Shown: piece by piece, positions 1-62,779 of the stretch
How positions within the stretch are numbered: the first letter of the stretch is position 1
Layout: each line of letters starts with the position of its first letter
Assembly: GCA_017464845.1 (NCBI GenBank)
Contig: JAFTYD010000021.1
Coordinates: forward strand, 1 to 62,779
Source: Clostridia bacterium
GTDB taxonomy: Bacteria > Bacillota > Clostridia > Christensenellales > UBA1242
Direction: 5' to 3'
DNA length: 62,779 bases
The notes under the pieces: generated by a model
The model's input: the letters and a program-made list of their open reading frames with translations, nothing else
What the model was told of the DNA's origin: nothing
The model's database searches: none
Translations under genes and position numbers: made by a program

Positions 1-252
1 ATAAGCAGCAGTTGCTGTTTTGAAAGCAGTAAGGATAGATGTTTTTGTTTCAGTTGTAAGTTCAACTTGACCTGGTAATGTTGAATCATCTCCACCACCA
101 TTTCCACCAGAACCACCGTTTCCACCAGAACCGCCTGGATTCTTGCTTGGATCATTACCATCTGGGTCACCAGTTCCAGTACATGCTACAAAAAACATTA
201 CACATGGAATGATAATAAACATCAAAGCAAGCATTTTAAAAAATTTTTTCAT
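1..252 (-). CDS. Lipoprotein, N-terminal part (gene runs off the left edge of the window)
   Basis: Reverse-strand ATG at 250-252 preceded by an AGGAGG-like RBS. Translation MKKFFKMLALMFIIIPCVMFFVAC-TGTGDPDG... has a signal peptide plus lipobox (FVAC), followed by a Gly/Ser/Asn-rich linker. Confidence 0.6.
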   Translation of the reverse strand, partial: MKKFFKMLALMFIIIPCVMFFVACTGTGDPDGNDPSKNPGGSGGNGGSGGNGGGDDSTLPGQVELTTETKTSILTAFKTATAAY

Positions 253-682
253 AAAACCTCCTTTTCTTAAACATATTCAGTTTAGCACAAGAGGTATTAT
301 TTGTCAATTTATTTTGTAACAATGAAGAATTAGTTATTATTAAGGATTTTTTAAATTTGTCTTTAAAAGGACAATGACAGTAGAGTATATAAAAGAGATT
401 TTTTAGGGGATAACCGAATCAAAATGACAAGATTAGAGATTTTATGATATTTGTTTTATGTCGTATTAAGAGTTTATTCCATAAGATTTTAGTTGAGATT
501 TTTTGCTATTGCTTCAAAATGATGGTTTATATTATGTCATCATGAGTGAAAGCGAAAGAAACAATACAAACTTTCACACAAAATCTTTTTTAATTCATAA
601 ATACAATTATACAAATTGCACAAAGTAAAGTTATAAATAAAATTCCTTTCAAAGGAATATGATATAAAAAAGGAGTAATGTT

Positions 683-1153
683 ATGCAGTACGATGATTTC
701 AAGGTACCTTCAATGGAAGATTATGAAAATATGGCAAAGGCTTATTCGCTATCTCTCAAAAATCAAGGATTTGTTTTTGTTAAACTTGAAAAAGAATGTG
801 AGAACTTTTTGGTTGATGAGATATTTGACTTATTTTTCAAAATAGATGCATCAATTGATGCAATGTCAAAAGTATGTGACACACAAAAAATAAAATCTGC
901 CACAATCAAACATATCAAAATCTTAAAGGATATGTTTAATTATGACAGAAATGTCAAATTTGAAATTTCCAATGATGAGAACTTAATATTTTTAAATTTA
1001 ATATCTTTGGAAAATACATTAACTATGAAACTTTTTACTCTATCAACAAAGAGTAGTAATTTTGAAAAACTGCTTGATATTATTTTTGATAGACTAAAAA
1101 TTTATGCTGAAAGTTTTGCTTTATGTGATTTTAAGTTGACAAGTATTCAATAA
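683..1153 (+). CDS. Hypothetical protein (156 aa)
   Basis: ORF with strong RBS (AAAAGGAG) 8 nt upstream. No recognisable motif. Confidence 0.5.
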   Translation: MQYDDFKVPSMEDYENMAKAYSLSLKNQGFVFVKLEKECENFLVDEIFDLFFKIDASIDAMSKVCDTQKIKSATIKHIKILKDMFNYDRNVKFEISNDENLIFLNLISLENTLTMKLFTLSTKSSNFEKLLDIIFDRLKIYAESFALCDFKLTSIQ

Positions 1154-1715
1154 CCTTAGGTAAGCAATCTTCCATAGCTCTTGAATAAACTCTATTTTGT
1201 TCCATTGAGTAAGATTTATTTTCCCAGTATTCTGAATTCATAATTTCATTTTGTTTTTCAATAAGATTTTTAGGGTCAATCTTAACAATATCAACAATAC
1301 CTTCACAAAGAAGATTTCCAATAACATAGAGATAATTTTCTTCAGTAATATTTCCAAGTTCAAAAGCTTTTTCAAGTGCAGTTTCGTGGTCTGCAATTCT
1401 ATCAAGGGCATATGTCAAGAAGAATTCTAACTTTTTGATAGCAAATTCATTTCCGTTTGCAGCAGCAAGAATTTGCCAAGACATATAAAGGTCAAAATCT
1501 TCAGGAAGTCTACCTTCTATACCTTTATTAAAAAAGTATGCGACAACATCTTGTGCAATAGGGTCTCCACCATAAGCTTTTGCAGAAAGGTTTCCAAAAA
1601 CTCTATTGAAAGAACCTTTTGTACCTTTTCCTTCTGCAGCATCATAGACATCTTTTCTATATTCCAAGAACTTGTCATGAGCTTCTTTTCTATCTATAAA
1701 TTCATTATAATCCAT
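1131..1715 (-). CDS. Hypothetical protein, possible Sel1/TPR-like repeat protein (194 aa)
   Basis: ORF with RBS AAGGAG. Helical-repeat-like segments (AQDVVAYFFNKGIEG..., YMSWQILAAANGNEFAIKKLE). Its 3' end overlaps the convergent 683..1153 gene. Confidence 0.4.
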   Translation of the reverse strand: MDYNEFIDRKEAHDKFLEYRKDVYDAAEGKGTKGSFNRVFGNLSAKAYGGDPIAQDVVAYFFNKGIEGRLPEDFDLYMSWQILAAANGNEFAIKKLEFFLTYALDRIADHETALEKAFELGNITEENYLYVIGNLLCEGIVDIVKIDPKNLIEKQNEIMNSEYWENKSYSMEQNRVYSRAMEDCLPKVIEYLST

Positions 1716-1791
1716 TTTTGTTCACTCCTTAAAAAGTTTTACTTAAATTCATTATACACTAAAAACAGAATAAACAAAAATTAATTTAATA

Positions 1792-2463
1792 TTATTTTAC
1801 TTTTTCTTTGCGAATTTTGCTTTTGTTTTTTGCTTGTATATAATAATCGGTCAAACTTAATTGAAATAGAGGGAGTGCAATTAATATTCCAGACAAAATT
1901 GCAAACATGCATATAACAACAACATATATCCACCAATGGATAAAAGTAAATATGTTTATAATTTTCAAAATTCCAAAAGGTATAGATACTGCAACGCACA
2001 CAGAAAGCAGGGAAATCATAAAGGCTAAAAAGATTTTGAACTTATAACCATAAGTCAATTCGTGGCTTAGTTGCAAGATTCCTTTGCTGTCGATATCTTT
2101 ACCTTCATAGGTTATAAGACCAGTGAAAGAATAGTTTAACATCATTATCACTCCGGGAATTATAAACACAAGCGACCAGAGTGCAATAATAAAAATTTTG
2201 ATAATTTTCACACATACACTTTTCAAAAATAAGTTAGGTTTAATAAAGATATCTTCGTATCTTATTTTTTCGTTCTGTTGTCTTTTGAGGACATAACCCC
2301 AAACTCCAATTTCTAGATAGACCATTGCAACAAAAACTAAAAGCAAGTTAAGCACAGGCATAAATGAAACAAGAAAACATATTGCTAAAAATAAAATATT
2401 CACAAGGACAACATCAATCCAAGTTCCACTTTCCTTTATAGTTTGTTTTTTTTGAGTAGGCAT
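1792..2463 (-). CDS. Integral membrane protein, DUF975-like
   Basis: About 6 predicted TM segments. The layout (N-terminal TM pair, charged loop, further TMs) resembles DUF975 proteins. RBS AAAGGAG. Confidence 0.45.
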   Translation of the reverse strand: MPTQKKQTIKESGTWIDVVLVNILFLAICFLVSFMPVLNLLLVFVAMVYLEIGVWGYVLKRQQNEKIRYEDIFIKPNLFLKSVCVKIIKIFIIALWSLVFIIPGVIMMLNYSFTGLITYEGKDIDSKGILQLSHELTYGYKFKIFLAFMISLLSVCVAVSIPFGILKIINIFTFIHWWIYVVVICMFAILSGILIALPLFQLSLTDYYIQAKNKSKIRKEKVK

Positions 2464-2679
2464 ATTTTTCTCCTTTTGATTAAATAATCTTTTCCTAAAT
2501 ATAAATTTTTAATCAAAAAGATTTTTAATTTTTTTATTACTTCTTTTGAAGGTCAATAAATGAGTGCATGTAAAGACTATTCAACTTCGTTTTTAAAATG
2601 ACAAATAATTTAATAGTTAGATTTAGTGATTGTTTTAAAATTTTAGGTTTGTTTCCAAATGCTAATATTACTAAAGAAT

Positions 2680-2709
2680 TTGACTTTAAAAAGATAATAA
2701 TGTTATAAT
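2680..2709 (+). promoter_or_regulatory. Sigma-70-type promoter for the XRE regulator gene
   Basis: TTGACT (2680-2685), 18-nt spacer, TGtTATAAT extended -10 (TATAAT 2704-2709). Confidence 0.5.
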
Positions 2710-2725
2710 CTTTTCAGAGGTAAAA

Positions 2726-3058
2726 ATGTTAAATATAAAAAAATATAGAGAGGCTCTTGACTTAACTCAAACACAAGTTTCACAAATGTTAGATGTTGCA
2801 AGAACAACCTACATAGGTTATGAAAATGGTACAAGAGAAATGAGTTACGATACTATGAAAAAACTTGCTACAATTTTAAAGGTAACAATTGATGACTTGT
2901 TAGATTTTAATGTTAACAAAGGTAGCTCAAAAATTAAAGATAATCTTATTTACAAAATAAATAAATTGTCAGATAAGGAATGTGAAAAAATTGATTTTTT
3001 TGTTCAAGCAATTTTAACAACAAAGCAAATTAGTTTGGAACAACATTATGATGAATAG
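2726..3058 (+). CDS. XRE-family helix-turn-helix transcriptional regulator
   Basis: N-terminal LTQTQVSQMLDVARTTYIGYENGTREMSYDTMKKLATIL is a typical HTH_3 (Cro/C1) motif. Confidence 0.8.
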   Translation: MLNIKKYREALDLTQTQVSQMLDVARTTYIGYENGTREMSYDTMKKLATILKVTIDDLLDFNVNKGSSKIKDNLIYKINKLSDKECEKIDFFVQAILTTKQISLEQHYDE

Positions 3059-3063
3059 GAAAT

Positions 3064-3096
3064 AAAAAAAGACTAAATTTTTTTAGTCTTTTATTT
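3064..3096. terminator. Bidirectional rho-independent terminator
   Basis: Hairpin AAAAGACTA-loop-TAGTCTTTT flanked by A-run and T-run, between convergent genes. Confidence 0.6.
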
Positions 3097-4077
3097 TATT
3101 ATTATCGTGTCAGGTTTTTTAACTATTACAACTCTATCGGCATGAATATCATCTTCTTCACAAAATCTATTTACGATATCAATATCACTTACATTCTTTT
3201 TTGAAACACGGTCAACAATTATTTTTCTCATCTTTGAATCTGCGACTTTATGATAATTATATAAGTAAAGCACGCTTGCGATTCCTGTTGGTTTCATTAC
3301 TCGTTCAATGGTTGAAAGAGATTCTTCAAATCTATCTAAATAGTCATCGCTTTTGTATGTATTTGAATAGTAATAAGAAAGTATGTTTGATAAAATAACA
3401 ATATCTTTTTCATCAAAGAAAACATCAAGTTCATGAAGAGGACAAAGTCTGTGTTTGACAGGAGTTTTGAGTTTCAATAACTTTCTTTTCATGTCAGCAA
3501 ATGACGCTTCATTTTTGAGATAAGGATTTCTTTGAATGATTGATTCATCTTGCATAAAGTATTCTTCAATCAAAGGAAACAAAGGGTCTTTTGATTCAGC
3601 ATGTCTTGAAATGAAAGTATAAATTTCATCAAAGAAAACCCTTGTGTCATCATTAAGGAAAGGGCGAAGTTTAAAGTATGTTCTAAAGTTAAAGAAATTC
3701 TCAACTGTATAAAATTCAATAAACTCCTCTCTGCTTAAATATTTTATTGCAGTTTCTTTTAAGTTATATTGCAAAGCAGCAAAAGCATTTATGTCAAAAG
3801 TTTCAACACTTTTTGCACCATAATAAATTGCATTAAAAGCATGGTCTCCACTCGCTGTTGGAACAAGAACATCTTTTCCTTTAAAACTAATTCTTGCATA
3901 ATAATAGAGGTTTTCATTTGTAGAAGTATAGAAACTAAAACACATAGGGTGAAGATAATCATTACCAAGTCTCAAAATAGCATTTTCATTTTTACAGAAT
4001 CTGAATTGGTTATATCTTGTATGTTTCAACAAAAACTTAGCAGATGCAATTTTATCTCTCAAACTAATTTCTTCCAT
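3091..4077 (-). CDS. DUF3419/BtaA-like putative SAM-dependent enzyme (328 aa)
   Basis: Segment DVLVPTASGDHAFNAIYYGAKSVETFDINAFAALQYNLKETAIKYLSREEFIEFY matches my recollection of the DUF3419 (BtaA-like) N-terminal signature. RBS AAGGAGG. Confidence 0.4.
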   Translation of the reverse strand: MEEISLRDKIASAKFLLKHTRYNQFRFCKNENAILRLGNDYLHPMCFSFYTSTNENLYYYARISFKGKDVLVPTASGDHAFNAIYYGAKSVETFDINAFAALQYNLKETAIKYLSREEFIEFYTVENFFNFRTYFKLRPFLNDDTRVFFDEIYTFISRHAESKDPLFPLIEEYFMQDESIIQRNPYLKNEASFADMKRKLLKLKTPVKHRLCPLHELDVFFDEKDIVILSNILSYYYSNTYKSDDYLDRFEESLSTIERVMKPTGIASVLYLYNYHKVADSKMRKIIVDRVSKKNVSDIDIVNRFCEEDDIHADRVVIVKKPDTIIIK

Positions 4078-4084
4078 AAAAACC

Positions 4085-4262
4085 TCCTTATTTTAATAAT
4101 AAAATAATTATTAATTATTTCAAAATAATTATTTATTTAATTCAAATTAATTAAAAAATTATTTATTTTAATTAAAATTAATTATTTTATTAATTATTAA
4201 ATTATGAATTAATTATTATTTTAAACCGATTAAATGATTAAATTAATTAATTAGTTAATTTA
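4085..4262. repeat. Nearly pure A/T low-complexity tract built from TTAATTAA / AATTATT units
   Basis: About 180 nt with only a handful of G/C, made of reiterated aattaa/ttaatt/atttattt words. Similar tracts occur at 20002..20160 and 56380..56500. Confidence 0.7.
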
Positions 4263-4465
4263 ATATACAACGATTTGCTTTCTTCTTTTGAATATCCCAA
4301 ATCTCTAAAAATACTAAAAGCATCTTCAACTGACATATTGTTAAAGCAATTTTTATCTTCTAATAATTTAGAAATTATTTTTTGTTTAATTAATTCTTCA
4401 TCATTTTCTTCTTCTGTATATCTTTCCATCAAAAGGGAATTTCTTAGTTTTAAATCTTCAAACAT
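4247..4465 (-). CDS. Hypothetical small protein (72 aa)
   Basis: ORF with RBS AAAGGAG, 15 nt downstream of the 427-aa gene and probably co-transcribed with it. Confidence 0.5.
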   Translation of the reverse strand: MFEDLKLRNSLLMERYTEEENDEELIKQKIISKLLEDKNCFNNMSVEDAFSIFRDLGYSKEESKSLYIKLTN

Positions 4466-4479
4466 TTTTATTATCTCCT

Positions 4480-5763
4480 TTATTTACCCATCAAACTATC
4501 ACGAGTTGCAGGGATAGTATGTCTGTAATAATCTTCTTTGTTTATGTAATTATATCTTCCACTACCAAGATAAGAGATAAGGTCATGATGACTAATTTCT
4601 TTCAAAGTATTGTCTTTCATATCAAGTTCAAGGTGATGTATTTTGTCAATGTTTTCTTGTTTAAAAGAATCGCCATAAGTTACAATCAAAGTTGGATACA
4701 AGGTTGTCTTTCCTTCAACTTTTTTGTTAATTATTGAAATAATAAAATTTCCATTTTGGATTTCAGTTGGGAAAAATTTTTTCATAATGTTGTTCACGAA
4801 ATCAATTTTATCCATACCTTCAAGTTTGATATTTTTTATCTTTGCATTGATTATATCAAGTTTGTCAACAATTGAAACTTCTTCTTTGCTTGATATGTTT
4901 TTGTATGCATCAAGGAGTTGATTAAATATCTTTCTATTGTCCATATTTTTTTCTTTTAAATCAGCGTAAACTTTTTCAAAAGATTCATTAAAACTTTGTT
5001 TGTTTCCTTTATGGTTAATAAGTTCAAGTCCGATAAGATTTGAATTAATTTTTGCTCTAAACAAATCGCCAGTAAGTACGCTTGTTATAGCATCGGCACT
5101 TACAATAAAATTGTCTGCTCTAAAAGTTAAGTTTGCATGGCCATTACCATAGAAACCTGTGCGTCTGTAATTGATACCTTGCATACTTAAAAGTTTTCCA
5201 AAGATTTGATTGAACTCATAACAAACGATTGTGTTATTGTTTTCATTTATACTCAAAAGTCGATTTATGTTTGAATGAATTTGAGCTGGTTCACCTGTTT
5301 GGTTATGAGCAAAAAACATTGGGTCATAGGTGAGTGTTTGGCAAAGTTTTATATAAGTATAAATTGCTTTTTCAAGTTTTGTGTAATCTTCTTTCATATC
5401 ACGAAAAATAAAGTTTACAAAGTTTTCATCAAGCAAAGTTTTTTCAAGATAATCATCGTTTGTTTTTGTTATGTGGTTGATGTATGAAGTATCATAAAAA
5501 GTATCGTTCTTTAAATCTTGAATAAAAAATTCTGCTTGAAAAGATAGTCTTGAATCATATAAAACTTTTTTGTCATCAACGAACCTTACAAGGATATAAG
5601 CAAGTTCGTTTTCTGTTATGTTAAATTTTTTACTTAACTCTCTCATTGTTTCAAAAAAATCATTTTCTTTATAGAAGATACCAAGAAGTTCTTCGCTATC
5701 AAAACATAATTCTTTTTCATCAATGGTTATGTAATATTTGTCGTTTAAAAAATTTTCTTTCAT
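4480..5763 (-). CDS. Hypothetical protein with putative transglutaminase-like Cys-His-Asp core (427 aa), paralog of 5826..7469
   Basis: Shares about 400 aa of collinear similarity with the upstream gene (LEKAIYTYIKLCQTLTYDPMFFAH / LEKSIYVYIQLCKTLTYDAEFFAH). Candidate triad: IVCYEFNQIFGKLL (Cys), GHANLTFR (His), VSADAITSV (Asp). Confidence 0.45.
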   Translation of the reverse strand: MKENFLNDKYYITIDEKELCFDSEELLGIFYKENDFFETMRELSKKFNITENELAYILVRFVDDKKVLYDSRLSFQAEFFIQDLKNDTFYDTSYINHITKTNDDYLEKTLLDENFVNFIFRDMKEDYTKLEKAIYTYIKLCQTLTYDPMFFAHNQTGEPAQIHSNINRLLSINENNNTIVCYEFNQIFGKLLSMQGINYRRTGFYGNGHANLTFRADNFIVSADAITSVLTGDLFRAKINSNLIGLELINHKGNKQSFNESFEKVYADLKEKNMDNRKIFNQLLDAYKNISSKEEVSIVDKLDIINAKIKNIKLEGMDKIDFVNNIMKKFFPTEIQNGNFIISIINKKVEGKTTLYPTLIVTYGDSFKQENIDKIHHLELDMKDNTLKEISHHDLISYLGSGRYNYINKEDYYRHTIPATRDSLMGK

Positions 5764-5825
5764 AAAATATTTCCTTTTTAAGTTTTAAAAAATCTTGTTC
5801 TGTATGGAAAGAAAATGTAAAAAAG

Positions 5826-7469
5826 TTAAATTGTGAAAAACATTCTATATTCGTTTTGGATACCTTTTAATCTTTGTGAGCAAGGTCCAATGTATAGATA
5901 GTTTTCTTTATTAAATTCTCTTTGCATTGTTGCTTGACTGTGAATTTCAAATGAATTTGTTTTTGTATCGAATTCAAAATATTTTGTATCTTTGTCATAC
6001 TTTGCATTTTTTGAATATTCAATAACAATTATTGGTAATAGGTCGTCAAATGTTGCACCTACTTTTTTGTTACAGATACAGACATTGAGTTGACCATTTT
6101 TAAATTCAGTCTGTGCAATTTTTTTTATGTTCTTTTCCACAAAAGTAATAACATCTATTGGTTTAAATTTTGACAATTTAAGTTTCTCTTCTAGCATATC
6201 AATTTTATCTTCAATAGAGATTTCAACAGGTTCAGATAAATTTTGATATGCGTTAAGTAAGTCTTTTGATAATTGTTGTCTATATATAGGTTCTTGTTTT
6301 TTTATGTCATTGTATACTTTTTCATAAGCTTCCAAAAACTCATTCAATGTGGTTGGATTGTCAGACATAAGTTTAAGTCCTTCCAAAGTTTCATGAACTT
6401 TTGCGTTATACAAATCTCCACCGATAATATGCGTAACAGAATCAGCTGAAACTAGGAACTTTCCAATTTTATAAATAACACTTGCGTGAGTTAAACCATA
6501 AGAACCAAAGTCATTTGTGTTTTCAAACTTAATACCAAGTTCATCTAAAAATTTTCCATAAATTTGAGAAAATTCATAGCACACAATTCCATTGTTTGAT
6601 GGAGTTATTTGAGATAGTCTTGTTATGTCTTCATGAATTCTTGCTTTCTTTCCACTTTGTTTATGTGCAAAAAATTCAGCATCATATGTCAATGTCTTAC
6701 AAAGTTGAATATATACATAAATTGATTTTTCAAGCAAACTATAATCTTCCGACATATCGCTGAAGATATAATCTACAAGGTCTTGATTTAAAAATGTTTG
6801 GTCAAGGAATGGGTCATTTGTTTCAGGGACTCGATTTATGTAAGATGTGTCAAAAATTTGGTCGCCTTTGATTTGTTTATAAAATCTCATATCATATTCT
6901 TCAAAATAGTACTTGTCAAAGATTTTATTTTTGTCAGCATATTGCTTCATAGCATAAGCGAGTTCATCATAGTCAAGGTTATACTTCAAACAAACATAAT
7001 CAAATTTGTCAAGAAGTTTATCATAGTCTTTGTTACCATAAAACAATTTCAAAATATCATAACTATCTATGCAATAGTTTTTACCTTCAATAACGATACT
7101 AAAGTTTGATTTGCTTTTTTGTTCTTGTTTTATAAGGTTACTAATAGAAGTTAGTTGCAAAAGCTTTTTTACATTCTCATCTTTTTTAATCTGACCACTT
7201 TCAACCATTTCATTTACAATATTAACAAAACGATTTATTGAATAAGTTTTTCCATCAAAATCTCTTTGGTTATCAAACTTATGGCCAATCTTGATTTGTT
7301 TGTTACCTTTTTCGATTATGCTAAACATATTTGAAACAAATTCAGGATTTTCAAATATCTTTTGAATAACCAAAGGGTAATAACCATAGTCATAATAAAC
7401 TGAAGTCATATCTTTTGTGAGAGATTGAGGAATTTCAATGCATATATCATAATAAGAATCCCAATACAT
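5826..7469 (-). CDS. Hypothetical protein with putative transglutaminase-like Cys-His-Asp core (547 aa), paralog of 4480..5763
   Basis: Same conserved blocks (GIVCYEFSQIYGKFL, LTHASVIYK, VSADSVTHI) plus an extra ~120-aa N-terminal extension. RBS AAGGAG. Confidence 0.45.
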   Translation of the reverse strand: MYWDSYYDICIEIPQSLTKDMTSVYYDYGYYPLVIQKIFENPEFVSNMFSIIEKGNKQIKIGHKFDNQRDFDGKTYSINRFVNIVNEMVESGQIKKDENVKKLLQLTSISNLIKQEQKSKSNFSIVIEGKNYCIDSYDILKLFYGNKDYDKLLDKFDYVCLKYNLDYDELAYAMKQYADKNKIFDKYYFEEYDMRFYKQIKGDQIFDTSYINRVPETNDPFLDQTFLNQDLVDYIFSDMSEDYSLLEKSIYVYIQLCKTLTYDAEFFAHKQSGKKARIHEDITRLSQITPSNNGIVCYEFSQIYGKFLDELGIKFENTNDFGSYGLTHASVIYKIGKFLVSADSVTHIIGGDLYNAKVHETLEGLKLMSDNPTTLNEFLEAYEKVYNDIKKQEPIYRQQLSKDLLNAYQNLSEPVEISIEDKIDMLEEKLKLSKFKPIDVITFVEKNIKKIAQTEFKNGQLNVCICNKKVGATFDDLLPIIVIEYSKNAKYDKDTKYFEFDTKTNSFEIHSQATMQREFNKENYLYIGPCSQRLKGIQNEYRMFFTI

Positions 7470-7645
7470 AATTGTATCTCCTTATAACTTATCTTTAATA
7501 TTAATATATATTATATAATAATCTATATTTGTTGTCAATAATGAAAAATTCTAAAGAAGGTATCGAAATTTATCTTTATGGGCAAAATAAGTGTATTTAA
7601 ATGACTAATATTGTACTTTAAATAATAATTCTACATTTTTACAGA

Positions 7646-7676
7646 GTGTAAGTCTGAAGCAATATGCGAAGAATCT
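7646..7676 (+). repeat. Copy 1 of a short interspersed repeat (GTnAnTCTGAAGC-N-GCGAAGAATCT family)
   Basis: gtgtaagtctgaagcaatatgcgaagaatct resembles 48391..48416 (same orientation) and the reverse complement of 50094..50123. Confidence 0.5.
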
Positions 7677-7773
7677 ACTTGATAAGTCATATTTTTGACA
7701 TGATATGAATATATTTATATTTTTTGTAACATTTTGTTTTGAATTTTAATAGATTAGTTATGTGGAAGGAAAT

Positions 7774-8754
7774 ATGAATATCGCTATTGTAGGAGCAACA
7801 GGCCTTGTTGGAAGAAAGATTATTGATATAATCGTTGAGAGAAATCTAAAAGTTGACAATTTTTTTCTTTTTGCAGATGAAAGCGAAAAGGATAGAAAGA
7901 TAAAGATTTTCAACAAAGAGTACTCGGTTGAAAGTTTATGTCTTGAAAATCTTAAAGGGAAAAAGATAGATTATGCATTCTTTGCCGTTGAAAGCGAAAT
8001 TGCAAAAAAGTTTGCACCTATCTTTGCAAGAAGAAAAATTGTCGTTATAGACAATTCCAACGCTTATAGAAGAATAAGCAAAGTTCCACTTGTTGTCCCA
8101 CAGGTAAACAAAGAAGACTTAAAAAAAGGTAAGTTTATCTTTTCCAATCCAAACTGTTCCACTATTCAATTAGTAACAGCTTTAAAACCATTGCATGAAA
8201 AATTTAAAATAAAAAGAGTTGTTGTTTCAACTTACCAAGCAGTATCTGGTGCTGGCAAAGGTGGAATAGACGATCTTTTGAAAAATACAACCAAAAAATT
8301 TATTTACCCAATTTGCAGGAATTTAATTCCACAAATTGACTACTTTAAGAAAAATAACTATACTAATGAAGAGGATAAGTTAATCTTTGAAACAAAGAAA
8401 ATTCTTTCATTCAAAGAACTTAAAATCACAGCAACAGCAGTACGAGTACCAGTGCTTAATTGTCATAGTGAAAGTGTGAATATTGAATTTGAAAAAAATG
8501 TAAATCTAAAGCAAATTAAAAGTGTGTTGTCAAATTCACCAAATATTGTTGTTTTAGATGATACATCAAAAAATATTTATCCTATGCCTATTGTAGCAGA
8601 TAACAAAGACGAAGTGTTTGTTGGAAGAATAAGAAAAGACTATTCAAAAGCAAATACCTTTAATCTTTTTATTGTTGCCGACAATTTAAGAAGAGGTGCA
8701 AGTTCAAATGCTGTGGATATATTTGAAAATTTAATAAAATTAAAAGGTAGATAA
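7774..8754 (+). CDS. asd: Aspartate-semialdehyde dehydrogenase
   Basis: MNIAIVGATGLVGRK NAD-binding start, active-site region SNPNCSTIQL, C-terminal DNLRRGAS. ATG 7774 is preferred over GTG 7762 because GGAAGGA sits 5 nt upstream. Confidence 0.9.
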   Translation: MNIAIVGATGLVGRKIIDIIVERNLKVDNFFLFADESEKDRKIKIFNKEYSVESLCLENLKGKKIDYAFFAVESEIAKKFAPIFARRKIVVIDNSNAYRRISKVPLVVPQVNKEDLKKGKFIFSNPNCSTIQLVTALKPLHEKFKIKRVVVSTYQAVSGAGKGGIDDLLKNTTKKFIYPICRNLIPQIDYFKKNNYTNEEDKLIFETKKILSFKELKITATAVRVPVLNCHSESVNIEFEKNVNLKQIKSVLSNSPNIVVLDDTSKNIYPMPIVADNKDEVFVGRIRKDYSKANTFNLFIVADNLRRGASSNAVDIFENLIKLKGR

Positions 8755-8757
8755 ATT

Positions 8758-9648
8758 ATGCAAAGATGTTTGTTTGAAGGTGTATGCGTTGCAATAGTTA
8801 CACCATTTAAAGATGGAAAAGTTGATTATAGTGCTATGGAAAACTTGATTGAATATCAAATCAAGAACAATGTCAAAGCCATAAGTGTTTTGGGAACAAC
8901 CGGTGAACCTTGTACTTTGACAACAGAGGAAAAGGAAAACATAATTGTATTTTGCAATAAGGTTATAAACAAAAGAGTTAAGTACATTGTAGGAAGTGGA
9001 GCAAACAACACTTTGGAAGCTGTTAAACTTAGCAAGTTCGCAAGTGAAAACGGAGCTGATGGATTGCTTGTTGTAACACCATACTATAACAAATGTACTC
9101 AACAAGGTTTAGTAGAGTATTACAATACAATTGCAGAAGCAGGTAAACTTCCTATCATTGTTTACAATGTTCCTTCAAGAACAGGTGTGAATATCCTTCC
9201 CGACACTCTTGTACAAATTGCTGAAAATCCATATATCTATGGTTTCAAACAAGCAAGTTCAAATATGCAAGAGAACTTAGAAGTTTTTAGGAAGCTTAAA
9301 GATAAAATCTCTATCTATAGTGGAGAAGATGATTTGAACTATGTATTCTATACTTTAGGTGGAAAGGGAGCAGTGAGTGTTACAGCCAATGCTTATCCAA
9401 GAACAGTTCAACTAATATATGATGAAGTACAAAATAATAATTTCGCTTATGCTTGTCAAGTTCAAGAGAAACTTGCAGGAATAAACAAAGCAATGTTTAG
9501 CGAAGTTAATCCTATACCTGTCAAAAGATGTTTATCACTTCTTGGTTTGATTGAAAATGAAGTTAGGGCGCCATTGACTATCATGAGTAATGATACAAAC
9601 TTAAAACTTGAAATGGATAAACTCAAAAAGGAGAATATAGAATGTTAA
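8758..9648 (+). CDS. dapA: 4-hydroxy-tetrahydrodipicolinate synthase
   Basis: GVCVAIVTPF..., GTTGEP, VVTPYYNK and YNVPSRTG motifs typical of DapA. Confidence 0.9.
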   Translation: MQRCLFEGVCVAIVTPFKDGKVDYSAMENLIEYQIKNNVKAISVLGTTGEPCTLTTEEKENIIVFCNKVINKRVKYIVGSGANNTLEAVKLSKFASENGADGLLVVTPYYNKCTQQGLVEYYNTIAEAGKLPIIVYNVPSRTGVNILPDTLVQIAENPYIYGFKQASSNMQENLEVFRKLKDKISIYSGEDDLNYVFYTLGGKGAVSVTANAYPRTVQLIYDEVQNNNFAYACQVQEKLAGINKAMFSEVNPIPVKRCLSLLGLIENEVRAPLTIMSNDTNLKLEMDKLKKENIEC

Positions 9649-10373
9649 ATCTTCTTTTAGTTGGTGCGAACGGTCATATGGGGCAAAGGGTACAAACGCT
9701 TGCAAAGGAAAATTTTAATCTTTTCACATTTGATATTGTGGGAGATGCGAACTTTTCTTCCTTTGACCAAATAAACGAGAAAATTGATGTTGTATTAGAC
9801 TTTTCATCTCCAAGAGGAACAAGCCAAGTTGTAAATTTCTGTAAATCAAACCTTGTGCCACTTGTAAGTGCAGTTACAGGTCATAACGAAGATGAAAGAA
9901 AAGAACTTGAAGGACTTTCAAAATATGTTGCAGTGCTTCATAGTGGAAACTTTTCCACAGGTATCAATGTCATAAACAAGATATTAAAGACTTTAACCAA
10001 AGACTTAATTGATTATGATGTTGAAATCATAGAAAGTCATCACAACTTGAAAAAAGATGTTCCAAGTGGTACTTGCAAGATGTTTGTAAACACCATTAAA
10101 TCACAAAGGGACTTAAAAGAAACTTACCGTGATGAAACAAGTGGAAAGCGAGAAAAGGACGAAATAGGCATACATTCAATTCGTGGTGGTAGTGTTGTTG
10201 GAGAGCATAGTGTTTTGTTTTTAGGTAATGATGAGATAATAGAAATAAAACATACAGCACTTTCAAAGAATGTTTTTGTTCCTATGGCACTTAAAGTATG
10301 TGAATGGATAGTAAATAAAGAAAAAAGACTTTATAGTCTTAGCGAATATTTACTAGATGAGAATAGTTTGTAA
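9642..10373 (+). CDS. dapB: 4-hydroxy-tetrahydrodipicolinate reductase
   Basis: VGANGHMGQ N-terminus and the ESHHNLKKDVPSGT signature (E-x-HH-x-K-x-D-x-PSGT). Overlaps the dapA stop. Confidence 0.9.
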   Translation: MLNLLLVGANGHMGQRVQTLAKENFNLFTFDIVGDANFSSFDQINEKIDVVLDFSSPRGTSQVVNFCKSNLVPLVSAVTGHNEDERKELEGLSKYVAVLHSGNFSTGINVINKILKTLTKDLIDYDVEIIESHHNLKKDVPSGTCKMFVNTIKSQRDLKETYRDETSGKREKDEIGIHSIRGGSVVGEHSVLFLGNDEIIEIKHTALSKNVFVPMALKVCEWIVNKEKRLYSLSEYLLDENSL

Positions 10374-11397
10374 ATTTGGTGGTTCTTCGCTTGCTAGTTA
10401 TAGAGAATTTAAAAAAGTAAAGAAAATTCTAAATAAAGACAAAGATAGAGATGTTGTTGTAGTTTCTGCTATGGGAAAAAATCATATCTATCACAAAAAG
10501 GTAACAGATGAGCTTATTGACCTATTTGAAACCAAAGATGCAAAAATCTTTTATAGGTTAAAGAAAAGATATTCTCTCCTTGTCAAAAAGACCAAAGCAA
10601 ATATTGACTTAGAATATGAGTTTAATCTTTTAGAAAGACGATTGAGAGATAATGACTATGACAAAGTAGTAGCATTTGGAGAATATCTGTGCGCAAAGAT
10701 ATTTGCAAGTTACTTAAACTTTGAATTTGTTGACGCAACAAAACTGATATATCTAGATAGTAACAAAAATCTAAACGAAAGTAAGACCAAACAAGCATTT
10801 GAAAGATTAGTGGAAAAACATAATATAGTAATACCGGGCTTTTATGGAAGTACAAACGGAAAAGATATTGTGTTATTAAATAGAGGTGGCTCTGATTTTT
10901 CGGGTGCAATTGCTTGTAAATACTTGGGTGGGGAATGTTATGAAAACTATAGTGATGTTGACGGTGTGTATCTTTGTAATCCAAAGATAATTAAAAACAA
11001 AAGTCATGAAAAAGAGATTTCGTTAGTAAAACTTCAAAGACTGGTTGAAAACGGGACTCAACTTCTTAACCTTGACTGTATAAAATTTTTGAATCAATGT
11101 AAAATTGTGGTCAAACTCAAAAATACCTTTGCTCCTTATGGTAGATATACAAATGTCCAAAAGGAACAAACACATAACAATTTTGTGTTTAGTGGGTTTG
11201 CATACAATGACTTATCATATTTTTGTGTTGTATGTAACAAGAGTATATTCAAAAGGTATAATGATAAATATATCTTTGACATTGAATATATAGAAGAAGA
11301 TGTATTTACTTTTAAAAGTAAGAAGGAAGACTTTAAAAGAGTTTATCGTTCTCTTTATAGATTTCTAAAAAAATATAAGAAAAAAGGGTTAGTGTAA
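10357..11397 (+). CDS. Aspartate kinase (short form, reduced C-terminal regulatory region)
   Basis: MRIVCKFGGSSLAS...VVVVSAMGK kinase N-terminus and GGSDFSGA block. Only 346 aa, so at most one degenerate ACT-like segment. Overlaps the dapB end. Confidence 0.8.
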   Translation: MRIVCKFGGSSLASYREFKKVKKILNKDKDRDVVVVSAMGKNHIYHKKVTDELIDLFETKDAKIFYRLKKRYSLLVKKTKANIDLEYEFNLLERRLRDNDYDKVVAFGEYLCAKIFASYLNFEFVDATKLIYLDSNKNLNESKTKQAFERLVEKHNIVIPGFYGSTNGKDIVLLNRGGSDFSGAIACKYLGGECYENYSDVDGVYLCNPKIIKNKSHEKEISLVKLQRLVENGTQLLNLDCIKFLNQCKIVVKLKNTFAPYGRYTNVQKEQTHNNFVFSGFAYNDLSYFCVVCNKSIFKRYNDKYIFDIEYIEEDVFTFKSKKEDFKRVYRSLYRFLKKYKKKGLV

Positions 11398-11456
11398 AAA
11401 ACTAACTCTTTTATTTTGTTATTGACAAGGGAATGTTTTAATGATAAAATATTAAT

Positions 11457-12650
11457 ATGAAAGATAAAAAGACTATTGATGAAAATGTAAAGATAGGAGG
11501 TAACGAAACTTCTCAAACAAAAGAGAAGAATGTTTCTTTGCGTAGAATTTTCGTTCCTGTCAATGGAATATATAAGAGTTTTCCAATACAAAAAGACTTT
11601 ATTTTGTCGCTTAGTCTTGACCATTCTGCTGAACTTGGAATATTGACTTACAAAAACGAAAGTGTTATTCTCAGTGAAGAAAAGACAAAGATACTTAAAG
11701 CAAAGATGTATAAGAAGAATCTTAAAATCACAAAGATGTATCAGCCTGTCCTTGATATGCTTGTTAAGTTACATACAGAATATCATAAAGCACACAATGT
11801 ATCTTTGAGAATGTTAAAAAGAAATCTAGAAAACCTTACTATTCAAAAGAAACCAGGATACTTAAAGAAAGTTGATGGAGCATATCTCATAAGTGGAAAT
11901 ACCTTATCACTTCGCTATTATAAACCAAAGAATGAATTAGACTCTTTAAATAAAACTCAAACCTTGTCTCATGAAATAGGACATATGACATTTGGAGAAA
12001 TGGATACTGACGGCGAATATCTTATTGATAAAGGTGGAGTAAGCACAGGAAAGTATAAAATATTTGAAGCAATCGAACTTGATGACAACAAAGGATTCTT
12101 GATTGATATAGATAAAGAAAGTTATACTTGTTATGGCTATGGAATTGAAGAGGCTTTAAACGAAGAATATTCACTTAGAGTTCTTGGTTTTGATGTTTCA
12201 CAATATAATAGCGCAGGACAATTGATTGAATATGTTGTTGGAACAAGAACTTGTGATATAGCAAGGTCAAAGCATGATTTGAATATGATAAAAGCAAAAT
12301 TTGTTGAACTTATTCCAGATGAAGCAAAGTTTGACGAACTTATTGAAACATTTGACAATGTTTTTGATGACAACAAAGGATTATCAAAAAAAGAAAGAGC
12401 AGAAAGTGAAGTTAAGAGTATGTCAATCCTAGCAGATTATGTTTTGAAAAAAGTTGAAACGGAACTTAAAACAGGAAAGTTTAAAAAATCAAAATATGAA
12501 AAGATATCAGAATGGAGACTTCCATTCCACCTTAATAAAGATTTAGAAATACTTGAAATAAACGATAAACTTAATGAGTCAGTAGAAAATCTTGTAATTC
12601 AATATAAACCAACAAAAAAGGCAGTAGCCACAGAAACAAAAGAAAAATAA
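11457..12650 (+). CDS. Hypothetical protein with HEXXH zinc-metalloprotease motif (397 aa)
   Basis: HEIGH at 11970-11984 (LSHEIGHMTFGE). No other domain recognised and the RBS is weak. Confidence 0.45.
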   Translation: MKDKKTIDENVKIGGNETSQTKEKNVSLRRIFVPVNGIYKSFPIQKDFILSLSLDHSAELGILTYKNESVILSEEKTKILKAKMYKKNLKITKMYQPVLDMLVKLHTEYHKAHNVSLRMLKRNLENLTIQKKPGYLKKVDGAYLISGNTLSLRYYKPKNELDSLNKTQTLSHEIGHMTFGEMDTDGEYLIDKGGVSTGKYKIFEAIELDDNKGFLIDIDKESYTCYGYGIEEALNEEYSLRVLGFDVSQYNSAGQLIEYVVGTRTCDIARSKHDLNMIKAKFVELIPDEAKFDELIETFDNVFDDNKGLSKKERAESEVKSMSILADYVLKKVETELKTGKFKKSKYEKISEWRLPFHLNKDLEILEINDKLNESVENLVIQYKPTKKAVATETKEK

Positions 12651-12679
12651 AAGAACCTTAATTTTAAGGTTCTTTTTTA
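12651..12679 (+). terminator. Rho-independent terminator
   Basis: AAGAACCTTA-ATTTT-AAGGTTCTT followed by TTTT. Confidence 0.8.
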
Positions 12680-12866
12680 TAGCAAATTTTATGTTTGTTT
12701 ATTTTTAGATTTTGACATTTTTGTTTTTTTATGATATATTATTTACCATATTGAACAGTTTGACAGTGTAAAATTGAAAAATATTTTACGCGTCATTTTA
12801 TGTTTATATAAAGTTTTCAAGAGCACCTTTTCTTCATAAAGAGTCCAAAATTTAAAAGGAGAATTT

Positions 12867-14822
12867 ATGAACAACAACAAATTTTTAGAAGAGGTGAAGG
12901 TTGGAAAACTTTTAAGAATGTTTGCTATTCCATGTGTTATTTCACTTGTGGTTCAAGCACTTTATAATATTGTTGACCAAATCTTTATTGGCTTCACAAA
13001 AGGACTTGGAGAACTTGGAAATACAGCAACTGGTATTGTTTATCCATTGACAGTTATTGCACTTGCAGTTGGATTGTTAATTGGTGATGGTGTTGCTGCC
13101 AAGTTGAGTATCAACCAAGGACAAAACAACAATAAGCACAATAGTAAAATTATTGCATCAAATCTTACACATGGTTTAATTATAAGTTTGCTTATGATAA
13201 CTTTTGGTTTAATTTTCGCTAAACCAATTTTAAAAAGTTTTGGTGCAAATGGTGTTATACTTCCATTTGCGTTAGACTATTCAACATTTATTTTAATAGG
13301 TTTCCCTTTATACATTATAGGAACAATTATTAATCCTATTATTAGAGCAGATGGGAGTCCAAGATATGCAATGTTATCAATGGTAGCAGGAGCAGTTACA
13401 AATATTATCTTGGACCCAATATTCTTATTTGCTTGTAAAATGGGAATGAAAGGTGCAGCACTTGCAACATTTTTAGGTCAAGTAGTTACCTTTACATTAA
13501 GTGTTATTTATTTGTTTAGAGCAAAAACATTTAAGTTAAAATTATCTGATTTTGTTCCTAATATAAAAATGCTTGGAACAGTATCTAAACTTGGTATATC
13601 AAGTTTCTTAACACAAATTTCAATTGTTATAATCTCAATAATTAACAACAATTTAATTTTAAGTTTGTTACCAACAGACAATAGTGCAATTGGTATGCTT
13701 ACTATTGCATTTAAGGTGTTTGGTATAGTTATTAGTATTATTATAGGTATTGCTTGTGGTGGTCAACCAATTATCGGTTACAACTATGGAGCAAGAAAAT
13801 TTGATAGAGTTAAACAAACTTTCAAGTACATAATGATTTCAACATTAATTGTTGGGGTTGTTGCGACATTATTATTCTTGTTATTACCAAAACAAATTTT
13901 TGCATTGTTTGGTTACAAAGAAATATCTGATTTTGGGGTAAAATGTTTTACTATTTATATGAATATGATACTCTTAACATGTTTTACAAAAGCATCAGCA
14001 ATATTCTTCCAGTCAATAGAAAAACCTATAAAATCTACTCTTGTTGCAATGTGTAGAGATTTGTTATTCTTGGTTCCATTAACATTTATTATGTACAACT
14101 TTGGTGTAAATGCTTTCTTGTGGTCTGCACCAATTAGTGATGTACTTACAACTATTTTGGCTGTAGTATTTTTAATATTAGTTTTTAAAGAGTTTACAAA
14201 GTTATCATTAAAGACAGAAAATGAAGAAAATCCTGTAAAGATTGAAAAAACAAAACCTGGTTTAATAATAACTATTTCAAGAGAACACGGAGCAGGTGGT
14301 AGAGAAATTGCTTTTGAACTTGCTAAAAAATTAAATATACCTTGCTATGACAAAGAGTTGGCTTCAATGGTTGCAAAGGATACCGGACTTTCTGTTGATT
14401 ATATCAATAAACTTGAAAATAACATATCTCAACCAATGTATGAATTATATTTAACAAAAACTCCAACAGCTATAGCAAGAGAGGCTCAAAATAATATTCT
14501 TGAAGCGATTGCAAAGAAAGGTTCTTGTGTTATTGTCGGAAGATGTGCAGATTTTATTTTAAGTGATTATAATCCTTATAGAATATTTATCTATGCTGAT
14601 ATGGAATACAAACAACAAAGAATTATGAATAACTATAAAGATTCAAAAAATACAGCTTATGAAAATATCTTAAAATCAGACAAGAATAGAGCGAAATTTT
14701 ATTACGAAACCACAGGTCAAGTTTGGGGTATGAAAGAAAACTATGATTTGTGTATCAATTCAAGTATAGGGGTAGAAGAAACTGTAAATATGATTTATAA
14801 TTATATTCAAAACAAAATCTAA
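12867..14822 (+). CDS. MATE-family efflux transporter fused to a C-terminal cytidylate-kinase-like domain (651 aa)
   Basis: N-terminal ~450 aa has 12 TM segments with a MATE-type start (LLRMFAIPCVISLVVQALYNIVDQIFIG). The C-terminal ~195 aa begins IITISREHGAGGREIAFELAKKLNIPCYDKEL, the hallmark of the cytidylate kinase-like family. Confidence 0.8.
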   Translation: MNNNKFLEEVKVGKLLRMFAIPCVISLVVQALYNIVDQIFIGFTKGLGELGNTATGIVYPLTVIALAVGLLIGDGVAAKLSINQGQNNNKHNSKIIASNLTHGLIISLLMITFGLIFAKPILKSFGANGVILPFALDYSTFILIGFPLYIIGTIINPIIRADGSPRYAMLSMVAGAVTNIILDPIFLFACKMGMKGAALATFLGQVVTFTLSVIYLFRAKTFKLKLSDFVPNIKMLGTVSKLGISSFLTQISIVIISIINNNLILSLLPTDNSAIGMLTIAFKVFGIVISIIIGIACGGQPIIGYNYGARKFDRVKQTFKYIMISTLIVGVVATLLFLLLPKQIFALFGYKEISDFGVKCFTIYMNMILLTCFTKASAIFFQSIEKPIKSTLVAMCRDLLFLVPLTFIMYNFGVNAFLWSAPISDVLTTILAVVFLILVFKEFTKLSLKTENEENPVKIEKTKPGLIITISREHGAGGREIAFELAKKLNIPCYDKELASMVAKDTGLSVDYINKLENNISQPMYELYLTKTPTAIAREAQNNILEAIAKKGSCVIVGRCADFILSDYNPYRIFIYADMEYKQQRIMNNYKDSKNTAYENILKSDKNRAKFYYETTGQVWGMKENYDLCINSSIGVEETVNMIYNYIQNKI

Positions 14823-14850
14823 TAATAATTTTGACAGATTTTAAATACAA

Positions 14851-14887
14851 AAAAAAGAACATTCAATAAGAAATGTTCTTTTTTATT
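14851..14887. terminator. Bidirectional rho-independent terminator
   Basis: AGAACATT-loop-AATGTTCT flanked by A8 and T-run, between convergent genes. Confidence 0.75.
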
Positions 14888-14891
14888 TTTA

Positions 14892-16379
14892 TTAAAAACC
14901 AACTGCAAGACCAAATAATAAAACAAGCAGTGAAAGTATTAAAACAATTAGTTGTATCTTCCAAGTCCATTTTATCCATTTGTTATATGATACATTAGAC
15001 ATTGATAGTCCAATAAGTAAAACTGGATTTGTTGGAAGGAATATATCAGAAAATCCATCTGCTATACAATAAGTCAATATAAGCATATTTGATGATATTC
15101 CAATTACACTGCAAATAGGAAGTAGTATAGGCATAATCAAAAAGATTTTTGCTGATGCAGAACCAATAAATACTTGTAAGATAAGTATAAGCAAATAAAT
15201 AAACAAAATACAAACAAAACGATTTCTACCATCTAAGAAGTTAATAACAGCATTCATAATAGTATCAATTATTTTGCTTTCAGTCATAATAAGGTTAACA
15301 GAAGAAGCAAGTGCGATAAGTAGTACTGCAGGGAACATAGCAAGTGCACCTTTGCCGAGATAAACAAAAACTTTTGATTTTTCTTTTACAACAATAAAAC
15401 CTGCAATAATTCCACCAATCAAAAATGTTAATGACAAAATAGGAATAGCAAGACCAGAAATTGGTCTTATAAAAGCAATTGCAAGCAAAACTGCAAATTG
15501 CACAATAAAGAAAGTTAAAAATGTTTTAAATATTTTGTTATCTTCTTTTGTTGGTTCTTGTTCAAGTCTAAGTCTTTGTCTTTTTTCAATGTCATCTTTA
15601 TATGTGAGAGAGCGTTCTGGATTTTTTGAAATTCTGTTGATATAAATCAAGATAAATCCACAAACCAATGCATAAATTAATACAAAAAATATTATTCGTA
15701 GCCAAATACCACTTGTTGTGCTGATACCTGCAAAGCTTGATGCAATACCAATTGAAAAAGGATTAGTTATTGCAGCAGAAAAACCGAAGCAAGCAGAAAG
15801 CATACATACACCAATACCAGTCATTGTATCAAAGCCAAGAGATAACATAAATACTATTATAAAAGGAAGTAATGTTACAAGTTCTTCAAACAATCCAAAA
15901 AAGCTACCGAACATCATAAAGAATAAAATTGCTATACACACAACCAATCTTTTTTTTGTTTCAAACTTTTTAACAATACGATTCATAATTACTTTGATTC
16001 CGTTTGTTTTTTCAAGCAAATTAAATACTCCACTCATAATAAGTAAAAACAAACAAATCATAATAATAGTCAAACTACCATCTATAAAGAAAATTCTTAT
16101 AGGTGCTGTGATAATTCTCCAAAAAGCAATTCCTTTTACTTCACCTTTTGTGTAAGTACCAGCAATAATTTCACCATCTTTGGTTCTTTCAAATTGACCT
16201 TGAGGAATTACCAAAGACAAAATTCCACACAAAGCTATCATAAAAGTCAAAATAGCAACAACAACTATAAAAGATTTTGCGCTTATATTAGCAAATGCTT
16301 TTTCTTTATTTTTTTGTTTTTTATTTAGCATTACATTTTCAAATATTTTTTCTTTGTTTTTTTGTTTTTCGTCTATCAT
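14892..16379 (-). CDS. YfcC/DcuC-family membrane transporter (495 aa)
   Basis: Polytopic membrane protein. The N-terminal pattern (IPQGQFERTKDGEIIAGTY...ITAPIRIFFIDGSLTIIMICLFLLIMSGVFNLLEKTNGI) is typical of YfcC-family carriers. Confidence 0.65.
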   Translation of the reverse strand: MIDEKQKNKEKIFENVMLNKKQKNKEKAFANISAKSFIVVVAILTFMIALCGILSLVIPQGQFERTKDGEIIAGTYTKGEVKGIAFWRIITAPIRIFFIDGSLTIIMICLFLLIMSGVFNLLEKTNGIKVIMNRIVKKFETKKRLVVCIAILFFMMFGSFFGLFEELVTLLPFIIVFMLSLGFDTMTGIGVCMLSACFGFSAAITNPFSIGIASSFAGISTTSGIWLRIIFFVLIYALVCGFILIYINRISKNPERSLTYKDDIEKRQRLRLEQEPTKEDNKIFKTFLTFFIVQFAVLLAIAFIRPISGLAIPILSLTFLIGGIIAGFIVVKEKSKVFVYLGKGALAMFPAVLLIALASSVNLIMTESKIIDTIMNAVINFLDGRNRFVCILFIYLLILILQVFIGSASAKIFLIMPILLPICSVIGISSNMLILTYCIADGFSDIFLPTNPVLLIGLSMSNVSYNKWIKWTWKIQLIVLILSLLVLLFGLAVGF

Positions 16380-16393
16380 CTTTTATCAACCTT

Positions 16394-18286
16394 TTACTCT
16401 TTTAGTAAACCACTAACAATATACCATTCAACGCAACTTCTTTTATCGGTTGGTACAAAGTAATAAATTTCTTTTCCTTCATATATTTCAAAATTTTCGC
16501 CAGCACCAAATAGCAATCTGTGTATAGTTTCAATAGGGAAAGTCTTTTCTATTTGGTTTCCATCTTCTGTGCCAATATAAGTAAGGCCTGTTTTATCTAA
16601 TTTACAAACACCTTCGCCAGCATGACGAGTTTGAGTTTTTCCGTCTTTAGATATATGTCTTAATTCAACATTGCTTTTTAAACAAAATTTTTTCTTCTTT
16701 TTAATTTCTGTACGCAATTTATCTGTTTGCCATTCATACCATTCTGCGATATTTTTAAAATCAACATTAGACAAAGAATATCTATTATCAACGGTTACTT
16801 CTAAATTGCAGTGAGAACATTTTATTTTATTTTTATCAGTTGTCAAAGTATATTTTTTACCACACTTTGGACACATACAAAGAATATTTTCAAGTCCCTT
16901 TGCAATTGTTTTATGTTTATATTTTATTTCAGGGTGTTTTTCTAACCATTCCCATTCATTGTAATTTAAAGCATTGTTTATCTTTGTCTTAAGTTCATCA
17001 AGAGGCATTTCTTTTGACATTCCAGCAGGTATAAGTTTATTAAGCTCTGCTTCAACATAACTACCTTTTCTTATCTTATCTCCCCATTTTGGTTTAGCAA
17101 GATAAGCGCCATTAATTTTTATTGTATATACAGTAACATTCATTTTTTGTATAAACTTGTAAGTAGATTCTTGTATATCTTCAAATTTACCAACAGTAGA
17201 AAGTCTAGCCTCTGGCATCATAGCAAGAACTTCATTTGTTGAAATAACTTTAAGACAATTTTTAGAATTTTCAACATCAGTAGCAAGAAGACTTTTTGGG
17301 AATGCACCTGTTTTGTTTAAAACCCAAGCAAGTTTTTTATTACCAAAATATAATCTTGAAACAACATAATGTGGACGTTCTTTTATAATTATTTTTCCGG
17401 AAAATATAAAATCATAAAATGACCCATGGTTACATAGCACAATGCATGGTCTTTCCAATTTACCAACATTGTTTTTAAGTTTAACCTTTGCTTTTGTTTT
17501 TATTCCATAGTAAATAAGATTTCCAACACCTTTAAAAATAATTGGACTATAATTTCCAACTTTCATTCTTGCTTTCTTTTGACTTTTGTGAATATACTCA
17601 TTTACCTTTGCAAAAATTTTAGTTTTATAAACAGCCATTAAAATAAGTAAAATGATTATAACAACAAATACTATTATTGAAACTGTCCAACTAGTAGCCA
17701 TTGTGATATGTCCAAGTCCAACATCAAGGATAAGAGATGGAATAGAACCAATACCTGTAATCAAAATATATTTAGGATATCTCATGCCCATAGTTGCAGC
17801 AAAGAAACAAATAATGCCATAAGGTATTGCAGGTAAGCAATACAGAATAATTACAATAAGAGCAAGTTTATTTGAACGCTTTGCGCTTTCAAAATCAAAA
17901 TCTACATTAGATGCAAAGTAATCAGTAAGTTTAGTTCCAAATAATTTGTATAGAATAAACACAATTGTGTTTCCAACCATAATACCAGCAAGACAAACTG
18001 CCATACCTTTCCACAAACCAAAACTTATACCAGCAATCACATGAAGAGGTTCAGCAGGAACAAAGGTAAGAACGACTTGCATCATTGACAAAACAAAAAC
18101 AACAATGTATGCTCTGATACCTAATTTACTTATAGAATCTTGTATTTCTTTTTTTGTTGCACTTGTATTAAATATTTCTTTTAAAACTTCAAAGTTTTCT
18201 CCATAAAAAAGAAAGAACAACAATCCAGCAAAAATCAATATTGCCACAGATAGAGCAATGAGTTTTTTCTTAGTAATAGCTTTCAT
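16394..18286 (-). CDS. Fusion protein: TVP38/TMEM64 (VTT/DedA-like) membrane domain + lysophospholipid acyltransferase domain + zinc ribbon
   Basis: N-terminal 5-6 TMs resemble TVP38 family. Central CNHGSFYDF carries the HX4D acyltransferase motif. CPKCGKKY...CSHCN is a 4-Cys ribbon. Start at 18286 (MKAITKK, RBS AGGAG) is preferred to 18349. Confidence 0.65.
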   Translation of the reverse strand: MKAITKKKLIALSVAILIFAGLLFFLFYGENFEVLKEIFNTSATKKEIQDSISKLGIRAYIVVFVLSMMQVVLTFVPAEPLHVIAGISFGLWKGMAVCLAGIMVGNTIVFILYKLFGTKLTDYFASNVDFDFESAKRSNKLALIVIILYCLPAIPYGIICFFAATMGMRYPKYILITGIGSIPSLILDVGLGHITMATSWTVSIIVFVVIIILLILMAVYKTKIFAKVNEYIHKSQKKARMKVGNYSPIIFKGVGNLIYYGIKTKAKVKLKNNVGKLERPCIVLCNHGSFYDFIFSGKIIIKERPHYVVSRLYFGNKKLAWVLNKTGAFPKSLLATDVENSKNCLKVISTNEVLAMMPEARLSTVGKFEDIQESTYKFIQKMNVTVYTIKINGAYLAKPKWGDKIRKGSYVEAELNKLIPAGMSKEMPLDELKTKINNALNYNEWEWLEKHPEIKYKHKTIAKGLENILCMCPKCGKKYTLTTDKNKIKCSHCNLEVTVDNRYSLSNVDFKNIAEWYEWQTDKLRTEIKKKKKFCLKSNVELRHISKDGKTQTRHAGEGVCKLDKTGLTYIGTEDGNQIEKTFPIETIHRLLFGAGENFEIYEGKEIYYFVPTDKRSCVEWYIVSGLLKE

Positions 18287-18510
18287 GACAACTCCTAATT
18301 TGTATATTAAAAAAAAGTTTTTTAGTTGTATAAAATATTTAAAATTCAACCAAAAAACTTTCTAGTTATATCTATATATTTTATATAATATATTACAAAT
18401 ATTTTTCTATATAAGTCAATAGAATTTTGCAAATTAATTTTTGCAATAAAAAAGAATATAAAAAAATCTCAATTTTGTTAATTGAGATTTTCTGTTTTAA
18501 TGTTTTACTT

Positions 18511-19920
18511 TTATTCTTTATCAGTTTTTTCTTCGTCTTCTTTCTTTTCAGGTTCTTTTTCAATATTTACATATTCAATTTTCAAGTTAAGTTTTTTGAT
18601 ACGATGTTCTTCAAACTCTGTTACTGTGAAAATCATATTTATATGTTTTGTAATAAAATCGCCATTGTCATCAATAATTTCATCTACTGTTGGATATTCA
18701 ATTATTGTTCCAAGTTCTGGCATGCCTTGGTAATTTTCAAGAACAAATGAAGCGATTGAAACATATTTTTCTTCTGGCATTTTTTCAATCTTAAGTTGAT
18801 TAAATACTTCTTCAACTGTTACGTTTGCGTCAACGTTATATTCGTTTTCTTGAACAGTTTCAATTGTTGGAGCTTCTTCTTCATCATCACTTTCATCATA
18901 GATTTCACCAACTATTGTTTCAAGACAATCTTCCATTGTTACGATACCAGATGTTCCACCTTGGTCATCAATAACGATAACCATATGTTGTCTTTCTTTT
19001 TTCATTATATCAATGATAGAGTTAACATTTGTACTTTCACTAATGAAAGTTGCAGGGGTAATGATATCGGTAATAGAAGGTTTTTTATTTTCAATCAAGT
19101 TAAAGAAATAATCTTTTTGATTTAAGATACCAATAATATTGTCGGTTGTTTTTGAAAAGACAGGAAGTCTTGAATATTTGTGTTCCAAAAATAAATTATT
19201 GATTTCATCATCAGTTGCAGTGTCTTCAAGAAAGATAACATCAACTCTGTGAGTCATAATATCTTTTGCGTCAACTTCTCTAATTTTTATAGTTCCTTGA
19301 ATCAAGTCTGCATCGTCTTTTTCAAGCACGCCTTCTTCTTCCATTGTATCGATAATACTTTCAAGTTCATCTTCAGTAACTGTTGGTGTAGCTTTGCTTT
19401 TTGCTCTTTGTTTTCTTGTGAGTAAAAGTTGTAAACCATAGAAAATAATTACTATAGGGTATAACACTTTCATAAGAACAAAAAGTGGACCAGAAAATGC
19501 AAGTGCAAATTTTTCAGGATTTGTTTTTGCAAAGCATTTTGGTAAAATTTCACCAAAAATTAAGATTATGATTGTCATCACAACAGTATTTAAAAGGTTA
19601 GCAACAGTTGGGTTTGTTACATAAATACCAAAGAGATATGCACAAAGTGTTGTACTTAAAATATTAACAAAGTTATTTCCAACCAAAATTGTTGTGAGAG
19701 CCATTTCATAATGCTCAGAGATGTAAAGAGCTTTTCTTGCTCCTTTAACTTTATTTTCTGCGAAGTTTCTCATTCTAAGAGCATTCATTGAAGTGAATGT
19801 TGTTTCTGCTGATGAAAAAAATGCTGAACAGAAAAGTAAAACGATAATACCAACTAACATAAAAATATGTGCTGGTGAATAAGTGCTTGCTTTTAAAAGC
19901 AAACTCGAGTATGTATCCAA
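18511..19920 (-). CDS. CNNM/HlyC/CorC-family transporter (DUF21 + CBS pair + CorC_HlyC)
   Basis: FFSSAETTFTSMN DUF21 start, a CBS pair region and a C-terminal CorC/HlyC-like domain. TTG start at 19920 lies 7 nt after AAAGGAGAA and is preferred over the longer ORF. Confidence 0.85.
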   Translation of the reverse strand: MDTYSSLLLKASTYSPAHIFMLVGIIVLLFCSAFFSSAETTFTSMNALRMRNFAENKVKGARKALYISEHYEMALTTILVGNNFVNILSTTLCAYLFGIYVTNPTVANLLNTVVMTIIILIFGEILPKCFAKTNPEKFALAFSGPLFVLMKVLYPIVIIFYGLQLLLTRKQRAKSKATPTVTEDELESIIDTMEEEGVLEKDDADLIQGTIKIREVDAKDIMTHRVDVIFLEDTATDDEINNLFLEHKYSRLPVFSKTTDNIIGILNQKDYFFNLIENKKPSITDIITPATFISESTNVNSIIDIMKKERQHMVIVIDDQGGTSGIVTMEDCLETIVGEIYDESDDEEEAPTIETVQENEYNVDANVTVEEVFNQLKIEKMPEEKYVSIASFVLENYQGMPELGTIIEYPTVDEIIDDNGDFITKHINMIFTVTEFEEHRIKKLNLKIEYVNIEKEPEKKEDEEKTDKE

Positions 19921-20001
19921 AATATTTCTCCTTTTATTTAATAAAATTAAACAAACATATTCTAGCATAATATAAACTTTTTGTCCAATAAATATTGACA
20001 C

Positions 20002-20160
20002 TTACAAATTTATTTTAATATTGGATATTATTTTAAGTTATATTTTTATTTAATTTTAATATGAAAAACAATTAAAATAATTAAAAAATAATTAATTTTG
20101 AATTAAAAATAAAATAAATTAATTTAATTTTAAAATAAATAATTAATTCATATTTGCTCA
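20002..20160. repeat. Nearly pure A/T TTAATTAA-type low-complexity tract (second copy of this tract type)
   Basis: aattaaaataattaaaaaataattaattttgaattaaaaataaaataaattaatttaattttaaaataaataattaatt, in a divergent promoter region. Confidence 0.7.
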
Positions 20161-20188
20161 TAATAGAGAAGTAAAAGGAGAATAAATT

Positions 20189-20800
20189 ATGGGAAGATTA
20201 TTATTTTTTCTGTTTGGTTTACCTATTATGATAGTAACAATAACTTGTACATCTTTTGTTGATATATTAAATTATGACTTTAAAATTAGCGCAACTTACA
20301 ATGGAAATGAAGTTATTTTAGAGCAAGAACAACAAGATGAACTTAAAAATATTTTGGTTGAAACATTTTCAAATTCACATGATATTCCAACTATTTTTGT
20401 TACAACTAATGACACAGCAAAAGAACAAATGCAAGATGGTTATTACTTAAATTTAAAGTTTAAAGAAAAGGTAAGTTTTAATGATTATATATTTGATGAG
20501 TTAGCATTTTTGGTAGAAAATGAAAGTTCACAAGTTTGTATGCTTAGGGGAAATAACGGCAATTTTGAAGGAAGATGTTTATATTTCATTTTAGAAAATG
20601 ATATGTCAAATGTGTATAACTATCTTAATAATTTAAACGAAAATAAAGAAGTAAGTCTAGAAAACAAAATTCAAGAAGAATCAAATCAAGAAGAAGTAAA
20701 AGAAGAGAAAGATGAAACTGTGGAAGAAAATTTATCACAAGAAAACAATGAGACAAAAGAAACCAATTCACCAGTTATAATGAAAACTCAAATAATTTAA
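20189..20800 (+). CDS. Secreted/membrane-anchored hypothetical protein with acidic C-terminal tail (203 aa)
   Basis: N-terminal hydrophobic signal/anchor (LLFFLFGLPIMIVTITC) and a Glu-rich tail. RBS AAAGGAG. Confidence 0.55.
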   Translation: MGRLLFFLFGLPIMIVTITCTSFVDILNYDFKISATYNGNEVILEQEQQDELKNILVETFSNSHDIPTIFVTTNDTAKEQMQDGYYLNLKFKEKVSFNDYIFDELAFLVENESSQVCMLRGNNGNFEGRCLYFILENDMSNVYNYLNNLNENKEVSLENKIQEESNQEEVKEEKDETVEENLSQENNETKETNSPVIMKTQII

Positions 20801-20827
20801 AGTATGCAAAAACGCATACTTTTTTTA
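20801..20827 (+). terminator. Rho-independent terminator
   Basis: AGTATGC-AAAAA-GCATACT followed by T7. Confidence 0.8.
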
Positions 20828-20881
20828 TTTATTCATTTGAAAAAAAATTATATTTGTCGTACAATTAGTTTAGGAGAAATT

Positions 20882-21412
20882 ATGTTAGGTTTAGAAAGAG
20901 AAGAAGTTAAACTCATTCCTTATGATGAAAACTGGAAGAAGGAATTTGAAAAAGAAAAAATATATTTACAAAAAGTTTTAAAAGATATTGCAATCTTAAT
21001 AGAACATGTAGGGAGCACTTCTATTGAAGGTTTGTCTGCAAAGCCAATTCTTGATATTGCTGTTGGTGTTGTGGATAAAGAAACTTTGTATAAAACAATT
21101 GACATTATGTCAAGACATGGTTATCAAGTTAAAAATTCTATTGAAGACCGTGATGAAGTTTTAGCAATAAAAGGTAACGGAACAAACCATACTCATTATA
21201 TTCACATTATGGTTGCAAGTGGGGATAGATGCAAAAATCAAATTTTGTTTAGAGACTATTTAAGAAAACATAAAGAAACGGTTAAAGAGTATGAGAGTCT
21301 AAAAAAAGAACTTGCAAAAATATATAAAGATGAAAGATTAAATTATACAGCAGGTAAAAATAATTTTATTCTTTCAGTACTTGAAGAAGCAAAAAAAGAA
21401 GAAAACTTTTAA
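20882..21412 (+). CDS. GrpB-family protein
   Basis: IEHVGSTSIEGLSAKPILDI motif typical of GrpB/UPF0157. ATG 20882 (RBS AGGAGA) is preferred, because the longer ORF would start inside the upstream terminator. Confidence 0.8.
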   Translation: MLGLEREEVKLIPYDENWKKEFEKEKIYLQKVLKDIAILIEHVGSTSIEGLSAKPILDIAVGVVDKETLYKTIDIMSRHGYQVKNSIEDRDEVLAIKGNGTNHTHYIHIMVASGDRCKNQILFRDYLRKHKETVKEYESLKKELAKIYKDERLNYTAGKNNFILSVLEEAKKEENF

Positions 21413-21556
21413 CATAATTAATTATATTTTGACAAAACTATTTATTATTAACCAATAAATGATAAATAGTTTTTTTTTACTTTAACAAAGAATGATTTTG
21501 CAAAAGAGTTATTATTAAAATATTTTTAGAATTGTTTTAAATTTTTATTTTTAAAC

Positions 21557-21586
21557 TTGACAATTTGTATTTAATGAATATATACT
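21557..21586 (+). promoter_or_regulatory. Putative promoter of pflBA
   Basis: TTGACA (21557-21562), 18-nt spacer, TATACT (21581-21586). Confidence 0.5.
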
Positions 21587-21656
21587 ATTCTTGGTAAAAA
21601 TAAAGACGAAGTTTTACCAATTTAATAATTATCTAATTTTTCAAAAGGAGGGAATA

Positions 21657-23918
21657 ATGGATAATATTGAAACAAACGAAAACAACTTATGTAATGCATG
21701 GGAAGGTTTCAAAGGAGAAAAATGGAAAGAAAGTATTGATGTAAAGGATTTCATTTTAGAAAATTATACTGAATATACAGGTGATGACTCTTTCCTTGCT
21801 GGACCAACAGAAAGAACAAACAAAGTTTGGTCAGTATGTGAAGAACTTATTTTAGAAGAAGCAAAAAGAGGTTGTCTTGATATTGAAACAACAGTTGTTT
21901 CTGGTATCAACAATTTTAAACCTGGCTATATCAGCAAAGAAAATGAAGTTATTGTAGGTCTTCAAACAGATGCACCTTTAAAAAGAATTGTTAACCTTTA
22001 TGGTGGTATCAGAATGGCTGACTCTGCTCTTGCAGCTTACAATAGAGAATTAGATCCTGCTGTTCATAAAGCTTTCTGCGAATACAGAAAATCTCATAAT
22101 GATGGTGTTTTTGATGCTTACACACCAGACGTTAGAAAAGCAAGAAGTAATGGTCTTTTGACTGGTCTTCCAGATGCTTATGGTAGAGGAAGAATTATCG
22201 GAGACTATAGAAGAGTTGCTCTTTATGGTATCGATAGACTTATCGAAGAAAAACAAAAAGATTTAGTTACTATTCTTCTTGATGTTACAACTGAAGAAGG
22301 TATCAGACTTAGAGAAGAAGTTAACGAACAAATCAGAGCATTAGGCCTTATCAAAGAAATGGCTTTAAGTTATGGTTATGATATTTCTAAACCTGCAACA
22401 AACGCTGTTGAAGCAACACAATGGTTATATTTTGCATACCTTGCTGCTGTTAAAGAAAACAACGGTGCTGCTATGAGTTTAGGAAGAACATCAACATTCC
22501 TTGATATTTATATTCAAAGAGATATTGAAAAAGGAATTTTGACAGAAGAATTGGCACAAGAAATTATGGACCAATTCGTTATCAAACTTCGTCTTGTTCG
22601 TCATTTAAGAACACCTGACTATGACGATATATTCGGTGGAGATCCAACTTGGGTTACCGAAAGTGTTGGTGGTATGGTTGATGATAAGAGAAGCTTAGTA
22701 ACAAAGAACTCTTTCAGAATGTTACACACTCTTATTAATCTTAAACCAAGTCCAGAACCAAACTTAACAGTTTTATATTCTGACAAATTACCAGAAAACT
22801 TCAGAAAATTCTGTGCAAAGATTTCTATCTTAACAGATTCTATCCAATATGAAGGTGATGAAGTTATGCGTCCAATCTATGGTTGCGACTATGCTATTGC
22901 TTGTTGCGTATCAGCTATGCAAGTTGGTAAACAAATGCAATTCTTTGGTGCTAGATGTAACCTTGCAAAACTTCTCCTTTACGCTATAAACGGTGGTTAT
23001 GATGAAAAGAGTGGAGCTCTTGTTATCTCTGGTCTCGAAAAAATCACTGATGAAGTTTTAGATTACGAAACAGTTAGAGCTCATTATTCAGAAGCTCTTC
23101 ACAAAATTGCAAAAACTTATGTTGATGCTATGAACATCATTCACTATATGCATGATAAATATGCTTATGAAAGAGGACAAATGGCTCTTCACGATACACA
23201 ACTCTCAAGACTTATGGCTTTTGGTGTTGCTGGATTCTCTGTTGCTATTGACTCACTCTCTGCTATCAAATATGCAAAAGTTAAACCTATCAGAAATGAA
23301 GAAGGAATTGCTGTTGATTTTGAAGTTGAAGGTGATTTCCCTAAATATGGTAACGATGATGATAGAGCAGATATGTTAGGTGTTGAACTTGCAAAAGAAT
23401 TCTATAATTGCCTTTGCGAAAACCCACTTTATAGAAATGCAGTTCACACACTTTCACTTTTGACTATTACTTCAAACGTTATGTATGGTAAGAAAACTGG
23501 TTCTACTCCAGACGGAAGAAAAGCTGGCGAAGCTTTTGCTCCAGGTGCAAACCCAATGCATGGTAGAGATAGTTCAGGTGCTCTTGCATCATTAAACTCA
23601 GTTGCAAAAATACCATATTGCAATTGCTGTCAAGATGGTATTTCAAATACTTTCACAATCATTCCAGATTCTCTTGGACATGATGAAACTGAAAGAATTA
23701 ACAACTTGGTTGGTATCTTAGATGGTTACTTTGTTCAAGGCGCTCAACATATCAATGTAAACGTACTTAATAGAGAACTTTTAATTGATGCTATGAACAA
23801 TCCTTGGAAATATCCAAGTCTTACAATCAGAGTTTCTGGTTATGCAGTAAACTTCAATAGACTCTCTAGAGCTCACCAAGAAGAAGTTATTGCAAGAACT
23901 TTCCATGAGAAAATTTAA
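21657..23918 (+). CDS. pflB: Pyruvate formate-lyase (formate C-acetyltransferase)
   Basis: Active-site IACCVSAM (Cys-Cys) and glycyl-radical motif [11 protein letters not shown]. Start MDNIETNEN follows AAAGGAGGG. Confidence 0.95.
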
Positions 23919-24631
23919 TGTCTGAAATTTTAGGAAACGTTTCTAGTTTTGAATCTATGGGTCTGGTGGACGGACCAGGTATAAGATTTATCGTCTTTAT
24001 GCAAGGTTGTCCACTTAGATGCCTATATTGTCATAATCCTGAAACTTGGGACGCAAGTGTAAAGAAAAATCTTGTTACACCAAGCGAAATTGTAAATAAG
24101 GTATTGAGATATAAATCATATTTTGGTAAAAATGGTGGAATCACTTTTTCAGGTGGCGAACCTTTGCTTCAACATGATTTCTTGCTTGAAACTTTAAAAC
24201 TTTGCAAAGAACATAATATCAATACCTGTCTTGATACAAGTGGGTATGGAGAAAACTTTGAAGATATTTTGGAATATGTTGATTTGGTTATCTTAGATGT
24301 GAAAGCAGTTGATAGCGATGATTATACCCACATAACTCAACGCAAAATTGACCACTTTAAGAAATTTTTGGACTATTGTCAAAAAATAAACAAACCACTT
24401 TGGCTTAGACAAGTTATCGTCCCAGGTATAAACGATACAAAAGAAAGTGTCTTGAAGTTAAAAGAGTTTGCAAAGAAATTAAAGAATGTTGAAAAGATTG
24501 AACTTTTACCTTATCACAATATGGCAATAAAAAAATATAACGAACTTGGAATTGATTATGTCTTAAAAGATGTAAAACCTATGGATAAACAATATTGTAA
24601 TGAATTACAAAAGTTGTTAAGAGAAGATTAA
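23918..24631 (+). CDS. pflA: Pyruvate formate-lyase activating enzyme (radical SAM)
   Basis: GCPLRCLYCHNPETW (CX3CX2C). TAATG overlap with pflB. Confidence 0.9.
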   Translation: MSEILGNVSSFESMGLVDGPGIRFIVFMQGCPLRCLYCHNPETWDASVKKNLVTPSEIVNKVLRYKSYFGKNGGITFSGGEPLLQHDFLLETLKLCKEHNINTCLDTSGYGENFEDILEYVDLVILDVKAVDSDDYTHITQRKIDHFKKFLDYCQKINKPLWLRQVIVPGINDTKESVLKLKEFAKKLKNVEKIELLPYHNMAIKKYNELGIDYVLKDVKPMDKQYCNELQKLLRED

Positions 24632-24636
24632 ATATA

Positions 24637-24668
24637 AAAAGACTAATAGTTGATATTAGTCTTTTTTT
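24637..24668 (+). terminator. Rho-independent terminator after pflA
   Basis: AAAAGACTAATA-GTTGA-TATTAGTCTTTT followed by a T-run. Confidence 0.8.
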
Positions 24669-24810
24669 ATGAATAAAAAAGAAAATAATAAACATACTAC
24701 AAATATGATTATCACATTATTATTAAAATTATTATCTAAATTATTTTAATTGCAAACCCGTCTGTAATAACAAACCATTTCATAGTAAGTATGAAAATCT
24801 TTTATTACAC

Positions 24811-24846
24811 AAAAAAAGAATTAGGAATCGTTCCTAATTCTTTTTG
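24811..24846 (-). terminator. Terminator downstream of the 244-aa gene
   Basis: AAGAATTAGGAA-TCG-TTCCTAATTCTT flanked by A/T runs. Confidence 0.7.
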
Positions 24847-24859
24847 TTATTTAAAATCA

Positions 24860-25594
24860 TTATTTAATTGTTCTAACGTTTTCTAATGATGGAGCAACTT
24901 TTTCTGTTACTTGTTCAGCGATAGCGTTAGCAACTTCTTCTGTTTTAGCTGTGTTAGCATCTGTTAATGCTGGATAGAATTCAGCACCTCTCATAACTGC
25001 GCTAGCAACTTGAGCTTTGTCCACTTTACCTTTTTTGTCAAGGAAACCATTTTGTTGGAAGAAAGCTTTTACAGTTTCATCATATTTTGCATGAAGAGCA
25101 ACTGTATTAACAGCTGTTGGATCGTCCATACAAGCTTCCATAACAGGTTGTAAGAATAATAAGTCAGCTTTAGCTTCTTTCCAACCAATCATTTCAAGTG
25201 GTAAATGTTGATATCTTTTACCTTCTCTTCCTTCTTTGTTGAATTTTGAACTATTTCCAACTACCCAACCATCATGGATAACTTGGAGACAATAGATAGC
25301 TAAGTCGTTTTTGTTAACGCCTTGTAAAGCTTGTCTTAATTCAGCCATTTCAGCTTCATATTGACCTTCGTCTTTTCCGAGCATAACAGCTTCAACTGCA
25401 GGAGCTAAATCTTCTCTACCAACGAAAGAACAAACTCCCATAACAGCACTATGGATAGAACTAGTAGCCCAAACTTGACCTTCAAGTTCATCAAAAGTAG
25501 AATTAGCGATTTGTCTTTGAGCTTCTTCTTCAGTTAAACCGTTCCAGTTCATAAGTGCATTTTTTGCAATAACTGTATAACAACAATTTTTCAT
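24860..25594 (-). CDS. Hypothetical Ala-rich soluble protein (244 aa)
   Basis: Start MKNCCYTV after AAAGGAG (the 25630 start is rejected). Visibly higher G+C and Ala/Val/Gly content than its neighbours. No family recognised. Confidence 0.55.
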   Translation of the reverse strand: MKNCCYTVIAKNALMNWNGLTEEEAQRQIANSTFDELEGQVWATSSIHSAVMGVCSFVGREDLAPAVEAVMLGKDEGQYEAEMAELRQALQGVNKNDLAIYCLQVIHDGWVVGNSSKFNKEGREGKRYQHLPLEMIGWKEAKADLLFLQPVMEACMDDPTAVNTVALHAKYDETVKAFFQQNGFLDKKGKVDKAQVASAVMRGAEFYPALTDANTAKTEEVANAIAEQVTEKVAPSLENVRTIK

Positions 25595-25673
25595 ATTCTT
25601 TTCTCCTTTTTGATAGTATAATGATAACATAAAACAAAATCAATGTCAATAATTCTTATTTAGAATAAGAAAA

Positions 25674-25703
25674 ACAAAAAAACACCTTTAATATAGAGGT
25701 GTT
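25674..25703 (-). terminator. Terminator of the 74-aa gene
   Basis: On the coding strand, AAACACCTC-loop-AAGGTGTTT followed by T7. Confidence 0.7.
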
Positions 25704-25709
25704 TAATTA

Positions 25710-25934
25710 TCAAGAAATCTTTTTAACAATGAAGTTGTGTTTATTGTCAGTAGATATCAAATCAAAGTTTGCTTTTTTAAGTTCTGCTTTTAAGATTGTA
25801 AGATTTGGGTCGTCAGACAATATGTTTTGATTAAAGCATACTTCCAATTCATTTGAAGCATTAAAAGTATTTGGTGAAGTAGTTAAATCGTTAATGAACT
25901 CATGTGCGAATTCAAGAGGTGTTTGTTTTTCCAT
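25710..25934 (-). CDS. Hypothetical small protein (74 aa), chromosomal copy; ~89% identical paralog inside the element at 32116..32340
   Basis: RBS AAAGGAG. MEKQTPLEFAHEFINDLTT... is near-identical to the second copy. Confidence 0.6.
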   Translation of the reverse strand: MEKQTPLEFAHEFINDLTTSPNTFNASNELEVCFNQNILSDDPNLTILKAELKKANFDLISTDNKHNFIVKKIS

Positions 25935-26001
25935 AAATTTACTCCTTTAAATAATTTTAGCATAAAGAATAAATAAAAACAAATTATTAGTAAAGAAAAC
26001 A

Positions 26002-26081
26002 AAAAAAAGACTAGAATGAATCTAGTCTTTTTCATTTGGTAGCGTAAACTGGGTTCGAACCAGTGACCTCATGGGTATGAA
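26002..26081. repeat. attL: 80-bp perfect direct repeat (3' 45 nt of tRNA-Met plus its downstream terminator hairpin)
   Basis: aaaaaaagactagaatgaatctagtctttttcatttggtagcgtaaactgggttcgaaccagtgacctcatgggtatgaa is identical at 40042..40121. Confidence 0.9.
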
Positions 26082-26200
26082 TTTCAAATATTAATATAAC
26101 TTATATAAATAATAAAATATATTTATATTAAGAATAGTTTTAGAAAAATTTTTATTTTTAATTTGTTTTAATTTATTTTAATATTTGAAGTTTCACATTT

Positions 26201-27298
26201 TTAGTTACACATTAATCTTTTTATTTCATCTCCAAGTGAATTAACCATATTAAACATATTTTGGTTAATTGAATTTCTTGTATAGATATTTTTTGTTATT
26301 TGTATATCTGAATGTCCCATAATTTTACTTTTATTAATTATAAGTTCTTCATTATCTCTTATAAGTTGACTAAATGTATGTCTTAAGTCATGTTCTCTCA
26401 TATTTATATTATGTTTGCTTAATAAGTAATCATGAAATTTATGTGTAAAATAATCTGGTTTAATTTCGTTTAAAAATAAATTTGAACATACTTGTATATC
26501 TGGAAAATAGTTATTTTTATGTTCAAGTAATTCTTCTTTTAAAAAATTACTTAAAGGAATTGCTCTTTTACTTGATTTAGTTTTTAATGACTTTTTTAAA
26601 TAACTTTTTCCATTTGTAGTTATCATATTGTTTTTAAAATAAATTATATTGTTTTCAAAATCTATATTTTCCCATGTTAAACCTAATACTTCTCCTCTTC
26701 TTGCTCCAGTCATTACGGCAATAAGGGTTGGTATATATAGGTTATAGTAATTAGTTTTTAAGTCTTTTAATATTGTTGCAATTTCTTCAAGTTCTAATGT
26801 TGTTGATTCAAATTCTTCTTCATCTTCTTTATAATTTAATTTTTTTATATTGTTTGATGAAATGTAATCATAATTTACTCCCCAGTTGATTACAGATAAA
26901 ATGTATGTAACATAGTTTTTAACAGTTTTCTTTTTTAAACCTTTATTTTGATATTCGTCAATAAATTTTTGCAAAGCTCTTGTTGTAATATCTTTAACTT
27001 TAACTTTACCAAAATATGTTCTAGCAATATTTCTATCAAGTTTATAAACAGTGTTTAATGTAGTAGGAGATAGTTTGTTTTTTCTTTCTTCGAATCTTAA
27101 ATCATCTAACTTATTAAATGTAATATCAATAAAATCGCCTTTAACTTCATATTCAAGTTCTAATGCAAGTTTTTTAGCAGTAGTTAAACCAGAAATGTTA
27201 GAAACTTGTTTTGTTTGTGTTTTACCAAATATATCTTTTTTACCCCATGCTCTAACTCTATATTTCCCATTTTCTTGCAGTTCAATTTTATATGACAT
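26201..27298 (-). CDS. Tyrosine site-specific recombinase (phage integrase family)
   Basis: C-terminal catalytic blocks TGARRGEVLGLTW (Arg), HDLRHTFSQL (H-x-x-R) and GHSDIQITKNIYT (His...Tyr). Adjacent to attL. Confidence 0.9.
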   Translation of the reverse strand: MSYKIELQENGKYRVRAWGKKDIFGKTQTKQVSNISGLTTAKKLALELEYEVKGDFIDITFNKLDDLRFEERKNKLSPTTLNTVYKLDRNIARTYFGKVKVKDITTRALQKFIDEYQNKGLKKKTVKNYVTYILSVINWGVNYDYISSNNIKKLNYKEDEEEFESTTLELEEIATILKDLKTNYYNLYIPTLIAVMTGARRGEVLGLTWENIDFENNIIYFKNNMITTNGKSYLKKSLKTKSSKRAIPLSNFLKEELLEHKNNYFPDIQVCSNLFLNEIKPDYFTHKFHDYLLSKHNINMREHDLRHTFSQLIRDNEELIINKSKIMGHSDIQITKNIYTRNSINQNMFNMVNSLGDEIKRLMCN

Positions 27299-27316
27299 AT
27301 TTATTCCTTTTTATAT

Positions 27317-27574
27317 TTAAGATATTCTTATAGATTTATTCTTATTATTTTTAGAAGGTGGAAGAATGAATAGTAATATTGCAATGTAAACAATTATTCC
27401 AAATACATAATATGCACTTGTAGTAGTAGTTGACCAAATATTGGTTATACCTGTTTTTCCAGTTACTTTTATAGAACATTCAGTTATTTCTAAGATTTCA
27501 CTTGGAGAAAATTCAAGTAAATTTATTGTAACATCATATTGTATGTTTTTTTTTACATCTCCTATTTCTTTCAT
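27317..27574 (-). CDS. Small membrane protein (85 aa); possibly the C-terminal half of a gene split at an A8 run
   Basis: C-terminal TM (YYVFGIIVYIAILLFILP). Its reading frame stays open upstream through the A8 run at 27639-27646. Confidence 0.45.
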   Translation of the reverse strand: MKEIGDVKKNIQYDVTINLLEFSPSEILEITECSIKVTGKTGITNIWSTTTTSAYYVFGIIVYIAILLFILPPSKNNKNKSIRIS

Positions 27575-27630
27575 CTCGTATTCTAATAGTTTATTATTTT
27601 TATCATAGTAATTAAATTTAATTTCTAAAT

Positions 27631-27855
27631 CTAATATATTTTTTTTGGAACTATTGTATATTTCATTGAAGTTGAAAATTCATCTTGATTATTAATGGTT
27701 ATATCATCTATTGTAGCATCTTTACATAATGGATTTAAAGTACATCTTGTTATAGGAAATAACAAAAAACATATTAATAATATAATTAGAAAAACTTTAA
27801 TGCCGGTTTTAATAGATTCGTTTTTGGGTGTTTCAGTAGTAGTATTATTATCCAT
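27631..27855 (-). CDS. Small membrane protein (74 aa); possibly the N-terminal half of a gene split at an A8 run
   Basis: N-terminal TM/signal anchor (IKVFLIILLICFLLFPI). Stops 2 codons after the A8 run. Confidence 0.45.
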   Translation of the reverse strand: MDNNTTTETPKNESIKTGIKVFLIILLICFLLFPITRCTLNPLCKDATIDDITINNQDEFSTSMKYTIVPKKIY

Positions 27856-27869
27856 ATATTTTCTCCTTA

Positions 27870-28469
27870 TTATAAACTTCTTCTGATTTCAACTGCAACT
27901 CCTATAATTCTTACGGGTGTATCTAATATTTCTTGATTTGTATAAAAAGTTGGTTTAAATTCGTTGTTTGAATTATGAGGTAAGATCCAAATTCCGTTTG
28001 GGTCTTTTTTTATTTCTTTTAAAGTAGCGTCATATCCGTTTATCATAACAACACAAATTTTACCACTTTCAGCATCGTCTTGTTGACGGACTATAACAAC
28101 ATCTCCGTTTTTAATGGTAGGAAGCATAGAGTCTCCTTTTACTTTCAAAGCAAAATATTCTCCTCTTAAGGCCATTTCTTCAGAAATCTCTTCATAATCA
28201 AGAATTTCTTCAATTGCTTCAATAGGTATTCCTGCAGGAATTGTCCCAAGTACAGGTATTTTTTTTGCTTTATTAGTTGGAGTTATTTTTCCTAGTAAAT
28301 TATCTGTTGTTGTGTTAAAAAATTCTGCAATTTTTGTTAATGTTTGTAAATCTGGTTCGCTTCCTCCAGTTTCATACATTGCTATTGTTGATCTTGAAAT
28401 TCCTATACATTTTGCTAATTTTTCTTGTGTTATTCCTTTTTGTGTTCTTAGTTGTTTTAAATTTATCAT
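27870..28469 (-). CDS. LexA/CI-like repressor (XRE HTH + S24 peptidase domain)
   Basis: N-terminal HTH (ITQEKLAKCIGISRSTIAMYETG). C-terminal GDSMLPTIKNGDVVIV (Ser nucleophile) and downstream ATLKEIKK (Lys). Confidence 0.9.
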   Translation of the reverse strand: MINLKQLRTQKGITQEKLAKCIGISRSTIAMYETGGSEPDLQTLTKIAEFFNTTTDNLLGKITPTNKAKKIPVLGTIPAGIPIEAIEEILDYEEISEEMALRGEYFALKVKGDSMLPTIKNGDVVIVRQQDDAESGKICVVMINGYDATLKEIKKDPNGIWILPHNSNNEFKPTFYTNQEILDTPVRIIGVAVEIRRSL

Positions 28470-28490
28470 TTTTTCCTCTTTTTATTAATT

Positions 28491-28593
28491 ATGTCAAAAT
28501 ACTTGACTAAAAACAATAAAATTTTAAAAATATATGTCAAAATACTTGACACCTTCTGTATATTGTGTTACTATTAGTCAAGTATCTTGACAT
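28491..28593. promoter_or_regulatory. Three 17-bp palindromic operators TGTCAA-N5-TTGACA in the repressor/cro divergent region
   Basis: O1 28491-28507 and O2 28534-28550 are both atgtcaaaatacttgac. O3 28577-28593 is gtcaagtatcttgacat, the inverted orientation with 1 mismatch. The TTGACA halves double as -35 boxes. Confidence 0.8.
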
Positions 28594-28649
28594 TTATTAT
28601 TTATTTTGTTAATTTGCTTGACATTTTATAAAATTAAAGGAGAGGTGTT

Positions 28650-28862
28650 ATGGCAGTAAAGCAGATAAATGAACTTGAATTAATAGAAGTTCGTAAAAAA
28701 ATAGGTTTGTACTCAATTAAGGAACTATGCTTGATGTTTAAAATCGGTCGAGAAAGTATCGATTATGCTTTAAATACAAATCGTTTAAAGTATATATCTC
28801 CAAATAATAGGGATAGGTATATTTATTTAAAAGATTATTTGAAATATGTTGAAAGCTTATAG
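28650..28862 (+). CDS. Cro/excisionase-like small DNA-binding protein (70 aa)
   Basis: Divergent from the repressor across the operators. HTH-like YSIKELCLMFKIGRESIDYAL. Confidence 0.6.
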   Translation: MAVKQINELELIEVRKKIGLYSIKELCLMFKIGRESIDYALNTNRLKYISPNNRDRYIYLKDYLKYVESL

Positions 28863-28870
28863 GAGTCATT

Positions 28871-29011
28871 ATGAAAAATAAAGAAGTTATAGAAAAAGAG
28901 TGGGAAAGTTATAAGAAATTTTGTTTATTACATGGATTGTTTAAAAATGATGCTAATAGTTTAAGTTATTTTGTTAATGTTTCAGAAGAGTATGGTTATG
29001 AATTTGTTTAA
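28871..29011 (+). CDS. Small hypothetical protein (46 aa), not in the ORF track
   Basis: ATG 28871 lies 4 nt after AGGAG. MKNKEVIEKEWESYKKFCLLHGLFKNDANSLSYFVNVSEEYGYEFV. Confidence 0.4.
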   Translation: MKNKEVIEKEWESYKKFCLLHGLFKNDANSLSYFVNVSEEYGYEFV

Positions 29012-29059
29012 GAGAGAATATAAGGAAATTTTGTAAAAAAAACAGATAGGAGAAAAAAA

Positions 29060-29932
29060 ATGAACATAAATGAATTGATGGTTAAAGAAGAAGGTGTACT
29101 TACATTTAGACAAAAATTTTTTTTGAAAGTACATACAAGTATAATGACATCTGGTGCTGTAATAAGTAATGCATTGTTAGATTTGGCTAAAAATTTAAGA
29201 GAAATGAAAGAAGAGGAATTGTATCTTGAAGTTGGTTTTAAAACATTTGATGATTATTGTGAACAAGTTTGTGGTTTAAAATCAAGGCAGGCTTATAACT
29301 ACATAAAAGTATTTGATGATTTGGGAGAGGAATTTTTGCATTCAAATGCAAAAATTGGAATAAGTAAATTGACTCTTTTAACAACATTATCTGAGGGGGA
29401 GAAGATTGAAATTTTTGATAATGTAGATATAGAGGGAATTTCTGTTAAAAAATTAAAACAAGAGATTGAGGATCTTAAGAAAAGAAATAAAGTTCAAGAA
29501 GATGTTGTGTATGAAAAAGATAAATTAAAGCAGGAAGTTGTAATATTAAAAGCAAAAATAAATGAACTTAAGAATCAAAATCCAAAAATAGTTGAAGTTG
29601 AAAAAGACAATTCTGAGAATTTTAAAAAGAAATTATTAGATTTAGAATACAAATTAAGAATAACTAAAGATCAACTAAAAGATAAAGAAAAAAATCTAGA
29701 TGAACAGTTACGAAGTAAAGATTTAGAAATTGAAAAATTGAAAACGTCTTATAATATTCTTTCAAAACAAGTTCAAATAAATAGTTCTGAAGAATTAGTT
29801 GAATTTAAGATGAAATTTGATGATTTACAAAAAATTGTTATTTCTCTTAAGAATTTAATTTTAAGGCTTCCTGAAGATAAACAAGAAGGTTGTAAAAATG
29901 CTTTAAAAAAGGTGGTAGAAGTTTTATGTTAA
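29060..29932 (+). CDS. Hypothetical coiled-coil protein, DUF3102-like N-terminus (290 aa)
   Basis: N-terminal region (LDLAKNLREMKEEELYLEVGFKTFDDYCEQVCGLKSRQAYNYIKVF) resembles phage/ICE DUF3102 proteins. Long Lys/Glu coiled coil. Confidence 0.4.
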   Translation: MNINELMVKEEGVLTFRQKFFLKVHTSIMTSGAVISNALLDLAKNLREMKEEELYLEVGFKTFDDYCEQVCGLKSRQAYNYIKVFDDLGEEFLHSNAKIGISKLTLLTTLSEGEKIEIFDNVDIEGISVKKLKQEIEDLKKRNKVQEDVVYEKDKLKQEVVILKAKINELKNQNPKIVEVEKDNSENFKKKLLDLEYKLRITKDQLKDKEKNLDEQLRSKDLEIEKLKTSYNILSKQVQINSSEELVEFKMKFDDLQKIVISLKNLILRLPEDKQEGCKNALKKVVEVLC

Positions 29933-30225
29933 AAGATGAATTTTTAGATATGATGAAACAAGATTTAGTTACTAAAAATGATAAAAATTTATATCAAGTT
30001 TTAGAAATTTTTGAAAATATTTTGAAAGATTATCCTAGTACATTGAATATCGATTCTAGTAAAAGTATAGAAGAGTGTTATAAGAATATGGAAAAATATG
30101 CTAAAAGTCATGCAAAAAATGGTTGCTATTGTTTCTCTGGAGTAGAATCTACTAACTTTATAATTAACTATTTTGGTTTAAAAAAACAAGAAAATATTTT
30201 TTTGAAATTAGAAGATTTTATATAG
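29926..30225 (+). CDS. Hypothetical protein (99 aa)
   Basis: ORF overlapping the upstream stop, within the same-strand early gene block. Confidence 0.45.
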   Translation: MLKDEFLDMMKQDLVTKNDKNLYQVLEIFENILKDYPSTLNIDSSKSIEECYKNMEKYAKSHAKNGCYCFSGVESTNFIINYFGLKKQENIFLKLEDFI

Positions 30226-30232
30226 TTTTGTT

Positions 30233-31570
30233 ATGAGAAAATATACTTTAAATTATTATTTAGAATTTTTGGAAGAACAAAATTCTAAAAAGTTTTTAAA
30301 TAAATTAAAAAAATATATTAATAATGTAATACCGAAAATAGAAGAGCGATATAAAAAATTATCAAAAGCTTTTTTAATTGATTATGTATCAAGATATGAA
30401 GATTTTTATATGATTACAACTTATAGAACTGATAATTTATTGCCTGTAGGGATTAATATAATCAGGTATAAAAATGGTAAGAAAATTGAACAGTTCTATA
30501 GACAGGATTTTATTAATTATTTTAGTGCTGATACATATTGGCTTAGGGGTAAGATGAATTACTTTACTAAAAGATATCTTTATTGTGATAACTTAAAGGA
30601 ATTATTTAAAGAATCTGAATTTAATTATAGTGAAGTTTGGAATTTAGGTAAAAAGATTGATTTAAAGATAAGACATCTTTTATATTTCTGTGAAACAAAA
30701 GAAATTAAAGTTATTGAAAGTTTAACTAAGATAGGTTGTTATAAACTTGCAAGAGATATTATGAATGGGAAATATTCAATAATAGATTGTAAAGATTTAG
30801 TTAAGTCTTTACGAATTCCTGATAAGAATTTTTTAAAGAAAATAAAACAAGAAGATTTTGGAGCATATTCTTTAATCATTTATAAAAGATTTTTAGATCT
30901 TTCTTTACCAGATAAATATTTCAAGTATTTAAAAGGTTTTTTTAAATCTTATTATAATCTTGAAAGATTTGATGGCTTTACACATAAAGCTTTTGTTGAT
31001 TATTATCTTGAACAGATAAAACAAAAGTTATATAAAGGTTGTTTTTGTTATTTTTATCAAGATTATCGAGATTATATTTTTGTTGGGAAAAAGTTAAATT
31101 ATAATTTTAAAGATTCAAAATTTTATAGACCATTTAATTTTAAAGTTGCTCATGATAATGCAGTAAATAAATTAGATTCAGTTAAAAATAAAGAACTGTA
31201 TTCAAAAGTTAATAAAGAACTAAGAAAATATCAATGTTTAAATTTCGAAGATAAAAAATATTTAGTTGTTATGCCTATAAAAGCTGAAGATATTATTACT
31301 GAAGGTCAACAAATGATGAATTGTGTTGGATCATATTTAGGAAGAATTAAAGATAAAAAATCAATAATTTGTTTTATTCGTAAAATTGAAGAAAGAGACA
31401 AAAGTTTTTATACATTAGAATTAAATCCAAAGGATTTTAAAGTGGTTCAGTGTAGAGGTTTTCATAATAATCCTACATCGGAAGAATACCAGGTTAAAAA
31501 GTTTGTAAGTAAGTGGTTAAAAGAAATTGTTGAAAAAAATGTTATGAAATTATCTAGAGAGGGATTATGA
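30233..31570 (+). CDS. PcfJ-like protein (445 aa)
   Basis: C-terminal EGQQMMNCVGSYLGRIKDKKSIICFIRK...FYTLEL...VVQCRGFHN matches my recollection of the PcfJ-like domain. Confidence 0.45.
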   Translation: MRKYTLNYYLEFLEEQNSKKFLNKLKKYINNVIPKIEERYKKLSKAFLIDYVSRYEDFYMITTYRTDNLLPVGINIIRYKNGKKIEQFYRQDFINYFSADTYWLRGKMNYFTKRYLYCDNLKELFKESEFNYSEVWNLGKKIDLKIRHLLYFCETKEIKVIESLTKIGCYKLARDIMNGKYSIIDCKDLVKSLRIPDKNFLKKIKQEDFGAYSLIIYKRFLDLSLPDKYFKYLKGFFKSYYNLERFDGFTHKAFVDYYLEQIKQKLYKGCFCYFYQDYRDYIFVGKKLNYNFKDSKFYRPFNFKVAHDNAVNKLDSVKNKELYSKVNKELRKYQCLNFEDKKYLVVMPIKAEDIITEGQQMMNCVGSYLGRIKDKKSIICFIRKIEERDKSFYTLELNPKDFKVVQCRGFHNNPTSEEYQVKKFVSKWLKEIVEKNVMKLSREGL

Positions 31571-31770
31571 AAGAAAGTTTTTATAAGAAATTAAAGAGAT
31601 ATATAAGTTTATTAAGAGAGGGTAATAAGAATTTTATTAATTATTTATTTTCAAAGTTTGATAAATATCGTGAAGAAGAAAAGAAAAATTTAGATGATAT
31701 AAGAGTTGATAAACTCTTAATTTGGTCAGCATTGAAAGATTTTGAAGCTGATTTAATAATAGAATTTTAG
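31567..31770 (+). CDS. Hypothetical protein (67 aa)
   Basis: ATGA overlap with the upstream gene. Confidence 0.4.
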   Translation: MKESFYKKLKRYISLLREGNKNFINYLFSKFDKYREEEKKNLDDIRVDKLLIWSALKDFEADLIIEF

Positions 31771-31793
31771 TTTAAAATTATAGGAGAAATATT

Positions 31794-32087
31794 ATGGCAT
31801 TATATAAAAAACAACTTTTTGTAAAAACAAGAAAAGGTATATGGAAATGTAAAGAATGTAAGATAGAGAAGATACCTTGTAGTGAAACTTTTTGGAAAAA
31901 AAGTAATTTAATTGAAAAGAAATCTCAAATTGGAGAACACACTTATCTTACCTTTGTATATTCAAAGAATGGATTTGATAAGATTGTTTCAAAAGCTATT
32001 ACTTATTTTGGTAAAAATGAAAAGGTAATAAGAGAATTAATAACTACATCAAATGTTTTACCAAAGTCTTATAAGGGCATGAAATAA
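31794..32087 (+). CDS. Hypothetical protein (97 aa)
   Basis: RBS TAGGAGA. Possible Cys pair (CKECKIEKIPC). Confidence 0.45.
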   Translation: MALYKKQLFVKTRKGIWKCKECKIEKIPCSETFWKKSNLIEKKSQIGEHTYLTFVYSKNGFDKIVSKAITYFGKNEKVIRELITTSNVLPKSYKGMK

Positions 32088-32115
32088 AAAAACACCTAAT
32101 GTAAAGGTGTTTAGT

Positions 32116-32340
32116 TTAAGAAAGCTTTTTTACAATGAAGTTGTGTTTGTCGTTTGTTGGTATCAAATCAAAATTTGCTTTTTTAAGCTCTGATTTTAAG
32201 ATTGTAAGATTTGGGTCGTCAGACAATATGTTTTGATTAAAACATACTTCTAACTCATTTGAAAGATTGAAACTATTTGGTGTAGTAGTTAAATCATTAA
32301 TGAATTCATGTGCGAATTCAAGTGGTGTTTGTTTTTCCAT
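32116..32340 (-). CDS. Hypothetical small protein (74 aa), element copy of 25710..25934
   Basis: 66/74 identical residues. The promoter and terminator flanks are also homologous. Confidence 0.6.
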   Translation of the reverse strand: MEKQTPLEFAHEFINDLTTTPNSFNLSNELEVCFNQNILSDDPNLTILKSELKKANFDLIPTNDKHNFIVKKLS

Positions 32341-32463
32341 AAATTTACTCCTTTAAGTAATTTTAACATAAAGGAAAAATAAAAACAAATTACTGATAAA
32401 AGAAATTTAAAAGTCGAGCAAATAAATAGTATTTGTAATTAAAAAAAAATAATAGGGAGAATT

Positions 32464-32655
32464 ATGAGATATAGTACAAAAAGAATATGGGGTACAGTAT
32501 TTTTATTTATTGGAATAATTATTTTATCATTAATAATTACCTCATTAGTTTTAGCTTCCATTCATGAAAATTCACTTGTTTCTGAATGGAAAAGTTGGTT
32601 TGGTCTTATGAAATTAGTAAAAGAACCAGTTGTTTCTTTAATGTTAAAAAAATAA
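32464..32655 (+). CDS. Small single-TM protein (63 aa)
   Basis: RBS AGGGAGA. TM segment WGTVFLFIGIIILSLIITSLVLA. Confidence 0.5.
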   Translation: MRYSTKRIWGTVFLFIGIIILSLIITSLVLASIHENSLVSEWKSWFGLMKLVKEPVVSLMLKK

Positions 32656-32670
32656 ATATAGGAGATTTCT

Positions 32671-34038
32671 ATGAGAAAAATAATTAACTTTATATTGATA
32701 TTGTTACTTATTCTTAATTGTTACTCTCCTGGTATAAATACAGCTTTTGCTGATGTAGATAGTGGTGTATATACAAATATACTTGATGATTTAGAAAAAG
32801 ATAAAAATTTTAAAAAAGAAGATTATCCATTAATTGAAGAAGATTATTCTTTACAGTTAATTCAAGTTGCAGAAAGTGAAAATAAAGAATTATTTATTTA
32901 TGTGTATCAACCTAATGGAAATAAAGATATTGTCGCAACTTATATTAATATGAGTCTAAATTCTGAGTTTACTAATCCATCTTTATATTCTTTAAAATTA
33001 CTTAATTATACAGGTACATTGTTTAAATATAAAGTCAATAGTATTGAGATAGATTTTGATTCGGTAAGATATTACAATATTGCCTCTATATTTAGAGATT
33101 TTATTCCAGATATTGATGAAGATGTAGATTCAAATAATACAATTAATTCAGTAAGTTTTGAAGTTGGCCAATTATGGGCTTTATCGTTTGATGATAATAA
33201 CAATTTGGTTTCTGAAATGCAAAAAACAGAAGTGGTTACTATTGTTGATAAATATGTTGGTTTCTTAAGATATAATAGTGATAATTTTTGGACTGGAAAA
33301 AAATGTGATGTTCACTTTGTAGCTTTTTCTACCGATTATAAAATTGATGAATTATATGAAGTAGATATTAGATATATTACTAAGAAATATAAGACTACTA
33401 CAGATTTAGGTATTCTTATTGAATCTTATGAATCAGGAACTAAATATGATTCTTCTATTACTCATGTTGAAACATTAACTTCTGATGAAAGTATTGATGC
33501 TACTTTAGGTTTTATAATTAAAGAAAAATATAGTTGGGATATGATTTCTACTTCAGAAAAATTTATAGAAGATAGAGAAAAAGAGAATATACAATTTAGT
33601 TCTTCTGCAAAAAAACAAATAAAAGATAAAGAATGGGTATTAAATTTTTATATTTCAGATTATAAAAAATGGAATGATCGTGTAGCAGGAACTCCTGTTG
33701 TTTCTTTTGAGACAGGAACTAAGGTTGAGCAGGTTACTTTACTTAGATTAAAATTTAAAACTGATGGTAAAATTTATAATTTAGGTGTGGTTGACAATAT
33801 ACAAACTGGAAGTGATACTCCTTCAGGTATTGGTTATACATTATTAGACTTAATAAAAAAAATACTAGATTATTTAAAAAATAATTGGTGGTGGATATTG
33901 TTAAGTGTTTTAGGATTTATTATTTTAATACCATTATTACCAATAATTATTCCATTGTTATTTAAAGGTATAAAGTTGTTATTTAAAGGATTGTGGTGGC
34001 TTGTAAGTACACCATTTGAAATATTTAAAGAAAAATAG
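32671..34038 (+). CDS. Secreted protein with N-terminal signal peptide and C-terminal TM anchor (455 aa)
   Basis: MRKIINFILILLLILNCYSPGINTAFA signal. C-terminal WWWILLSVLGFIILIPLLPIIIPLLF. This is the topology of filamentous-phage pIII-type proteins. No sequence family recognised. Confidence 0.55.
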   Translation: MRKIINFILILLLILNCYSPGINTAFADVDSGVYTNILDDLEKDKNFKKEDYPLIEEDYSLQLIQVAESENKELFIYVYQPNGNKDIVATYINMSLNSEFTNPSLYSLKLLNYTGTLFKYKVNSIEIDFDSVRYYNIASIFRDFIPDIDEDVDSNNTINSVSFEVGQLWALSFDDNNNLVSEMQKTEVVTIVDKYVGFLRYNSDNFWTGKKCDVHFVAFSTDYKIDELYEVDIRYITKKYKTTTDLGILIESYESGTKYDSSITHVETLTSDESIDATLGFIIKEKYSWDMISTSEKFIEDREKENIQFSSSAKKQIKDKEWVLNFYISDYKKWNDRVAGTPVVSFETGTKVEQVTLLRLKFKTDGKIYNLGVVDNIQTGSDTPSGIGYTLLDLIKKILDYLKNNWWWILLSVLGFIILIPLLPIIIPLLFKGIKLLFKGLWWLVSTPFEIFKEK

Positions 34039-34048
34039 GAGATAGGAA

Positions 34049-35458
34049 GTGGTAAGAAGAATAATAGGATACATTTTAATTGGACTTCTTGCAATAGGAT
34101 CTTGTTTTGGAATTGGTTATGGAATTGCTTATTCACGTCTTAGAAAAAACACATCAATGGAATATGTTAATTCTTTAAAGAAAGAAATAAGAGATTATGA
34201 AAAACTTGTTGATAATTATTATTTAGAGATATCTACTTTAAATAAAACTATTGCAAACTTAAAACTTGAAATATTAAATAATGAAAGTATATCATCAGAT
34301 TATTTGGTTCAAATAGAATATTTAAATACACAAATAAATGAATTAAATGAGTTACTTAATATTTACAAAGGCAATGAAGAAAATTATATTAAAACGATTA
34401 ATGAACTTTCTTCTGAAATTGAATTATTAAATATTCAAATATTAGAATTGAAGTATGACTTAGATGAAGTATCTACAGCTAATGAAGAGTTAAATTTAAG
34501 ATTAACTAGATTAAATAATTCTATTAGTAATTTAGAAAATTATATAATTAATAACTTATCTGATAATGAAGTTTTAATTACATTTGAAGTTGATAATAGC
34601 ATAGAATCAATTCAAATTGTTGAGAAGAATTCAACAATAAATATTGATGAACTTGTTATTCCTGAAAATATTGAATTGTTAGGTTGGGTAGTTGATGGAG
34701 TTCTAGTTAATTCAGATACATATGTTGTAACAGAAAATACTAAGTTTATTGCCTTATTTAATGAATATGTAATGGTTGATGAATATTATGATAATAATTT
34801 AAATGAATCATTTTCTAATGTGTTAAAATCAAGAGCATTTTTATTTGATGATTATGGAGTAGATTTTTCTAATATTCAAGCAAATATTAATTATGTAAAG
34901 CTTCAAAATGAAAATCTTATAATTGGTTTTAAAAATGGAAGTAATGAAACAGATATGTTTGAAGTTACTTATGATGTGGCTAAATTTAATTTAAATGTTT
35001 CTAGTTTTAAAGCTGAAGATTTAGAGAAAATTATTCAATTAGAAATAAAGAATTTTAATAGTTATACAAAAGCAACAACACTTTCAATTGGAGATAAGTT
35101 TGATAATAAACTTAATGCTTTAGTTAATAATGTTGTTGGTTGTGTTAATGAAAATATTGATACTTCAAATGTTTACTTTGAGTTTGTTTGTTCTAATGAA
35201 TCATCAAAAGAAATTTATACAATGAATATTTTACTTGTTACAGAAAATGGAAATTCATATAAAATTAATAATTTTGGTATTATTACTGGAGTAGAAAATT
35301 TTTCATTTATTGAAGAAGATGTTAAAAATTATTGTTTATCTAAATTTTCTGGAATTATTGGTGTTAGTTTAGAAGGTTTGTCTAGTTCTAGTGGTTTTAA
35401 TTTTAGTGAAGAAAAATTAGATATTTATTTTTCAACACTTAATTTTGTATTAGTTTGA
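34049..35458 (+). CDS. N-terminally anchored coiled-coil protein (469 aa)
   Basis: GTG start after TAGGAGATAGGAA. TM IIGYILIGLLAIGSCFGIGYGIA followed by heptad-rich LNxxIxxL repeats. Confidence 0.5.
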   Translation: MVRRIIGYILIGLLAIGSCFGIGYGIAYSRLRKNTSMEYVNSLKKEIRDYEKLVDNYYLEISTLNKTIANLKLEILNNESISSDYLVQIEYLNTQINELNELLNIYKGNEENYIKTINELSSEIELLNIQILELKYDLDEVSTANEELNLRLTRLNNSISNLENYIINNLSDNEVLITFEVDNSIESIQIVEKNSTINIDELVIPENIELLGWVVDGVLVNSDTYVVTENTKFIALFNEYVMVDEYYDNNLNESFSNVLKSRAFLFDDYGVDFSNIQANINYVKLQNENLIIGFKNGSNETDMFEVTYDVAKFNLNVSSFKAEDLEKIIQLEIKNFNSYTKATTLSIGDKFDNKLNALVNNVVGCVNENIDTSNVYFEFVCSNESSKEIYTMNILLVTENGNSYKINNFGIITGVENFSFIEEDVKNYCLSKFSGIIGVSLEGLSSSSGFNFSEEKLDIYFSTLNFVLV

Positions 35459-35475
35459 AATAGGGAGAAAGAGTA

Positions 35476-36210
35476 TTGAAAAAAATATTATTGATTATTT
35501 TTGTATTGTTAACTTGTATTGCTACTTTTGTATTAGGGTTTTATGTAAAAGACAATACAACAAAAGAAATTGATTCAAATACTTCTAATTTAGAAGATAT
35601 TGTTGAAGAAAAAAATAGCTTGATTAGTGATTTAATAAAAGAAAATGAAAGTTTAAAAAATAATAATGAAGTTGTTTCTTATGATAATACAAAATTTGCT
35701 TTTAATTTAAGTGAATTAGGTCTTTATAAAAACAATGAATATACAGTGTTTACAAATGTAAATGATCCAAATCTTGCTTATGGAATTATTAGTAATGATA
35801 TGTTTTATTTTGAAGATTCATATTATGAAAATCTTGATTCTGTTCTTAGAATTCAAGTAAGTGTTGAAGAGAATTTTCAACAAGTTAATCTAGATGCTTA
35901 TCATTATTATTTTTGTAGAACAATTACATTTGATTTAAAAAATTCAAGTGTTGATGAGTTAGAATCAATAAAATCAATTTCTTTAAAAATTGATGGAGTA
36001 GATTATGTTATTGATATGACTAATAATGTAATTGAAATTAATGATGTAAATTGTTCAGTTGGTTTAGTAATTTTGCCTTTGGAAAATTGTGAACAATATT
36101 ATACTCAGTTGTATATTATTCCATCTGCTAGTGATTCAAGTGTAGTATTTAATATTAATAGTTTAGAAATGACTTCTTTTGAAGTTGAAAGTTCAACAAT
36201 TAATTTGTAA
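35476..36210 (+). CDS. N-terminally anchored/secreted hypothetical protein (244 aa)
   Basis: TTG start after AGGGAGAAAGAG. Signal/anchor KKILLIIFVLLTCIATFVLGF. Confidence 0.5.
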   Translation: MKKILLIIFVLLTCIATFVLGFYVKDNTTKEIDSNTSNLEDIVEEKNSLISDLIKENESLKNNNEVVSYDNTKFAFNLSELGLYKNNEYTVFTNVNDPNLAYGIISNDMFYFEDSYYENLDSVLRIQVSVEENFQQVNLDAYHYYFCRTITFDLKNSSVDELESIKSISLKIDGVDYVIDMTNNVIEINDVNCSVGLVILPLENCEQYYTQLYIIPSASDSSVVFNINSLEMTSFEVESSTINL

Positions 36211-36220
36211 TTTAGTGCGA

Positions 36221-36320
36221 TGGTGGGGACACTTCAATACTACCCACCACTAGATATATTTAATTGTATTTTCCTCCTTTATACAATTAGATATATTACC
36301 AACTACCAAGGGCCCGGTAG
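36221..36320 (+). other. Structured, locally G/C-rich intergenic region with three hairpins (candidate packaging signal / complementary-strand origin)
   Basis: TGGTGGG(36221-27)/CCCACCA(36243-49). TAATTGTAT(36261-69)/ATACAATTA(36281-89) with loop TTTCCTCCTTT, flanked by direct TAGATATATT repeats. CTACC-AAGGGCCC-GGTAG (36303-20). Confidence 0.5.
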
Positions 36321-36350
36321 TAAAAAAAATAAATATGAAAGGGAAATAAT

Positions 36351-36800
36351 ATGGAAGATTTAAGAAAATTAAATGAAATGGTAAAAGCGATTAGTTTAGG
36401 TTTAGATAAGAATACTAATAGAAATTATGGAGAAAGAGCAATTTGTACTGTAGAATTTTTTAATGGAGAAAAATTAACATTTAAAGATAAAAATAATCAG
36501 TTGTATAGATTGTTGATGGCTTATAAGAAATGTGGAATTGATATTAATAATGTTATTACTTCAAAAAGATTAATTGAAGATTATAAATCAAATAAGTTAG
36601 ATGATATTTCTGAAGATGATAAGGATAGTATTGACAATGATAAGTCGACATTTGTAGCTGTGCTTTATGAAGTAGATGGATATAAATACTATTTATTCCC
36701 ATCTGATTTTACTGTGCTTAGAATTATTGATTTATATTATAACAAGTTTTTAGAACTTCGTTCTGAAAAAAATAAAATTAAAAAAGATATTAAGGAGTAA
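36351..36800 (+). CDS. Hypothetical protein (149 aa)
   Basis: ORF with RBS AAAGGGAAA. No motif recognised. Confidence 0.45.
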   Translation: MEDLRKLNEMVKAISLGLDKNTNRNYGERAICTVEFFNGEKLTFKDKNNQLYRLLMAYKKCGIDINNVITSKRLIEDYKSNKLDDISEDDKDSIDNDKSTFVAVLYEVDGYKYYLFPSDFTVLRIIDLYYNKFLELRSEKNKIKKDIKE

Positions 36801-36803
36801 ATA

Positions 36804-36935
36804 ATGAGAAAAAGATATCTTAAAAATGCTAATAAAAAATGTGTAAAAAAAGTAACAAGAGTTACTGAATCATATTCTGATGGTTCTAAAGTTATTACAT
36901 ATAGAATTCCATCAAAAAAAAGAACTAAATATTAA
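36804..36935 (+). CDS. Very basic small protein (43 aa), not in the ORF track
   Basis: ATG 36804 lies after AAGGAG. MRKRYLKNANKKCVKKVTRVTESYSDGSKVITYRIPSKKRTKY has 14 Lys/Arg of 43 residues. Confidence 0.4.
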   Translation: MRKRYLKNANKKCVKKVTRVTESYSDGSKVITYRIPSKKRTKY

Positions 36936-36959
36936 TTAGTTTTTTAGTGAGGATTAATT

Positions 36960-37178
36960 ATGGGAGTTATTGATTATACTAAATTTAAACTATCTTATAA
37001 TGATTTGCGAAAATATTATAAAGGTTATGGTGTTTATAATCGTAAAGGTGAATTAGTTAATATTAGTTCAATGTCTAATAACGAATTACGTTCTTTTCAA
37101 AATGATTTGGCTAATGAAAGAAAAAATTTTTTATCTGGCAAAAAAGGTTGGAAAGTTATTATTCGAAAAATCAAATAA
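36960..37178 (+). CDS. Hypothetical small protein (72 aa)
   Basis: RBS GTGAGGA. Basic C-terminus. Confidence 0.45.
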   Translation: MGVIDYTKFKLSYNDLRKYYKGYGVYNRKGELVNISSMSNNELRSFQNDLANERKNFLSGKKGWKVIIRKIK

Positions 37179-37274
37179 AAAATTATTTTGGAGTAAATTA
37201 TGCATATTGTCAAAATCAGTAAAAATAACTAAATACTAAAATGAACTTATTGTCAAATAAAATACGAGGTTTAT

Positions 37275-38183
37275 ATGGTTAGAAAATTTAATGATGTGTT
37301 CGATTTGAATAAACGAATTGGGAAAATGCTTATATGTGGAGTAGAAGGTTCTGGAAAGACTTTACTTTCTACATATATTGGTATTCAAAAAATGTTAAGA
37401 GGTCAGGAAGATTGTTGGAAGTCTTTTAAAGAAATAGATAATATAAATAAATTAGGTTATACTTTTTCTAAAAACTTTGAACATTTGTTATTTTCTAATT
37501 ATGATATGAATTGTAAAGGTACTTATGTACCTAATCGTAAAACAAATTTACTAGATCCATTTAAGGTTGGGTTGGTATGTAAAAATTATGAAACAGTACC
37601 ATTACCACCATATTCCTTTTTAATAATAACAGAAGCTCAAAGAGTTTTTAATGCGTATATGTGGCAATATTTAAGAGCTGAAGTTCGAGCATTTTGGGAA
37701 ACATCAAGGCAAGCTAATATAGAAATAATACTTGATACAAATCAACCTGAATTAATTTATAAAGGTATGAGAGAATTGTTAAATCGAATAATTTATTTAT
37801 ATAAAGATACAGAAGAGGTAATAGATAAAGAAGGGAATGTTAAAGGTCATAGACTATACATTAAAGAGTTTAAAAAGTATAAATACCTAGAAAAGTATCT
37901 TGAGAATTCTAATGAAAATTTAGTAATGGACACATATATTTTAGAATTAGTTGGTTGTTTGTATTCAAATTATGATTCTTATCAATGTAAGATGTTACAT
38001 TTAAATGGTAGAACAGATGATGATTATAATATTGCAAAGTTCCCAGATATAAAAACTATTGAAGATGTTGAAATGTTTGCAGAAAATTTTGGATTATATC
38101 CTCCAGAAGGTTATTATGTTAAACCTTCAACAAATGTAAAACAAAGTAATAATAAAGAAGAAATTATAGGAGAAATATTTTAA
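37275..38183 (+). CDS. Zot-like P-loop NTPase (candidate filamentous-phage pI-type morphogenesis ATPase)
   Basis: Walker A GVEGSGKT (37338-37361) near the N-terminus. Walker B-like FLIITEAQRVF. SRQANIEIILDTNQPELIYKGMRELLNRIIYL resembles the HRHxGxDIxLxTQ...IR block of Zot/pI. No TM segment seen. Confidence 0.55.
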   Translation: MVRKFNDVFDLNKRIGKMLICGVEGSGKTLLSTYIGIQKMLRGQEDCWKSFKEIDNINKLGYTFSKNFEHLLFSNYDMNCKGTYVPNRKTNLLDPFKVGLVCKNYETVPLPPYSFLIITEAQRVFNAYMWQYLRAEVRAFWETSRQANIEIILDTNQPELIYKGMRELLNRIIYLYKDTEEVIDKEGNVKGHRLYIKEFKKYKYLEKYLENSNENLVMDTYILELVGCLYSNYDSYQCKMLHLNGRTDDDYNIAKFPDIKTIEDVEMFAENFGLYPPEGYYVKPSTNVKQSNNKEEIIGEIF

Positions 38184-38557
38184 TGGAAGAATTAGATAAT
38201 TTAACAGAAAATACAGATAGCATGTTAAAGTTAAGACTTAAAGGTAAACTTATTAATGATATATCTTCTGTATTTTCTGAAATAGCTCAGAATAAAGGTG
38301 TTTATGCTGAGTGTGGTCGATTTGGTCGAAGATTTAAAAATAAAGCTGTAAAGAGTATTTATACAGATTTTTGTAAAGGTTTAAAAAGTTTAGATAAAAA
38401 AATACCAGTATTTATTGAAATTCCAAAGCTTCAAGAATATTCAAATGGTACATATGAAGAAGTACATAGTAATAAAAAAGAAAGAACACTCGTTTCTTCT
38501 CCTATTCAAAAAGAAGTAGAAGGGAAAATAGAAGAAGTTAAGTATCTTGTTCAGTAG
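38183..38557 (+). CDS. Hypothetical protein (124 aa)
   Basis: TAATG overlap with the Zot-like gene. Confidence 0.45.
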   Translation: MEELDNLTENTDSMLKLRLKGKLINDISSVFSEIAQNKGVYAECGRFGRRFKNKAVKSIYTDFCKGLKSLDKKIPVFIEIPKLQEYSNGTYEEVHSNKKERTLVSSPIQKEVEGKIEEVKYLVQ

Positions 38558-38615
38558 TTTAATTTATAAATTGTTTTTTTTGTTTATTAGTAATAATAAT
38601 AAATTGGTGTGGTAT

Positions 38616-38719
38616 TGTGGTAAACTCATAGAGTTTTCCATCAATTCCAGTCAATGTGGTTAACTCGTTGAGTTATCCAAAGTTATCCATATTTCCACAT
38701 TTTGTGGTAATGTGGATAA
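38616..38719. promoter_or_regulatory. Cluster of DnaA-box-like 9-mers
   Basis: Perfect TGTGGATAA (38711-19). One-mismatch boxes TTATCCAAA (38673-81), TTATCCATA (38683-91) and TGTGGTTAA (38655-63). Weaker TGTGGTAAA (38616-24) and TGTGGTAA (38703-10). Confidence 0.55.
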
Positions 38720-38794
38720 CTGGCATTGACCGAAGCGCCATAAAAAAGACCTTAGAAAATACTTCGTAGTTGTATTAAAAATACAAATATGATA

Positions 38795-38832
38795 GACACA
38801 GTCTAAGGTATAGTATTACCTTAGACTGTGTC
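38795..38832 (+). promoter_or_regulatory. Putative rolling-circle origin stem-loop carrying TAGTATTAC
   Basis: Perfect 16-bp inverted repeat GACACAGTCTAAGGTA / TACCTTAGACTGTGTC around loop TAGTAT. TAGTATTAC (38811-38819) spans the loop and the first 3 nt of the 3' arm. Lies 115 nt upstream of rep. Confidence 0.65.
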
Positions 38833-38912
38833 GCATTGTCGCATGATACTATTTTATAGATGTTTTTAAACATTTTAAATTGTCGCATTGATGTCGCATT
38901 ACTGTGTCGCAT
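38829..38912 (+). repeat. Five direct TGTCGCAT iterons adjacent to the stem-loop
   Basis: Copies at 38829-36, 38837-44, 38881-88, 38892-99 and 38905-12. The first overlaps the 3' arm of the hairpin. Two copies extend to ACTGTGTCGCAT. Confidence 0.8.
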
Positions 38913-38946
38913 ATAAAAATTGTTCATTTTTAAAGGGGGAATAAAA

Positions 38947-40026
38947 GTGGATGAAATTGAGATTATTGATTTTGATGAAAGTAAATTAAATAGTCAAAGT
39001 AGAAGATGGATGTTGACTATAAATAATCCAGTCCAATCTGATGAAGAAATAAAAGATTATGTTGAAAATTTAGAACATTTTAAATATTGTATGTTTCAAA
39101 GGGAGAAAGGTAATGAAACTGGGACTATTCATATTCAGATGTTTATAATTTTTTCAATTGGCAAGAGATTTAGTACTATAAAAAATTATTTTCCGACAGC
39201 TCATATAGAACAAGCAAAAGGAAATAATGCTCAGTGTAGAGATTATTGTTCTAAAACAGATACTCGTATTTCTGATAATTATTATGAACTTGGTAAGTTT
39301 GCAGAAGAAAGAGCAAGAACTGATATTACTAATTTCATGCAATTGGTTGAGGCTGGAGCATCTGATTATGAATTAAAAAAATTGTATCCTAAACTTTTTT
39401 TAGATTATTTTCATAAACTACCAATTATTAGAATGACTACTGATATTGATTATTCAAAACAGGATAGAGATATTGAAGTTATATATGTTTATGGTAAAGC
39501 TGGTAAAGGGAAAAGTACCTATGTAAAAAAAGAAACTATTAATGATAGAGTTTTTAGGGTTGATACATTTGATTTATCAGCATTTTCAAATTATCAAGGA
39601 GAAAATGTTCTTGTTATTGATGAATTTAAAGGTCAATTTAAAATACAAACATTAAATAAATTACTTGATAGCTTTCCAGTTAAGTTAAGAGGGTTAAATA
39701 GTTTAGTTTTTGCAAGATATACAAAAGTTTATATAATTTCAAATTTTCATTATAAAGACCTGTATAAAGATGAGCAAGTTGAGAATATAGACCAGTATAA
39801 AGGTTTTGTGCGAAGACTTCATAGGGTAATTAAACTTGTAGATTATAAATTACCACCAATAATTGAAAGAGATACAATCTTTGAAGATATACCAAATGAG
39901 GAATTAATTCCATTTGGAAGAAAGAAAAGAATAAATAAGGTAATAGAATATAATAATGGAGTACCTCGTATAACTTATGATATTGATTTTTCAGAAATAC
40001 AAGTAGATAAATTAGATATTATATAA
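38947..40026 (+). CDS. Rolling-circle replication initiator: HUH endonuclease + SF3 helicase, CRESS-DNA-virus-like Rep
   Basis: Motif I WMLTINN (39007-27), motif II HIQ (39130-38), motif III YCSK (39244-55). Walker A GKAGKGKS (39493-516), Walker B VLVIDEF, motif C IISN. GTG 38947 lies 6 nt after AAAGGGGGA and is preferred to TTG 38920. Confidence 0.85.
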   Translation: MDEIEIIDFDESKLNSQSRRWMLTINNPVQSDEEIKDYVENLEHFKYCMFQREKGNETGTIHIQMFIIFSIGKRFSTIKNYFPTAHIEQAKGNNAQCRDYCSKTDTRISDNYYELGKFAEERARTDITNFMQLVEAGASDYELKKLYPKLFLDYFHKLPIIRMTTDIDYSKQDRDIEVIYVYGKAGKGKSTYVKKETINDRVFRVDTFDLSAFSNYQGENVLVIDEFKGQFKIQTLNKLLDSFPVKLRGLNSLVFARYTKVYIISNFHYKDLYKDEQVENIDQYKGFVRRLHRVIKLVDYKLPPIIERDTIFEDIPNEELIPFGRKKRINKVIEYNNGVPRITYDIDFSEIQVDKLDII

Positions 40027-40043
40027 AATTAGATATTATATAA
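40010..40043 (+). repeat. Perfect 17-bp tandem duplication AATTAGATATTATATAA x2 at the rep stop / attR junction
   Basis: Copy 1 at 40010-40026 contains the rep TAA. Copy 2 at 40027-40043 runs into attR. The AATTAGATAT core also occurs at 36286. Confidence 0.8.
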
Positions 40044-40121
40044 AAAAAGACTAGAATGAATCTAGTCTTTTTCATTTGGTAGCGTAAACTGGGTTCGAAC
40101 CAGTGACCTCATGGGTATGAA
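40042..40121. repeat. attR: 80-bp perfect direct repeat overlapping the intact tRNA-Met 3' end
   Basis: Identical to 26002..26081. Confidence 0.9.
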
Positions 40122-40153
40122 CCATGCGCTCTAACCAACTGAGCTACTACGCC
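40077..40153 (-). tRNA. tRNA-Met (anticodon CAT), elongator type
   Basis: 77-nt cloverleaf: acceptor GGCGTAG/TTACGCT, D arm GCTC-AGTTGGTTA-GAGC, anticodon arm CATGG-TTCATAC-CCATG, T arm ACTGG-TTCGAAC-CCAGT, encoded CCA. The anticodon arm resembles Bacillus elongator tRNA-Met. Confidence 0.9.
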
Positions 40154-40317
40154 AAAAGTGGAGTGTGGGTATTTTACGATAATAGGATAAAAGAGAAAAA
40201 GAGAGAAGCGAGGACGAAGAATTATCTCGCTATTTATTAACACTCGAAGTAAAATAAGTATAAAAAAGACTTATTTTATTGCTTAGTTTTAATAATCCTA
40301 CGTAAAATACCTTTAAT

Positions 40318-40346
40318 ATTCTATAACAATAAACAAAATTTGTCAA
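40318..40346 (-). promoter_or_regulatory. Putative promoter driving a ~155-nt leader plus tRNA-Met
   Basis: On the minus strand: TTGACA (40346-40341), 17-nt spacer, TAGAAT (40323-40318). Confidence 0.5.
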
Positions 40347-40537
40347 TAATTTTTTTATAATTTTTTATATTTTATATTTTTACTTGCTACATTTTGAAAA
40401 AAACTTTATAATATATATGTTAAATTTTTCTAAAATCAAGATTATGAGATTAGAAAATATATTGGATTTCATTACTTTAAGGTAAATGTTTTATGATTTT
40501 ATTGTAATGAAACCAGAAAATTAAAGGAGAATTTATT

Positions 40538-40960
40538 ATGTTATATGATGATATTAAAAAAGCTAATGTTGAAGCTATGAAAAATAAGGATACTGTTGCA
40601 AGAAGTTTTTATAGTGTTCTTTTAAACAAAATCTTACTTGAATCTATTAACAAGAGAGAAAAGGGTGAAGAAATCGTTGATGCTGATGTTTCAAATATCA
40701 TTCAAAAAATGATTAAAGAACTTAATGAAGAAAAAGAAAACTATAGCAAAGTTGGAAACACAGAACAAGTTGATACTATTGTTAAGCAAATTGAAATTGC
40801 AAGTAAGTATTTACCAAAAATGCTCACTGAAGAAGAAATTGCTACTATCATAGCAAGTCTTGAAGACAAGTCTATTGGAAATGTTATGAAACACTTTAAA
40901 ACAAATTACAATGGCACTGTTGATATGCGTTTAGTTCAAGAAGTATTAAAGAGGGGATAG
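40538..40960 (+). CDS. GatB/YqeY domain protein
   Basis: MLYDDIKKANVEAMKNKDTVARSFYSVLLNKI is a typical YqeY-like N-terminus. 140 aa. Confidence 0.8.
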   Translation: MLYDDIKKANVEAMKNKDTVARSFYSVLLNKILLESINKREKGEEIVDADVSNIIQKMIKELNEEKENYSKVGNTEQVDTIVKQIEIASKYLPKMLTEEEIATIIASLEDKSIGNVMKHFKTNYNGTVDMRLVQEVLKRG

Positions 40961-41652
40961 TGAAAGTTTTTGCAATAAGCGATTTACATCTTTCTATCAA
41001 CAATCCAAAGCCTATGGATATTTTTGGACCAATTTGGGAAAATTATATTGACAAGATTTTTGATGACTGGAAAAGTAAAGTTTCAGAAGATGATATAGTT
41101 TTGCTTGCAGGAGATTTCTCTTGGGCAATAAAACTTGAGGATACAAAATCTGACTTTGACCTTATGAAAGACCTTCCAGGAAAAAAAATTATCATAAGAG
41201 GTAATCACGATTATTGGTGGAAAAGTATTTCTAGCGTTAGAGGAGTCTTACCACAAAATTTTTATGCTATCCAAAATGACTCTTTAACTTTTGGAGACTA
41301 TATCATTTGTGGTACAAGAGGTTGGGTTATTCCTGATGACAATAAATCTAGCGAAGAAGATATAAAGATTTATAAAAGAGAATTGATTAGGCTTCAACTT
41401 ACCTTGGAAAATGCAACAAGACTAAGAAAAGAAGGACAAAAATTAATTTGTATGTTACATTATCCACCATACAATTTTAAAGAAGAAGATAGTGAATTTA
41501 CATCACTACTTGAAAAATACAAAGTTGATTGTGTGGTGTATGGACATTTACACGCATATTTAAAACAACATAGAGTGCTTGATAAAAATGGTATTAGATA
41601 TTATTTGACATCTTGTGATCTTGTTGATAACAAATTAATTGAAATATATTGA
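40960..41652 (+). CDS. Metallophosphoesterase
   Basis: ISDLHL, GDFSW, GNHDYWW and GHLH motifs. GTG start after GAGGGGA. Confidence 0.8.
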   Translation: MKVFAISDLHLSINNPKPMDIFGPIWENYIDKIFDDWKSKVSEDDIVLLAGDFSWAIKLEDTKSDFDLMKDLPGKKIIIRGNHDYWWKSISSVRGVLPQNFYAIQNDSLTFGDYIICGTRGWVIPDDNKSSEEDIKIYKRELIRLQLTLENATRLRKEGQKLICMLHYPPYNFKEEDSEFTSLLEKYKVDCVVYGHLHAYLKQHRVLDKNGIRYYLTSCDLVDNKLIEIY

Positions 41653-41746
41653 TTAAAATTATTGTTAAAAGCAATAATTTTGGTATCAAATACATTGACA
41701 TTTAAATGAAATTTGTTGTAAAATTAAACGAATTCGGAGTTAATTT

Positions 41747-43147
41747 ATGAAAAAATTTTTAAAACTATTTTGCTTTATGTTTTGTTTTGCTTTACTTTTA
41801 ACTGGTTGTGCAACTGTAAGCAATATAAAAAACAATAGCAAAGAACTTATTTACAATGGAGGAAGTGTTGTTCGTGTTGGCGATTACCTTTATTTCGCAA
41901 ACAATATTGATAATGCTTCTGAAAACCTTGATTCAAACAAAGGTTACAAAAAACTTGCTGGTACTGCAAATTTAAAAAGAGTAAATCTTTCAAAGCTTAA
42001 GGCAAAGAATGAAAATACTTCTGTAAAAAATTCAGAAACAGTTCAAGAAGAATTTGTAGGTTACGAAAATACAAATATGTTTGTTCTTGGTAATTATATC
42101 TATTATTCAACACCAAACTTGCACAAAGATAAAAGTAACAACAACCATTTTGATTACACAACTATTTATAGATGTAAACTTAATGGAGATAACAACAAAG
42201 AAATTTATACAACAAGTGCAGTGATTTCAAGAATGGATATTTTGAAAGCTGATGGAGATTATTATATCGTAATGGTTGATAGCGAATCTAATATCTTGAG
42301 AATGAAAATAGGAAAGAAAGTTGGAAAAGTAGAAACTATTGCAAAGAAAGTTACAACTTATGCAATTGCTGAAGACAACCAAAAGAACAATGGATATATT
42401 TACTATACAAAAGATTATAGTGGAACAGATGGACTTTCTGGAAGTCGTGTTTATAGAGTAAATATTGAAAGTGGAAAAGATAAACTTATCTACAATGGTG
42501 TTGCTGGAGGTAGAGCTACAACAATTAAATTTACTGGAAGACAAAACGATGTTGTTTTCTATACTCATACAAATAAATCAGGTACAGAAAATTATTATGT
42601 TGACCTTTCAAAAACAAATTTCACAACAAGCATTTTAAACAAAGATAATCTTTTCTATGCAAGTGCTTCTGAAATTTCTGATGTTAAAGCAATCACAGGA
42701 AATAAATTGTATAAAGGTTATACATTTGTTGTGGATAGCAATTTGATGTATAAAAATGTTAGAACAAACGAAATTGAAAACATTTCAACAGCATTATCAG
42801 AAAATTATTCAGATTTCAAAATCTTGTTTGTTGATGAATGTAAAATTTTCTTCAATTCAGCTACAAACAACGCTTTCTACTACTACGATGTAACAACAAA
42901 AGATGTTACTGAAATAGTAAAAATGAATTCTACAATCTATTCAGATGCAATTTATGGATATGATGGAACAAACCTCTATTACTATGCACAAATAGTTGAT
43001 GAAGATGCAGAAACAACAGTAAGTGCTCAAGCAGAAGGCGAAGGTGAAGAAACTGAAGAAAAAGGTGATCAAAACTATTATCTTTACACAGTAAAAATCA
43101 ATAGAAGTGCAAACGAAACTTATCAATTATTAGGAAAAACAGTTTAA
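41747..43147 (+). CDS. Lipoprotein, repeat-rich (possibly beta-propeller, DUF5050-like)
   Basis: Signal plus lipobox LLLTGC. Recurrent Y-Y-x/Y-F-x strand-like repeats (YLYFAN, YIYYST, YIYYTK, VVFYTH, LYYYAQ). Confidence 0.6.
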   Translation: MKKFLKLFCFMFCFALLLTGCATVSNIKNNSKELIYNGGSVVRVGDYLYFANNIDNASENLDSNKGYKKLAGTANLKRVNLSKLKAKNENTSVKNSETVQEEFVGYENTNMFVLGNYIYYSTPNLHKDKSNNNHFDYTTIYRCKLNGDNNKEIYTTSAVISRMDILKADGDYYIVMVDSESNILRMKIGKKVGKVETIAKKVTTYAIAEDNQKNNGYIYYTKDYSGTDGLSGSRVYRVNIESGKDKLIYNGVAGGRATTIKFTGRQNDVVFYTHTNKSGTENYYVDLSKTNFTTSILNKDNLFYASASEISDVKAITGNKLYKGYTFVVDSNLMYKNVRTNEIENISTALSENYSDFKILFVDECKIFFNSATNNAFYYYDVTTKDVTEIVKMNSTIYSDAIYGYDGTNLYYYAQIVDEDAETTVSAQAEGEGEETEEKGDQNYYLYTVKINRSANETYQLLGKTV

Positions 43148-43222
43148 AATTTTGAATTAAAAATTTATAATTTTCGACTTAAATTTCTAGCAAATTTTAA
43201 ATATACAAAATTCTACAAAAAT

Positions 43223-43265
43223 AGTCATAAGATGCTAAATTCTAGCAAGCTTATGACTTTTTTAT
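43223..43265 (+). terminator. Hairpin plus T-run downstream of the lipoprotein gene
   Basis: AGTCATAAG (43223-31) / CTTATGACT (43250-58) with an 18-nt loop, then TTTTTT. Confidence 0.55.
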
Positions 43266-43340
43266 TTGCTTAAATTGTGTTATCTTATATTTGCCGAAAA
43301 CAATCAAAGATTATAGAAAAAGGAAATTAAGGAGAATATT

Positions 43341-44105
43341 ATGGAAAATTTGAATGAGACAAATGAGAGAATAAAAATATATATTGCCGACTCTGAAGAA
43401 GATAACAACTTGATAGATTATTTCAAGAATAATGTTGATTTTGAATTACTTGGAAATTCATTTGAAGGAGAAAAAGTTATTGACGATGTTGAAAAACTTT
43501 GTCCCGATGTGCTTGTTATGGAAGTAATGTTATCATCTTTTGATGGCTTTGTTGTCTTAGAAAAATTAAAAGAAACAATGAAAGACAAGTTGCCTAAAAT
43601 TATTTTTGTTTCAAATTTTTCTCATAGTGGATTTGTAACAAAAGCAGTCAAGGAAGGTGCTAGTTATTTTATGGTAAAACCTATTAGTCCTGAAAATTTA
43701 GAAGAAAGAATAAGAGAAGTTTTATCAGAACAAAAAGAAAGTCTTGAAAATAAAAACTCAAAACTCTTAGATGAAAAGATTTCAAATATCTTTATTAGTA
43801 TTGGAATTCCAGCACATATCAAAGGTTATCAATTTTTAAGAGAAGCAGTAAAACTTGCAGTTGAAGAACCAGAAATAATAGGTTCAATAACAAAGAAACT
43901 TTATCCAACAATTGCAGAGAGATTTGATACAAGTTCAAGTAAGGTAGAAAGGGGAATGAGACACGCAATTGAAGTTGCTTGGAATAGGGGAAAGATAGAA
44001 AATATAAATAGCATTTTTGGACTTAAAATTTATAATAGCAACGAAAAACCAACCAATGGGGAACTTATAGCACTAATTGCAGATAAGATGTTAATGGAAG
44101 GTTAA
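43341..44105 (+). CDS. spo0A: Spo0A-family response regulator with a non-canonical receiver (Glu at the phospho-acceptor position)
   Basis: The C-terminal domain GIPAHIKGYQFLREAV...SSSKVERGMRHAIEVAWNRG is the Spo0A signature. The receiver aligns DVLVMEVMLSSFDG to B. subtilis DVLVLDIIMPHLDG. Confidence 0.85.
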   Translation: MENLNETNERIKIYIADSEEDNNLIDYFKNNVDFELLGNSFEGEKVIDDVEKLCPDVLVMEVMLSSFDGFVVLEKLKETMKDKLPKIIFVSNFSHSGFVTKAVKEGASYFMVKPISPENLEERIREVLSEQKESLENKNSKLLDEKISNIFISIGIPAHIKGYQFLREAVKLAVEEPEIIGSITKKLYPTIAERFDTSSSKVERGMRHAIEVAWNRGKIENINSIFGLKIYNSNEKPTNGELIALIADKMLMEG

Positions 44106-44149
44106 AAAGATTGTGTGATTTGTATTTATAAATAGTTTTTATATTGATA

Positions 44150-44178
44150 TTGACTTTTTTGATAAAAGAGAATATACT
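44150..44178 (+). promoter_or_regulatory. Putative promoter of the ProRS-like gene leader
   Basis: TTGACT (44150-55), 17-nt spacer, TATACT (44173-78). Confidence 0.5.
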
Positions 44179-44184
44179 AGATGT

Positions 44185-44328
44185 AGTTAAGGAGAAGAAT
44201 TATGACAAATTCAATAATTTTCCAACTTAATATTGCACCGGAAACTATAACATTTTAGTTATAGTGTTTTGTGCATGCCAAAATTTTGAAATTAGAGTGG
44301 TAGTCAAAACACGACTATCGCTTTTTTT
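44185..44328 (+). ncRNA. T-box-like leader segment ending in a terminator
   Basis: AAATTAGAGTGGTAG (44289-44303) resembles the T-box consensus AAUUAGGGUGGUAC. Terminator GTGGTAGTC-AAAACAC-GACTATCGC + T7 at 44297-44328. Stem I elements were not confidently recognised. Confidence 0.4.
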
Positions 44329-44354
44329 ATTTAGTTATATAAGTTAATATGATT

Positions 44355-44390
44355 AGAGCGATAGTTTAATGCTATTGCTCTATTTTTTTT
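44355..44390 (+). terminator. Second terminator hairpin in the same leader
   Basis: AGAGCGATAG-TTTAATG-CTATTGCTCT followed by A + T8. Its 5' arm GCGATAGT is complementary to the 3' arm ACTATCGC of the first terminator. Confidence 0.6.
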
Positions 44391-44405
44391 ATTAGGAGAG
44401 ATATT

Positions 44406-44483
44406 ATGAAAAATGAAAAAATACAAACTCCACCCAATGTGGGTGGTAGAAATATGATTAATTATTATTTATATTATTATTAA
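44406..44483 (+). CDS. Candidate leader peptide (25 aa) MKNEKIQTPPNVGGRNMINYYLYYY
   Basis: ATG lies 5 nt after AGGAGAG. Ends 20 nt before the ProRS-like start. The Pro-Pro codons lie in the hairpin CCACCCA-ATG-TGGGTGG. Confidence 0.3.
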   Translation: MKNEKIQTPPNVGGRNMINYYLYYY

Positions 44484-44503
44484 AATTTAAGGAGAACAAA
44501 ATT

Positions 44504-45757
44504 ATGAAATTATCAAATTTAGGATTAAAAACAAGAAAAAATATTGGTAGCGAAGATTGCTACATTAGTGAATTATTAGAACAAAGTGGACAACTTAAAA
44601 AATATTCAGCAGGTTGTTATGGCTTTGGGACAATGCTATTAAAAATAAAGAGAAATATTGAAGATATCATAAGAAATAATCTTGATGAAATTGGTTGTGC
44701 TGAAGTTCAATATTCAATCTTACAAGCAAAAAATTATTGGGAAGCAAGTGGTAGATGGAACAAGTATGTTGAATCTGGAACTATGTTTACAAGCAAAGGA
44801 AGAAATGGAGAATATTCAATTTGTGCAACAGCAGAAGAATTTAGCGTTGCAATGGTAAAAGACCATATAAAAAGTTATAGAGATTTAGGGTTTATTCATT
44901 ATCAAATTGGAACAAAGTTTAGAGATGAAATTCGTTGTCAAGGTGGACTTATAAAAAGTAAAGAATTTAATATGATGGACGCATATTCTTTTGATGAAAG
45001 CAAAGAGAAGATGGTTGAAAGTTACAACAAAATGATTGCTGTGTATCATAAGATTTTCAAAGAACTTGGCTTTGACAATATAAAAAATATTACATCAGTA
45101 AATGACATGGGTGGAAAAATTGCGACCGAATTTATGTGGTTCGATGAAGAGTATGGTCAAGACACAATTTATTGTAATGACGAATTAAATTTGTATGTCA
45201 ACGAAGAAGTTTTTGACATTGAAGATAGAGAACTTAAAGCATTAATTTTGGGAGAATATATTGATATAGATAAATCACAATTTGTAAAAAGAAAAGCAAC
45301 AGAAGTTGGACACATTTTTCAAAACGAACAAGTGTATTCAAAAATGATGGGTGGAACATTTATTAATCGTGAAGGTAAACAAGATTATTATTACAATGGG
45401 TGCTATGGAATTGGAGTGTCAAGACTTTGTGCGATAATTGCAGTTAATTGTTTAAGGAAATATGGTAAGCTTATTTGGGAAGATAATGTATCAGCATTTA
45501 ATATAAATATCATCTGCAAAAATGATGATGTTTGTTTACAAAAAGGATATAATCTTTATGAAGAATTAAAACAAAAAGGTGTCAAAGTTTGTATTGATGA
45601 TAGGAATAATTCTATTGGAGAAAAATTAAAGGACAACGAACTTTTTGGTATAAGAAAAATAATAATCGTAGGTAATGGTTACTTAAATAATGAAGATATA
45701 GAAATTGAAGATAGAAAAACAAATCAAAAATACAAATATGATATTAATAATATATAA
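44504..45757 (+). CDS. proS: Proline--tRNA ligase-like class II aaRS, short form lacking the INS editing domain (417 aa)
   Basis: Collinear with the bacterial ProRS catalytic core (YQIGTKFRDEIRCQGGLIKSKEFNMMDAYSF motif 2, GCYGIGVSRL motif 3) plus a C-terminal anticodon-binding-like domain. Confidence 0.7.
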   Translation: MKLSNLGLKTRKNIGSEDCYISELLEQSGQLKKYSAGCYGFGTMLLKIKRNIEDIIRNNLDEIGCAEVQYSILQAKNYWEASGRWNKYVESGTMFTSKGRNGEYSICATAEEFSVAMVKDHIKSYRDLGFIHYQIGTKFRDEIRCQGGLIKSKEFNMMDAYSFDESKEKMVESYNKMIAVYHKIFKELGFDNIKNITSVNDMGGKIATEFMWFDEEYGQDTIYCNDELNLYVNEEVFDIEDRELKALILGEYIDIDKSQFVKRKATEVGHIFQNEQVYSKMMGGTFINREGKQDYYYNGCYGIGVSRLCAIIAVNCLRKYGKLIWEDNVSAFNINIICKNDDVCLQKGYNLYEELKQKGVKVCIDDRNNSIGEKLKDNELFGIRKIIIVGNGYLNNEDIEIEDRKTNQKYKYDINNI

Positions 45758-45762
45758 TATGA

Positions 45763-45797
45763 AATACGCAACAAGAAAAAGTTGCGTATTTTTTTAG
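45763..45797 (+). terminator. Rho-independent terminator
   Basis: AATACGCAAC-loop-GTTGCGTATT followed by T6. Confidence 0.8.
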
Positions 45798-46091
45798 TTC
45801 AATAAGAAAAACTAGATTAAATTCGACTTAAAAAATCAAAAAAAGACTACCAAAAACTCTTAAATTAGGTAGATAAAAGTCTAAAAATAGGTAAAATCAG
45901 TCTGTTTTTATGTCAAAATCTATTAAAATATGGGTAAAATTAATAAAAAAATAAGTATAAAAAATAGGTATAATGTTTAAATTTTGTATCAAATATACTA
46001 AAAAGTGTCGCAAAAATAAAACTTTTTGCCGTTTCTTTTGTATAAAAAATGGATAATACTTGAAAAATAGTAGTATATGTGGTATAATGGT

Positions 46092-46222
46092 CAAGACCTA
46101 TAAAGAGTGTGTGAGGGACAGCCCCTATGACCACACAGCAACCACAAAACGTACGGTGCTAAAGGCTGAATGATGGGTTAAGGCTTTTTTCTCCCATCAA
46201 TATGTTTGATGGTTTTTCTTTG
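46092..46222 (+). ncRNA. SAM-I (S-box) riboswitch with terminator expression platform
   Basis: AAGAG..GAGGGACAGCCCCTATGACCACACAGCAACC....GGTGCTAAAGG matches the S-box core. Terminator CCATCAA-TATGT-TTGATGG + T5 competes with TGATGGG/CCCATCA. Extended -10 TGTGGTATAAT lies just upstream. Confidence 0.85.
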
Positions 46223-46248
46223 CAGTCGAAGAAGGAGAGAGAAAAAAA

Positions 46249-47343
46249 ATGAAAAAATTGCTTACAAGCGAAAGTGTAAATTGTGGACATCCAGACAAGA
46301 CTTGCGACATAATTGCTGATAGTTTTTTAGATGCAGCATTATCTCAAGATGAAAATGCACAAATGGCTGTTGAATGTGCAATAAAAGATAACAAACTTTT
46401 CATCTATGGAGAGGCAACAACAAAAGCAAGTTTAGACTATGTTCAAATTGCAAAAAAGACATTGGAAGAAATAGGATATGATGCGGACTCTTTTGAATTT
46501 GTAGTACAGGTATCAAAACAATCACAAGAAATCAACAATGCTGTTGTAAAAAGTGAACTGTGTGCAAATGATCAAGGTATTGTGTTTGGCTATGCTTGTG
46601 ATGAAACAAAACAACTTATGCCACTACCTTTGATGCTTGCTCATGATTTAATGAGAACTTATGAAGAGTATAGAAAAATCAATAATGATTTTCTTGCAGA
46701 TGCAAAATCACAAGTCTCTGTTGAGTATAATGATGATAGACCTGTAAAAATCAAAACTATCCTTGTTTCTGTATCTCACAAAGATAATTTATCAAATCAA
46801 GAAATCTATGAACTTATCAAAGCAAATGTCATCGGTAAAGTGCTTGAAAGTTGTGAAGTAGATTATAGTGATGCTGAAATTATCATAAATCCAAGTGGAC
46901 GCTTTACTATTTGGGGAAGCTATGGTGATAGTGGTTGCGTTGGAAGAAAAATAGTTGTGGATACCTATGGAGGATTTGCTCCTGTTGGTGGTGGTTGCTT
47001 TTCAAGTAAGAATGCCACAAAGGTTGATCGTTCAGGAGCTTATTATGCACGATATGTTGCAAAAAATATCGTAGCACACAATCTTGCAAAAAGATGTCTT
47101 ATTCATGTTTCTTATGGAATTGGTATAAAATATCCGTTATCAATTGATATTGATACTTTTGGAACAGAAAAAGTTTCAAAAGAAGAAATATATGAATTTG
47201 TCAACAAAAATTTTGATTTCAGTGTTGGTAATATGATTGAAGAATTAGATTTGTTAAAACCTATCTTCAAAGATACTGCTTGTTACGGACATTTTGGAAA
47301 TGAAAATTTCAGTTGGGAAAAAATTAAATTAAATTGCAAGTAA
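46249..47343 (+). CDS. metK: S-adenosylmethionine synthetase (methionine adenosyltransferase)
   Basis: SESVNCGHPDKTCDIIADSFLDA, GDSGCVGRKIVVDTYGG and KVDRSGAYYARYVAKN motifs. Somewhat short at 364 aa. Confidence 0.9.
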   Translation: MKKLLTSESVNCGHPDKTCDIIADSFLDAALSQDENAQMAVECAIKDNKLFIYGEATTKASLDYVQIAKKTLEEIGYDADSFEFVVQVSKQSQEINNAVVKSELCANDQGIVFGYACDETKQLMPLPLMLAHDLMRTYEEYRKINNDFLADAKSQVSVEYNDDRPVKIKTILVSVSHKDNLSNQEIYELIKANVIGKVLESCEVDYSDAEIIINPSGRFTIWGSYGDSGCVGRKIVVDTYGGFAPVGGGCFSSKNATKVDRSGAYYARYVAKNIVAHNLAKRCLIHVSYGIGIKYPLSIDIDTFGTEKVSKEEIYEFVNKNFDFSVGNMIEELDLLKPIFKDTACYGHFGNENFSWEKIKLNCK

Positions 47344-47414
47344 AATTGCATTTGTCCGATTTGATTTTAAAATCTTGTTGGACATAATTATCCAAAATTA
47401 ACTTAGGAGAAAGA

Positions 47415-48326
47415 ATGAGTAGAACTTTATATGAAATGGTAAAACAAATAGCCGATGAAGAAGGTCTTAAATTTAATACTTACATAAAAGACTGGGTTAT
47501 TGAACTTGAAAAAAATGACAAAGTAATGCATATTTATGGCTTTAGATTTTCAAATAATTCATCAAGCGTTGACAGAATCTTAAGTGATAAGTCAGCTTGT
47601 TACGAAGTTTTGAACGGATCTAACTTCCCTGCTATTGAACACATCTTAATTTCAAAGAAAGAAGAAGATTTCACAAACCGTGAAAGTAATAGCTACAAAC
47701 TTATGGTTTCAAAACTTGAAGAGTATGGTCAAATCGTACTTAAAAACAACAGTGATTCAAGTGGTGGTAAATCTGTTTATAAAGTTACAAACAGAGAAGA
47801 ACTTGAAGAAACTATTGACAAGTTATCTGACAAGAGAATGATTTCTCTTTCACCTTTCTACAATATTGAATGTGAATATCGTTTTATCGTACTTGATGGC
47901 GAAACAATGGTTTGTTACGCAAAAGAAAGACCATCTGTTACAGGTGATGGCGTAAAAACTGTTGATGAACTTATTAAAGACAAATATGTTGAATTCAATA
48001 ATCATGAAAAAATCGATCTTGAATATGTACCTGCAAAAGATGAAAAATATCTTTTAAGCTGGAAACATAATCTTATCAAAGGTTCTCGTCCTGTTGAAAT
48101 TAAAGACGAGAGCATTAAGGCTAGATTAACTGAAACAGCAAGACAAATCAGTAAGAGATTAAATCTTGGTTTCGTTTCAATTGATTTTGCTCAAATCGGA
48201 GATGATTTCAAGGTTATCGAAATTAATAGTGGTGTTTTAATGGAAAAATTCTCTGAAGAAAGTCAAGAAAATTATAACACTGCAAAAGAAGTTTATAGAA
48301 AGGCAATACTTAGAAACTTTGAATAA
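47415..48326 (+). CDS. ATP-grasp-like protein (303 aa)
   Basis: VLKNNSDSSGGKSVYKV...ISLSPFYNIECEYRFIVLDGE...FVSIDFAQIGDDFKVIEINSG resembles the ATP-grasp (RimK/ligase) fold. Confidence 0.5.
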   Translation: MSRTLYEMVKQIADEEGLKFNTYIKDWVIELEKNDKVMHIYGFRFSNNSSSVDRILSDKSACYEVLNGSNFPAIEHILISKKEEDFTNRESNSYKLMVSKLEEYGQIVLKNNSDSSGGKSVYKVTNREELEETIDKLSDKRMISLSPFYNIECEYRFIVLDGETMVCYAKERPSVTGDGVKTVDELIKDKYVEFNNHEKIDLEYVPAKDEKYLLSWKHNLIKGSRPVEIKDESIKARLTETARQISKRLNLGFVSIDFAQIGDDFKVIEINSGVLMEKFSEESQENYNTAKEVYRKAILRNFE

Positions 48327-48336
48327 TTTAATAATA

Positions 48337-48369
48337 AAAAAGAAGTTAAAATCTAACTTCTTTTTTTTA
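48337..48369 (+). terminator. Rho-independent terminator
   Basis: GAAGTTA-AAATC-TAACTTC flanked by A-run and T9. Confidence 0.75.
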
Positions 48370-48390
48370 TTTTTTCTAAATCGTTTTCTT

Positions 48391-48416
48391 GTCATTCTGT
48401 GCTAATCGAAGAAACT
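48391..48416 (+). repeat. Copy 2 (degenerate) of the short interspersed repeat
   Basis: gtcattctgtgctaatcgaagaaact compares with 7646..7676 and the reverse complement of 50094..50123. Confidence 0.45.
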
Positions 48417-48419
48417 ATA

Positions 48420-49211
48420 TTATCTTGTCATAAAGTCCAATGCAAGTTTTAAGATTTCGTTTTTTATCTTAACAAAAACATCTTGACCGTCAATCCAATC
48501 CCATTGTTTTTGATTTATGGCATCGGTGAAGTATAAGATTTGAGAAAATTCAAAGTTGTGATATTTTGCAACGGCACACCAAGAAGCACATTCCATTTCA
48601 ACGGCAGTTGCACCTTGACTTAATCTTAAGTTTGCTCTACCAGCAGTTTCACGATAGATAGCATCTGTTGTCCAAGTTGTTTCAAAAGAGAAATCAACAT
48701 TCTTTTCTTTTAAGAAAGCACTTAACTCTTGATTTTGTTTTTCTGATGTTTCAACATAAAGAGATGGCTTTATATATTGATAAGATGCACCATCATCTCT
48801 TATGGCATTTTTGACAAGGATAAGTTTTGAAGTGTCAAATTCAGGATTTATGCAACCAGCAGAACCAAATGCTAAAAATTTTGTTATACCAAAGAAAGAT
48901 AATTCTTCCATAACAAGACTAGCGCAAGCACCACCGATGGTAACACTTACAACCAAAGTTTTGTTATCATATATGTAAATAGGAAGATTTACACCACCAT
49001 CACCGATTTGATAAAAATATTCGAACTTGTCTTTTATTTCTTTGTCATATTCGTCATCTTTGAAAAAACATAAAACAGCACTTGTGATATTTAGTTTTTT
49101 CAATTCTTCTCTTTTTTGTTCAACATTTTTGTCAGCACCAACAAGTAATTTGCTTGGTGTGATAAGAGATTCTTCATTTAAAAAATTGTCGGTAATTGGA
49201 AAATTTTCCAT
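48420..49211 (-). CDS. Nucleoside phosphorylase family protein (PNP/UDP-1 fold)
   Basis: GSAGC...AVEMECASW pattern typical of the uridine/purine nucleoside phosphorylase family. Confidence 0.7.
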   Translation of the reverse strand: MENFPITDNFLNEESLITPSKLLVGADKNVEQKREELKKLNITSAVLCFFKDDEYDKEIKDKFEYFYQIGDGGVNLPIYIYDNKTLVVSVTIGGACASLVMEELSFFGITKFLAFGSAGCINPEFDTSKLILVKNAIRDDGASYQYIKPSLYVETSEKQNQELSAFLKEKNVDFSFETTWTTDAIYRETAGRANLRLSQGATAVEMECASWCAVAKYHNFEFSQILYFTDAINQKQWDWIDGQDVFVKIKNEILKLALDFMTR

Positions 49212-49516
49212 AATTTTTGTTTCCTTTTAAAAATTTATTATCAAGATTAAAACTTGTTGCATATATATCACTATGGAAGTTGTAAAAGCAATTCTTCATA
49301 ATTTAGTACCACATTTAAAGTCGATTTATTGACTAAACTTCATAAATCACATTGTGATGTAAAACACTATTAGTGTCAATATGAAACAATTTGGGGTATT
49401 ATAGCATAAGATATTTTTTTTGTCTATAATTTTGCTTTACAAAAGAAAAAATATATTATATAATATTTTTGTAATTTGTTTTAATTACAATTTTACAAAA
49501 GGGGGAAAAAGAGTCG

Positions 49517-50038
49517 ATGAAGAATCTTAAAGCAATTCTTGGTTATGGCGTAACAATGGTAGCTTCAGCTTTAGTTTTTGTTTGGTACTGCTTAGCAGGT
49601 CTTACAATGAAAGCACCTTCAGTTTTAACTGGTGGAGAATCTATGACTGAAAGCCAAAAGATTTGGGATGTTCTCAAAGAAGAAGGTATTGATTCTAGTA
49701 AGTATACAACATCAAATACTTTCGCAATTATTGCATTAGTATTAGCTTGTATCTTAATCGTAACAAGTATTCTTGGTCTTTTGAATTCAATGGGCGTTAT
49801 AAAACTTGGATTTATGCCAATCGTTAACTATGTTGTTGCTGGTCTTTTCTTAGTAGCTTCTATCGTTGCATTTGCTTGCATGATGAGCTATGCAAGTGAA
49901 ATGGCTGAACTTATGACAGGTGGACTTGATATTGAAGGTTTCTCATTTACTGCAGGAATCGGTTATATTTTAACTATGGTATCTTCAGTTGTTGCTGTTG
50001 CAGGCGTAGTTGTAGGAAGTCTTGGTTCAAAAAAATAA
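49517..50038 (+). CDS. Membrane protein (173 aa, ~4 TM)
   Basis: Hydrophobic segments. Codon composition resembles well-expressed genes. Confidence 0.5.
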   Translation: MKNLKAILGYGVTMVASALVFVWYCLAGLTMKAPSVLTGGESMTESQKIWDVLKEEGIDSSKYTTSNTFAIIALVLACILIVTSILGLLNSMGVIKLGFMPIVNYVVAGLFLVASIVAFACMMSYASEMAELMTGGLDIEGFSFTAGIGYILTMVSSVVAVAGVVVGSLGSKK

Positions 50039-50054
50039 TTGAATTAAAACTTTA

Positions 50055-50084
50055 AAGAAAGTGCTTTTGCACTTTCTTTTTTTG
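50055..50084 (+). terminator. Rho-independent terminator
   Basis: AAGAAAGTGC-TTTT-GCACTTTCTT followed by T6. Confidence 0.8.
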
Positions 50085-50093
50085 TTACTTGGT

Positions 50094-50123
50094 GGAGATT
50101 CTTCGCTAACGCTTCAGAATGAC
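50094..50123 (-). repeat. Copy 3 of the short interspersed repeat (inverted orientation)
   Basis: The reverse complement reads gtcattctgaagcgttagcgaagaatctcc. Confidence 0.5.
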
Positions 50124-50271
50124 ATAAAAGGTTAAATGATACTTATATTATGTAATTTTGAGTGCTAACAAAAACTCTTTTTGCTGTTTTTAGAAATATT
50201 AATATAAATTTACTTTACAAATATAATTATTTTTGAGATAATGCTTTTATAAGAGTACTTATGGAGGGAAT

Positions 50272-50769
50272 ATGGGAAACAAAAGGCAATTGTCGTTACT
50301 TGGGTATAGCTTGGGTTTATTCCTTTCAATTTGTGTTTATTTTGTCTATTTTGCAAGTGTTATAAATATAAAACTTGATGAGCATACAATGAAACCTTTT
50401 GAGAGTCTTTACAAAACTATGCTTGATGAACGTTTTAAAGGTGGCTTTGCTCTTGGAAAATTGTTTTTGCTTATAACTTTGATTATTAATAGTATTAATG
50501 CAATTGTGTGTTTGGTTGGAATATTGACCAATTGTGGGGGAATAAAGAGAGTTCCATATTTTTGGATAGTCAACATCATTACATCGGTTTTAACCTGTGT
50601 TTTTGCTATGGCAAGTTGTGTTATGTTTGTGTATTGGATAATTGACCGTAAGTCTTATGATATTTATTCTCTTGGGACAGGCTTAATTTTGCTTGTAGTA
50701 GTTACAGTAGTAAATTTTGCTTGTTCACTCTTTACGATAACAAAAGAAAAAGAAGATAGATTTGATTAA
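50272..50769 (+). CDS. Membrane protein (165 aa, ~4 TM)
   Basis: RBS GGAGGGA. Hydrophobic segments. Confidence 0.5.
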   Translation: MGNKRQLSLLGYSLGLFLSICVYFVYFASVINIKLDEHTMKPFESLYKTMLDERFKGGFALGKLFLLITLIINSINAIVCLVGILTNCGGIKRVPYFWIVNIITSVLTCVFAMASCVMFVYWIIDRKSYDIYSLGTGLILLVVVTVVNFACSLFTITKEKEDRFD

Positions 50770-50820
50770 TCTATCTTTTTTGTTTGTCATAATAAATATC
50801 TTTTTTCACAAACTAAAAAT

Positions 50821-51390
50821 ATGAAAGATTTCTTAAAAGATTTACTTTTGTATATAAGTTCGTTTGTGCCTATGTATTTTTTAATTTTTATAAGACTCAT
50901 TGTTGAAATAATAAATGACAATCTTTCTTTTAATATTTTAAATACATTAAACTTTGTTACATTGTTAATTCTTATTTTGTCAGGGTGTTTTGGTCTTGTG
51001 TGGAATGTAAAGTATTCTACATTAAAGGAAATGGAAATAGAGATAACTTTTCAACAAAATATCACAGAAAGACATTTTCTGGGATACTTTTCGCTTTTTG
51101 TATTTTTTGCAATTCCTCTTGACTTGTCTTATGTAAGTGTATATTGTGTTTATATTTTAGTTCTTGTTATGATAGGAATTGTTTATATCAACAATTCTCT
51201 TTATTATATAAATCCTTTTCTAAATCTTTTAGGATACAATTTTTATGATGTGGAATATATAGAAATTGGTTCGAATGAAAAGAAAAAGGCGAAAGTGTTT
51301 TGCAAGGGAAATTTAATTGAAAAAGGTAATACTTGTAAAGTAAAAATCAAAAATGAACATTTTATGTTTGTTGACAAGGATAAATTATAA
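50821..51390 (+). CDS. Membrane protein (189 aa)
   Basis: 3-4 TM segments. Weak RBS. Confidence 0.4.
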   Translation: MKDFLKDLLLYISSFVPMYFLIFIRLIVEIINDNLSFNILNTLNFVTLLILILSGCFGLVWNVKYSTLKEMEIEITFQQNITERHFLGYFSLFVFFAIPLDLSYVSVYCVYILVLVMIGIVYINNSLYYINPFLNLLGYNFYDVEYIEIGSNEKKKAKVFCKGNLIEKGNTCKVKIKNEHFMFVDKDKL

Positions 51391-51505
51391 TTATTTGTTT
51401 CTAAGTTTTCATTTATTTTGTTATAATATATTTGTTTAACAAAAATTTAACATTTTTTTAATTATATTTAAACAAATATATTTTAAAATCAAAGCGAGGT
51501 TGAAT

Positions 51506-52177
51506 ATGATAGAGATATTGCTTGTTGAAGATGATGAAAACTTAAATAAGATTGTAAATGATTATCTTACTGACAATGGTTACAAAGTAACTAGTTGTTT
51601 TAATGGTATTGATGCTCTTGAACAGTTTAATGCAAATCGTCCACATATTATTATCAGTGATATCATGATGCCGAATATGGACGGGTTTGCTCTTTCACAA
51701 CTTATCAGAAAACAAGATGAAAAAGTTCCTATTCTTTTTATGACTGCAAGAGATGACATTGAATCAAAACAAAAAGGGTACCTTCTTGGAATTGATGATT
51801 ACATAGTAAAACCTTTTGACCTTAATGAACTTGTTTTAAGAATTGGCGCAATAATGAAAAGAGTCAATATCATAACTTCAAAAAAATTGGAAGTTGGAAA
51901 TCTTGTTATGGATGAAGAAGAACATACTGCTTACTGTGATGGTGAAGAATTAAACTTGACTGTAAGGGAATTTAATATTTTGTTTAAGCTTTTATCTTAT
52001 CCAAAAAAGACTTTCACTCGTTCTCAACTTATGGATTTGTTTTGGGATTATGATTCTTCTGCAACTTCAAGAACTGTTGATGTTTATATGGCGAAACTTA
52101 GAGATAAAACTTTAAAGTGTAATGGTTTTGAAATTTTAACTGTTCATGGTCTTGGTTATAAGGTGGTACTTAGATGA
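51506..52177 (+). CDS. OmpR-family response regulator
   Basis: Receiver (LLVEDD, SDIMMPNMDG, KPF) plus winged-helix output (REFNILFKLL...VDVYMAKLRDK). ATG 51506 is preferred to TTG 51500. Confidence 0.9.
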   Translation: MIEILLVEDDENLNKIVNDYLTDNGYKVTSCFNGIDALEQFNANRPHIIISDIMMPNMDGFALSQLIRKQDEKVPILFMTARDDIESKQKGYLLGIDDYIVKPFDLNELVLRIGAIMKRVNIITSKKLEVGNLVMDEEEHTAYCDGEELNLTVREFNILFKLLSYPKKTFTRSQLMDLFWDYDSSATSRTVDVYMAKLRDKTLKCNGFEILTVHGLGYKVVLR

Positions 52178-53232
52178 GAAAAAAGAAATCAAAAGTTCAA
52201 AATTCAAAGTATAGTATCAAAACCTATTTTTCAATTTCAATAATGGTTTCAATTGTTGCTGCATCTTCAATTTTTTTGTATGCATTTTTAGATTTTATTA
52301 GCAATCATAATAGACTTTTAAGTGCAATTGTTGGAGTTGTTTATATTGCTGTTATGACTTTTATTTGTATGGTGCTTGATGCTAGAACAAAACACCTTGA
52401 ATTAAAACTTCCACTTCGAACAATTTTAGATGCAACTGAAAGAATAACAAATGGGGATTTGTCTGTTAGACTTGAACCTATTCACCCTTGGGGTAAGTTT
52501 GATGAGTATGATATCATTATTGAAAACTTAAATAAGATGGTTATCAGTTTGTCAAATAATAGTGTGCTAAAATCTGATTTTATTTCAAACGTTTCTCATG
52601 AAATAAAAACACCGATTGCAATTATTCAAAATTATGCAACTGCTTTAACAAATGAAAATATTCCACAAGAAAAGAAAAAAGAATATCTTTCAACTTTGAT
52701 TGAAACTTCAAAAAAACTTTCAAATCTTGTTAGTAATATTTTGAAACTTAACAAGCTTGAAAATCAAGATATTATAATTGAGAAAAAAGAATTTGAACTT
52801 GGAGAATATGTAAGAGAAAATGTCTTGAAATTTGAAGAGTTAATTGAAAACAAAAATATCGAACTTGATTGTGATATTGATGATATGAAAATTCTTTCTG
52901 ATGAAAGTTATATTGAAATAATTTTGAATAATCTAATTTCAAACGCAATAAAATTTACTAATGAAAAAGGTCATATTTTTATTAGCTTAAAAAAAGTTGA
53001 AGACTATGCTATTTTAAAAGTTAGCGATGACGGAATAGGAATGTCTCAAGCTGTTGGGAAAAGAATATTTGAAAAATTCTATCAGGGAGATACTTCTCAT
53101 TCGCAAGAAGGAAATGGACTTGGTCTTGCACTTGTAAAAAAAGTTATAGAAATAATTGGAGGGGAAATTTCTGTTGAAAGTGAACCTTTAAAAGGTACGA
53201 CTTTTATTGTAAAGTTGGAAACTTTAAATTAA
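52174..53232 (+). CDS. Sensor histidine kinase
   Basis: 2 TM + HAMP-like segment + H-box SHEIKTPIA, N-box NNLISNAIKFT, G-boxes DDGIGM and GNGLGLALVK. ATGA overlap with the regulator gene. Confidence 0.9.
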   Translation: MRKKKSKVQNSKYSIKTYFSISIMVSIVAASSIFLYAFLDFISNHNRLLSAIVGVVYIAVMTFICMVLDARTKHLELKLPLRTILDATERITNGDLSVRLEPIHPWGKFDEYDIIIENLNKMVISLSNNSVLKSDFISNVSHEIKTPIAIIQNYATALTNENIPQEKKKEYLSTLIETSKKLSNLVSNILKLNKLENQDIIIEKKEFELGEYVRENVLKFEELIENKNIELDCDIDDMKILSDESYIEIILNNLISNAIKFTNEKGHIFISLKKVEDYAILKVSDDGIGMSQAVGKRIFEKFYQGDTSHSQEGNGLGLALVKKVIEIIGGEISVESEPLKGTTFIVKLETLN

Positions 53233-53251
53233 AATATTAAGGAATGAAATA

Positions 53252-53644
53252 ATGGAAAATAATGAAAAATTTAAATATTCATATTCTGCACCAACTCAAG
53301 ATGAAACACGTGAAATCGAAAATATAAGAAAACAATATTTGCCTTTGTCAAACCGTCAAAAAAAATATGAAGAACTTAAAAATCTTGACAAAAAGGTTAG
53401 GCTTACTCCACTTATTATTTTTGCCCTTATTGGTATTGTTTGTGTATTAATTTTTGGTAGTGGTATGGTAATGGTATTGGAACTTCACAAATTAATTGCT
53501 GGAATTATTTTGTCAGTGCTTGGTGCATTATCTTTACTTGGAGATTATTTTCTTTATAGATTTTTGGTTAAAAAATTTAAAGAAAAATATGCAAAACGTA
53601 TTTTAGAGATAAGTGAAGAATTATTAAACGAAAAGGATAAATAA
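53252..53644 (+). CDS. Small 2-TM membrane protein (130 aa), paralog of 53770..54114
   Basis: KYEELKNLDKKVRLTPLIIFALIGIVCVLIFGSGMV aligns with KFEKLKRLDRQVKKPAKIFAYIFGIIGTLIFGTGMC. Confidence 0.5.
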   Translation: MENNEKFKYSYSAPTQDETREIENIRKQYLPLSNRQKKYEELKNLDKKVRLTPLIIFALIGIVCVLIFGSGMVMVLELHKLIAGIILSVLGALSLLGDYFLYRFLVKKFKEKYAKRILEISEELLNEKDK

Positions 53645-53667
53645 TTAATTTTATTTATCTTTTTTTT
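53636..53667 (+). terminator. Rho-independent terminator
   Basis: GATAAATAA-TTAATT-TTATTTATC followed by T8. Confidence 0.6.
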
Positions 53668-53769
53668 ATTTTAATATTTTTTTAACAATTTAATTACAAA
53701 ATTTTAATCTATTGTTAATAAAATATAAATATTTGTATTTTATAATTATTATGTAAAAAGGAGATTTGT

Positions 53770-54114
53770 ATGCTAGAAGAAGTAAACAAAATTAAGTCTC
53801 ATTATGCAGAAAAGCAAGAAACAAAATTTGAAAAACTTAAACGTCTTGATAGACAAGTAAAAAAGCCTGCAAAAATTTTTGCTTATATTTTTGGGATAAT
53901 CGGAACTTTAATTTTTGGAACAGGAATGTGTTTAGCTATGAAAGTAATTGGAAATATTATGGCTATTGGAATTGTTATTGGAGTGTTTGGTATTTTTATG
54001 CTTATTTCAAATAACTTCTTGTACAAAATAATTTTAAGTGGTCGCAAAAAAAGATACTCTTCAGAAATTCTTGCAGTTGCAGATGAAATTATAAAACAAA
54101 ATAGTTTAAATTAA
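53770..54114 (+). CDS. Small 2-TM membrane protein (114 aa), paralog of 53252..53644
   Basis: Same architecture and conserved block. RBS AAAGGAGA. Confidence 0.5.
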   Translation: MLEEVNKIKSHYAEKQETKFEKLKRLDRQVKKPAKIFAYIFGIIGTLIFGTGMCLAMKVIGNIMAIGIVIGVFGIFMLISNNFLYKIILSGRKKRYSSEILAVADEIIKQNSLN

Positions 54115-54176
54115 TTAGGTTATTTTTTTTATTGTGTTATAATGTTTTTACATTATTATTTAAAAGGAGAGTTATT

Positions 54177-54599
54177 ATGAGAGTTGGTGTAAGAGGAGTT
54201 ATTATTGAAAATGGAAAAGTACTTTCAATGTTCAGAAGAAAAGTTACTCCAGAAAAAACAAAAGAATATTATGTTATTCCAGGCGGTGGTCAAGAAGGAA
54301 ATGAAACTCTTGTTGAAACCTTAAAAAGAGAACTTATGGAAGAAATGAGTATTGAGGTTGAAGTTATAGGTTATCTTGGAAAAGATGTTTATGGCGACAG
54401 TACTTCTCACTTTTTTCATTGTAAAAAAGTTGGTGGAGAAATTAAACTTTCTGGTCCAGAACTTGAAAGTATAACAGAAGAAAATTATTATGAACCTAGA
54501 TATGTTGAGATAAGTGAATTAAACAATGTTGACTTTGTTTGCAAAGATTTTGTTTTCAAAGCAATAAATGGAGAATACGAAAATATTGATAATAATTAA
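54177..54599 (+). CDS. NUDIX hydrolase
   Basis: Nudix box GGGQEGNETLVETLKRELMEEMSI. ATG 54177 after AAAGGAGAG is preferred to 54132. Confidence 0.85.
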   Translation: MRVGVRGVIIENGKVLSMFRRKVTPEKTKEYYVIPGGGQEGNETLVETLKRELMEEMSIEVEVIGYLGKDVYGDSTSHFFHCKKVGGEIKLSGPELESITEENYYEPRYVEISELNNVDFVCKDFVFKAINGEYENIDNN

Positions 54600-54711
54600 G
54601 AAAACTTTTACAAAACTTTTACATTTAATTAAAAAAATAAACAAAAGTTCATTTTTAGTTTTTATTTAATTGTTGTATAATTGTATTAACAATTAAAAGG
54701 TTGGTATATTT

Positions 54712-55566
54712 ATGAAAATAGCAATAACAGCAGAAAGCACAATTGATTTAACAAAAGAGTTGCTTGAAAAGTTTGATATAAAAACAATACCATTTCAAGT
54801 TATCCTTGGTGATGTGCAATATAAAGATGGTGAAGAAGTTTCACCAAGTGATATTTTTAAGTTTGTTGAAGAAAAAAAAGTTTTACCAAAAACTTCAGCA
54901 TTAAACAAAGAACAATATTACAATTTTTTTAATGAAGTAAAAAAAGACTATGATGGGATTATTCATTTTTCTTTATCAAGTGGACTTAGTTCATCTTGCC
55001 AAAATGCAATGGACGCAGCTCATTCTCTTGAAAATGTTTATGTTGTTGATACATTGTCTTTGTCAACAGGAATTGCTCTTCTTGCAATCTATGCAAGAAA
55101 ACTTGCAGACCAAGATTTAGAGTTGAAGGAAGTTTATAACAAAGTTGTTGAAAGAATTCCAAACTTGCAAGCTAGTTTTATTATTGAAAAACTTAACTAC
55201 CTTCACAAAGGTGGAAGATGTTCTGCTCTTGCACTTTTAGGTGCAAACATAATGCGCATTAGACCACAAATTTGGCTTAAAGATGGAAAGATGAGTGTGC
55301 ATAAAAAATATGTTGGAAAGATTGAAAAAGTAATTGAAAATTATTGTAATGATGTATTAAATGAATTTAATAATCCTGACCTTGATGTTGCTTTCGTAAC
55401 TTACACAACAGCAACAGAAGGTATGATAGAAAATGCAAAAAAAGCTTTAAAAGAAAAAGGATTTAAAAACATTTACGAAACAGTTGCTGGTGCAACAATA
55501 ACAAGTCATTGTGGAGAACACACTCTTGGAATTTTGTACTTAAATGACGGAAGTGATAACCACTAA
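54712..55566 (+). CDS. DegV-family fatty-acid-binding protein
   Basis: Typical DegV length and blocks (SSGLSSSCQNA, YLHKGGR). Confidence 0.8.
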   Translation: MKIAITAESTIDLTKELLEKFDIKTIPFQVILGDVQYKDGEEVSPSDIFKFVEEKKVLPKTSALNKEQYYNFFNEVKKDYDGIIHFSLSSGLSSSCQNAMDAAHSLENVYVVDTLSLSTGIALLAIYARKLADQDLELKEVYNKVVERIPNLQASFIIEKLNYLHKGGRCSALALLGANIMRIRPQIWLKDGKMSVHKKYVGKIEKVIENYCNDVLNEFNNPDLDVAFVTYTTATEGMIENAKKALKEKGFKNIYETVAGATITSHCGEHTLGILYLNDGSDNH

Positions 55567-55584
55567 AATTTATCGGGAGAGTTT

Positions 55585-56334
55585 ATGAAAATTATTTACT
55601 CAAGTATCTTCGGTGGTGTAGAAATTAAAAATCAAAAACTCATAGCAAAACCATTTCAAAACGAAAATGAATTTGTAGATGTTTTGCATGATTATTGCAA
55701 AGAAAGAAAAAAGTTTGTTTTCATTTCAAATAGAGAACAAAATAAAATAAAAAAACCAAAAGAAAAAGATGAAGTGTTTAATGATTATTTTTATAGCAAC
55801 AAAAAATATTTCAAAGTCTTGAAAAAATGTTTCTCTCTTTCTTCTCTTGATTTTGAAAAATATGTTCTTGTTGATGAAAATTACAAAGGAAACTTAAAAG
55901 AAGAAATTGCAACTGCAAGCATAGTTTATGTTCAAGGTGGACATACCATAAGAGGTCTTGATTTTATTAATAAAATAAAACTTAAAGATTGTCTAGCTGG
56001 TTATAAAAAATTATTATTTTTACATAGCACAGCAACAAAAATTTTAGGTGGAAAGAAAAGTGTTTTATCAACTTTGCATGGAGATATAAAAAATTATCAA
56101 TTAGATGATGGACTTGGTTTAAAGAACTATACAATCCGTCCACATTTTAATTCTGAAATTTTGAAAGGTAATGATTCAAAGAATAAAAACAGATTGAAGC
56201 TTATTAAAAAACTTTCAAAAAATATTTTAGTTTTTGGTGTTTCAGGTAAATCGTTTATTGTCGATGATGATGGAATGTTAGAATACTTTGGAGAATGTTA
56301 TTCAATCTTTAATGAAGATATAAAGAAAATTTAA
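55585..56334 (+). CDS. Hypothetical protein, possibly peptidase S51/class-I amidotransferase-like
   Basis: VYVQGGHTIRGLDFINKIKL resembles the S51 GGN-t-xxL block. The catalytic serine motif is not clear. Confidence 0.3.
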   Translation: MKIIYSSIFGGVEIKNQKLIAKPFQNENEFVDVLHDYCKERKKFVFISNREQNKIKKPKEKDEVFNDYFYSNKKYFKVLKKCFSLSSLDFEKYVLVDENYKGNLKEEIATASIVYVQGGHTIRGLDFINKIKLKDCLAGYKKLLFLHSTATKILGGKKSVLSTLHGDIKNYQLDDGLGLKNYTIRPHFNSEILKGNDSKNKNRLKLIKKLSKNILVFGVSGKSFIVDDDGMLEYFGECYSIFNEDIKKI

Positions 56335-56340
56335 AAATAA

Positions 56341-56379
56341 AATATAACACATTTTGTTTGTGTTATATTTTTTTTTTTA
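56341..56379 (+). terminator. Rho-independent terminator
   Basis: ATATAACACA-loop-TGTGTTATAT followed by T10. Confidence 0.8.
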
Positions 56380-56500
56380 TAAAAATTAATTTTTTAATTA
56401 AAATTTTATTGTTATTTAGTTAGTTGAATTAATTTTAATTATTTATGATTATATTAAAAATAGTTGATTTTTTATTTAAAAAATGTTATTAAGTTTCTAA
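56380..56500. repeat. Third A/T-only TTAATTAA-type tract
   Basis: ataaaaattaattttttaattaaaattttattgttatttagttagttgaattaattttaattatttatgatt..., upstream of the Rrf2-nifS-nifU operon. Confidence 0.6.
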
Positions 56501-56520
56501 CTTGTAATTAAGGAGAATTT

Positions 56521-56955
56521 ATGGAAATTACAGCAAAAGGTAGATACGCAGTTAGAATTATGGTTGACATAGCAAAAAATTCGCCAGGCTTTGTTTCACT
56601 TGCTGATATTTCAAGTAGACAAAATATTTCAGTAAAATATGCAGAAAAGATTATCTCAATGCTTGTTAAAGGGAATTTACTTGAAAGTATGAGAGGTCAA
56701 CAAGGTGGATATAAACTTATTAAAAATCCTTGTGAATATTCAGTTAAAGAAATTCTTGTTTTGACTGGTGATGTTTCTCATATTTCAAGATGTGATAATG
56801 AAAGCGAATGTGAGCGTAGAGATATTTGCGATGCTGTTGGTGTGTTTGTAAACTTAAACGATATCATAAATGAATATTTAAAAAATGTTTCTCTTCAAGA
56901 CCTTATTGATAAAACTTATGGTAGATATGTTTTAAAGGTTGAAGAAAATGTCTAG
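56521..56955 (+). CDS. Rrf2-family transcriptional regulator (IscR/CymR-like)
   Basis: MEITAKGRYAVRIMVDIAKN... winged HTH. Cys residues in the CDNESECERRDIC region. Confidence 0.85.
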   Translation: MEITAKGRYAVRIMVDIAKNSPGFVSLADISSRQNISVKYAEKIISMLVKGNLLESMRGQQGGYKLIKNPCEYSVKEILVLTGDVSHISRCDNESECERRDICDAVGVFVNLNDIINEYLKNVSLQDLIDKTYGRYVLKVEENV

Positions 56956-57056
56956 TATTTAAACAAAAAATAACTTTAATAATTTGATTGACAAATAAGT
57001 TATTTTTTTATATGATTATATCATACCCAAAAGGTAGGAATTAAAAAGGAGATAAG

Positions 57057-58241
57057 ATGATTTATTTAGACAACGCAGGGACTACCAAAATGTCTGAAAA
57101 AGCAAAAGAAGCAATGCTTCCATATTTTGATAATATTTATGGAAATGCAAGTAGTTTGCATGAAGCAGGTCAAATTGCAAAAGATGAACTTGAAAAAGCA
57201 AGAGAAACTATTGCAAGTTTAATAGGTGCAAATACAAATGAAATTTACTTTACTTCTGGTGGAAGTGAAAGTGATAATCTTGCAATTTATAGTGCTTGCA
57301 AAATCGGAAAGATAAGAGGAAAGAATCATATTATCACAACAAAGTTTGAACATCATGCAATTATGGAAACTTTGAAAGAATATGAAAAATTAGGTTTTGA
57401 AGTTACTTATCTTGATGTTTATGAAAATGGAATTGTAAAAAGTCAAGATGTATTAAATGCAATAAAGGATACAACTTGTCTTGTTACAATAATGACTGCA
57501 AACAATGAAATAGGAACAATTCAACCTATCGAAGAAATCGGAAAGATTTGTAGAGAAAAGGGAGTTACTTTTCATACTGATGCTGTCCAAGCTGTTGGGC
57601 ATATTCATATTGATGTAAAAGAAATGAATATTGATATGTTGTCACTTTCTGCTCACAAGTTTCATGGACCAAAAGGCGTTGGAGCTTTGTATGTAAGAAA
57701 AGGTATTCCTGTTTTTAGTTATATTTTTGGTGGAAGTCAAGAAAATGGAAGAAGGGCAGGAACTGAAAATATTGCTGGAATTGTTGGAATGGCTTGTGCA
57801 TTAAAAGAAAGTGTGGAAGAAATGGAAGAAGTTTCAAATAGAGAAAAAAAATTGAGAGATAAACTTTTTGAAAACCTTTCAAAAATTCCACATTCAAAAA
57901 TAAATGGTGATTTAGAAAAAAGATTGCCAAACAATTTTAATATGAGTTTTGAAGGTATTGAAGGTGAAAGTTTGATTTTGCTTTTGAGTGATGAAGGTAT
58001 TTGTGCAACTTCTGGGAGTGCTTGTACTTCAGGTTCTCTTGACCCATCTCATGTACTTTTGTCAATTGGACTTAAACATGAAATAGCACATGGTTCGCTT
58101 AGATTGACGCTTTCAAAATATACAACAGAAGAGGAAATTGACAAAACCATTTCTGCTGTACCGAAGATTGTTGAATACTTAAGAAAAATGTCTCCAATAT
58201 GGGACGAAATGGAAAAAGGAGTTAAAGAACATGTTATATAG
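57057..58241 (+). CDS. nifS: Cysteine desulfurase (NifS-type)
   Basis: PLP lysine SLSAHKFHGPKG. Catalytic SGSACTSG loop. Confidence 0.9.
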   Translation: MIYLDNAGTTKMSEKAKEAMLPYFDNIYGNASSLHEAGQIAKDELEKARETIASLIGANTNEIYFTSGGSESDNLAIYSACKIGKIRGKNHIITTKFEHHAIMETLKEYEKLGFEVTYLDVYENGIVKSQDVLNAIKDTTCLVTIMTANNEIGTIQPIEEIGKICREKGVTFHTDAVQAVGHIHIDVKEMNIDMLSLSAHKFHGPKGVGALYVRKGIPVFSYIFGGSQENGRRAGTENIAGIVGMACALKESVEEMEEVSNREKKLRDKLFENLSKIPHSKINGDLEKRLPNNFNMSFEGIEGESLILLLSDEGICATSGSACTSGSLDPSHVLLSIGLKHEIAHGSLRLTLSKYTTEEEIDKTISAVPKIVEYLRKMSPIWDEMEKGVKEHVI

Positions 58242-58674
58242 TGAAAAGGTTATGGACCATTTTCGTAATCCAAGAAATGTGGGTGAAATGGAAAATCCAG
58301 ATGGAATTGGTGAAGTTGGAAATGCTAAATGTGGCGATATAATGAGAATGTATATAAAAGTTGAAAACAATATCATAACAGATGTTAGTTTTATGACTTT
58401 TGGTTGTGGTAGCGCTATTGCAACAAGTTCAATTGCTACTGAAATGATAAAAGGTCAACCTATTGAAAAGGCTCTGGAACTTACTAACCAAGCAGTTGTT
58501 GAAGCTTTAGGTGGACTTCCTCAACATAAGGTGCATTGTTCAGTTCTTGCAGAAGAAGCTGTCAAGGCTGCTATAAAAGATTATTACGAAAAAAATAATA
58601 TTGAATATGACAAGGAAAAGTATTGTGCAGGAGATTGCCCTTGTCTTCATGAACACGATAAAAAAGAAGATTAA
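58231..58674 (+). CDS. nifU: Fe-S cluster scaffold protein (NifU/IscU N-terminal type)
   Basis: HFRNPRNVGEM...GNAKCGDIMRMYIKV...FGCGSAIATSS...HCSVLAEEA has the three scaffold cysteines. Confidence 0.9.
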   Translation: MLYSEKVMDHFRNPRNVGEMENPDGIGEVGNAKCGDIMRMYIKVENNIITDVSFMTFGCGSAIATSSIATEMIKGQPIEKALELTNQAVVEALGGLPQHKVHCSVLAEEAVKAAIKDYYEKNNIEYDKEKYCAGDCPCLHEHDKKED

Positions 58675-58737
58675 AATATTTGTCAAAAAACAAAAGATAA
58701 AAAACTTGCCTTTTGTAATTTACTTAAAAGGAGAGCT

Positions 58738-59613
58738 ATGAAGAAAAAAGTATTTATATATGTTTTTGTTGCGATATTTTTGTTTGTTGGATTAACAACT
58801 TTATTTGTGTTGTTGCTAAGACATGGTAACAATGATAAACCACCAAAAAAAAGCGAAACTGAAATTGTTGAACCATTTGGAGTATGGTGGTGGGATGATG
58901 AGCTTGATAGTAAAATTTATCTTGAATTTGCAAAGAACAACAATGTAAATGAGATATACTTATGCTCTTCAAAGTTTAATAACGAAACTTCTAAGTTTAT
59001 CGAAAGTGCAAATGATTATGATATAAAAGTATTCTTGCTTGCCGGTGAAAAAGAATGGTTAAATGATAGTACAAACTTACATTCTTTGATAGGAAAATAC
59101 AAAACATATCAAAGAACTTACGATAATACTTTTTCAGGAATTCATCTTGATATTGAACCTCATCAGTTTGATGATTTTTCAGAAAATAGGGAAACTTATA
59201 TTTTATCTTTGATAAGCTTAATGAAAGAATTAAAAGATACTTATCGTGATATAAAATTTGATTATGATATTCCATTTTGGCTTGATGATGAAGTAACTTT
59301 CAATAGTTCGACAAAAGAAGCATACAAACATATTATTGATATAGCAAATAGAACTTTTGTTATGAGTTATAGAGATACCTGTGAAGATATATATGATGTA
59401 GGCGAAGATGAAGTTCTTTATGCTGAAGAAAATAAAAAGATAGTTGTTTTGTGTGTGGAAACAAAAAGTAGCGAAGGTGATAAAGTTTCTTTTATGGAAG
59501 AAGGTAAGGATTATATGAATGGGGAACTTAAGGAACTTAAAAAACTCTTACCAAAAGGATTTGGTATCTCTGTTCATCAAATATACACTTGGTACAACTT
59601 AAAGAAGTATTAA
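58738..59613 (+). CDS. Membrane-anchored hypothetical protein, possible glycoside-hydrolase-like TIM barrel
   Basis: N-terminal TM. GIHLDIEPHQ-type motif. No firm family call. Confidence 0.35.
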   Translation: MKKKVFIYVFVAIFLFVGLTTLFVLLLRHGNNDKPPKKSETEIVEPFGVWWWDDELDSKIYLEFAKNNNVNEIYLCSSKFNNETSKFIESANDYDIKVFLLAGEKEWLNDSTNLHSLIGKYKTYQRTYDNTFSGIHLDIEPHQFDDFSENRETYILSLISLMKELKDTYRDIKFDYDIPFWLDDEVTFNSSTKEAYKHIIDIANRTFVMSYRDTCEDIYDVGEDEVLYAEENKKIVVLCVETKSSEGDKVSFMEEGKDYMNGELKELKKLLPKGFGISVHQIYTWYNLKKY

Positions 59614-59616
59614 AAA

Positions 59617-59645
59617 AAAGAAATCATAAAAGATTTCTTTTTTTA
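59617..59645. terminator. Bidirectional terminator
   Basis: AAAGAAATC-ATAAAA-GATTTCTTT flanked by A8/T-run, between convergent genes. Confidence 0.75.
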
Positions 59646-60149
59646 TTAATTATAAAATCTGAAGAATAAGGTCATATATATCTTATGTGATAAAGCGATT
59701 ACTGTGTTTCTAAGAAGAATCTTTTCATCTGTTTCTTGACCACCTATTTTCTTTAATTCATCTTGCAAACCAAATACATGATAGTTTACATTCTCAAACT
59801 CTAAAATAAAATAGTTGTATGCCATTTCGCTTGAATAAGTGCTTTTTTGGATTTGAATAAGTCTACTTATTTTATCAAGGGAGATTATATTCTTTGCAAG
59901 TGTTATAAAAATAAAGTAGGCGATATTATCACGGCTATATTGTTTTTTAACAGCATTACTCACAAGACCTTTTTTAACATAATTTGAAAGCATTGAAGAT
60001 GTTACGCTATCTTCAATAGGTTCAATCAAATCGTTTATATATTTTGTTACCTGTTCAAGATAAAGTCCAACATTTGGAATATCTTCGTATTTTGGTAACT
60101 TCAAATTTTTTATTGTATTTATCATTTTTTCTTTATAATTCTTTTTCAT
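59646..60149 (-). CDS. DUF1836-family protein
   Basis: LPKYEDIPNVGLYLEQV...TSSMLSNYVKKGLV...KKQYSRDNIAYFIFI pattern. Divergent from a DegV gene, a common pairing. Confidence 0.65.
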   Translation of the reverse strand: MKKNYKEKMINTIKNLKLPKYEDIPNVGLYLEQVTKYINDLIEPIEDSVTSSMLSNYVKKGLVSNAVKKQYSRDNIAYFIFITLAKNIISLDKISRLIQIQKSTYSSEMAYNYFILEFENVNYHVFGLQDELKKIGGQETDEKILLRNTVIALSHKIYMTLFFRFYN

Positions 60150-60303
60150 AATTTTAACCTTGAAAAGAGAGTATCATAAATTTGTTTAAAAGTCAAAGTA
60201 ATTAATAAAAGTTAAAACAAATGATATATTATTGACAATTTATGAATATATATGATAACATAATATCGGTTATTTAAAAACCGATTAAAGGGAGTGTTGT
60301 ATT

Positions 60304-61140
60304 ATGAAGATTGTATCAGATTCTTCTTCAAACGTAAGAAATATAACTTCAGATATTGAATTTAAGAGTGTTCCTTTAAAAATATTGGTTGACGATAAAG
60401 AATATGTCGATGATGAGAATGGCAGTGTTCAAGAAATGGTTGATTACTTAAAGACAACAAAGTCAAAAAGTTCAACTTCTTGTCCAAACAGTCAAGATTA
60501 TTTAAATGCTTTTGAAAACAGTGATGAAATAATAGTCTTAGCATTAACTAGCGCTTTATCAGGAAGTTACAATGCTAGCGAAGTGGCTCAAAAAGAGTAT
60601 TTAAAGGGCAATCCAAATGCGAATGTATTTTGTCTTGACACATTGACTACTGGCCCAGAAATGAGCCTTATAATTGATAAAATTGTAGAATTATATAATA
60701 ATGGCGAAAGTTTTGAAAGTATTGTTGAAAAAATAAAAGAGTATAGAACTCATACTCATTTAGTTTTCTTGCTTAAATCTTTAAGAAATCTTGCGAACAA
60801 TGGTAGAGTAAGTCCTATTGTTGCAAAGATTTCAAGTCTTATTGGTATTGAAATTATTTCAAAGGCAAGTGATGAAGGAACAATAAAACCTTTAAGAAAG
60901 GTTATAGGAAAGAAGAAAGGTTTGTTTACTTTATATGACGAAATCAAAAAGAATGGTTATAAGGGTGGAAAGATAACTATTGCACATTGTTTTAATGAAA
61001 GTGGAGTAAACGACCTTAAGACTATGATTTTAAAGGAATTTCCATCAGCAAATATAAAAGTTGAAGAATGTGGAATGTTATGTAGTTTTTATGCTGAAAA
61101 TGGTGGAATATTAGTAGGTTTTGAAGATTATGAAAATTAA
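60304..61140 (+). CDS. DegV-family fatty-acid-binding protein (second paralog)
   Basis: DegV-like length and blocks (TSALSGSYNAS, RNLANNGR). Confidence 0.8.
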   Translation: MKIVSDSSSNVRNITSDIEFKSVPLKILVDDKEYVDDENGSVQEMVDYLKTTKSKSSTSCPNSQDYLNAFENSDEIIVLALTSALSGSYNASEVAQKEYLKGNPNANVFCLDTLTTGPEMSLIIDKIVELYNNGESFESIVEKIKEYRTHTHLVFLLKSLRNLANNGRVSPIVAKISSLIGIEIISKASDEGTIKPLRKVIGKKKGLFTLYDEIKKNGYKGGKITIAHCFNESGVNDLKTMILKEFPSANIKVEECGMLCSFYAENGGILVGFEDYEN

Positions 61141-61165
61141 AAAAATTAAGTTAGATTTCTCTAAC

Positions 61166-61333
61166 TTAATTTTCTTTTTTAGTTCCAAATAATTTGATAG
61201 TTTGGAATGTTCCACACTTATTGCAACGTACATCAAATTTTATACCGGTTGTTGGATATTCTTTTAAATTGTATCTAACCACTTGACCACAAGTAGGACA
61301 AGCTATTTCAGTAAAATCTAAATTTTCTTCCAT
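61166..61333 (-). CDS. Small zinc-ribbon protein (55 aa), not in the ORF track
   Basis: MEENLDFTEIACPTCGQVVRYNLKEYPTTGIKFDVRCNKCGTFQTIKLFGTKKEN has CPxC...CxxC. RBS AAAGGAGG 8 nt upstream. Confidence 0.6.
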   Translation of the reverse strand: MEENLDFTEIACPTCGQVVRYNLKEYPTTGIKFDVRCNKCGTFQTIKLFGTKKEN

Positions 61334-61352
61334 AACAAACCTCCTTTTATAA

Positions 61353-61832
61353 CTAAATTTGGTGAATGATTATGTGTCTAAAATCGTAATTGCCTTCAAA
61401 TACTTCTTTGATAGCAGGGATAATTTCAGGTGGCTTGTAATTAACCTTTTCAATATCTTTGATATCTACCCAATTGTAGATGTCTTTGTTTTCAACGCCC
61501 ATGAAAGATCCATCTTTGTCTTCAAAATCATGATTAACAAATTCAGCAATGTAAACATATTGAAGTTCGTGGAAATCCATTCCGTCAAAGTTGAAGAAAT
61601 TTTCAGCAACAACTTTAAGTCCTTTAACTACGATATCGCAACCGAGTTCTTCTTGAATTTCACGAACGATAGTTGTTGGAGTGTCTTCACCCATTTCAAC
61701 TCTTCCACCAGGCATAACACAGAAGTCGATATTTTTTGAAGTGTTAGTCAAAAATTTTGTTTTTGTTGAGTCCATGATAATTGCAGAGACTCTAAAATTA
61801 AATTTGTTCTTGTCAACATTAAATGAAATCAA
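61353..61832 (-). CDS. NUDIX hydrolase
   Basis: Nudix box GGRVEMGEDTPTTIVREIQEELG. TTG start at 61832 after GGGAGG is preferred to the 61865 ATG. Confidence 0.8.
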   Translation of the reverse strand: MISFNVDKNKFNFRVSAIIMDSTKTKFLTNTSKNIDFCVMPGGRVEMGEDTPTTIVREIQEELGCDIVVKGLKVVAENFFNFDGMDFHELQYVYIAEFVNHDFEDKDGSFMGVENKDIYNWVDIKDIEKVNYKPPEIIPAIKEVFEGNYDFRHIIIHQI

Positions 61833-61941
61833 AATAAATACCTCCCATGGGAATATAGATACCACAAAATGAGAAAAATGTCAAATTTTATTTTTTTTAA
61901 AAATAAAGAACATATCGTTTTTTTGATATGTTCATATAATT

Positions 61942-62478
61942 TTAGATATTTTTGCCGAATAAATAGGCATTTTCAAGGTAGTTCGTTCCATCTAGGTCTG
62001 TTGCTTGTTCTATACCTGTTCCAAGGAAATAACCACCAAATTCAACCCCGTCAAAACAATTAACAAAACCTTGTATTGCTTCAACAGAACCATTTATAGC
62101 ATTTTCATCAGTATCAGCACAGGTTGCAACTAGGTAAATTTTTTTGAATTTGTTTTCTCTAATATATAAAGGATTGAGTCTATCTAAAAAGGTTTTTAGT
62201 TGTCCGGTTATGCTATAATAATAGATTGGAGAAGCAAAAATTAAAACATCAGAATTTGAAATGTCATCAAGATAATTTTTTACATCATCATTAATAACGC
62301 ATTTTCCTGTTTTTTGACAAGCAAGACAACCAATGCAGAATTTTAAATCAACATCTTTAAGGTCAACGAATTTAACTTGGTTTCCGTTATCTTCTAATCC
62401 TTCTTTAATCTTTTCACAAATTAGTTTTGAACTACTTATTGCATGTAGTGAACTTGAAACGATAACAACATTTTTCAT
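61942..62478 (-). CDS. Flavodoxin-like fold NAD(P)H-dependent FMN reductase / iron-sulfur flavoprotein-like
   Basis: MKNVVIVSSSLH...CIGCLACQKTGKCV...LIFASPIYYYSITGQLKTFLDR. Confidence 0.65.
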   Translation of the reverse strand: MKNVVIVSSSLHAISSSKLICEKIKEGLEDNGNQVKFVDLKDVDLKFCIGCLACQKTGKCVINDDVKNYLDDISNSDVLIFASPIYYYSITGQLKTFLDRLNPLYIRENKFKKIYLVATCADTDENAINGSVEAIQGFVNCFDGVEFGGYFLGTGIEQATDLDGTNYLENAYLFGKNI

Positions 62479-62748
62479 AAAATTTCTCCTTTGTTTAATT
62501 TATGATTTTGAATTAACTTATATATGATTTTTAGGGTATTTTCATATTTGCAAAACATTTGATTTTAAATCATAAATGTACAAAATACATTATATCCAAA
62601 ATAAAACTTTATGTAAAATAAATAAGAGGAACTTAATTAAAAATTGATATTTAAAATTTTGAATAAAAATAATTATTAAAAAATATATTGACTAATATTG
62701 TGTTTTTTGGTATTATTTTTGTATCAAAGAAAAAGGAGTGTGTTTATA

Positions 62749-62779
62749 TGGAAAAGAAAGTTAATTTAACAACCGGTGA
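62749..62779 (+). CDS. Start of an unidentified CDS (runs off the right edge)
   Basis: ATG lies 8 nt after AAAGGAG (MEKKVNLTTG...). Confidence 0.3.

Follow-up and report, generated by a model that had tools for sequence, protein, structure and literature searches.

A tRNA-Met-integrated element of a gut Clostridia bacterium with a Zot-like ATPase and a circovirus-type Rep

The pCRESS elements (Kazlauskas, Varsani, Koonin & Krupovic 2019, PMC6668415) are 5–17 kb long, integrate into tRNA genes of Clostridia, Erysipelotrichia and Mollicutes, and encode a tyrosine integrase together with an SSB and an FtsK-like ATPase. They were read as integrated plasmids, as the authors found no viral structural genes, and one of them, HugHat-E1 (pCRESS2), has a Zot gene that HHsearch matched at 100% to the phage I assembly protein (PMC6668415). 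Inoviruses have been described as integrated prophages of ~6–16 kb, defined by a pI/Zot-like ATPase and short transmembrane (TM) proteins, with interchangeable Rep and integration modules, and one of their Rep families, iPF_00203, has an S3H domain "typical of eukaryotic ssDNA viruses" (Roux et al. 2019, PMC6813254). Inoviruses of Enterocloster (clostridial, gut), with a short TM-less Zot, are secreted as filaments, as determined by qPCR and EM (PMC10061712). Propionibacterium phage B5 (Paulinoviridae, Bifilivirus) is an isolated filamentous phage of a Gram-positive host, and the bajarodino viruses (Inoviridae; GenBank PQ006121, PQ006124, PQ006165, PQ006184 and others) have circular genomes of 5–10 kb from rodent faeces.

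The element described here lies in a window of 62,779 nucleotides of an uncultured Clostridia bacterium (GCA_017464845.1, JAFTYD010000021.1:1-62779), the whole stretch of DNA that was analyzed. It is a low-GC block of 14,040 bp at the 3' end of tRNA-Met (GC 0.215–0.275, flanks 0.26–0.36), with the following features:

26002–26081, no strand: attL, 80-bp direct repeat; displaced copy of the tRNA-Met 3' 45 nt and the 35-nt downstream terminator hairpin
26201–27298, minus: tyrosine integrase, 365 aa (PF00589 E 8e-16; phrog_1 E 5e-56)
27317–27574, minus: 85-aa single-TM ORF of the lysogeny-side operon (hydrophobicity scan)
27631–27855, minus: 74-aa single-TM ORF of the same operon (hydrophobicity scan)
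27870–28469, minus: CI/LexA-like repressor, 199 aa; N-terminal HTH_3 (PF01381 E 5e-18) and C-terminal S24 autopeptidase (PF00717 E 5e-29); phrog_4 E 8e-42
28493–28591, no strand: three palindromic operators, pattern GTCAA-N5-TTGAC
28650–28862, plus: 70-aa ORF, first gene of the rightward operon (HTH_17 PF12728 E 0.011, below cut-off)
29060–29932, plus: 290-aa protein of a phage/plasmid family (phrog_15609 E 2e-21; weak DUF3102 match)
30233–31570, plus: PcfJ-like protein, 445 aa (PF14284 E 8e-34)
32085–32405, minus: reverse-oriented cassette of terminator, 74-aa ORF (32116–32340) and upstream region
32464–32655, plus: 63-aa single-TM protein, kept in relatives (motif ..EW+SWFG..)
32671–34038, plus: 455-aa conserved core protein; signal peptide, all-beta ectodomain, C-terminal TM hairpin
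34049–35458, plus: 469-aa acidic coiled-coil surface protein with N-terminal anchor; N-terminal part kept in relatives
35476–36210, plus: 244-aa acidic protein with N-terminal anchor; sequence not conserved in relatives
36351–36800, plus: 149-aa conserved core protein, present in 7/7 family loci
36804–37178, plus: two small, very basic proteins (43 aa with a net charge of +13, and 72 aa with +10)
37275–38183, plus: Zot/pI-like P-loop ATPase, 302 aa, TM-less, with an acidic C-terminal tail
38183–38557, plus: 124-aa conserved core protein, its start overlapping the Zot stop codon
38596–38745, plus: multi-hairpin region (ssDNA fold -33.9 kcal/mol, z -9.1)
38795–38832, plus: plus-strand origin hairpin, 16-bp perfect stem, nonanucleotide TAGTATTAC at 38811–38819, upstream of rep
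38830–38912, plus: five GTCGCAT iterons, candidate Rep binding sites
38947–40026, plus: Rep, HUH nuclease and SF3 helicase; 359 aa from the GTG behind AAAGGGGG, 368 aa from a TTG at 38920
40042–40121, no strand: attR, 80-bp direct repeat that shares 45 nt with the 3' end of the intact tRNA-Met gene

An initial annotation of this DNA had placed a 14.1-kb block between perfect 80-bp direct repeats in tRNA-Met, and this holds to the nucleotide: the repeats (26002–26081 and 40042–40121) are 100% identical, with a start-to-start spacing of 14,040 bp. The tRNA-Met(CAT) gene occupies 40077–40153 on the minus strand, so that the right repeat comprises the 3' 45 nt of the tRNA and 35 nt downstream, including the terminator hairpin. 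The 32-nt tRNA portion of the repeat occurs at two sites only, where shuffles expect 0. That the repeats might be an assembly artefact, as the same annotation had considered, is ruled out by independent metagenome contigs from other samples, one of which (L006) reproduces the junction of left flank, attL and int with 0 mismatches and another (L004) that of Rep, attR and tRNA with 2. Among the contigs examined none was circular, and neither an attP junction nor an empty site turned up; contigs end at the att repeat, and these breaks suggest co-existing variants. The cassette at 32085–32405 is ~90% identical to one at 25680–26000, immediately outside attL, a hint that elements of this kind have decayed at the tRNA-Met site before.

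The tyrosine integrase and the S24/HTH repressor named by the initial annotation are both borne out by the Pfam and PHROGs matches listed above, and inspection of the repressor translation identified residues Ala79-Gly80, Ser114 and Lys151. Its gene faces the rightward operon, with the three palindromic operators between them. These had likewise been annotated and are located at 28493–28507 and 28536–28550 (GTCAAAATACTTGAC) and at 28577–28591 (GTCAAGTATCTTGAC), overlapping the TTGACA-type -35 boxes of divergent promoters. As for the Cro/Xis-like gene also proposed, the 70-aa ORF is present, but its identity is a plausible candidate only, because the HTH_17 match lies below the cut-off. Neither the 85-aa nor the neighbouring 74-aa ORF could be assigned to a family in Pfam or PHROGs; the former is possibly an exclusion or immunity protein. 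The PcfJ-like gene gave no tblastn match in related loci and on this comparison is accessory, without a counterpart in relatives.

The Rep contains HUH motifs I (WMLTINNP), II (HIQ) and III (YCSK) and SF3 motifs GKAGKGKS, VLVIDEF and IISN, and matches Viral_Rep PF02407 (E 2e-14) and RNA_helicase PF00910 (E 3e-6). Its closest solved relative is the Rep of circovirus PCV2 (7lar; full-length match, E 3e-19), and it is 31% identical to the Rep of plasmid p4M, its one PLSDB match, and 30–32% identical over ~300 aa to bajarodino Reps. Judged by its sequence, the Rep belongs to the p4M-like circovirus/pCRESS type, its motif II being HIQ and its origin TAGTATTAC; the earlier description of an HUH-SF3 Rep that has its own origin and is not the classical inovirus pII is thereby sharpened to a TAGTATTAC hairpin with iterons. 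The window, four family loci (L008–L011) and two bajarodino genomes each have a single copy of this nonanucleotide, immediately upstream of rep, and hairpin extraction found the origin hairpin in five further family loci. Among relatives the nonamer is kept and the stems co-vary, 80/80 stem cells in 8 hairpins being Watson-Crick with 2.8 pair types per position. GTCGCAT has 6 copies in the window, five of them at 38830–38912; a total of 6 is attained in 0/100 shuffles. The multi-hairpin region, with a counterpart in L008 (z -8.7), is a candidate complementary-strand origin and/or packaging signal.

With Circoviridae and other CRESS-DNA viruses the element shares motifs I–III, SF3 Walker A/B and motif C, TAGTATTAC at a hairpin and adjoining iterons. 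Unlike them it has a bacterial host, measures 14 kb, is integrative, lacks a jelly-roll capsid gene and carries rep on the same strand as all morphogenesis genes. The S3H domain of inovirus Rep family iPF_00203 is a further likeness, the two Reps being set side by side by description.

The ATPase, called Zot-like in the initial annotation, scores 23.1 bits against PF05707 (GA 20.3) and E 2.7e-5 against phrog_197, and its confident AF2 model (pLDDT 84) has as best Foldseek PDB match 2r2a (E 6e-9), which is Zot from a filamentous prophage of Neisseria; the STIV packaging ATPase comes next. Three independent lines, a Pfam score over the gathering threshold, phrog_197 and the predicted fold, point to a Zot-type ATPase; the profile search that the annotation had proposed, with Zot PF05707 and Viral_Rep PF02407, thus matched for both. 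The Zot sequence match is weak and covers the ATPase core alone. In the wider ATPase superfamily PF05707 is matched by 34/51 members and rival families by none; a pattern scan of IMG/VR found no relatives of the element's Zot. The element pairs a filamentous-phage-type assembly ATPase with a circovirus-type Rep and origin.

Upstream of the ATPase, the consecutive 63-, 455-, 469- and 244-aa products each have an N-terminal hydrophobic segment in a hydrophobicity scan, in line with the four secreted or membrane-anchored proteins initially noted. The 63-aa protein is the sole candidate small virion or coat protein. Its TM segment is N-terminal, and the hydrophobic core plus basic C-terminus of classical coat proteins is absent. 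The element has no classical major coat protein, and small TM ORFs of the pVI/pVII/pIX kind, sought from 20 aa upwards, were not found in it. The 455-aa protein is pIII-like in topology; it has relatives at 35–39% identity and more than 319 clusters, and its AF2 model (pLDDT 89.7) finds no fold match in the PDB and phage L2 ORF1 as best match in BFVD. The 149-aa protein, without Pfam or PDB matches, is a candidate DNA-binding or assembly factor, and relatives encode equally basic proteins of ~85–98 aa at the position of the two basic proteins.

A recurring core (63-aa TM protein, 455-aa protein, N-terminal part of the 469-aa protein, 149-aa protein, Zot, 124-aa protein, ori and Rep) was found in tRNA-integrated elements of about 10–14 kb in gut Clostridia MAGs. 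This morphogenesis-plus-replication core is conserved, whereas the lysogeny modules vary and the target tRNAs differ; its conservation is of purifying type across relatives 35–65% identical at different tRNAs. The 455-aa protein is also present in elements without a recognised Zot. The family is widespread and of a general kind already reported, because iPF_00203 (Roux 2019), pCRESS (Kazlauskas 2019) and the bajarodino inoviruses in GenBank precede it; with iPF_00203, the HugHat-E1 Zot and the bajarodino Zot-ori-Rep arrangement on record, the combination is less novel than the initial annotation assumed.

Phage B5 has the same gene order: a small TM protein, a protein of ~450–485 aa with signal peptide and C-terminal TM, and, further on, a TM-less Zot of ~300 aa followed by Rep. 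The B5 Zot (~308 aa, TM-less) scores equally weakly (Pfam 25 bits, phrog_197 1.6e-4), and in a profile comparison of the two ATPases the P-loop alone aligns. B5 differs in its size of 5.8 kb, the absence of integrase and repressor, several small TM proteins with a classical coat protein among them, and a Rep of the Rep_1 (pUB110) type that has no helicase. The bajarodino viruses share the order Zot, intergenic TAGTATTAC hairpin and homologous Rep, and outside Rep no similarity to the element was found; they differ in GC (~53%), small TM proteins that resemble a classical major coat protein and pVI, a Zot that matches strongly (70 bits), a transposase in place of tyrosine integrase and repressor, and Rep motif II HTH instead of HIQ. 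The Enterocloster inoviruses likewise have a TM-less Zot, but their coat proteins are IKe-like and their Reps, of the phiX/G4-A type or other types, lack a helicase.

The hedged reading of the initial annotation, an inovirus-like phage or an integrative rolling-circle replicon with a non-pII Rep, is supported and is what the evidence allows. We consider it somewhat probable that the element is an intact, temperate, non-lytic, SOS-inducible filamentous (Tubulavirales-like) ssDNA prophage in tRNA-Met of an uncultured gut Clostridia bacterium. The integrase with 80-bp att repeats at a tRNA 3' end, the S24 repressor and operators, the Zot and the Rep-origin-iteron unit argue for it, and Pfam and PHROGs searches detected no caudoviral capsid, terminase, portal or tail family, as had been noted initially. 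Further support comes from the family's conserved core with its variable lysogeny modules, the gene order shared with B5, the filaments secreted by clostridial gut inoviruses with a short TM-less Zot, the Zot-ori-Rep arrangement of the circular bajarodino genomes and the S3H domain of iPF_00203. In the lysogen, the repressor would hold the operators; SOS-activated RecA would trigger its self-cleavage at Ala79-Gly80 and free the ~11.4-kb plus-strand operon. The integrase would excise a 14,040-bp circle and restore the tRNA, possibly aided by the 70-aa HTH protein in the role of directionality factor. Rep would bind the GTCGCAT iterons, nick the plus-strand hairpin at TAGTATT/AC and drive rolling-circle synthesis with its SF3 helicase. 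On the displaced plus strand the multi-hairpin region would serve as complementary-strand origin and/or packaging signal, and the ssDNA would pass to the cytoplasmic Zot-like ATPase, which with the 63-, 455- (pIII-like topology), 469- and 244-aa membrane proteins would assemble particles and extrude them without lysis. A filamentous virion is not proven, because the sole small single-TM protein is unlike a classical major coat protein. Against the filamentous prophage also stand the weak Zot match, the failure to find a classical coat protein or circular form, the pCRESS precedent as plasmids, the 455-aa protein in elements without recognised Zot and the pattern scan of IMG/VR, which did not find this Zot family.

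Since classical major coat protein, circular form and virion evidence were not found, a serious rival, possible though doubtful in our estimate, is a pCRESS-type integrated rolling-circle plasmid or integrative mobilisable element that makes no virion. Its Rep would replicate the excised circle and might also work as a relaxase on the origin hairpin, the ATPase, of Zot/FtsK-HerA type, would translocate DNA or serve in partition, and the surface proteins would act in adhesion, mating or exclusion. With pCRESS, especially the p4M-like pCRESS2/3, the element has in common a circovirus-type HUH-SF3 Rep with motif II HUQ, a size of about 5–17 kb, a tyrosine integrase, integration at tRNA 3' ends (with att repeats of 15–56 bp) and gut Clostridia among the hosts. 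The element's Rep falls in the p4M-like/pCRESS1–3 group, where HIQ fits the pCRESS3 HUQ signature; tRNA-integrated Firmicutes elements of this size without viral structural genes are on record (PMC6668415), the PcfJ family was first named from a conjugative plasmid, and a structured ssDNA region is equally expected for a plasmid single-strand origin. However, most pCRESS have FtsK-like ATPases, 2k5d-like SSBs or MOBV relaxases, whereas the element's family has a Zot-like ATPase, a conserved membrane/secreted set (the families of the 63-aa and 455-aa proteins) and a switch built on an S24 repressor. The ATPase is closer to Zot than to FtsK, TcpA or VirD4 by sequence and fold; Pfam and PHROGs searches gave no recognisable relaxase accessory, VirB4, VirB6-like multi-TM protein or cell-wall hydrolase; and secreted and membrane proteins dominate the conserved core, in the order seen in phage B5. 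HugHat-E1, compared by description, itself has a Zot gene (PMC6668415), and homologous Reps with the same origin occur in circular bajarodino genomes with classical coat proteins.

We regard as improbable a temperate ssDNA virus with a non-filamentous, membrane-derived particle (plasmavirus or L172-like pleomorphic), in which the 455-aa protein would belong to the envelope or form spikes and the small, very basic proteins, conserved in the relatives, would condense DNA. The missing coat protein would suit it. Among viral folds, the confident 455-aa model is matched best by ORF1 of Acholeplasma phage L2, an enveloped temperate phage (E 9.5e-5, probability 1.0). L2 ORF1 likewise has a terminal TM hairpin, and after it in the 12-kb genome come a small ORF with two TM segments, a TM-less P-loop protein of 312 aa, the origin and then a tyrosine integrase; the enveloped Acholeplasma phage L172 (unsequenced) has a 14-kb ssDNA genome, as cited in PMC6356626. 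However, the TM-scores of the L2 match are 0.17–0.22, there is no sequence or profile similarity to L2 ORFs, L2 ORF3 has no detectable Zot likeness, and budding is hard to picture because the Clostridia host, which encodes a Spo0A-like regulator, is presumably walled.

Finally, a cryptic remnant that has lost mobility and is inherited with the chromosome would fit the unrecovered circular and empty-site junctions in contigs and the decay hinted at beside attL, but it is quite unlikely given that all core ORFs are intact, the 80-bp att repeats identical, the origin hairpin and iterons perfect, the core under purifying-type conservation in its divergent relatives, and the breaks at the att site suggestive of co-existing variants.

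The element is bounded by two 80-nt direct repeats (26002-26081 and 40042-40121) that are 100% identical, exactly as the initial annotation had reported, and lie 14,040 bp apart. The following landmarks position it on the chromosome:

40077-40153, minus strand, tRNA-Met(CAT), the single tRNA gene in the window
43341-44105, Spo0A-type response regulator
46095-46179, SAM riboswitch upstream of metK

Given the position of the tRNA-Met gene, the right repeat (attR) consists of the 3' 45 nt of the tRNA and 35 nt of downstream sequence, the latter containing a terminator hairpin. The left repeat (attL) is a displaced partial copy. The GC content is 0.215-0.275 between the repeats, compared to 0.26-0.36 in the flanks, which carry normal chromosomal genes, with pflB/pflA on the left and YqeY, the Spo0A-like regulator, ProRS, the SAM riboswitch and metK on the right. 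The predicted Spo0A-type regulator points to a host of the endospore lineage of the Firmicutes. An assembly artefact, raised beforehand as a possible source of the repeats, was ruled out, as contigs from other samples reproduce both junctions, with 0 mismatches across flank-attL-int and 2 across Rep-attR-tRNA.

Within the 14.0-kb element most genes belong to no family, and all genes from 28650 to 40026 are on the plus strand with the exception of one inserted cassette. The features on which the analysis relies are:

minus strand, tyrosine integrase (PF00589)
minus strand, 199-aa repressor with HTH_3 and Peptidase_S24 domains and, by inspection, an Ala79-Gly80 site, Ser114 and Lys151 with LexA spacing
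180-bp divergent region, three 15-bp palindromic operators, GTCAAAATACTTGAC twice and GTCAAGTATCTTGAC once
plus strand, 70-aa ORF, the first of the plus-strand genes from 28650, with a sub-threshold HTH_17 match
plus strand, phrog_15609 protein, after the 70-aa ORF
plus strand, PcfJ-like protein, after the phrog_15609 protein and followed by ORFans
32671-34038, 455-aa protein
36804-37178, two small, very basic proteins
37275-38183, plus strand, Zot-like ATPase of 302 aa (Pfam PF05707, phrog_197 and fold)
38596-38745, multi-hairpin ssDNA structure directly upstream of the origin hairpin (z -9.1)
38795-38832, origin hairpin with a perfect 16-bp stem (dG -16.3 kcal/mol, z -5.9), carrying TAGTATTAC

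The initial annotation had proposed a tyrosine integrase, an S24/HTH repressor with three palindromic operators, a Cro/Xis-like gene, four consecutive secreted or membrane-anchored proteins, a Zot-like ATPase and an HUH-SF3 Rep with its own origin. Each of these parts was recovered, with one reservation: of the Cro/Xis-like gene the ORF is present, but its HTH_17 match remains below threshold. The repressor gene diverges from the early operon across the repeated operators, the half-sites of which double as TTGACA -35 boxes. This is the arrangement of a lambdoid CI/LexA-type switch, with putative RecA-dependent cleavage of the repressor. A promoter and terminator scan was uninformative in such AT-rich DNA (119 sites, against 116 expected), and PADLOC defence models gave only spurious coiled-coil matches for ten accessory proteins. 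Two small single-TM ORFs of 85 and 74 aa (27317-27855, minus strand) lie between integrase and repressor, so that they would be expressed in the lysogen, and are candidates for superinfection exclusion.

Proteins of 63, 455, 469 and 244 aa are encoded consecutively, each with an N-terminal hydrophobic segment, and are followed on the plus strand by a 149-aa protein, the two basic proteins, the ATPase, a 124-aa protein, an intergenic region and Rep. The gene for the 63-aa single-TM protein, the immediate upstream neighbour of the 455-aa gene, is kept in relatives. Its product has the TM segment at the N-terminus and an amphipathic tail, a layout that is atypical for a coat protein and unlike that of the classical coat proteins of the isolated Propionibacterium filamentous phage B5, the bajarodino viruses (circular genomes deposited in GenBank under Inoviridae) and the Enterocloster phages. 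No further small TM ORFs were found in the morphogenesis module. The 455-aa protein belongs to a family of more than 319 clusters that has no Pfam domain. Its structural model (pLDDT 89.7) places an all-beta ectodomain between a signal peptide and a C-terminal TM hairpin, a predicted topology that is that of inovirus pIII; compared with PDB folds, the model gave no meaningful match (TM-score at most 0.16). The 149-aa and 124-aa proteins have no sequence match in Pfam or PDB, and a single-sequence search with the former returned 2 proteins. The small basic proteins (net charge +10 to +14) are always found as a pair 5' of the Zot gene, also in the related loci L008 (9089-9679), L033 (13601-14224) and L005 (8249-8864). 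Such proteins are not usual in filamentous phages; they may have a part in condensing or escorting DNA.

The 302-aa ATPase matches PF05707 with 23.1 bits (cut-off 20.3) and phrog_197 with an E-value of 2.7e-5. Its AlphaFold model, built with 19 homologues (pLDDT 84), has as best PDB match the N-terminal Zot domain encoded by a filamentous prophage of Neisseria (2r2a, E 6e-9), with the packaging ATPase B204 of STIV in second place. When 1.84 billion representatives were scanned in full with HMMER, 394 relatives were identified, nearly all of 250-310 aa; 34 of 51 sampled relatives match PF05707, and none matches a rival family. The ATPase lacks a TM segment. This does not argue against Zot, since the Zot-like Orf8 of B5 (308 aa) is TM-less as well, with a similarly weak Pfam match of 25 bits, and in the secreted Enterocloster inoviruses Zot is about 224 aa long. 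At the C-terminus, members of the Zot-like family have an acidic tail whose last residue is aromatic (..GEIF, ..EDVF, ..TQVF), recalling the partner-binding tails of bacterial SSB proteins.

Rep combines a Viral_Rep domain (PF02407, E 2e-14) with an SF3 helicase (PF00910, E 3e-6). In the translation we identified nuclease motifs I (WMLTINNP), II (HIQ) and III (YCSK), and the helicase motifs Walker A (GKAGKGKS), Walker B (VLVIDEF) and C (IISN). The best solved relative is the full-length Rep of PCV2 (7lar; residues 18-274 aligned, E 3e-19), and the only PLSDB match is the Bifidobacterium plasmid p4M, at 31% identity. An HUQ motif II has been described as typical of pCRESS3, one of the nine pCRESS clades of bacterial elements with circovirus-type Rep (Kazlauskas et al., 2019; PMC6668415). 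Judged by its motifs and best matches, the predicted protein is a CRESS-type, p4M-like HUH-SF3 Rep.

The intergenic region before Rep measures 363 bp (389 bp to the GTG start). Here, upstream of rep, a stem-loop with NAGTATTAC stands beside iterons, five copies of GTCGCAT that follow the hairpin; this is the layout of a CRESS origin, at which nicking is predicted. The number of GTCGCAT copies observed in the window (6) was reached in 0 of 100 shuffles. The TAGTATTAC in the hairpin is the canonical circovirus/nanovirus nonanucleotide, and the strand that bears it is the sense strand of all morphogenesis genes. Every relative examined, as well as two bajarodino genomes, has a hairpin shortly before rep that carries (T/A)AGTATTAC. 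In a register-anchored pair count across 8 origin hairpins, the loops of which differ in length, all 80 of 80 stem cells were Watson-Crick, with a mean of 2.8 pair types per position. The stems thus show compensatory variation around an invariant nick motif. The folded region at 38596-38745 looks as one would expect of a complementary-strand origin or packaging signal, and the equivalent region in a relative with 46% Zot identity also folds into a multi-hairpin structure (z -8.7).

The contigs (9-14 kb) and MAG chromosomes in which Zot homologues with 41-65% identity are found carry the label uncultured Clostridia; one relative, L008, is an 11,462-bp element at tRNA-Ala bounded by a 48-bp repeat. 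By tblastn, the conserved core consists of the 63-aa TM protein (weakly), the 455-aa protein, the N-terminal part of the 469-aa protein, the 149-aa protein, Zot, the 124-aa protein and Rep; early genes, among them those for the integrase and PcfJ, differ between elements, as does the type of repressor. What is conserved is therefore the unit of morphogenesis and replication, whereas the lysogeny module is exchangeable. Homologues of the 455-aa protein also occur beside other rolling-circle Reps (Rep_OBD+SF3 in the related locus L031, REP_ORF2-G2P in an IMG/VR contig), which fits the module shuffling known for inoviruses; Zot was not recognised in these 455-aa-homologue elements (L031/L032 and the IMG/VR contig L036). 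The IMG/VR contig (IMGVR_UViG_3300045988_184145) additionally encodes a serine recombinase and DUF927. In a relative of the same architecture (L033/L034), a PemK-family toxin gene lies downstream of rep (17358-17714).

Inovirus-like phages (Tubulavirales) have been defined operationally by a pI/Zot ATPase together with single-TM structural proteins of 30-90 aa, including the major coat protein (Roux et al., 2019; PMC6813254); their virion is filamentous, contains circular ssDNA and leaves the cell without lysis. The element has a pI/Zot-like morphogenesis ATPase, whose match is weak yet equal in strength to that of B5. Its genome is small and free of caudoviral genes, and consists of short genes on one strand, most of them uncharacterised. 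Its gene order, in which a small TM protein is followed by a protein of about 455 aa with signal peptide and C-terminal TM segment and, further on, by a TM-less Zot and Rep, parallels that of B5. The bajarodino genomes show the order Zot-TAGTATTAC-Rep, with a Rep 30-32% identical to that of the element; a literature search on these viruses found nothing. Most likely, the element is a filamentous-type ssDNA phage that is temperate, non-lytic and inducible by the SOS response. The analysis shows the component parts with the families to which they belong, a conserved origin signature, the geometry of integration and the core shared by the family; a cycle of induction, excision, nicking, ssDNA packaging and extrusion is inferred. 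The repressor would cut itself and free the rightward operon, and the integrase would release a 14,040-bp circle. Rep would then nick TAGTATT/AC and start rolling-circle synthesis, and the structured plus strand would be converted or packaged, with export by the Zot ATPase and the membrane proteins.

The main rival reading is that the element is a tRNA-integrated plasmid of the pCRESS type. Like those elements, it has a tyrosine integrase and att repeats at a tRNA gene in Firmicutes, its hosts being labelled uncultured Clostridia, and the tRNA-integrated Firmicutes elements with the same Rep type were reported to encode no viral structural proteins (Kazlauskas et al., 2019; PMC6668415). The plasmid owes its place as main rival to the single, atypical small TM protein, to the failure to recover a circle, attP or empty site, and to the IMG/VR scan with the Zot profile, which retrieved no relative. 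Terminal-overlap tests for circularity were negative on all fetched contigs, and neither these contigs nor IMG/VR nor a JGI metagenome scan yielded circular-contig or virome evidence for the element. The attL/attP junction had no match in the JGI scan, and an exact-protein look-up of the right-flank YqeY returned only contigs starting inside the att repeat. The one terminal overlap, of 15 nt in the related contig L011 (11,477 nt), was rejected as a sign of a circle, since precisely this overlap results when a de Bruijn unitig from the interior extends by k-1 at its ends into an exact att repeat of 45 nt. Against the plasmid reading, the dataset of Kazlauskas et al. itself contains a Zot gene, in the pCRESS2 element HugHat-E1 (HHsearch 100% to phage I assembly protein).

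Kinship with the enveloped temperate Acholeplasma phage L2 is a minor alternative. The single significant BFVD match, and best viral fold match, of the 455-aa model is ORF1 of this plasmavirus (L035, 246-2021), which also ends in a TM hairpin, and the L2 genome has a similar layout, with the C-terminal TM hairpin protein, a small TM ORF, a 312-aa P-loop ORF, origin and integrase. However, the TM-score is only about 0.2, hhalign and hmmsearch found no sequence or profile similarity of the core proteins to the ORFs of this member of the Plasmaviridae, and the host looks like a walled, Spo0A-encoding Clostridium. As profile and sequence comparisons add nothing to the one Foldseek match, the link is a low-probability lead. 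A caudoviral prophage was rejected, as Pfam and PHROG searches at E<=0.01 returned no capsid, terminase, portal or tail family apart from spurious P-loop matches, bearing out the earlier remark that no such dsDNA-phage gene is recognisable.

Eukaryotic CRESS-DNA viruses are thought to derive their Rep from pCRESS-type bacterial plasmids. Here a pCRESS-type Rep and a circovirus origin are physically linked, family-wide, to a filamentous-phage assembly ATPase and conserved envelope proteins. If the elements make particles, they would be bacterial viruses with circovirus replication machinery, and the plasmid-to-virus scenario would gain a branch. That a filamentous-phage morphogenesis ATPase can be linked with a nuclease-SF3 Rep is already known: the circular bajarodino genomes have both, one inovirus rolling-circle family (iPF_00203) carries an S3H domain 'typical of eukaryotic ssDNA viruses' (Roux et al., 2019; PMC6813254), and secretion of clostridial gut inoviruses has been shown experimentally (PMC10061712). 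The element family itself appears undescribed, with its clade of TM-less Zot, its core proteins of 63, 455, 149 and 124 aa that belong to no annotated family, its want of a classical coat gene, its S24 switch and, within a bacterial integrative element, an explicit circovirus-type origin that is conserved. Together, the 455-aa family, with more than 300 clusters, and the 394 representatives of TM-less Zot mark a mobile element that is abundant in gut Clostridia of animals yet unannotated, and that standard virus catalogues appear to miss. The compact SOS switch and defined rolling-circle origin could be used for work in uncultured Clostridia. A bolder proposal, which we consider improbable at present, is that the family is a distinct, widespread ssDNA-virus lineage of gut Clostridia, with circovirus-type Rep, TAGTATTAC origin and a particle built from 63- and 455-aa families unrelated to the classical inovirus coat set. 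These families may represent a new fold with faint likeness to L2 ORF1. In that case, at least part of the 'pCRESS plasmids' would be viruses rather than plasmids, and the Zot-like ATPase would drive a virion of a new type.

Several minor observations concern the integration site. Three assemblies made independently of each other (a MEGAHIT k141 contig, a scaffold and a Logan unitig; L017-L019) have right-flank contigs that all begin at 40074, which is 32 nt into the 80-bp attR repeat, at the tRNA 3' end. As k=141 should bridge an 80-bp repeat, a co-existing variant, either an empty site or another element, probably diverges at this position. Just outside attL lies a small, complete cassette (25680-26000) composed of a hairpin terminator, a minus-strand 74-aa ORF and its upstream region, of which an approximately 90% identical copy without family match is found inside the element (32085-32405), in opposite orientation to the operon. 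The cassette could have been left behind by an earlier, related element at tRNA-Met, or could be a host gene that was captured. A minus-strand ORF of 256 aa (24860-25630), located between pflA and the cassette, has no NCBIfam or PADLOC family and a GC content above that of the element.

Follow-up and report, generated by a model that had tools for sequence, protein, structure and literature searches.

The closest described counterparts of the locus reported here are found among viruses, plasmids and a catalogued nucleic-acid motif. In circoviruses, the PCV Rep binds hexamers beside the right arm of the origin stem-loop, cuts at the junction of T and A, and uses the hexamers to repress the promoter of its own gene (PMC2690592), and how Reps read their origins is still an open question for this group (PMC8780604). 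Extrusion of the pMV158 origin hairpin is a joint effect of the proximal and distal repeats (PMC1851628), and Kazlauskas et al. 2019 (PMC6668415) placed pMV158-type Reps at the root of CRESS-type Reps. Tisza et al. 2020 (PMC7000223) described circular genomes (ctbe30, ctbc27) that join a CRESS-type Rep with inovirus coat and ZOT genes, and similar CRESS-Rep inovirus-like prophages have already been noted in bacterial chromosomes. A 2026 taxonomy statement holds that the two-domain Rep is absent from known viruses other than those of Floreoviria. Finally, Rfam RF03070, the "ssNA-helicase RNA" (Weinberg et al. 2017, PMC5737381), has an 11-bp hairpin with the loop uUAGUAUUA and two tandem 7-nt UGUAGCA repeats upstream of a helicase-domain gene, all of which resemble the arrangement described below.

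The window (the whole 62,779-nt stretch of DNA that was analysed) contains an element of 14,040 bp between att repeats, integrated in tRNA-Met. On comparative sequence grounds, positions 38795-38912 are very probably the plus-strand rolling-circle origin of this temperate, filamentous-phage-like element. The features of the origin region are as follows.

38608-38723, plus strand: three imperfect hairpins of the TGTGGTAA..C / G..TTATCCA type, sharing an intergenic region with the origin
38795-38832, plus strand: predicted plus-strand (double-strand) origin hairpin, with a perfect 16-bp stem and a 6-nt loop
38811-38819, plus strand: nonamer TAGTATTAC at the hairpin apex, single copy in the window
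38829-38844, plus strand: proximal iteron pair, 2 x TGTCGCAT with a period of 8, the first copy sharing 4 nt with the 3' arm
38845-38880, unstranded: A+T-rich spacer of 36 nt (86% A+T) separating the two iteron clusters, similar in length to the spacer of relatives
38881-38912, plus strand: distal iteron cluster, 3 x TGTCGCAT at 38881, 38892 and 38905, with spacings of 11 and 13 nt
38947-40026, plus strand: rep, encoding an initiator of 359 aa whose two domains are an HUH nuclease and an SF3 helicase (Pfam PF02407, 2e-14, and PF00910, 3e-6)

The first-pass annotation had described a perfect 16-bp inverted repeat enclosing TAGTAT, and its coordinates are exact: the arms at 38795-38810 (GACACAGTCTAAGGTA) and 38817-38832 are 100% complementary, and the TAGTATTAC nonanucleotide atop the stem-loop, also correctly placed, occurs once in the window. 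Every other perfect short-loop inverted repeat in the whole 62.8-kb window is shorter than this hairpin, and all those of at least 12 bp are A-run/T-run terminators; the longest found among 30 random sequences was 12 bp. Folded as single-stranded DNA, it reaches -16.3 kcal/mol, compared with -3.7 +/- 1.7 for shuffles (z = -7.6; none of 200 shuffles equalled it). By itself, TAGTATTAC is not significant (0.56 copies are expected in the window, and at least one was present in 42 of 100 shuffles); its weight comes from its apex position in the hairpin and its conservation among relatives.

From circovirus biochemistry (PMC2690592), Rep is predicted to cleave between T38817 and A38818 (TAGTATT/AC). 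The earlier annotation had cautioned that positions 7-9 of the nonamer are base-paired, and the single-stranded fold agrees: in the longest hairpin, T7, A8 and C9 pair with G-T-A of the 5' arm, which leaves a 6-nt loop in place of an unpaired nonamer, and exposure of the scissile bond would require the top three pairs, two A-T and one G-C, to open. Loops of at most 7 nt occur in 16 of the 77 distinct hairpins of the family, the majority of relatives having a 10-11 nt loop with the nonamer unpaired. Because of these short-looped family members, the partly paired nonamer is in all likelihood no problem for reading the hairpin as an origin.

Five direct copies of TGTCGCAT, the first starting inside the 3' arm, had likewise been reported, and they are indeed present on the plus strand at 38829, 38837, 38881, 38892 and 38905. 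Only 0.39 copies are expected per whole window, and 100 shuffles yielded at most two. The layout is bipartite, with two abutting proximal and three distal copies and not one run, and the last distal copy repeats the 12-mer ACTGTGTCGCAT found at the arm/iteron junction. The distal iterons may overlap the rep promoter, for which TTGATG at 38888, an 18-nt spacer and TATAAA at 38912 are candidates; one relative (L175) has TTGACG, a 17-nt spacer and TATAAA at the equivalent place, which supports the promoter reading. A promoter scan called no plus-strand promoter in the iteron region, so TTGATG and TATAAA can be offered only as possible promoter boxes. Upstream of the origin hairpin, the region 38558-38790 folds as single-stranded DNA at -42.3 kcal/mol (z = -8.2), and the hairpin block at 38608-38723 is common to the window and two relatives (L009 and L176), making up a candidate minus-strand origin and/or packaging signal.

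A CRESS-like rep had been placed downstream of this module, and the gene there encodes Viral_Rep and SF3 helicase domains. Its likely start is the GTG at 38947, which follows AAGGGGG (38933-38939), aligns with the ATG of relatives, and lies 114 nt past the hairpin and 34 nt past the last iteron. The HUH-type motifs are WMLTINNP (motif I, aa 21-28), H62-I-Q64 (motif II, 39130-39138) and Y100-C-S-K103 (motif III, 39244-39255), and the helicase carries Walker A (G183-S190), Walker B (D225-E226), motif C (N266) and an arginine finger (R290). The catalytic motif residues are invariant in an alignment of 23 sequences. The best PDB match is PCV2 Rep (7lar, E 2.9e-19), aligned across both domains, and nanovirus Rep nuclease domains are also among the best solved relatives.

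The hairpin and the nonamer, whose absence from homologous elements would have spoken against an origin according to the first-pass annotation, are both kept in related loci. In all 13 first-fetched loci, with Reps 31-67% identical, a single TAGTATTAC lies on the coding strand just upstream of rep. Moreover, a NAGTATTAC hairpin whose perfect stem measures 6-19 bp lies upstream of rep in 79 of 91 bacterial-type loci (those with at least 150 nt of upstream sequence), whereas the stems of a shuffled-flank control had a mean of 2.7 bp and a 99th percentile of 6. The nonamer is TAGTATTAC in 59 of the 77 distinct family hairpins, and the loop sequence is kept down to 30% Rep identity. Stem covariation was counted by a loop-anchored script, and all four Watson-Crick pair types were found at each of 10 loop-proximal positions in the 56 distinct bacterial-type hairpins. 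In the same hairpins, 96.6% of cells are paired versus 34-54% with the partner slid, a difference that registration favours to some degree, since the census took only perfect stems and only NA[G/T]TATTAC.

The repeats are conserved in a different fashion. A tandem iteron pair begins no more than 6 nt from the end of the 3' arm in 30 of 33 related origins, and the iteron sequence varies by lineage while its position against the arm is kept, as would suit Rep-specific repeats. Close relatives have a layout of 2 plus 2-4 iterons with TGACGCAT, TGTAACAT or CGTCGCAT, and their distal clusters lie 45-70 nt past the arm. Between the iteron clusters of relatives there is also a TAGCG-like motif that resembles the CS-6 element of ssoA. 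Covariation between Rep specificity and iteron sequence had been proposed as a check, and the outcome is suggestive only: Rep residue 72, which appears to track iteron type, is a G where the iteron is TGTCGCA or TGTAACA and an S where it is TGACGCA, with three independent switches between close pairs. A scan of a genome collection returned a single relative (L001), and a scan of IMG/VR returned only small CRESS-type genomes of 2-7 kb with 24-33% identity, which served as outgroup.

The element that carries this origin has the following landmarks.

26002-26081, unstranded: attL, 80-bp exact direct repeat, consisting of the displaced 3' part of tRNA-Met and its terminator
26201-27298, minus strand: tyrosine integrase (Pfam PF00589, 8e-16)
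27870-28469, minus strand: HTH plus S24-peptidase (CI/LexA-like) repressor (phrog_4, 7.8e-42)
37275-38183, plus strand: Zot/pI-like P-loop ATPase of the filamentous-phage assembly/extrusion type (Pfam Zot PF05707, 23.1 bits against a cut-off of 20.3; phrog_197, 2.7e-5)
40042-40121, unstranded: attR, the second 80-bp copy, overlapping tRNA-Met (40077-40153, minus strand) over its 3'-terminal 45 nt

The order integrase, repressor, further genes, Zot-like gene, ORF of about 125 aa, origin and rep is kept in relatives, and in two of them (L006 and L175) the gene syntenic to the repressor has HTH_3 and Peptidase_S24 domains. A pI/Zot-family ATPase, as expected of a filamentous phage, is present, on a weak Pfam score. 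Between it and the Zot of bajarodino virus 56, a protein with 84.7 bits against Pfam Zot, the identity is 24%, and a stable profile groups 34 Zot-like ORFs, including these two; the profile was built with Rep ORFs excluded and drifted to the Rep helicase P-loop without that exclusion. The Zot assignment thus appears weak but consistent. The 124-aa ORF upstream of the origin gave no Pfam or PHROG match and shows no similarity to the RstB-like protein that bajarodino virus 56 encodes. Neither a major coat protein nor a recognisable RstB gene was identified in the window element; a 63-aa transmembrane ORF (32464-32655) occupies the position of the coat gene in bajarodino virus 56, with no similarity to that gene and no PHROG match. 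As no coat protein was identified, virion formation can only be inferred, and the prophage could be defective.

The host chromosome encodes Spo0A (236.6 bits), is Clostridia-like and has about 27% G+C; the host is a spore-forming low-GC bacterium. The contig of one relative (L176) measures 8.4 kb, its ends overlap by 30 nt and it begins with a tRNA 3' fragment; it is on both counts probably a free circle carrying attP. Replication without excision, as in CTX-phi, was also considered and is unlikely, because the window has one TAGTATTAC, an integrase is present and the att sites are intact.

The proposed cycle would begin with inactivation of the S24-type repressor, whereupon the integrase would excise the element as a circular duplex by way of the 80-bp att repeats. 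Rep would bind the TGTCGCAT iterons as double-stranded DNA, the distal three probably serving as a high-affinity loading site and the proximal two positioning Rep on the 3' arm, and bound Rep on supercoiled DNA would help the inverted repeat to extrude or melt. The HUH (here H-I-Q) domain would then cut the plus strand at TAGTATT/AC (38817/38818), leaving Tyr100 linked to the 5' phosphate, and a host polymerase would extend the 3'-OH as the SF3 helicase of Rep unwinds. After one round, Rep would cut the regenerated origin and join the ends, releasing a circular plus strand with the sense of all phage genes. This circle could be made double-stranded again, with the hairpin block at 38608-38723 as the probable starting point, or leave through the Zot-like ATPase, and Rep on the distal iterons may repress its own promoter. 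In the Ff phages (f1/M13), the packaged strand has the sense of the genes, and one intergenic region joins packaging and minus-strand priming hairpins with the plus-strand site that the phage initiator nicks.

It is conceivable, and in our estimate rather unlikely, that the same origin mechanism belongs to a rolling-circle plasmid that has integrated, or to an integrative element of the mobilisable or conjugative kind, and serves maintenance or transfer and not virions. Kazlauskas et al. 2019 (PMC6668415) class elements with such Reps (pCRESS1-8) as integrated plasmids, and plasmid p4M shares the origin type. A Zot-like gene is absent from 28 of the 54 related loci with enough upstream sequence, and one of the true RF03070 members (L169) has serine recombinases and an FtsK/SpoIIIE ATPase in its stead. 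The window element also carries a PcfJ-like module, which is typical of plasmids and integrative conjugative elements, and, as described, it lacks an identified coat protein. Weighing against this, the element combines its Zot-like ATPase with the layout of a filamentous prophage, in which genes lie on one strand and include small ORFs and membrane proteins, and a single stable profile takes in both its Zot-like protein and the Zot of an inovirus genome that came from a virome. Furthermore, circular CRESS-Rep genomes with inovirus coat and ZOT genes do exist (Tisza et al. 2020, PMC7000223).

A filamentous-phage-like prophage could also be in decay, its origin a relic of the right ancestry whose function has been lost. 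Inside the element lies a copy of the chromosomal flank on its left, 88% identical to that flank, and its accessory module is placed differently than in relatives; both observations suggest rearrangement and, with the coat protein again unaccounted for, fit such a relic. We nevertheless regard it as improbable, given a perfect stem, five identical iterons, an intact rep ORF with every catalytic residue, and att repeats that match at 80 of 80 positions, an identity that points to recent integration.

A structured RNA, such as a 5' leader regulating rep, is a far less probable account of the hairpin and repeats. It draws on the typing of RF03070 by Rfam as an sRNA gene: the window matches that model over its full length on the rep strand with 29.3 bits (E 0.001-0.004), under the gathering score of 41.5, and five distant relatives (L139, L141, L147, L163 and L169, with Reps 31-33% identical) are true members at 66-73 bits. 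Yet the loop is the exact nick-site nonamer of this family's HUH Reps, and the partner gene encodes an HUH nuclease-helicase. The stems are perfect Watson-Crick helices of up to 19 bp in a census confined to perfect stems, which are by selection free of G-T pairs, and perfect palindromes of this kind allow extrusion on both DNA strands. The repeats, in turn, appear to act like lineage-specific protein-binding iterons that track a Rep residue. Weinberg and colleagues, the motif's own authors, reportedly suspected single-stranded DNA themselves, hence "ssNA". Finally, a chance palindrome or intrinsic terminator, prompted by a scan that flagged the hairpin on the minus strand with a T-rich tail after it, is effectively refuted by the comparative data, as the loop is kept in relatives so distant, no minus-strand gene reads into the hairpin, no T-run follows it on the plus strand, and its arms lack the A-runs and T-runs of all other long palindromes in the window.

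Read as a rolling-circle origin, the locus suggests that a complete CRESS-DNA virus origin (TAGTATTAC, hairpin and Rep-specific repeats), and not Rep alone, is present in bacterial mobile elements, where the module is under selection, including in elements with filamentous-phage morphogenesis genes. This bears on the source of the CRESS-DNA viruses that infect eukaryotes and on the two-domain Rep as a realm-level hallmark. For RF03070, at present classed as an sRNA, it also puts forward a definite function that can be tested, that of a DNA origin. In addition, close Reps with differing iterons (TGTCGCAT, TGACGCAT and TGTAACAT), together with the G72/S72 correlation, could offer a bacterial system for the study of origin reading by Reps.

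A broader reading is held here only tentatively, at somewhat less than even confidence. It would make the element a temperate filamentous phage, functional and hosted by a spore-forming Firmicute, with the whole cis and trans replication module otherwise deemed a hallmark of eukaryotic CRESS-DNA viruses, its iterons intermediate between the pMV158 type and circoviruses, and RF03070 a DNA origin and not an sRNA. If true, such a phage would be a counter-example to the 2026 Floreoviria statement, the intermediate iteron layout would supply cis-element evidence for a plasmid-to-virus scenario, and RF03070 would have to be regarded as a DNA origin.

As for precedent, the main elements were already reported between 2017 and 2020, with the CRESS-Rep inoviruses in 2020, and the locus is no new kind of system. 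The module of hairpin and proximal repeats is, by its score, already catalogued as a sub-threshold relative of RF03070, from which it differs in its TGTCGCA repeat and longer stem; the Rfam model lacks the distal repeat cluster and is typed as an sRNA gene, as opposed to the DNA replication origin proposed here. What appear to be new are details, namely the pMV158-like layout of two proximal and three distal iterons, the tracking of the repeat by residue 72, and the use of one cassette by both Zot-type and FtsK-type elements.

The first-pass annotation had called the origin circovirus- or nanovirus-style, and the comparison with relatives supports the style, with the qualification that its carrier is a bacterial prophage and not a circovirus or nanovirus. 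Circovirus (PCV1/PCV2) and nanovirus origins share with it a stem-loop with (N)AGTATTAC, short direct repeats directly 3' of the right arm, and a rep downstream on the same strand; the circovirus Rep likewise has motifs I-III and an SF3 helicase, and motif II ends in Q as in PCV2. In contrast to the members of Circoviridae and Nanoviridae, which have ssDNA circles of about 1-2 kb per molecule with a jelly-roll capsid gene and a eukaryotic host, the replicon in the window is a 14-kb integrating prophage in a bacterium with no jelly-roll capsid gene or capsid-like match, and nothing in the element points to a spliced Rep'. The loop has 6 nt compared with 10-12 nt in circoviruses. The repeats, which the annotation had taken to mirror those of circoviruses, do adjoin the stem-loop, but they are octamers in two clusters 44 nt apart, and their 2 + 3 arrangement is closer to pMV158 than to the four contiguous hexamers of PCV. 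The likeness to the pMV158 double-strand origin is in layout only, with a nick hairpin, two proximal repeats, an A-T tract and three distal repeats (PMC1851628). In pMV158 the nick sequence is TACTACG/AC, the 11-bp distal repeats do not have the sequence of the proximal ones, and RepB lacks a helicase domain, whereas the window has TAGTATTAC and a Rep with an SF3 helicase. In the Ff phages, gpII and its origin sequences are unrelated, with no nonamer, no such iteron array and no helicase domain.

The pCRESS2 elements, and also pCRESS3/p4M (PMC6668415), are alike in their two-domain Rep, their tRNA integration by a tyrosine integrase, their att repeats and their Clostridia-type hosts, and the window element fits this pattern with its tRNA-Met target, its tyrosine integrase and its 80-bp repeats at 26002 and 40042. 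BLASTP of the window Rep against eight representatives from the trimmed alignment of that paper gave 134-164 bits for pCRESS2, 89-115 for pCRESS3 and 51-81 for pCRESS1, and by these scores it appears nearest to the pCRESS2 group, whose sampled Reps are only 31-36% identical to it. That paper describes the elements as plasmids devoid of viral structural genes and gives no analysis of their origins, whereas a Zot-like ATPase is encoded in the window element. The origin of plasmid p4M is of the same type, with TAGTGTTAC and GTACCA x2.

The CRESS-Rep inoviruses, which include ctbe30, ctbc27 and the bajarodino viruses (e.g., PQ006124), are free circles of 5-10 kb in which a coat protein can be recognised alongside an RstB-like gene, and their Reps are about 31% identical to that of the window. 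The text of PMC7000223 does not mention the nonanucleotide, and the PQ006124 GenBank record, the one examined, has no stem-loop or origin feature annotated. The window element, unlike them, is integrated and larger; it carries modules for integrase, repressor and PcfJ, and neither a coat gene nor an RstB gene could be recognised in it. The two have in common a Zot-type ATPase, a two-domain Rep and a TAGTATTAC hairpin, and bajarodino virus 56, a 5.7-kb circular genome from faeces with a strong Zot, a coat-protein-like ORF and a two-domain Rep, has the same origin with repeats of the TGTCGCA type.

The best-supported reading of positions 38795-38912 is a putative plus-strand rolling-circle origin, composed of a hairpin bearing the nonamer TAGTATTAC followed by copies of the iteron TGTCGCAT. 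The first-pass annotation had also taken the segment for a circovirus- or nanovirus-style origin, and its coordinates for the hairpin, nonamer and repeats all proved exact in the window sequence. The features concerned are as follows (L-numbers below denote contigs or loci with related Reps, and P-numbers Rep homologues).

26002-26081 and 40042-40121, att repeat, an 80-bp exact direct repeat with the 3' part of the tRNA-Met gene
37275-38183, Zot/pI-like ATPase gene (Pfam Zot match weak)
38795-38810 and 38817-38832, arms of the origin hairpin, 16 bp, perfectly complementary, with the loop TAGTAT
38811-38819, nonamer TAGTATTAC, its sole copy in the window
38947-40026, + strand, rep, with GTG as the most likely start because AAGGGGG precedes it and it aligns with the relatives' ATG

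The hairpin is the longest perfect short-loop palindrome of the 62.8-kb window; all remaining palindromes of at least 12 bp are A-run/T-run terminators, and random sequences gave palindromes no longer than 12 bp. Its folding energy as ssDNA is -16.3 kcal/mol, versus -3.7 kcal/mol for shuffled sequence (z = -7.6). The nonamer alone is non-significant, with 0.56 copies expected by chance, and the iteron, expected 0.39 times in the whole window, occurs five times on the + strand at 38829-38912. Five direct iterons had been proposed for this stretch, and their count and orientation hold, but they do not form a single run, since the copies split into two clusters. The proximal cluster consists of two abutting copies, the first sharing 4 nt with the 3' arm, while the distal cluster of three copies starts 44 nt later, past a 36-nt spacer of 86% A+T.

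The adjoining gene encodes a Rep with both a Viral_Rep nuclease domain (PF02407, 2e-14) and an SF3 'RNA_helicase' domain (PF00910, 3e-6). In an alignment of 23 homologues, H62 and Q64 of motif II, Y100, C101 and K103 of motif III, G188 and K189 of Walker A, E226 of Walker B, N266 of motif C and the arginine finger R290 are invariant. The top solved-structure match is full-length porcine circovirus 2 (PCV2) Rep (7lar, E 2.9e-19, residues 18-274), followed by PCV2 and nanovirus nuclease domains. Four homologues of ~435 aa (P0022, P0026, P0034 and P0045) have an additional N-terminal segment of ~90 aa containing a second motif-I-like sequence, RRYMITINNPFWE, and the regular motif I position is degenerate in them. 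At the other end of the window gene, an exact 17-bp tandem duplication (AAATTAGATATTATATA twice, 40009-40042) covers the rep stop codon and reaches the first base of the att repeat.

A large protein collection yielded 190 Rep homologues, and contigs with the closest of these (56-67% identity) keep the window synteny: integrase, repressor, small ORFs, two large membrane proteins, Zot-like ATPase, a ~125-aa protein, an intergenic region of 350-470 nt, and rep. In the first 13 loci, TAGTATTAC occurs exactly once each, on the coding strand just 5' of rep (13/13). The census was then widened by 80 metagenomic loci, and of the 91 bacterial-type loci that had 150 nt or more of upstream sequence, 79 carry an NA(G/T)TATTAC hairpin whose perfect stem spans 6 bp or more. 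The proposed check that homologues keep a hairpin and nonamer at this place is thus borne out in both sets. The 77 distinct hairpins have stems of 6-19 bp, compared with a shuffled-flank null for the best stem of mean 2.7 bp and 99th percentile 6. In a set of 56 distinct hairpins of bacterial type, each of the ten positions nearest the loop shows every one of the four Watson-Crick pair types, and 96.6% of cells are paired versus 34-54% with the partner slid; anchoring on perfect stems biases this comparison somewhat toward pairing, the stems nonetheless being far above the null length. It had been cautioned that the 3' end of the window nonamer is base-paired, unlike fully looped viral nonamers. 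This is true, but it is a recurrent family trait rather than an anomaly, because loop length is variable and in 16 of the 77 hairpins the loop does not exceed 7 nt. When the window hairpin is formed to its full length, the scissile bond is paired, and cleavage would need the top three pairs opened.

The repeats are likewise conserved: in 30 of 33 origins, a tandem pair of period 7-8 nt starts no more than 6 nt from the end of the 3' arm. The arrangement of the window, with two proximal and two to four distal copies, recurs in close relatives, where the distal ones lie 45-70 nt further on and directly 5' of the rep ribosome-binding site. The repeat sequence varies with lineage (TGTCGCAT, CGTCGCAT, TGACGCAT or TGTAACAT), and overall Rep similarity does not predict its type. 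Among 11 close relatives, a single alignment column separates the types, Rep residue 72, eight residues past motif II: TGACGCA goes with S at this position, and both TGTCGCA and TGTAACA go with G, the residue having changed in three independent switches, between pairs 78%, 71% and 58% identical. Covariation between Rep determinants and iterons, for which a search had been proposed, is suggested by these 11. Across the wider family, the same short Rep stretch differs by repeat type, where the groups may simply be clades. Specificity determinants beside motifs I and II were reportedly proposed for eukaryotic ssDNA virus Reps by Londono and colleagues in 2010. In five relatives (L175, L176, L006, L177 and L009), the A+T-rich spacer between the iteron clusters has a common (T)ATAGCG(A/T)TT-like motif, in place of which the window spacer (38845-38880) has TATAGATGTT. 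This motif is similar to 'CS-6', the TAGCGT element found in ssoA origins; it could also be a host-factor or promoter element.

Based on circovirus work (PMC2690592), Rep would bind the iterons as duplex DNA, the palindrome would be extruded or melted, and the nuclease domain would cut the + strand at TAGTATT/AC, with Tyr100 joined to the 5' end. The 3' end would then be extended by host polymerase as the SF3 helicase unwinds the duplex, and Rep would close the displaced + strand after one round; excision via the att sites is assumed to follow inactivation of the repressor. In circoviruses, the hexamers adjoining the right arm are bound by Rep, which also uses them to repress its own promoter; the motif III tyrosine makes the cut, between T and A (PMC2690592). 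A close precedent for the two-cluster layout is the pMV158 origin, which combines a nick hairpin with a pair of proximal repeats, an A-T tract and a distal set of three repeats, these lying 84 bp from the nick (PMC1851628), the distal set being the high-affinity site and aiding hairpin extrusion (PMC1851628).

The intergenic region before rep has a 5' half (38558-38790) that likewise folds strongly as ssDNA (-42.3 kcal/mol, z = -8.2). Its core (38608-38723) contains three imperfect hairpins built from TGTGG(T/A)AA..C / G..TT(A/T)TCCA units. A similar block occurs in L009 and L176; L002, L006 and L175 lack it and have G+C-rich sequence in its place. The block is a candidate for a minus-strand origin or a packaging signal, and its presence with the origin in one intergenic region recalls the organisation of the Ff phages.

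An insertion of 14,040 bp, bounded by the 80-bp att repeat, carries the origin and rep at its right end and encodes a tyrosine integrase, an HTH/S24 repressor, an accessory module containing PcfJ, several membrane proteins and the Zot/pI-like ATPase. From 28.6 kb to rep, ORFs of at least 70 aa are on the + strand, save one of 74 aa (32116-32340). The flanking chromosome (~27% G+C) carries Spo0A and pyruvate formate-lyase activase genes, so the host is a spore-forming low-GC Firmicute and not a eukaryote. The 8,395-nt contig L176, on which integrase, repressor and structural genes accompany the origin and rep, is probably an excised circle carrying attP, because its termini overlap by 30 nt and it starts with a tRNA 3' fragment (1-44).

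No coat protein was identified in the window element. A 63-aa single-pass membrane ORF (32464-32655; motif HxNxLVxEWxSWFG) is conserved in L002, and directly 3' of it is a 455-aa protein (32671-34038) with a signal peptide and C-terminal anchor, a pIII-like layout. The coat gene of bajarodino virus 56, an inovirus-like genome, occupies the equivalent place, the two small proteins being unrelated. The accessory module (29060-31570; DUF3102/ParB-N-like, 99-aa and PcfJ-like proteins) separates the repressor from the structural genes in the window, lies 3' of rep in L009-L012 (L009 11052-14208), and is absent from L002 and L006; it thus behaves as a mobile cassette inside the phage family. Finally, ~335 nt just outside attL (25672-26006), containing a bidirectional terminator and a 74-aa minus-strand ORF, recur with 88% identity within the prophage at 32082-32412, between the PcfJ module and structural genes. 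The homology ends where the att repeat starts, and the duplicated stretch may derive from an earlier related element at this tRNA, or may be flanking DNA that was captured.

A Zot-like gene lies within 3 kb 5' of rep in 22 of the 54 loci with enough upstream sequence, and none does in 28. In L169 (4968-8242), two serine recombinases and HTH regulators precede the origin and Rep, which is followed by an overlapping 453-aa FtsK/SpoIIIE ATPase, and there is no Zot-like gene; L139 and L141 are of this kind too, and all three are true members of the Rfam 'ssNA-helicase' motif RF03070. The origin-Rep cassette is therefore common to two element types, Zot-type and FtsK/SpoIIIE-type. The RF03070 consensus, typed as sRNA in Rfam, is an 11-bp hairpin with loop uUAGUAUUA and two UGUAGCA copies. 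The window aligns with the full length of this model at 29.3 bits, under the 41.5-bit threshold; in five relatives that are more distant, the match directly 5' of rep reaches 66-73 bits.

On host, size and gene content alike, the element does not belong to the Circoviridae or Nanoviridae. The reading of 38795-38912 as an origin, a statement on its function, stands, as judged from the hairpin, repeats and Rep conserved in relatives. In the literature searched, we found no description of a pMV158-like bipartite repeat layout for such origins, of the G72/S72 correlation, or of a link between RF03070 and the CRESS-type nick site. The origin finding is real, and the overall kind of system is already known. 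Bacterial two-domain Reps were defined as pCRESS1-9 (Kazlauskas et al. 2019), the window Rep being closest to pCRESS2; their elements were called integrated plasmids without viral structural genes, origins were not analysed, and the table lists Zot beside one pCRESS2 Rep. Circular genomes in which inovirus coat and ZOT genes occur together with a CRESS-type Rep have also been described, with similar prophages noted (Tisza et al. 2020), and a 2026 taxonomy commentary states that the two-domain Rep is not observed in known viruses outside Floreoviria. Among GenBank phages, similar Reps (~31% identity) are limited to the bajarodino viruses and some small viruses from rodent faeces. One of the former, bajarodino virus 56, has a circular 5.7-kb genome that pairs the same origin and a two-domain Rep with a strong Zot (84.7 bits) and an ORF resembling a coat protein. 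The Bifidobacterium plasmid p4M (L179, NC_003527) has the same origin type with TAGTGTTAC, one position off the canonical nonamer, in the arrangement GTGGGCGG-caTAGTGTTAC-CCGCCCAC (~2725-2785), then GTACCA GTACCA, directly 5' of repA.

Follow-up and report, generated by a model that had tools for sequence, protein, structure and literature searches.

A CRESS-type Rep with a nonanucleotide hairpin origin in a Zot-encoding element integrated at a Firmicute tRNA-Met gene

Within the window, by which we mean the whole 62,779-nucleotide stretch of Clostridia bacterium DNA that was analysed, positions 26082-40121 probably constitute a single, apparently intact 14-kb temperate prophage, inovirus-like (Zot-encoding and presumably ssDNA), which occupies the 3' end of a tRNA-Met gene in a gut Firmicute host and carries a CRESS-type replication module. 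The strongest functional evidence is a canonical nonamer origin 5' of the Rep gene, a feature absent from the initial annotation of this DNA. CRESS-DNA viruses are thought to have derived their Rep from bacterial rolling-circle replicons and, to our knowledge, descriptions of the bacterial (pCRESS) side deal almost exclusively with proteins. The locus studied here and some 80 relatives also have the cis-acting half of the CRESS machinery in common, namely a nonanucleotide in a hairpin loop, flanking iterons and rep directly 3', and most of the related Reps are found alongside a filamentous-phage-type assembly ATPase rather than on plain plasmids. As CRESS-like Reps in tRNA-integrated Firmicute elements, sometimes with Zot, have already been published, the gain is one of definition and testability and not a new category: nick-site specificity, iteron recognition and the phage status of these elements become testable in a bacterial system.

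The integrated element and its relatives

The element measures 14,040 bp (26082-40121) and lies between perfect 80-nt direct repeats at tRNA-Met. Its boundaries and the genes outside the replication module are as follows.

26002-26081, no strand: attL, an 80-nt copy of the 3' part of tRNA-Met and the downstream hairpin (100% identity to 40042-40121)
26201-27298, minus strand: tyrosine integrase (PF00589, 8.3e-16, and SAM-like N-terminal domains)
27870-28862, no strand: lysogeny switch of repressor, operator-like repeats and 70-aa ORF (domains and repeats)
27870-28469, minus strand: CI/LexA-like repressor with HTH and Peptidase_S24 domains (PF00717, 5e-29; PF01381, 5e-18)
28479-28593, no strand: three operator-like repeats (repeats D12 and I10)
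28650-28862, plus strand: divergent 70-aa ORF of the lysogeny switch (ORF call)
29060-32340, no strand: accessory cargo, not in the closest relatives (gene-map comparison with L004 and L007)
30233-31570: PcfJ-like protein in the cargo (PF14284, 7.7e-34)
32116-32340, minus strand: 74-aa ORF cassette in the cargo, with a second copy outside attL (295-nt repeat, 88% identity)
32464-37178, plus strand: putative structural/membrane module (ORFs, hydropathy)
32464-32655, plus strand: 63-aa single-TM protein (hydropathy)
32671-34038, plus strand: 455-aa protein with signal peptide and C-terminal anchor, pIII-like in topology (hydropathy)
34049-35458, plus strand: 469-aa coiled-coil protein with N-terminal TM (hydropathy)
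35476-36210, plus strand: 244-aa protein with N-terminal TM (hydropathy)
36351-37178, plus strand: small ORFs (ORF call)
37275-38183, plus strand: Zot/pI-like P-loop ATPase, a putative morphogenesis or extrusion ATPase (PF05707)
38183-38557, plus strand: basic ORF of 124 aa, conserved, lying between the Zot gene and the origin (39-44% identity in L004 and L007, same position)
40042-40121, minus strand: attR, overlapping tRNA-Met(CAT) (repeat D2)
40077-40153, minus strand: tRNA-Met(CAT) (ARAGORN, Rfam tRNA)

According to the initial annotation, the Rep belongs to an element that integrates at a tRNA and also encodes an integrase, a repressor and a Zot-like ATPase; this context holds in each of its parts, with the repeats at tRNA-Met and matches to PF00589, PF00717/PF01381 and PF05707. 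Spo0A adjoins the insertion site, and the host is a Spo0A-encoding, endospore-lineage Firmicute. Metagenome contigs obtained independently from this host end at ~40074, and metagenome assemblies of the host are interrupted to the left and right of the element, a pattern that a polymorphic or repeated insertion would produce. Neither an empty att site nor an excised circle was found; the 256-aa protein of the left flank was without a record, and the PFL-activase contig ends before the element. The GC skew of the element is strongly positive, all genes from 28650 to 40026 are on the plus strand except one 74-aa ORF, and an Rfam scan returned the tRNA only. The 295-nt copy of the left flank inside the element raised the possibility of two tandem elements, an integrase island and an integrase-less inovirus. 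This reading was rejected because the inner copy stops exactly at the start of att, without att itself, and because the stretch from integrase to Rep is one conserved unit in relatives. Tandem copies of an element are present in relative L081.

Gene order is kept in relatives with a 65% identical Rep, running from integrase and repressor through small ORFs, two large membrane proteins, Zot, an ORF of ~125 aa and a gap to Rep. The integrase has the same position in L004, L007, L009, L003 and L061, and the membrane module is syntenic with L004 and L007-L009. When loci of at least 6 kb are considered, a Zot-like gene lies within ~5 kb of Rep in 43 of 57, and 14 of the 57 show no Zot-like gene. 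Its length of 14 kb and its PcfJ-like cargo set the element apart from its relatives, which are smaller and less plasmid-like, and this was counted against the prophage reading.

Since the proteins of the membrane module matched no family in Pfam or PHROG, their roles are suggested by gene order and topology only. Judged by size, topology and position alone, the candidate coat proteins are the 63-aa TM protein (major) and the 455-aa protein (pIII-like minor). No major or minor coat protein was recognised in the element with Pfam or PHROGs, and its ORFs included no jelly-roll capsid family (Pfam, PHROG) and no relaxase or type IV secretion genes (Pfam). The PHROG search of the element returned Zot and one weak function-unknown match only, and PADLOC gave no defence match for Rep, Zot or cargo. 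The Zot-like ATPase scores 23.1 bits against PF05707 (gathering score 20.3) and matches PHROG 197, and the same Pfam profile is matched by 18 of 22 members of the Zot-like family, the best at 2e-21. It has no TM segment, its maximum 19-residue Kyte-Doolittle mean being 0.96, and only 7 of 50 relatives reach a hydropathy of 1.6. The 124-aa ORF had no match in Pfam, PHROG or PADLOC; an RstB-like identity was considered and dropped, as the ORF matches no family and does not resemble the RstB-like ORF that bajarodino virus 30 carries.

The Rep protein and its replication origin

The replication module occupies the right end of the element.

38558-38794, plus strand: structured non-coding region with clustered DnaA-box-like 9-mers (ssDNA fold)
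38795-38832, plus strand: perfect 16-bp plus-strand origin hairpin with TAGTATTAC at its tip (ssDNA fold, conservation)
38811-38819, plus strand: nonanucleotide TAGTATTAC in the hairpin loop (sole copy in the window)
38829-38912, plus strand: five direct TGTCGCAT iterons, putative Rep-binding sites (clustering)
38947-40026, plus strand: rep, encoding a 359-aa rolling-circle initiator (translation of 359 codons and a stop)
Rep, from N- to C-terminus: HUH (HuQ-type) endonuclease, oligomerisation linker, SF3 helicase and lastly an additional beta-rich domain (~aa 300-345)

The translation of rep contains all of the motifs that the initial annotation had quoted: WMLTINN (motif I), TIHIQMF (motif II, HuQ type) and DYCSKTD (motif III) in the nuclease, followed by GKAGKGKS (Walker A), VLVIDEF (Walker B) and IISN (motif C) in the helicase, to which an arginine finger, R290, can be added. 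The predicted catalytic tyrosine is Tyr100, in motif III. The gene likely starts at the GTG at 38947, which is preceded at a distance of 7 nt by GGGGG (38935-38939) and falls in the same alignment column as the starts of Rep homologues. A later start is excluded, as Q17 is nearly invariant and R19 invariant, and the sole alternative is an in-frame TTG at 38920. Across 38 homologues of 39-67% identity, no change is seen at T24, N26, H62, Q64, Y100, K103, G188, K189, E226, N266 or R290, and D225 is nearly invariant.

The proposal that this is a CRESS-class Rep, and not a member of an unrelated Rep family, is supported by profile, by a direct match to a circovirus Rep and by predicted fold. Both Pfam profiles score above their gathering thresholds (Viral_Rep PF02407 at 54 bits against 26, RNA_helicase PF00910 at 28.1 against 21.5), and residues 18-274, spanning both domains, match PCV2 Rep 7LAR with E = 2.9e-19 (phmmer against PDB). 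The N-terminal domain is predicted to adopt the HUH-endonuclease fold, as the initial annotation had anticipated: in Foldseek comparisons the AF2 model (pLDDT 85.4) aligns with the FBNYV M-Rep nuclease 6H8O at TM 0.90 and rmsd 1.5 A, with the PCV2 nuclease domain (6WDZ/5XOR) at TM ~0.75, with the PCV2 ATPase at TM 0.81 and with a redondovirus Rep at 2e-14. Profile, PCV2 match and predicted fold together rule out an initiator of the pT181, RepB or phiX-A type, and chance motif matches are ruled out by the Pfam scores, the PCV2 match and the invariant catalytic residues. PHROGs held no family for Rep, and a search of genome contigs returned a single distant Rep locus, from a Clostridia MAG, at 45% identity.

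Against group profiles Rep scores 229 bits for pCRESS2, 180 for pCRESS3, 121 for CRESSV3 and 100 for pCRESS1, and BLAST against single group representatives gives 3e-51 for pCRESS2 and 2e-36 for pCRESS3. For core pCRESS2 loci the score is 370-390 bits, ~150 bits above the Rep of the window. In a bootstrapped NJ tree that included 15 pCRESS2 and other reference sequences from the 2019 alignment, the Rep falls in a subclade of 9 loci with a bootstrap of 92, within which none of the 15 pCRESS2 or other references is placed. It appears to group with the bacterial pCRESS2 references and not with CRESSV3, but the subclade joins pCRESS2 at a bootstrap of 18 only. On its sequence the Rep appears pCRESS2-like, yet in a separate and well-supported subclade.

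The origin hairpin sits ~130 nt 5' of rep and folds as ssDNA at -16.3 kcal/mol (z = -5.9), a stability reached by 0 of 200 shuffles, and TAGTATTAC occurs once in the whole window. The nick site is predicted to be TAGTATT|AC, between 38817 and 38818. Two of the TGTCGCAT iterons form a tandem pair that adjoins or overlaps the hairpin's 3' arm, and three lie just 5' of the rep ribosome-binding site. All five are identical, and of the six copies in the 62.8-kb window five fall within 84 nt, where 0.39 would be expected. Rep gene, NANTATTAC-type nonanucleotide stem-loop and iterons therefore stand together here as in a cognate origin.

This anatomy is conserved. The first loci compared had one AGTATTAC 5' of Rep, on the Rep strand, in 10 of 10, and a nonamer in a hairpin (stem of at least 8 bp) is found 5' of Rep in 78 of 96 eligible related loci compared with 10 of 199 control sites. 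The related loci carry the nonamer in 60 distinct hairpins. In an aligned subset of equal-length hairpins, 9 of 10 stem pairs show double-sided (compensatory) changes, 96% of cells are paired and the covariation statistic is 1.12 against 0.21 for shuffles, a value that is partly circular because the hairpins were pre-selected for pairing. The iteron layout is the same in relatives, and the words vary with Rep clade, examples being CGTCGCAT, TGACGCAT, TGTAACA (the word of the L003 clade), TGTGTTT and TCGCACA. A plain terminator was considered for the hairpin; the terminator scan flags the minus strand only, where there is no credible gene, and the reading was rejected because the loop nonamer of a terminator would not stay constant over 60 different stems. 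The idea that the nonamer is universal in the p4M-like cluster was refuted, p4M itself being without ANTATTAC. The region 5' of the hairpin (38558-38794) folds at -43.8 kcal/mol (z = -9.0) and 4 of the 24 DnaA-box-like matches of the window lie within 38655-38719. Its counterpart is structured in L003 (z = -4.8) and shows no significant structure in L004 (z = -1.1). The region may serve as a complementary-strand origin and/or a packaging signal.

A proposed replication cycle and its alternatives

Gene content suggests that the S24 repressor would keep the prophage silent and that, once the repressor is cleaved, the integrase would excise a double-stranded circle. Rep would then be produced and, as the conserved layout indicates, bind the TGTCGCAT iterons beside the origin hairpin. 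By homology to the PCV2 and nanovirus Reps, its HUH domain (H62, Q64, Y100) would nick the extruded loop at TAGTATT|AC, with the 5' end staying on Tyr100. The 3'-OH would be extended by a host polymerase while a hexamer of the SF3 helicase unwinds, and after one round Rep would cut and rejoin to free a circular plus strand, which would be coding-sense, since the nonamer lies on the same strand as the genes. More speculatively, the structured region 5' of the origin might prime complementary-strand synthesis and/or mark the strand for packaging. The Zot-like ATPase and the membrane proteins may export or assemble the ssDNA. Virion formation by the element is putative only, as no coat protein was recognised and the Zot-like ATPase is TM-less.

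Much of this cycle would be the same in a non-viral, integrated plasmid of the pCRESS2 type, which would excise and replicate by rolling circle with the same Rep and origin, form no virion and use the TM-less ATPase and membrane proteins for DNA transfer or another role. Such a plasmid would fit the general absence of viral structural homologues from pCRESS elements (Kazlauskas 2019, PMC6668415), and in this element the unrecognised coat family, the TM-less Zot-like protein and the PcfJ-like cargo, of a type typical of conjugative plasmids, point the same way, as do the FtsK-like translocases that replace Zot in p4M and in a pCRESS2 element and the 14 of 57 larger loci without a Zot-like gene. 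We nevertheless regard it as unlikely. The Zot/pI ATPase is in the position typical of inoviruses, after a small TM protein and a protein with signal peptide and C-terminal anchor, whereas relaxase and type IV secretion genes were not found in the element. Related circular genomes with Zot and Rep, of faecal origin, have been deposited as Inoviridae, and inovirus-like capsid genes are reported for ctbe30 and ctbc27 (Tisza 2020, PMC7000223).

The prophage reading is also to be set against that of a defective remnant, in which Rep and origin would be relics, or Rep would have been co-opted by the host, and replication as a mobile element would have been lost. The extra cargo and the duplicated 74-aa cassette could indicate rearrangement, and neither an excised form nor an empty site was seen. 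Decay is, however, hard to reconcile with att repeats identical at 80 of 80 positions, a full set of Rep catalytic residues, a perfect hairpin, five identical iterons and every module of the relatives present as uninterrupted ORFs, while the breaks of same-host assemblies at both sides are those of a polymorphic or repeated insertion; we consider a remnant very improbable. An artefact, in which misassembly or contamination had linked eukaryotic CRESS virus sequence to bacterial DNA, would be in line with the 25-30% identity of Rep to the Reps of small 2-3 kb CRESS-type genomes (IMG/VR), but is effectively refuted: neither GC content nor skew breaks between rep and the remainder of the element, rep lies between Zot on one side and attR with the tRNA on the other, the same junctions recur, flanked left and right by bacterial genes, in many independent MAGs and contigs of up to 463 kb, and Rep appears to group with bacterial pCRESS2 and not CRESSV3.

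Beyond this single prophage, it is possible, with a chance that we would put a little short of even, that the lineage as a whole is a real particle-forming phage group, made up of Firmicute prophages whose Zot-like ATPase is TM-less and whose Reps form a subclade unsampled in 2019, which replicates by a complete circovirus/nanovirus-type module including the TAGTATTAC hairpin nick site and 3'-arm iterons. If so, the whole CRESS origin-initiator system would have been assembled in bacterial viruses before or outside the eukaryotic CRESS viruses, a culturable bacterial model for it would become available, and a Zot without a TM segment would mean that assembly or export proceeds by a route unlike that of classical pI. 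The present findings suggest that many pCRESS2 "integrated plasmids" merit re-examination as prophages.

Comparison with known systems

The element has much in common with pCRESS2 (the p4M-like cluster): an HUH and SF3 Rep with circovirus-like motifs, a tyrosine integrase, tRNA-gene insertion and att repeats. The initial annotation had held that bacterial relatives of this Rep are known mainly from small plasmids, which is at odds with the published survey, where 97.5% of Reps outside pCRESS7 and pCRESS9 are in chromosomally integrated elements, most of them with a tyrosine integrase and located in tRNA genes (Kazlauskas 2019, PMC6668415). These elements were classed as plasmids without viral structural homologues, although the supplementary table lists a Zot/pI gene in one pCRESS2 element, from Hungatella, and an FtsK-like translocase is noted in a pCRESS2 element (Kazlauskas 2019, PMC6668415), as p4M carries an FtsK-like translocase in place of Zot. 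That study gives no description of an origin ("nonanucleotide" is not in the main text, nor "stem-loop" in the supplements), and AGTATTAC was found in its supplements only within a quotation from InterPro (Kazlauskas 2019, PMC6668415). By comparison, the origin is defined here and linkage to Zot is the rule among relatives; with its conserved Zot/pI-family ATPase, the element departs from the description of pCRESS2 plasmids as lacking viral structural or morphogenesis homologues.

Zot/pI-family ATPases are a hallmark of filamentous phages, and we know of no phage with a CRESS-type Rep that has been verified. The combination of CRESS-type Rep and Zot in an inovirus-like element has been seen before but little studied, and the window holds a clear further example. 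Both genes are present in the inovirus-like iPF_00203 (Roux 2019, PMC6813254) and in ctbe30/ctbc27, for which matches to prophages of Clostridia chromosomes were noted (Tisza 2020, PMC7000223). They are also present in the circular 5-10 kb "bajarodino virus" genomes (GenBank PQ006184, PQ006165 and others), which were recovered from faeces and deposited as Inoviridae and have Zot, the same type of Rep (~30% identity to that of the window) and the TAGTATTAC hairpin 5' of Rep. The origin was analysed in none of Roux 2019, Tisza 2020 and the bajarodino records. The element of the window differs from these 5-10 kb genomes in being integrated, 14 kb long and equipped with its own integrase and S24 repressor. 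The initial annotation had suggested an intermediate lifestyle; as the pairing of Rep with Zot or an inovirus is on record (Roux 2019, the Hungatella pCRESS2 element, bajarodino), this is a known idea and not a discovery, and nothing in the analysis supports evolutionary intermediacy.

Like the classical inoviruses (Ff, CTXphi, Pf) and those of Gram-positive bacteria (Enterocloster), the element has a largely one-strand layout, a Zot/pI ATPase after membrane-protein genes, a non-coding region with the plus-strand origin beside a structured segment, and temperate integration with att repeats. Its 14 kb lie at the upper end of the inovirus range. It differs in its HUH and SF3 Rep, inoviruses replicating with gpII/PF05144-type, Rep_trans or transposase-based systems, and in its coat proteins, which are recognisable in classical inoviruses and unrecognised here. 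The Zot-like protein is TM-less, whereas those of some inovirus-like relatives (L002, L074 and L090) have an N-terminal TM segment, and it lacks the one or two TM segments that were required for pI-like clusters (Roux 2019, PMC6813254). The Enterocloster inoviruses, which come from Clostridia and whose secretion has been demonstrated experimentally, have a different initiator and a pI with TM (Burckhardt 2023, PMC10061712), and a link to them was ruled out by that initiator.

With Circoviridae and Nanoviridae (PCV2 7LAR/6WDZ; FBNYV 6H8O) the Rep shares the uuTuNN, HuQ and YxxK motifs, Walker A, Walker B, motif C and the arginine finger, and the predicted folds superimpose at TM 0.90 for the nuclease and 0.81 for the ATPase. 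The origin also matches what we take to be the circovirus arrangement, an (N)AGTATTAC loop hairpin directly 5' of rep with short direct repeats abutting its 3' arm. Differences include an identity of only ~20-30%, octamer instead of hexamer iterons, the extra C-terminal beta-rich domain of Rep, a bacterial host, a 14-kb genome, integrase-mediated lysogeny and a gene complement in which no jelly-roll capsid gene was detected. Cressdnaviricota have genomes of 2-6 kb, a jelly-roll capsid and eukaryotic hosts, and a 14.04-kb Firmicute element stands outside that definition; what it has in common with them is the Rep-origin module alone.

The Rep protein and its affinities

[quoted passage not shown] Called mechanically, the ORF begins at TTG 38920, and the sequence points to GTG 38947 as the likely start because GGGGG lies 7 nt upstream and homologues share the same first alignment column; a later start is excluded by the conserved Q17 and R19. 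Residues 19-103 match Viral_Rep (PF02407, 54 bits vs. a Pfam gathering score of 26) and residues 179-247 the SF3 'RNA_helicase' family (PF00910, 28.1 bits vs. 21.5). In a plain sequence search the best PDB match was full-length porcine circovirus 2 (PCV2) Rep (7LAR, E = 2.9e-19, residues 18-274), followed by nuclease domains of circovirus and nanovirus. Across an alignment of 38 homologues (39-67% identity) the invariant residues include T24 and N26 of motif I, H62 and Q64 of motif II, Y100, C101 and K103 of motif III, G183, G188 and K189 of Walker A, E226 of Walker B (D225 nearly so), N266 of motif C, and R290, and these are the catalytic positions.

An AlphaFold2 model built from this alignment was confident (mean pLDDT 85.4). 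Foldseek searches of the model against the PDB matched redondovirus Rep over its full length (2e-14) and PCV2 Rep, with the nanovirus M-Rep nuclease domain superposing at TM 0.90 (rmsd 1.5 A) and the PCV2 ATPase domain at TM 0.81, while predicted viral structures returned more than 1,000 Rep matches. Profile, sequence and predicted-fold evidence thus bear out a CRESS-class Rep with an HUH fold rather than a member of an unrelated Rep family, and at the sequence level the resemblance goes beyond chance agreement of motifs. The protein assignment is right and the finding is real. The model also has a confident beta-rich C-terminal domain (approximately aa 300-345; 39844-40023) past the part aligned with PCV2 Rep. 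At this domain the homologues differ widely in length (299-449 aa).

Among the reference Reps that Kazlauskas et al. 2019 (PMC6668415) give in their supplementary alignment, the window Rep is nearest to pCRESS2, both by BLAST (pCRESS2 3e-51, pCRESS3 2e-36, pCRESS1 4e-13) and against the group profiles (pCRESS2 229, pCRESS3 180, CRESSV3 121 and pCRESS1 100 bits), and it scores approximately 150 bits lower than core pCRESS2 Reps do. A bootstrapped NJ tree places it within a nine-locus subclade (bootstrap 92) which contains no 2019 reference and joins pCRESS2 at a bootstrap of 18. We therefore call it pCRESS2-like, a provisional placement.

The replication origin in the window and in related loci

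The 390-nt gap upstream of rep holds a replication origin that was missing from the initial annotation. A perfect hairpin at 38795-38832 carries at its tip (38811-38819) the nonamer TAGTATTAC, which we take to be the canonical circovirus/nanovirus nonanucleotide and which occurs once in the window. Folded as ssDNA, the hairpin has a free energy of -16.3 kcal/mol vs. -4.7 ± 2.0 in shuffles (z = -5.9). Directly 3' of it, and partly overlapping its 3' arm, five copies of the octamer TGTCGCAT lie within 38829-38912; the other 62.7 kb hold one more copy, and the chance expectation is 0.39 copies. Taken together, a nonamer in the loop, direct repeats next to the 3' arm and rep just downstream match the layout of circovirus origins.

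The non-coding segment upstream of this hairpin (approximately 38558-38795) also has a very strong ssDNA fold (z = -9.0), and 38558-38794 folds on both strands. A 65-nt stretch of it (38655-38719) holds four of the window's 24 DnaA-box-like 9-mers, one of them a perfect TTATCCACA. Its counterpart is structured in the related locus L003 and shows no significant structure in L004, another such locus. At most, these features hint that 38558-38794 serves as an origin for the complementary strand or as a packaging signal.

For comparison, 131 related loci were gathered from exact-protein contig look-ups, one GTDB genome match, IMG/VR, a metagenome scan, and GenBank phage and plasmid records. All of the first ten contain exactly one AGTATTAC, upstream of Rep and on the Rep strand. 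Of the 96 loci in which 350 nt or more precede Rep, 78 have a NANTATTAC hairpin with a stem of at least 8 bp no more than 1.8 kb upstream, whereas such a stem occurs at 10 of 199 further NANTATTAC-like sites in these loci; the nonamer is exactly TAGTATTAC in 74/90. There are 60 distinct hairpin sequences, and in the largest in-register class (28 sequences) 96% of cells are paired, a percentage partly built in because hairpins were chosen for at least 7 contiguous pairs. Double-sided changes occur at nine of ten stem positions in this set, with a covariation score of 1.12 vs. 0.21 in shuffles (0/500) and at most 0.31 in slid controls. Independent evidence for the origin comes from the contrast with the control sites and from a position that is fixed with respect to Rep. 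The putative iterons vary by Rep clade (TGTCGCAT, TGACGCAT, CGTCGCAT, TGTAACA, TGTGTTT, TGTGCCA and TCGCACA), as would be expected if they are Rep recognition sites. Plasmid p4M (pCRESS3; NC_003527.1), the namesake of the p4M-like Rep cluster, has no ANTATTAC anywhere, so the canonical nonamer goes with this Rep group rather than with the entire cluster; an FtsK/SpoIIIE-domain gene adjoins the RepA of p4M, and neither the nonamer nor the Zot linkage is thus common to all members of the cluster.

Element layout and insertion site

Perfect 80-nt direct repeats at 26002-26081 and 40042-40121, consisting of the 3' part of tRNA-Met(CAT) (40077-40153, minus strand) and its downstream hairpin, bound a 14,040-bp insertion.

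Features of the insertion, in window coordinates
26201-27298, minus: tyrosine integrase (PF00589, 8e-16)
27317-27855, minus: two small transmembrane proteins
27870-28469, minus: HTH and Peptidase_S24 repressor (5e-29)
28479-28593: three operator-like repeats
28650-28862, plus: divergent 70-aa ORF
29060-32340: accessory block, including a PcfJ-like protein at 30233-31570 (PF14284, 7.7e-34)
32464-36210, plus: a 63-aa transmembrane protein, a 455-aa protein bearing a signal peptide and a C-terminal anchor, a 469-aa coiled-coil protein with N-terminal transmembrane segment, and a 244-aa protein with N-terminal transmembrane segment
36351-37178, plus: small ORFs
37275-38183, plus: Zot-like ATPase
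38183-38557, plus: conserved 124-aa ORF
38558-38912: non-coding region with the origin
38947-40026, plus: rep

With one exception, genes rightward of 28650 lie on the plus strand, and between 29 and 40 kb the GC skew has strongly positive values (0.24-0.46). Relatives with a 65% identical Rep (L004, L007-L009) keep the integrase-to-Rep order and lack the accessory block; this shared order marks one prophage type, not a mosaic. The repeats between the S24 repressor and the 70-aa ORF are three copies of a word of approximately 17 nt, ATGTCAAAATACTTGAC (inverted form GTCAAGTATCTTGACAT), and look like operators of a CI/Cro-type switch. The accessory block is plasmid-type cargo within a putative ssDNA prophage; its 29060-32090 part also encodes a weak DUF3102-like 290-aa protein and had no PADLOC matches.

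Two copies, 88% identical, of a 295-nt cassette with a 74-aa ORF on the minus strand lie just outside attL (25712-26006) and within the prophage (32118-32412), the inner copy stopping exactly at the expected att start. A tandem composite, suggested by this inner copy of the left flank, was dropped as the inner copy lacks an att; this copy may be left over from an earlier element or may be a mobile moron.

The host's Spo0A gene lies approximately 3 kb from the tRNA, marking the host as a Firmicute of the endospore lineage. Metagenome contigs of the host, for example in sample ERZ27256818, end at approximately 25651 on the left and 40074 on the right of the prophage, which suggests that natural populations carry the insertion in repeated or polymorphic form; a search for a clean empty site found none. 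Lying 350 nt beyond attL, the left break takes in the duplicated 74-aa cassette. Between this cassette and a PFL-activating enzyme gene lies a 256-aa ORF (24860-25630, minus) of slightly higher GC, with no Pfam or PADLOC match and its exact product absent from the contig collection.

Zot linkage and comparison with known systems

An iterative profile seeded with two annotated Zot proteins and the one from the window detected a Zot-like ORF in 49 loci. Among the 57 loci that span 6 kb or more, 43 have it within approximately 5 kb of Rep, and several of the 14 lacking it are contigs ending short of the expected position. Pfam Zot is matched by 18 of 22 representative proteins (best E = 2e-21). 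The window protein lacks the canonical pI transmembrane segment, as do 43 of the 50 Zot-like ATPases of this Rep group; a minority (L002, L074, L090 and one copy in L081) have it at the N-terminus, like the pI of Enterocloster inoviruses. These inoviruses infect Clostridia and their secretion has been shown, but their initiator differs from the window Rep, and no coat protein family was recognised in the element. These three points count against the phage reading; on balance we hold it as the most likely, with the particles putative. Our preferred reading of the element is a temperate, inovirus-like prophage that encodes Zot and replicates with a complete circovirus-type Rep-origin module. In the proposed cycle, the Rep-origin steps would follow from close homology and conserved anatomy, and the lysogeny steps from gene content. 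Locus L081 (OIYH01000128.1, 522-11060) holds two diverged Rep-ori-Zot units in tandem (Rep genes at 675-1643 and 6413-7381; shared parts 83-92% identical in DNA), recalling CTXphi-type inovirus tandem prophage arrays.

Most such Reps have been found in elements that are integrated at tRNA genes and carry tyrosine integrases; these were termed plasmids without viral structural genes, and a supplementary table of the same paper lists Zot in a Hungatella pCRESS2 element (Kazlauskas et al., 2019; PMC6668415). One inovirus Rep family has an S3H domain 'typical of eukaryotic ssDNA viruses' (Roux et al., 2019; PMC6813254), and two circular genomes combining a CRESS Rep with inovirus genes accompanied the proposal of a bacteria-tropic CRESS branch (Tisza et al., 2020; PMC7000223). 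Tarasova and Khayat (2021) treat nonanucleotides for the viral Reps only. In the searched literature no paper combined TAGTATTAC with 'inovirus', pCRESS2 appeared in only four papers, and none mentioned 'bajarodino'; origin analysis of these elements thus appears unpublished within searchable literature, and papers beyond it are possible. The element belongs to a known, thinly studied kind and the category itself is not new; its Rep subclade was unsampled in 2019. The conserved origin and strong Rep-Zot linkage pose a sharper, testable question on the bacterial roots of CRESS-DNA virus replication. Among known systems, the bajarodino viruses (circular 5-10 kb GenBank Inoviridae genomes) share Zot and the same nonamer hairpin, with a Rep approximately 30% identical to that of the window.
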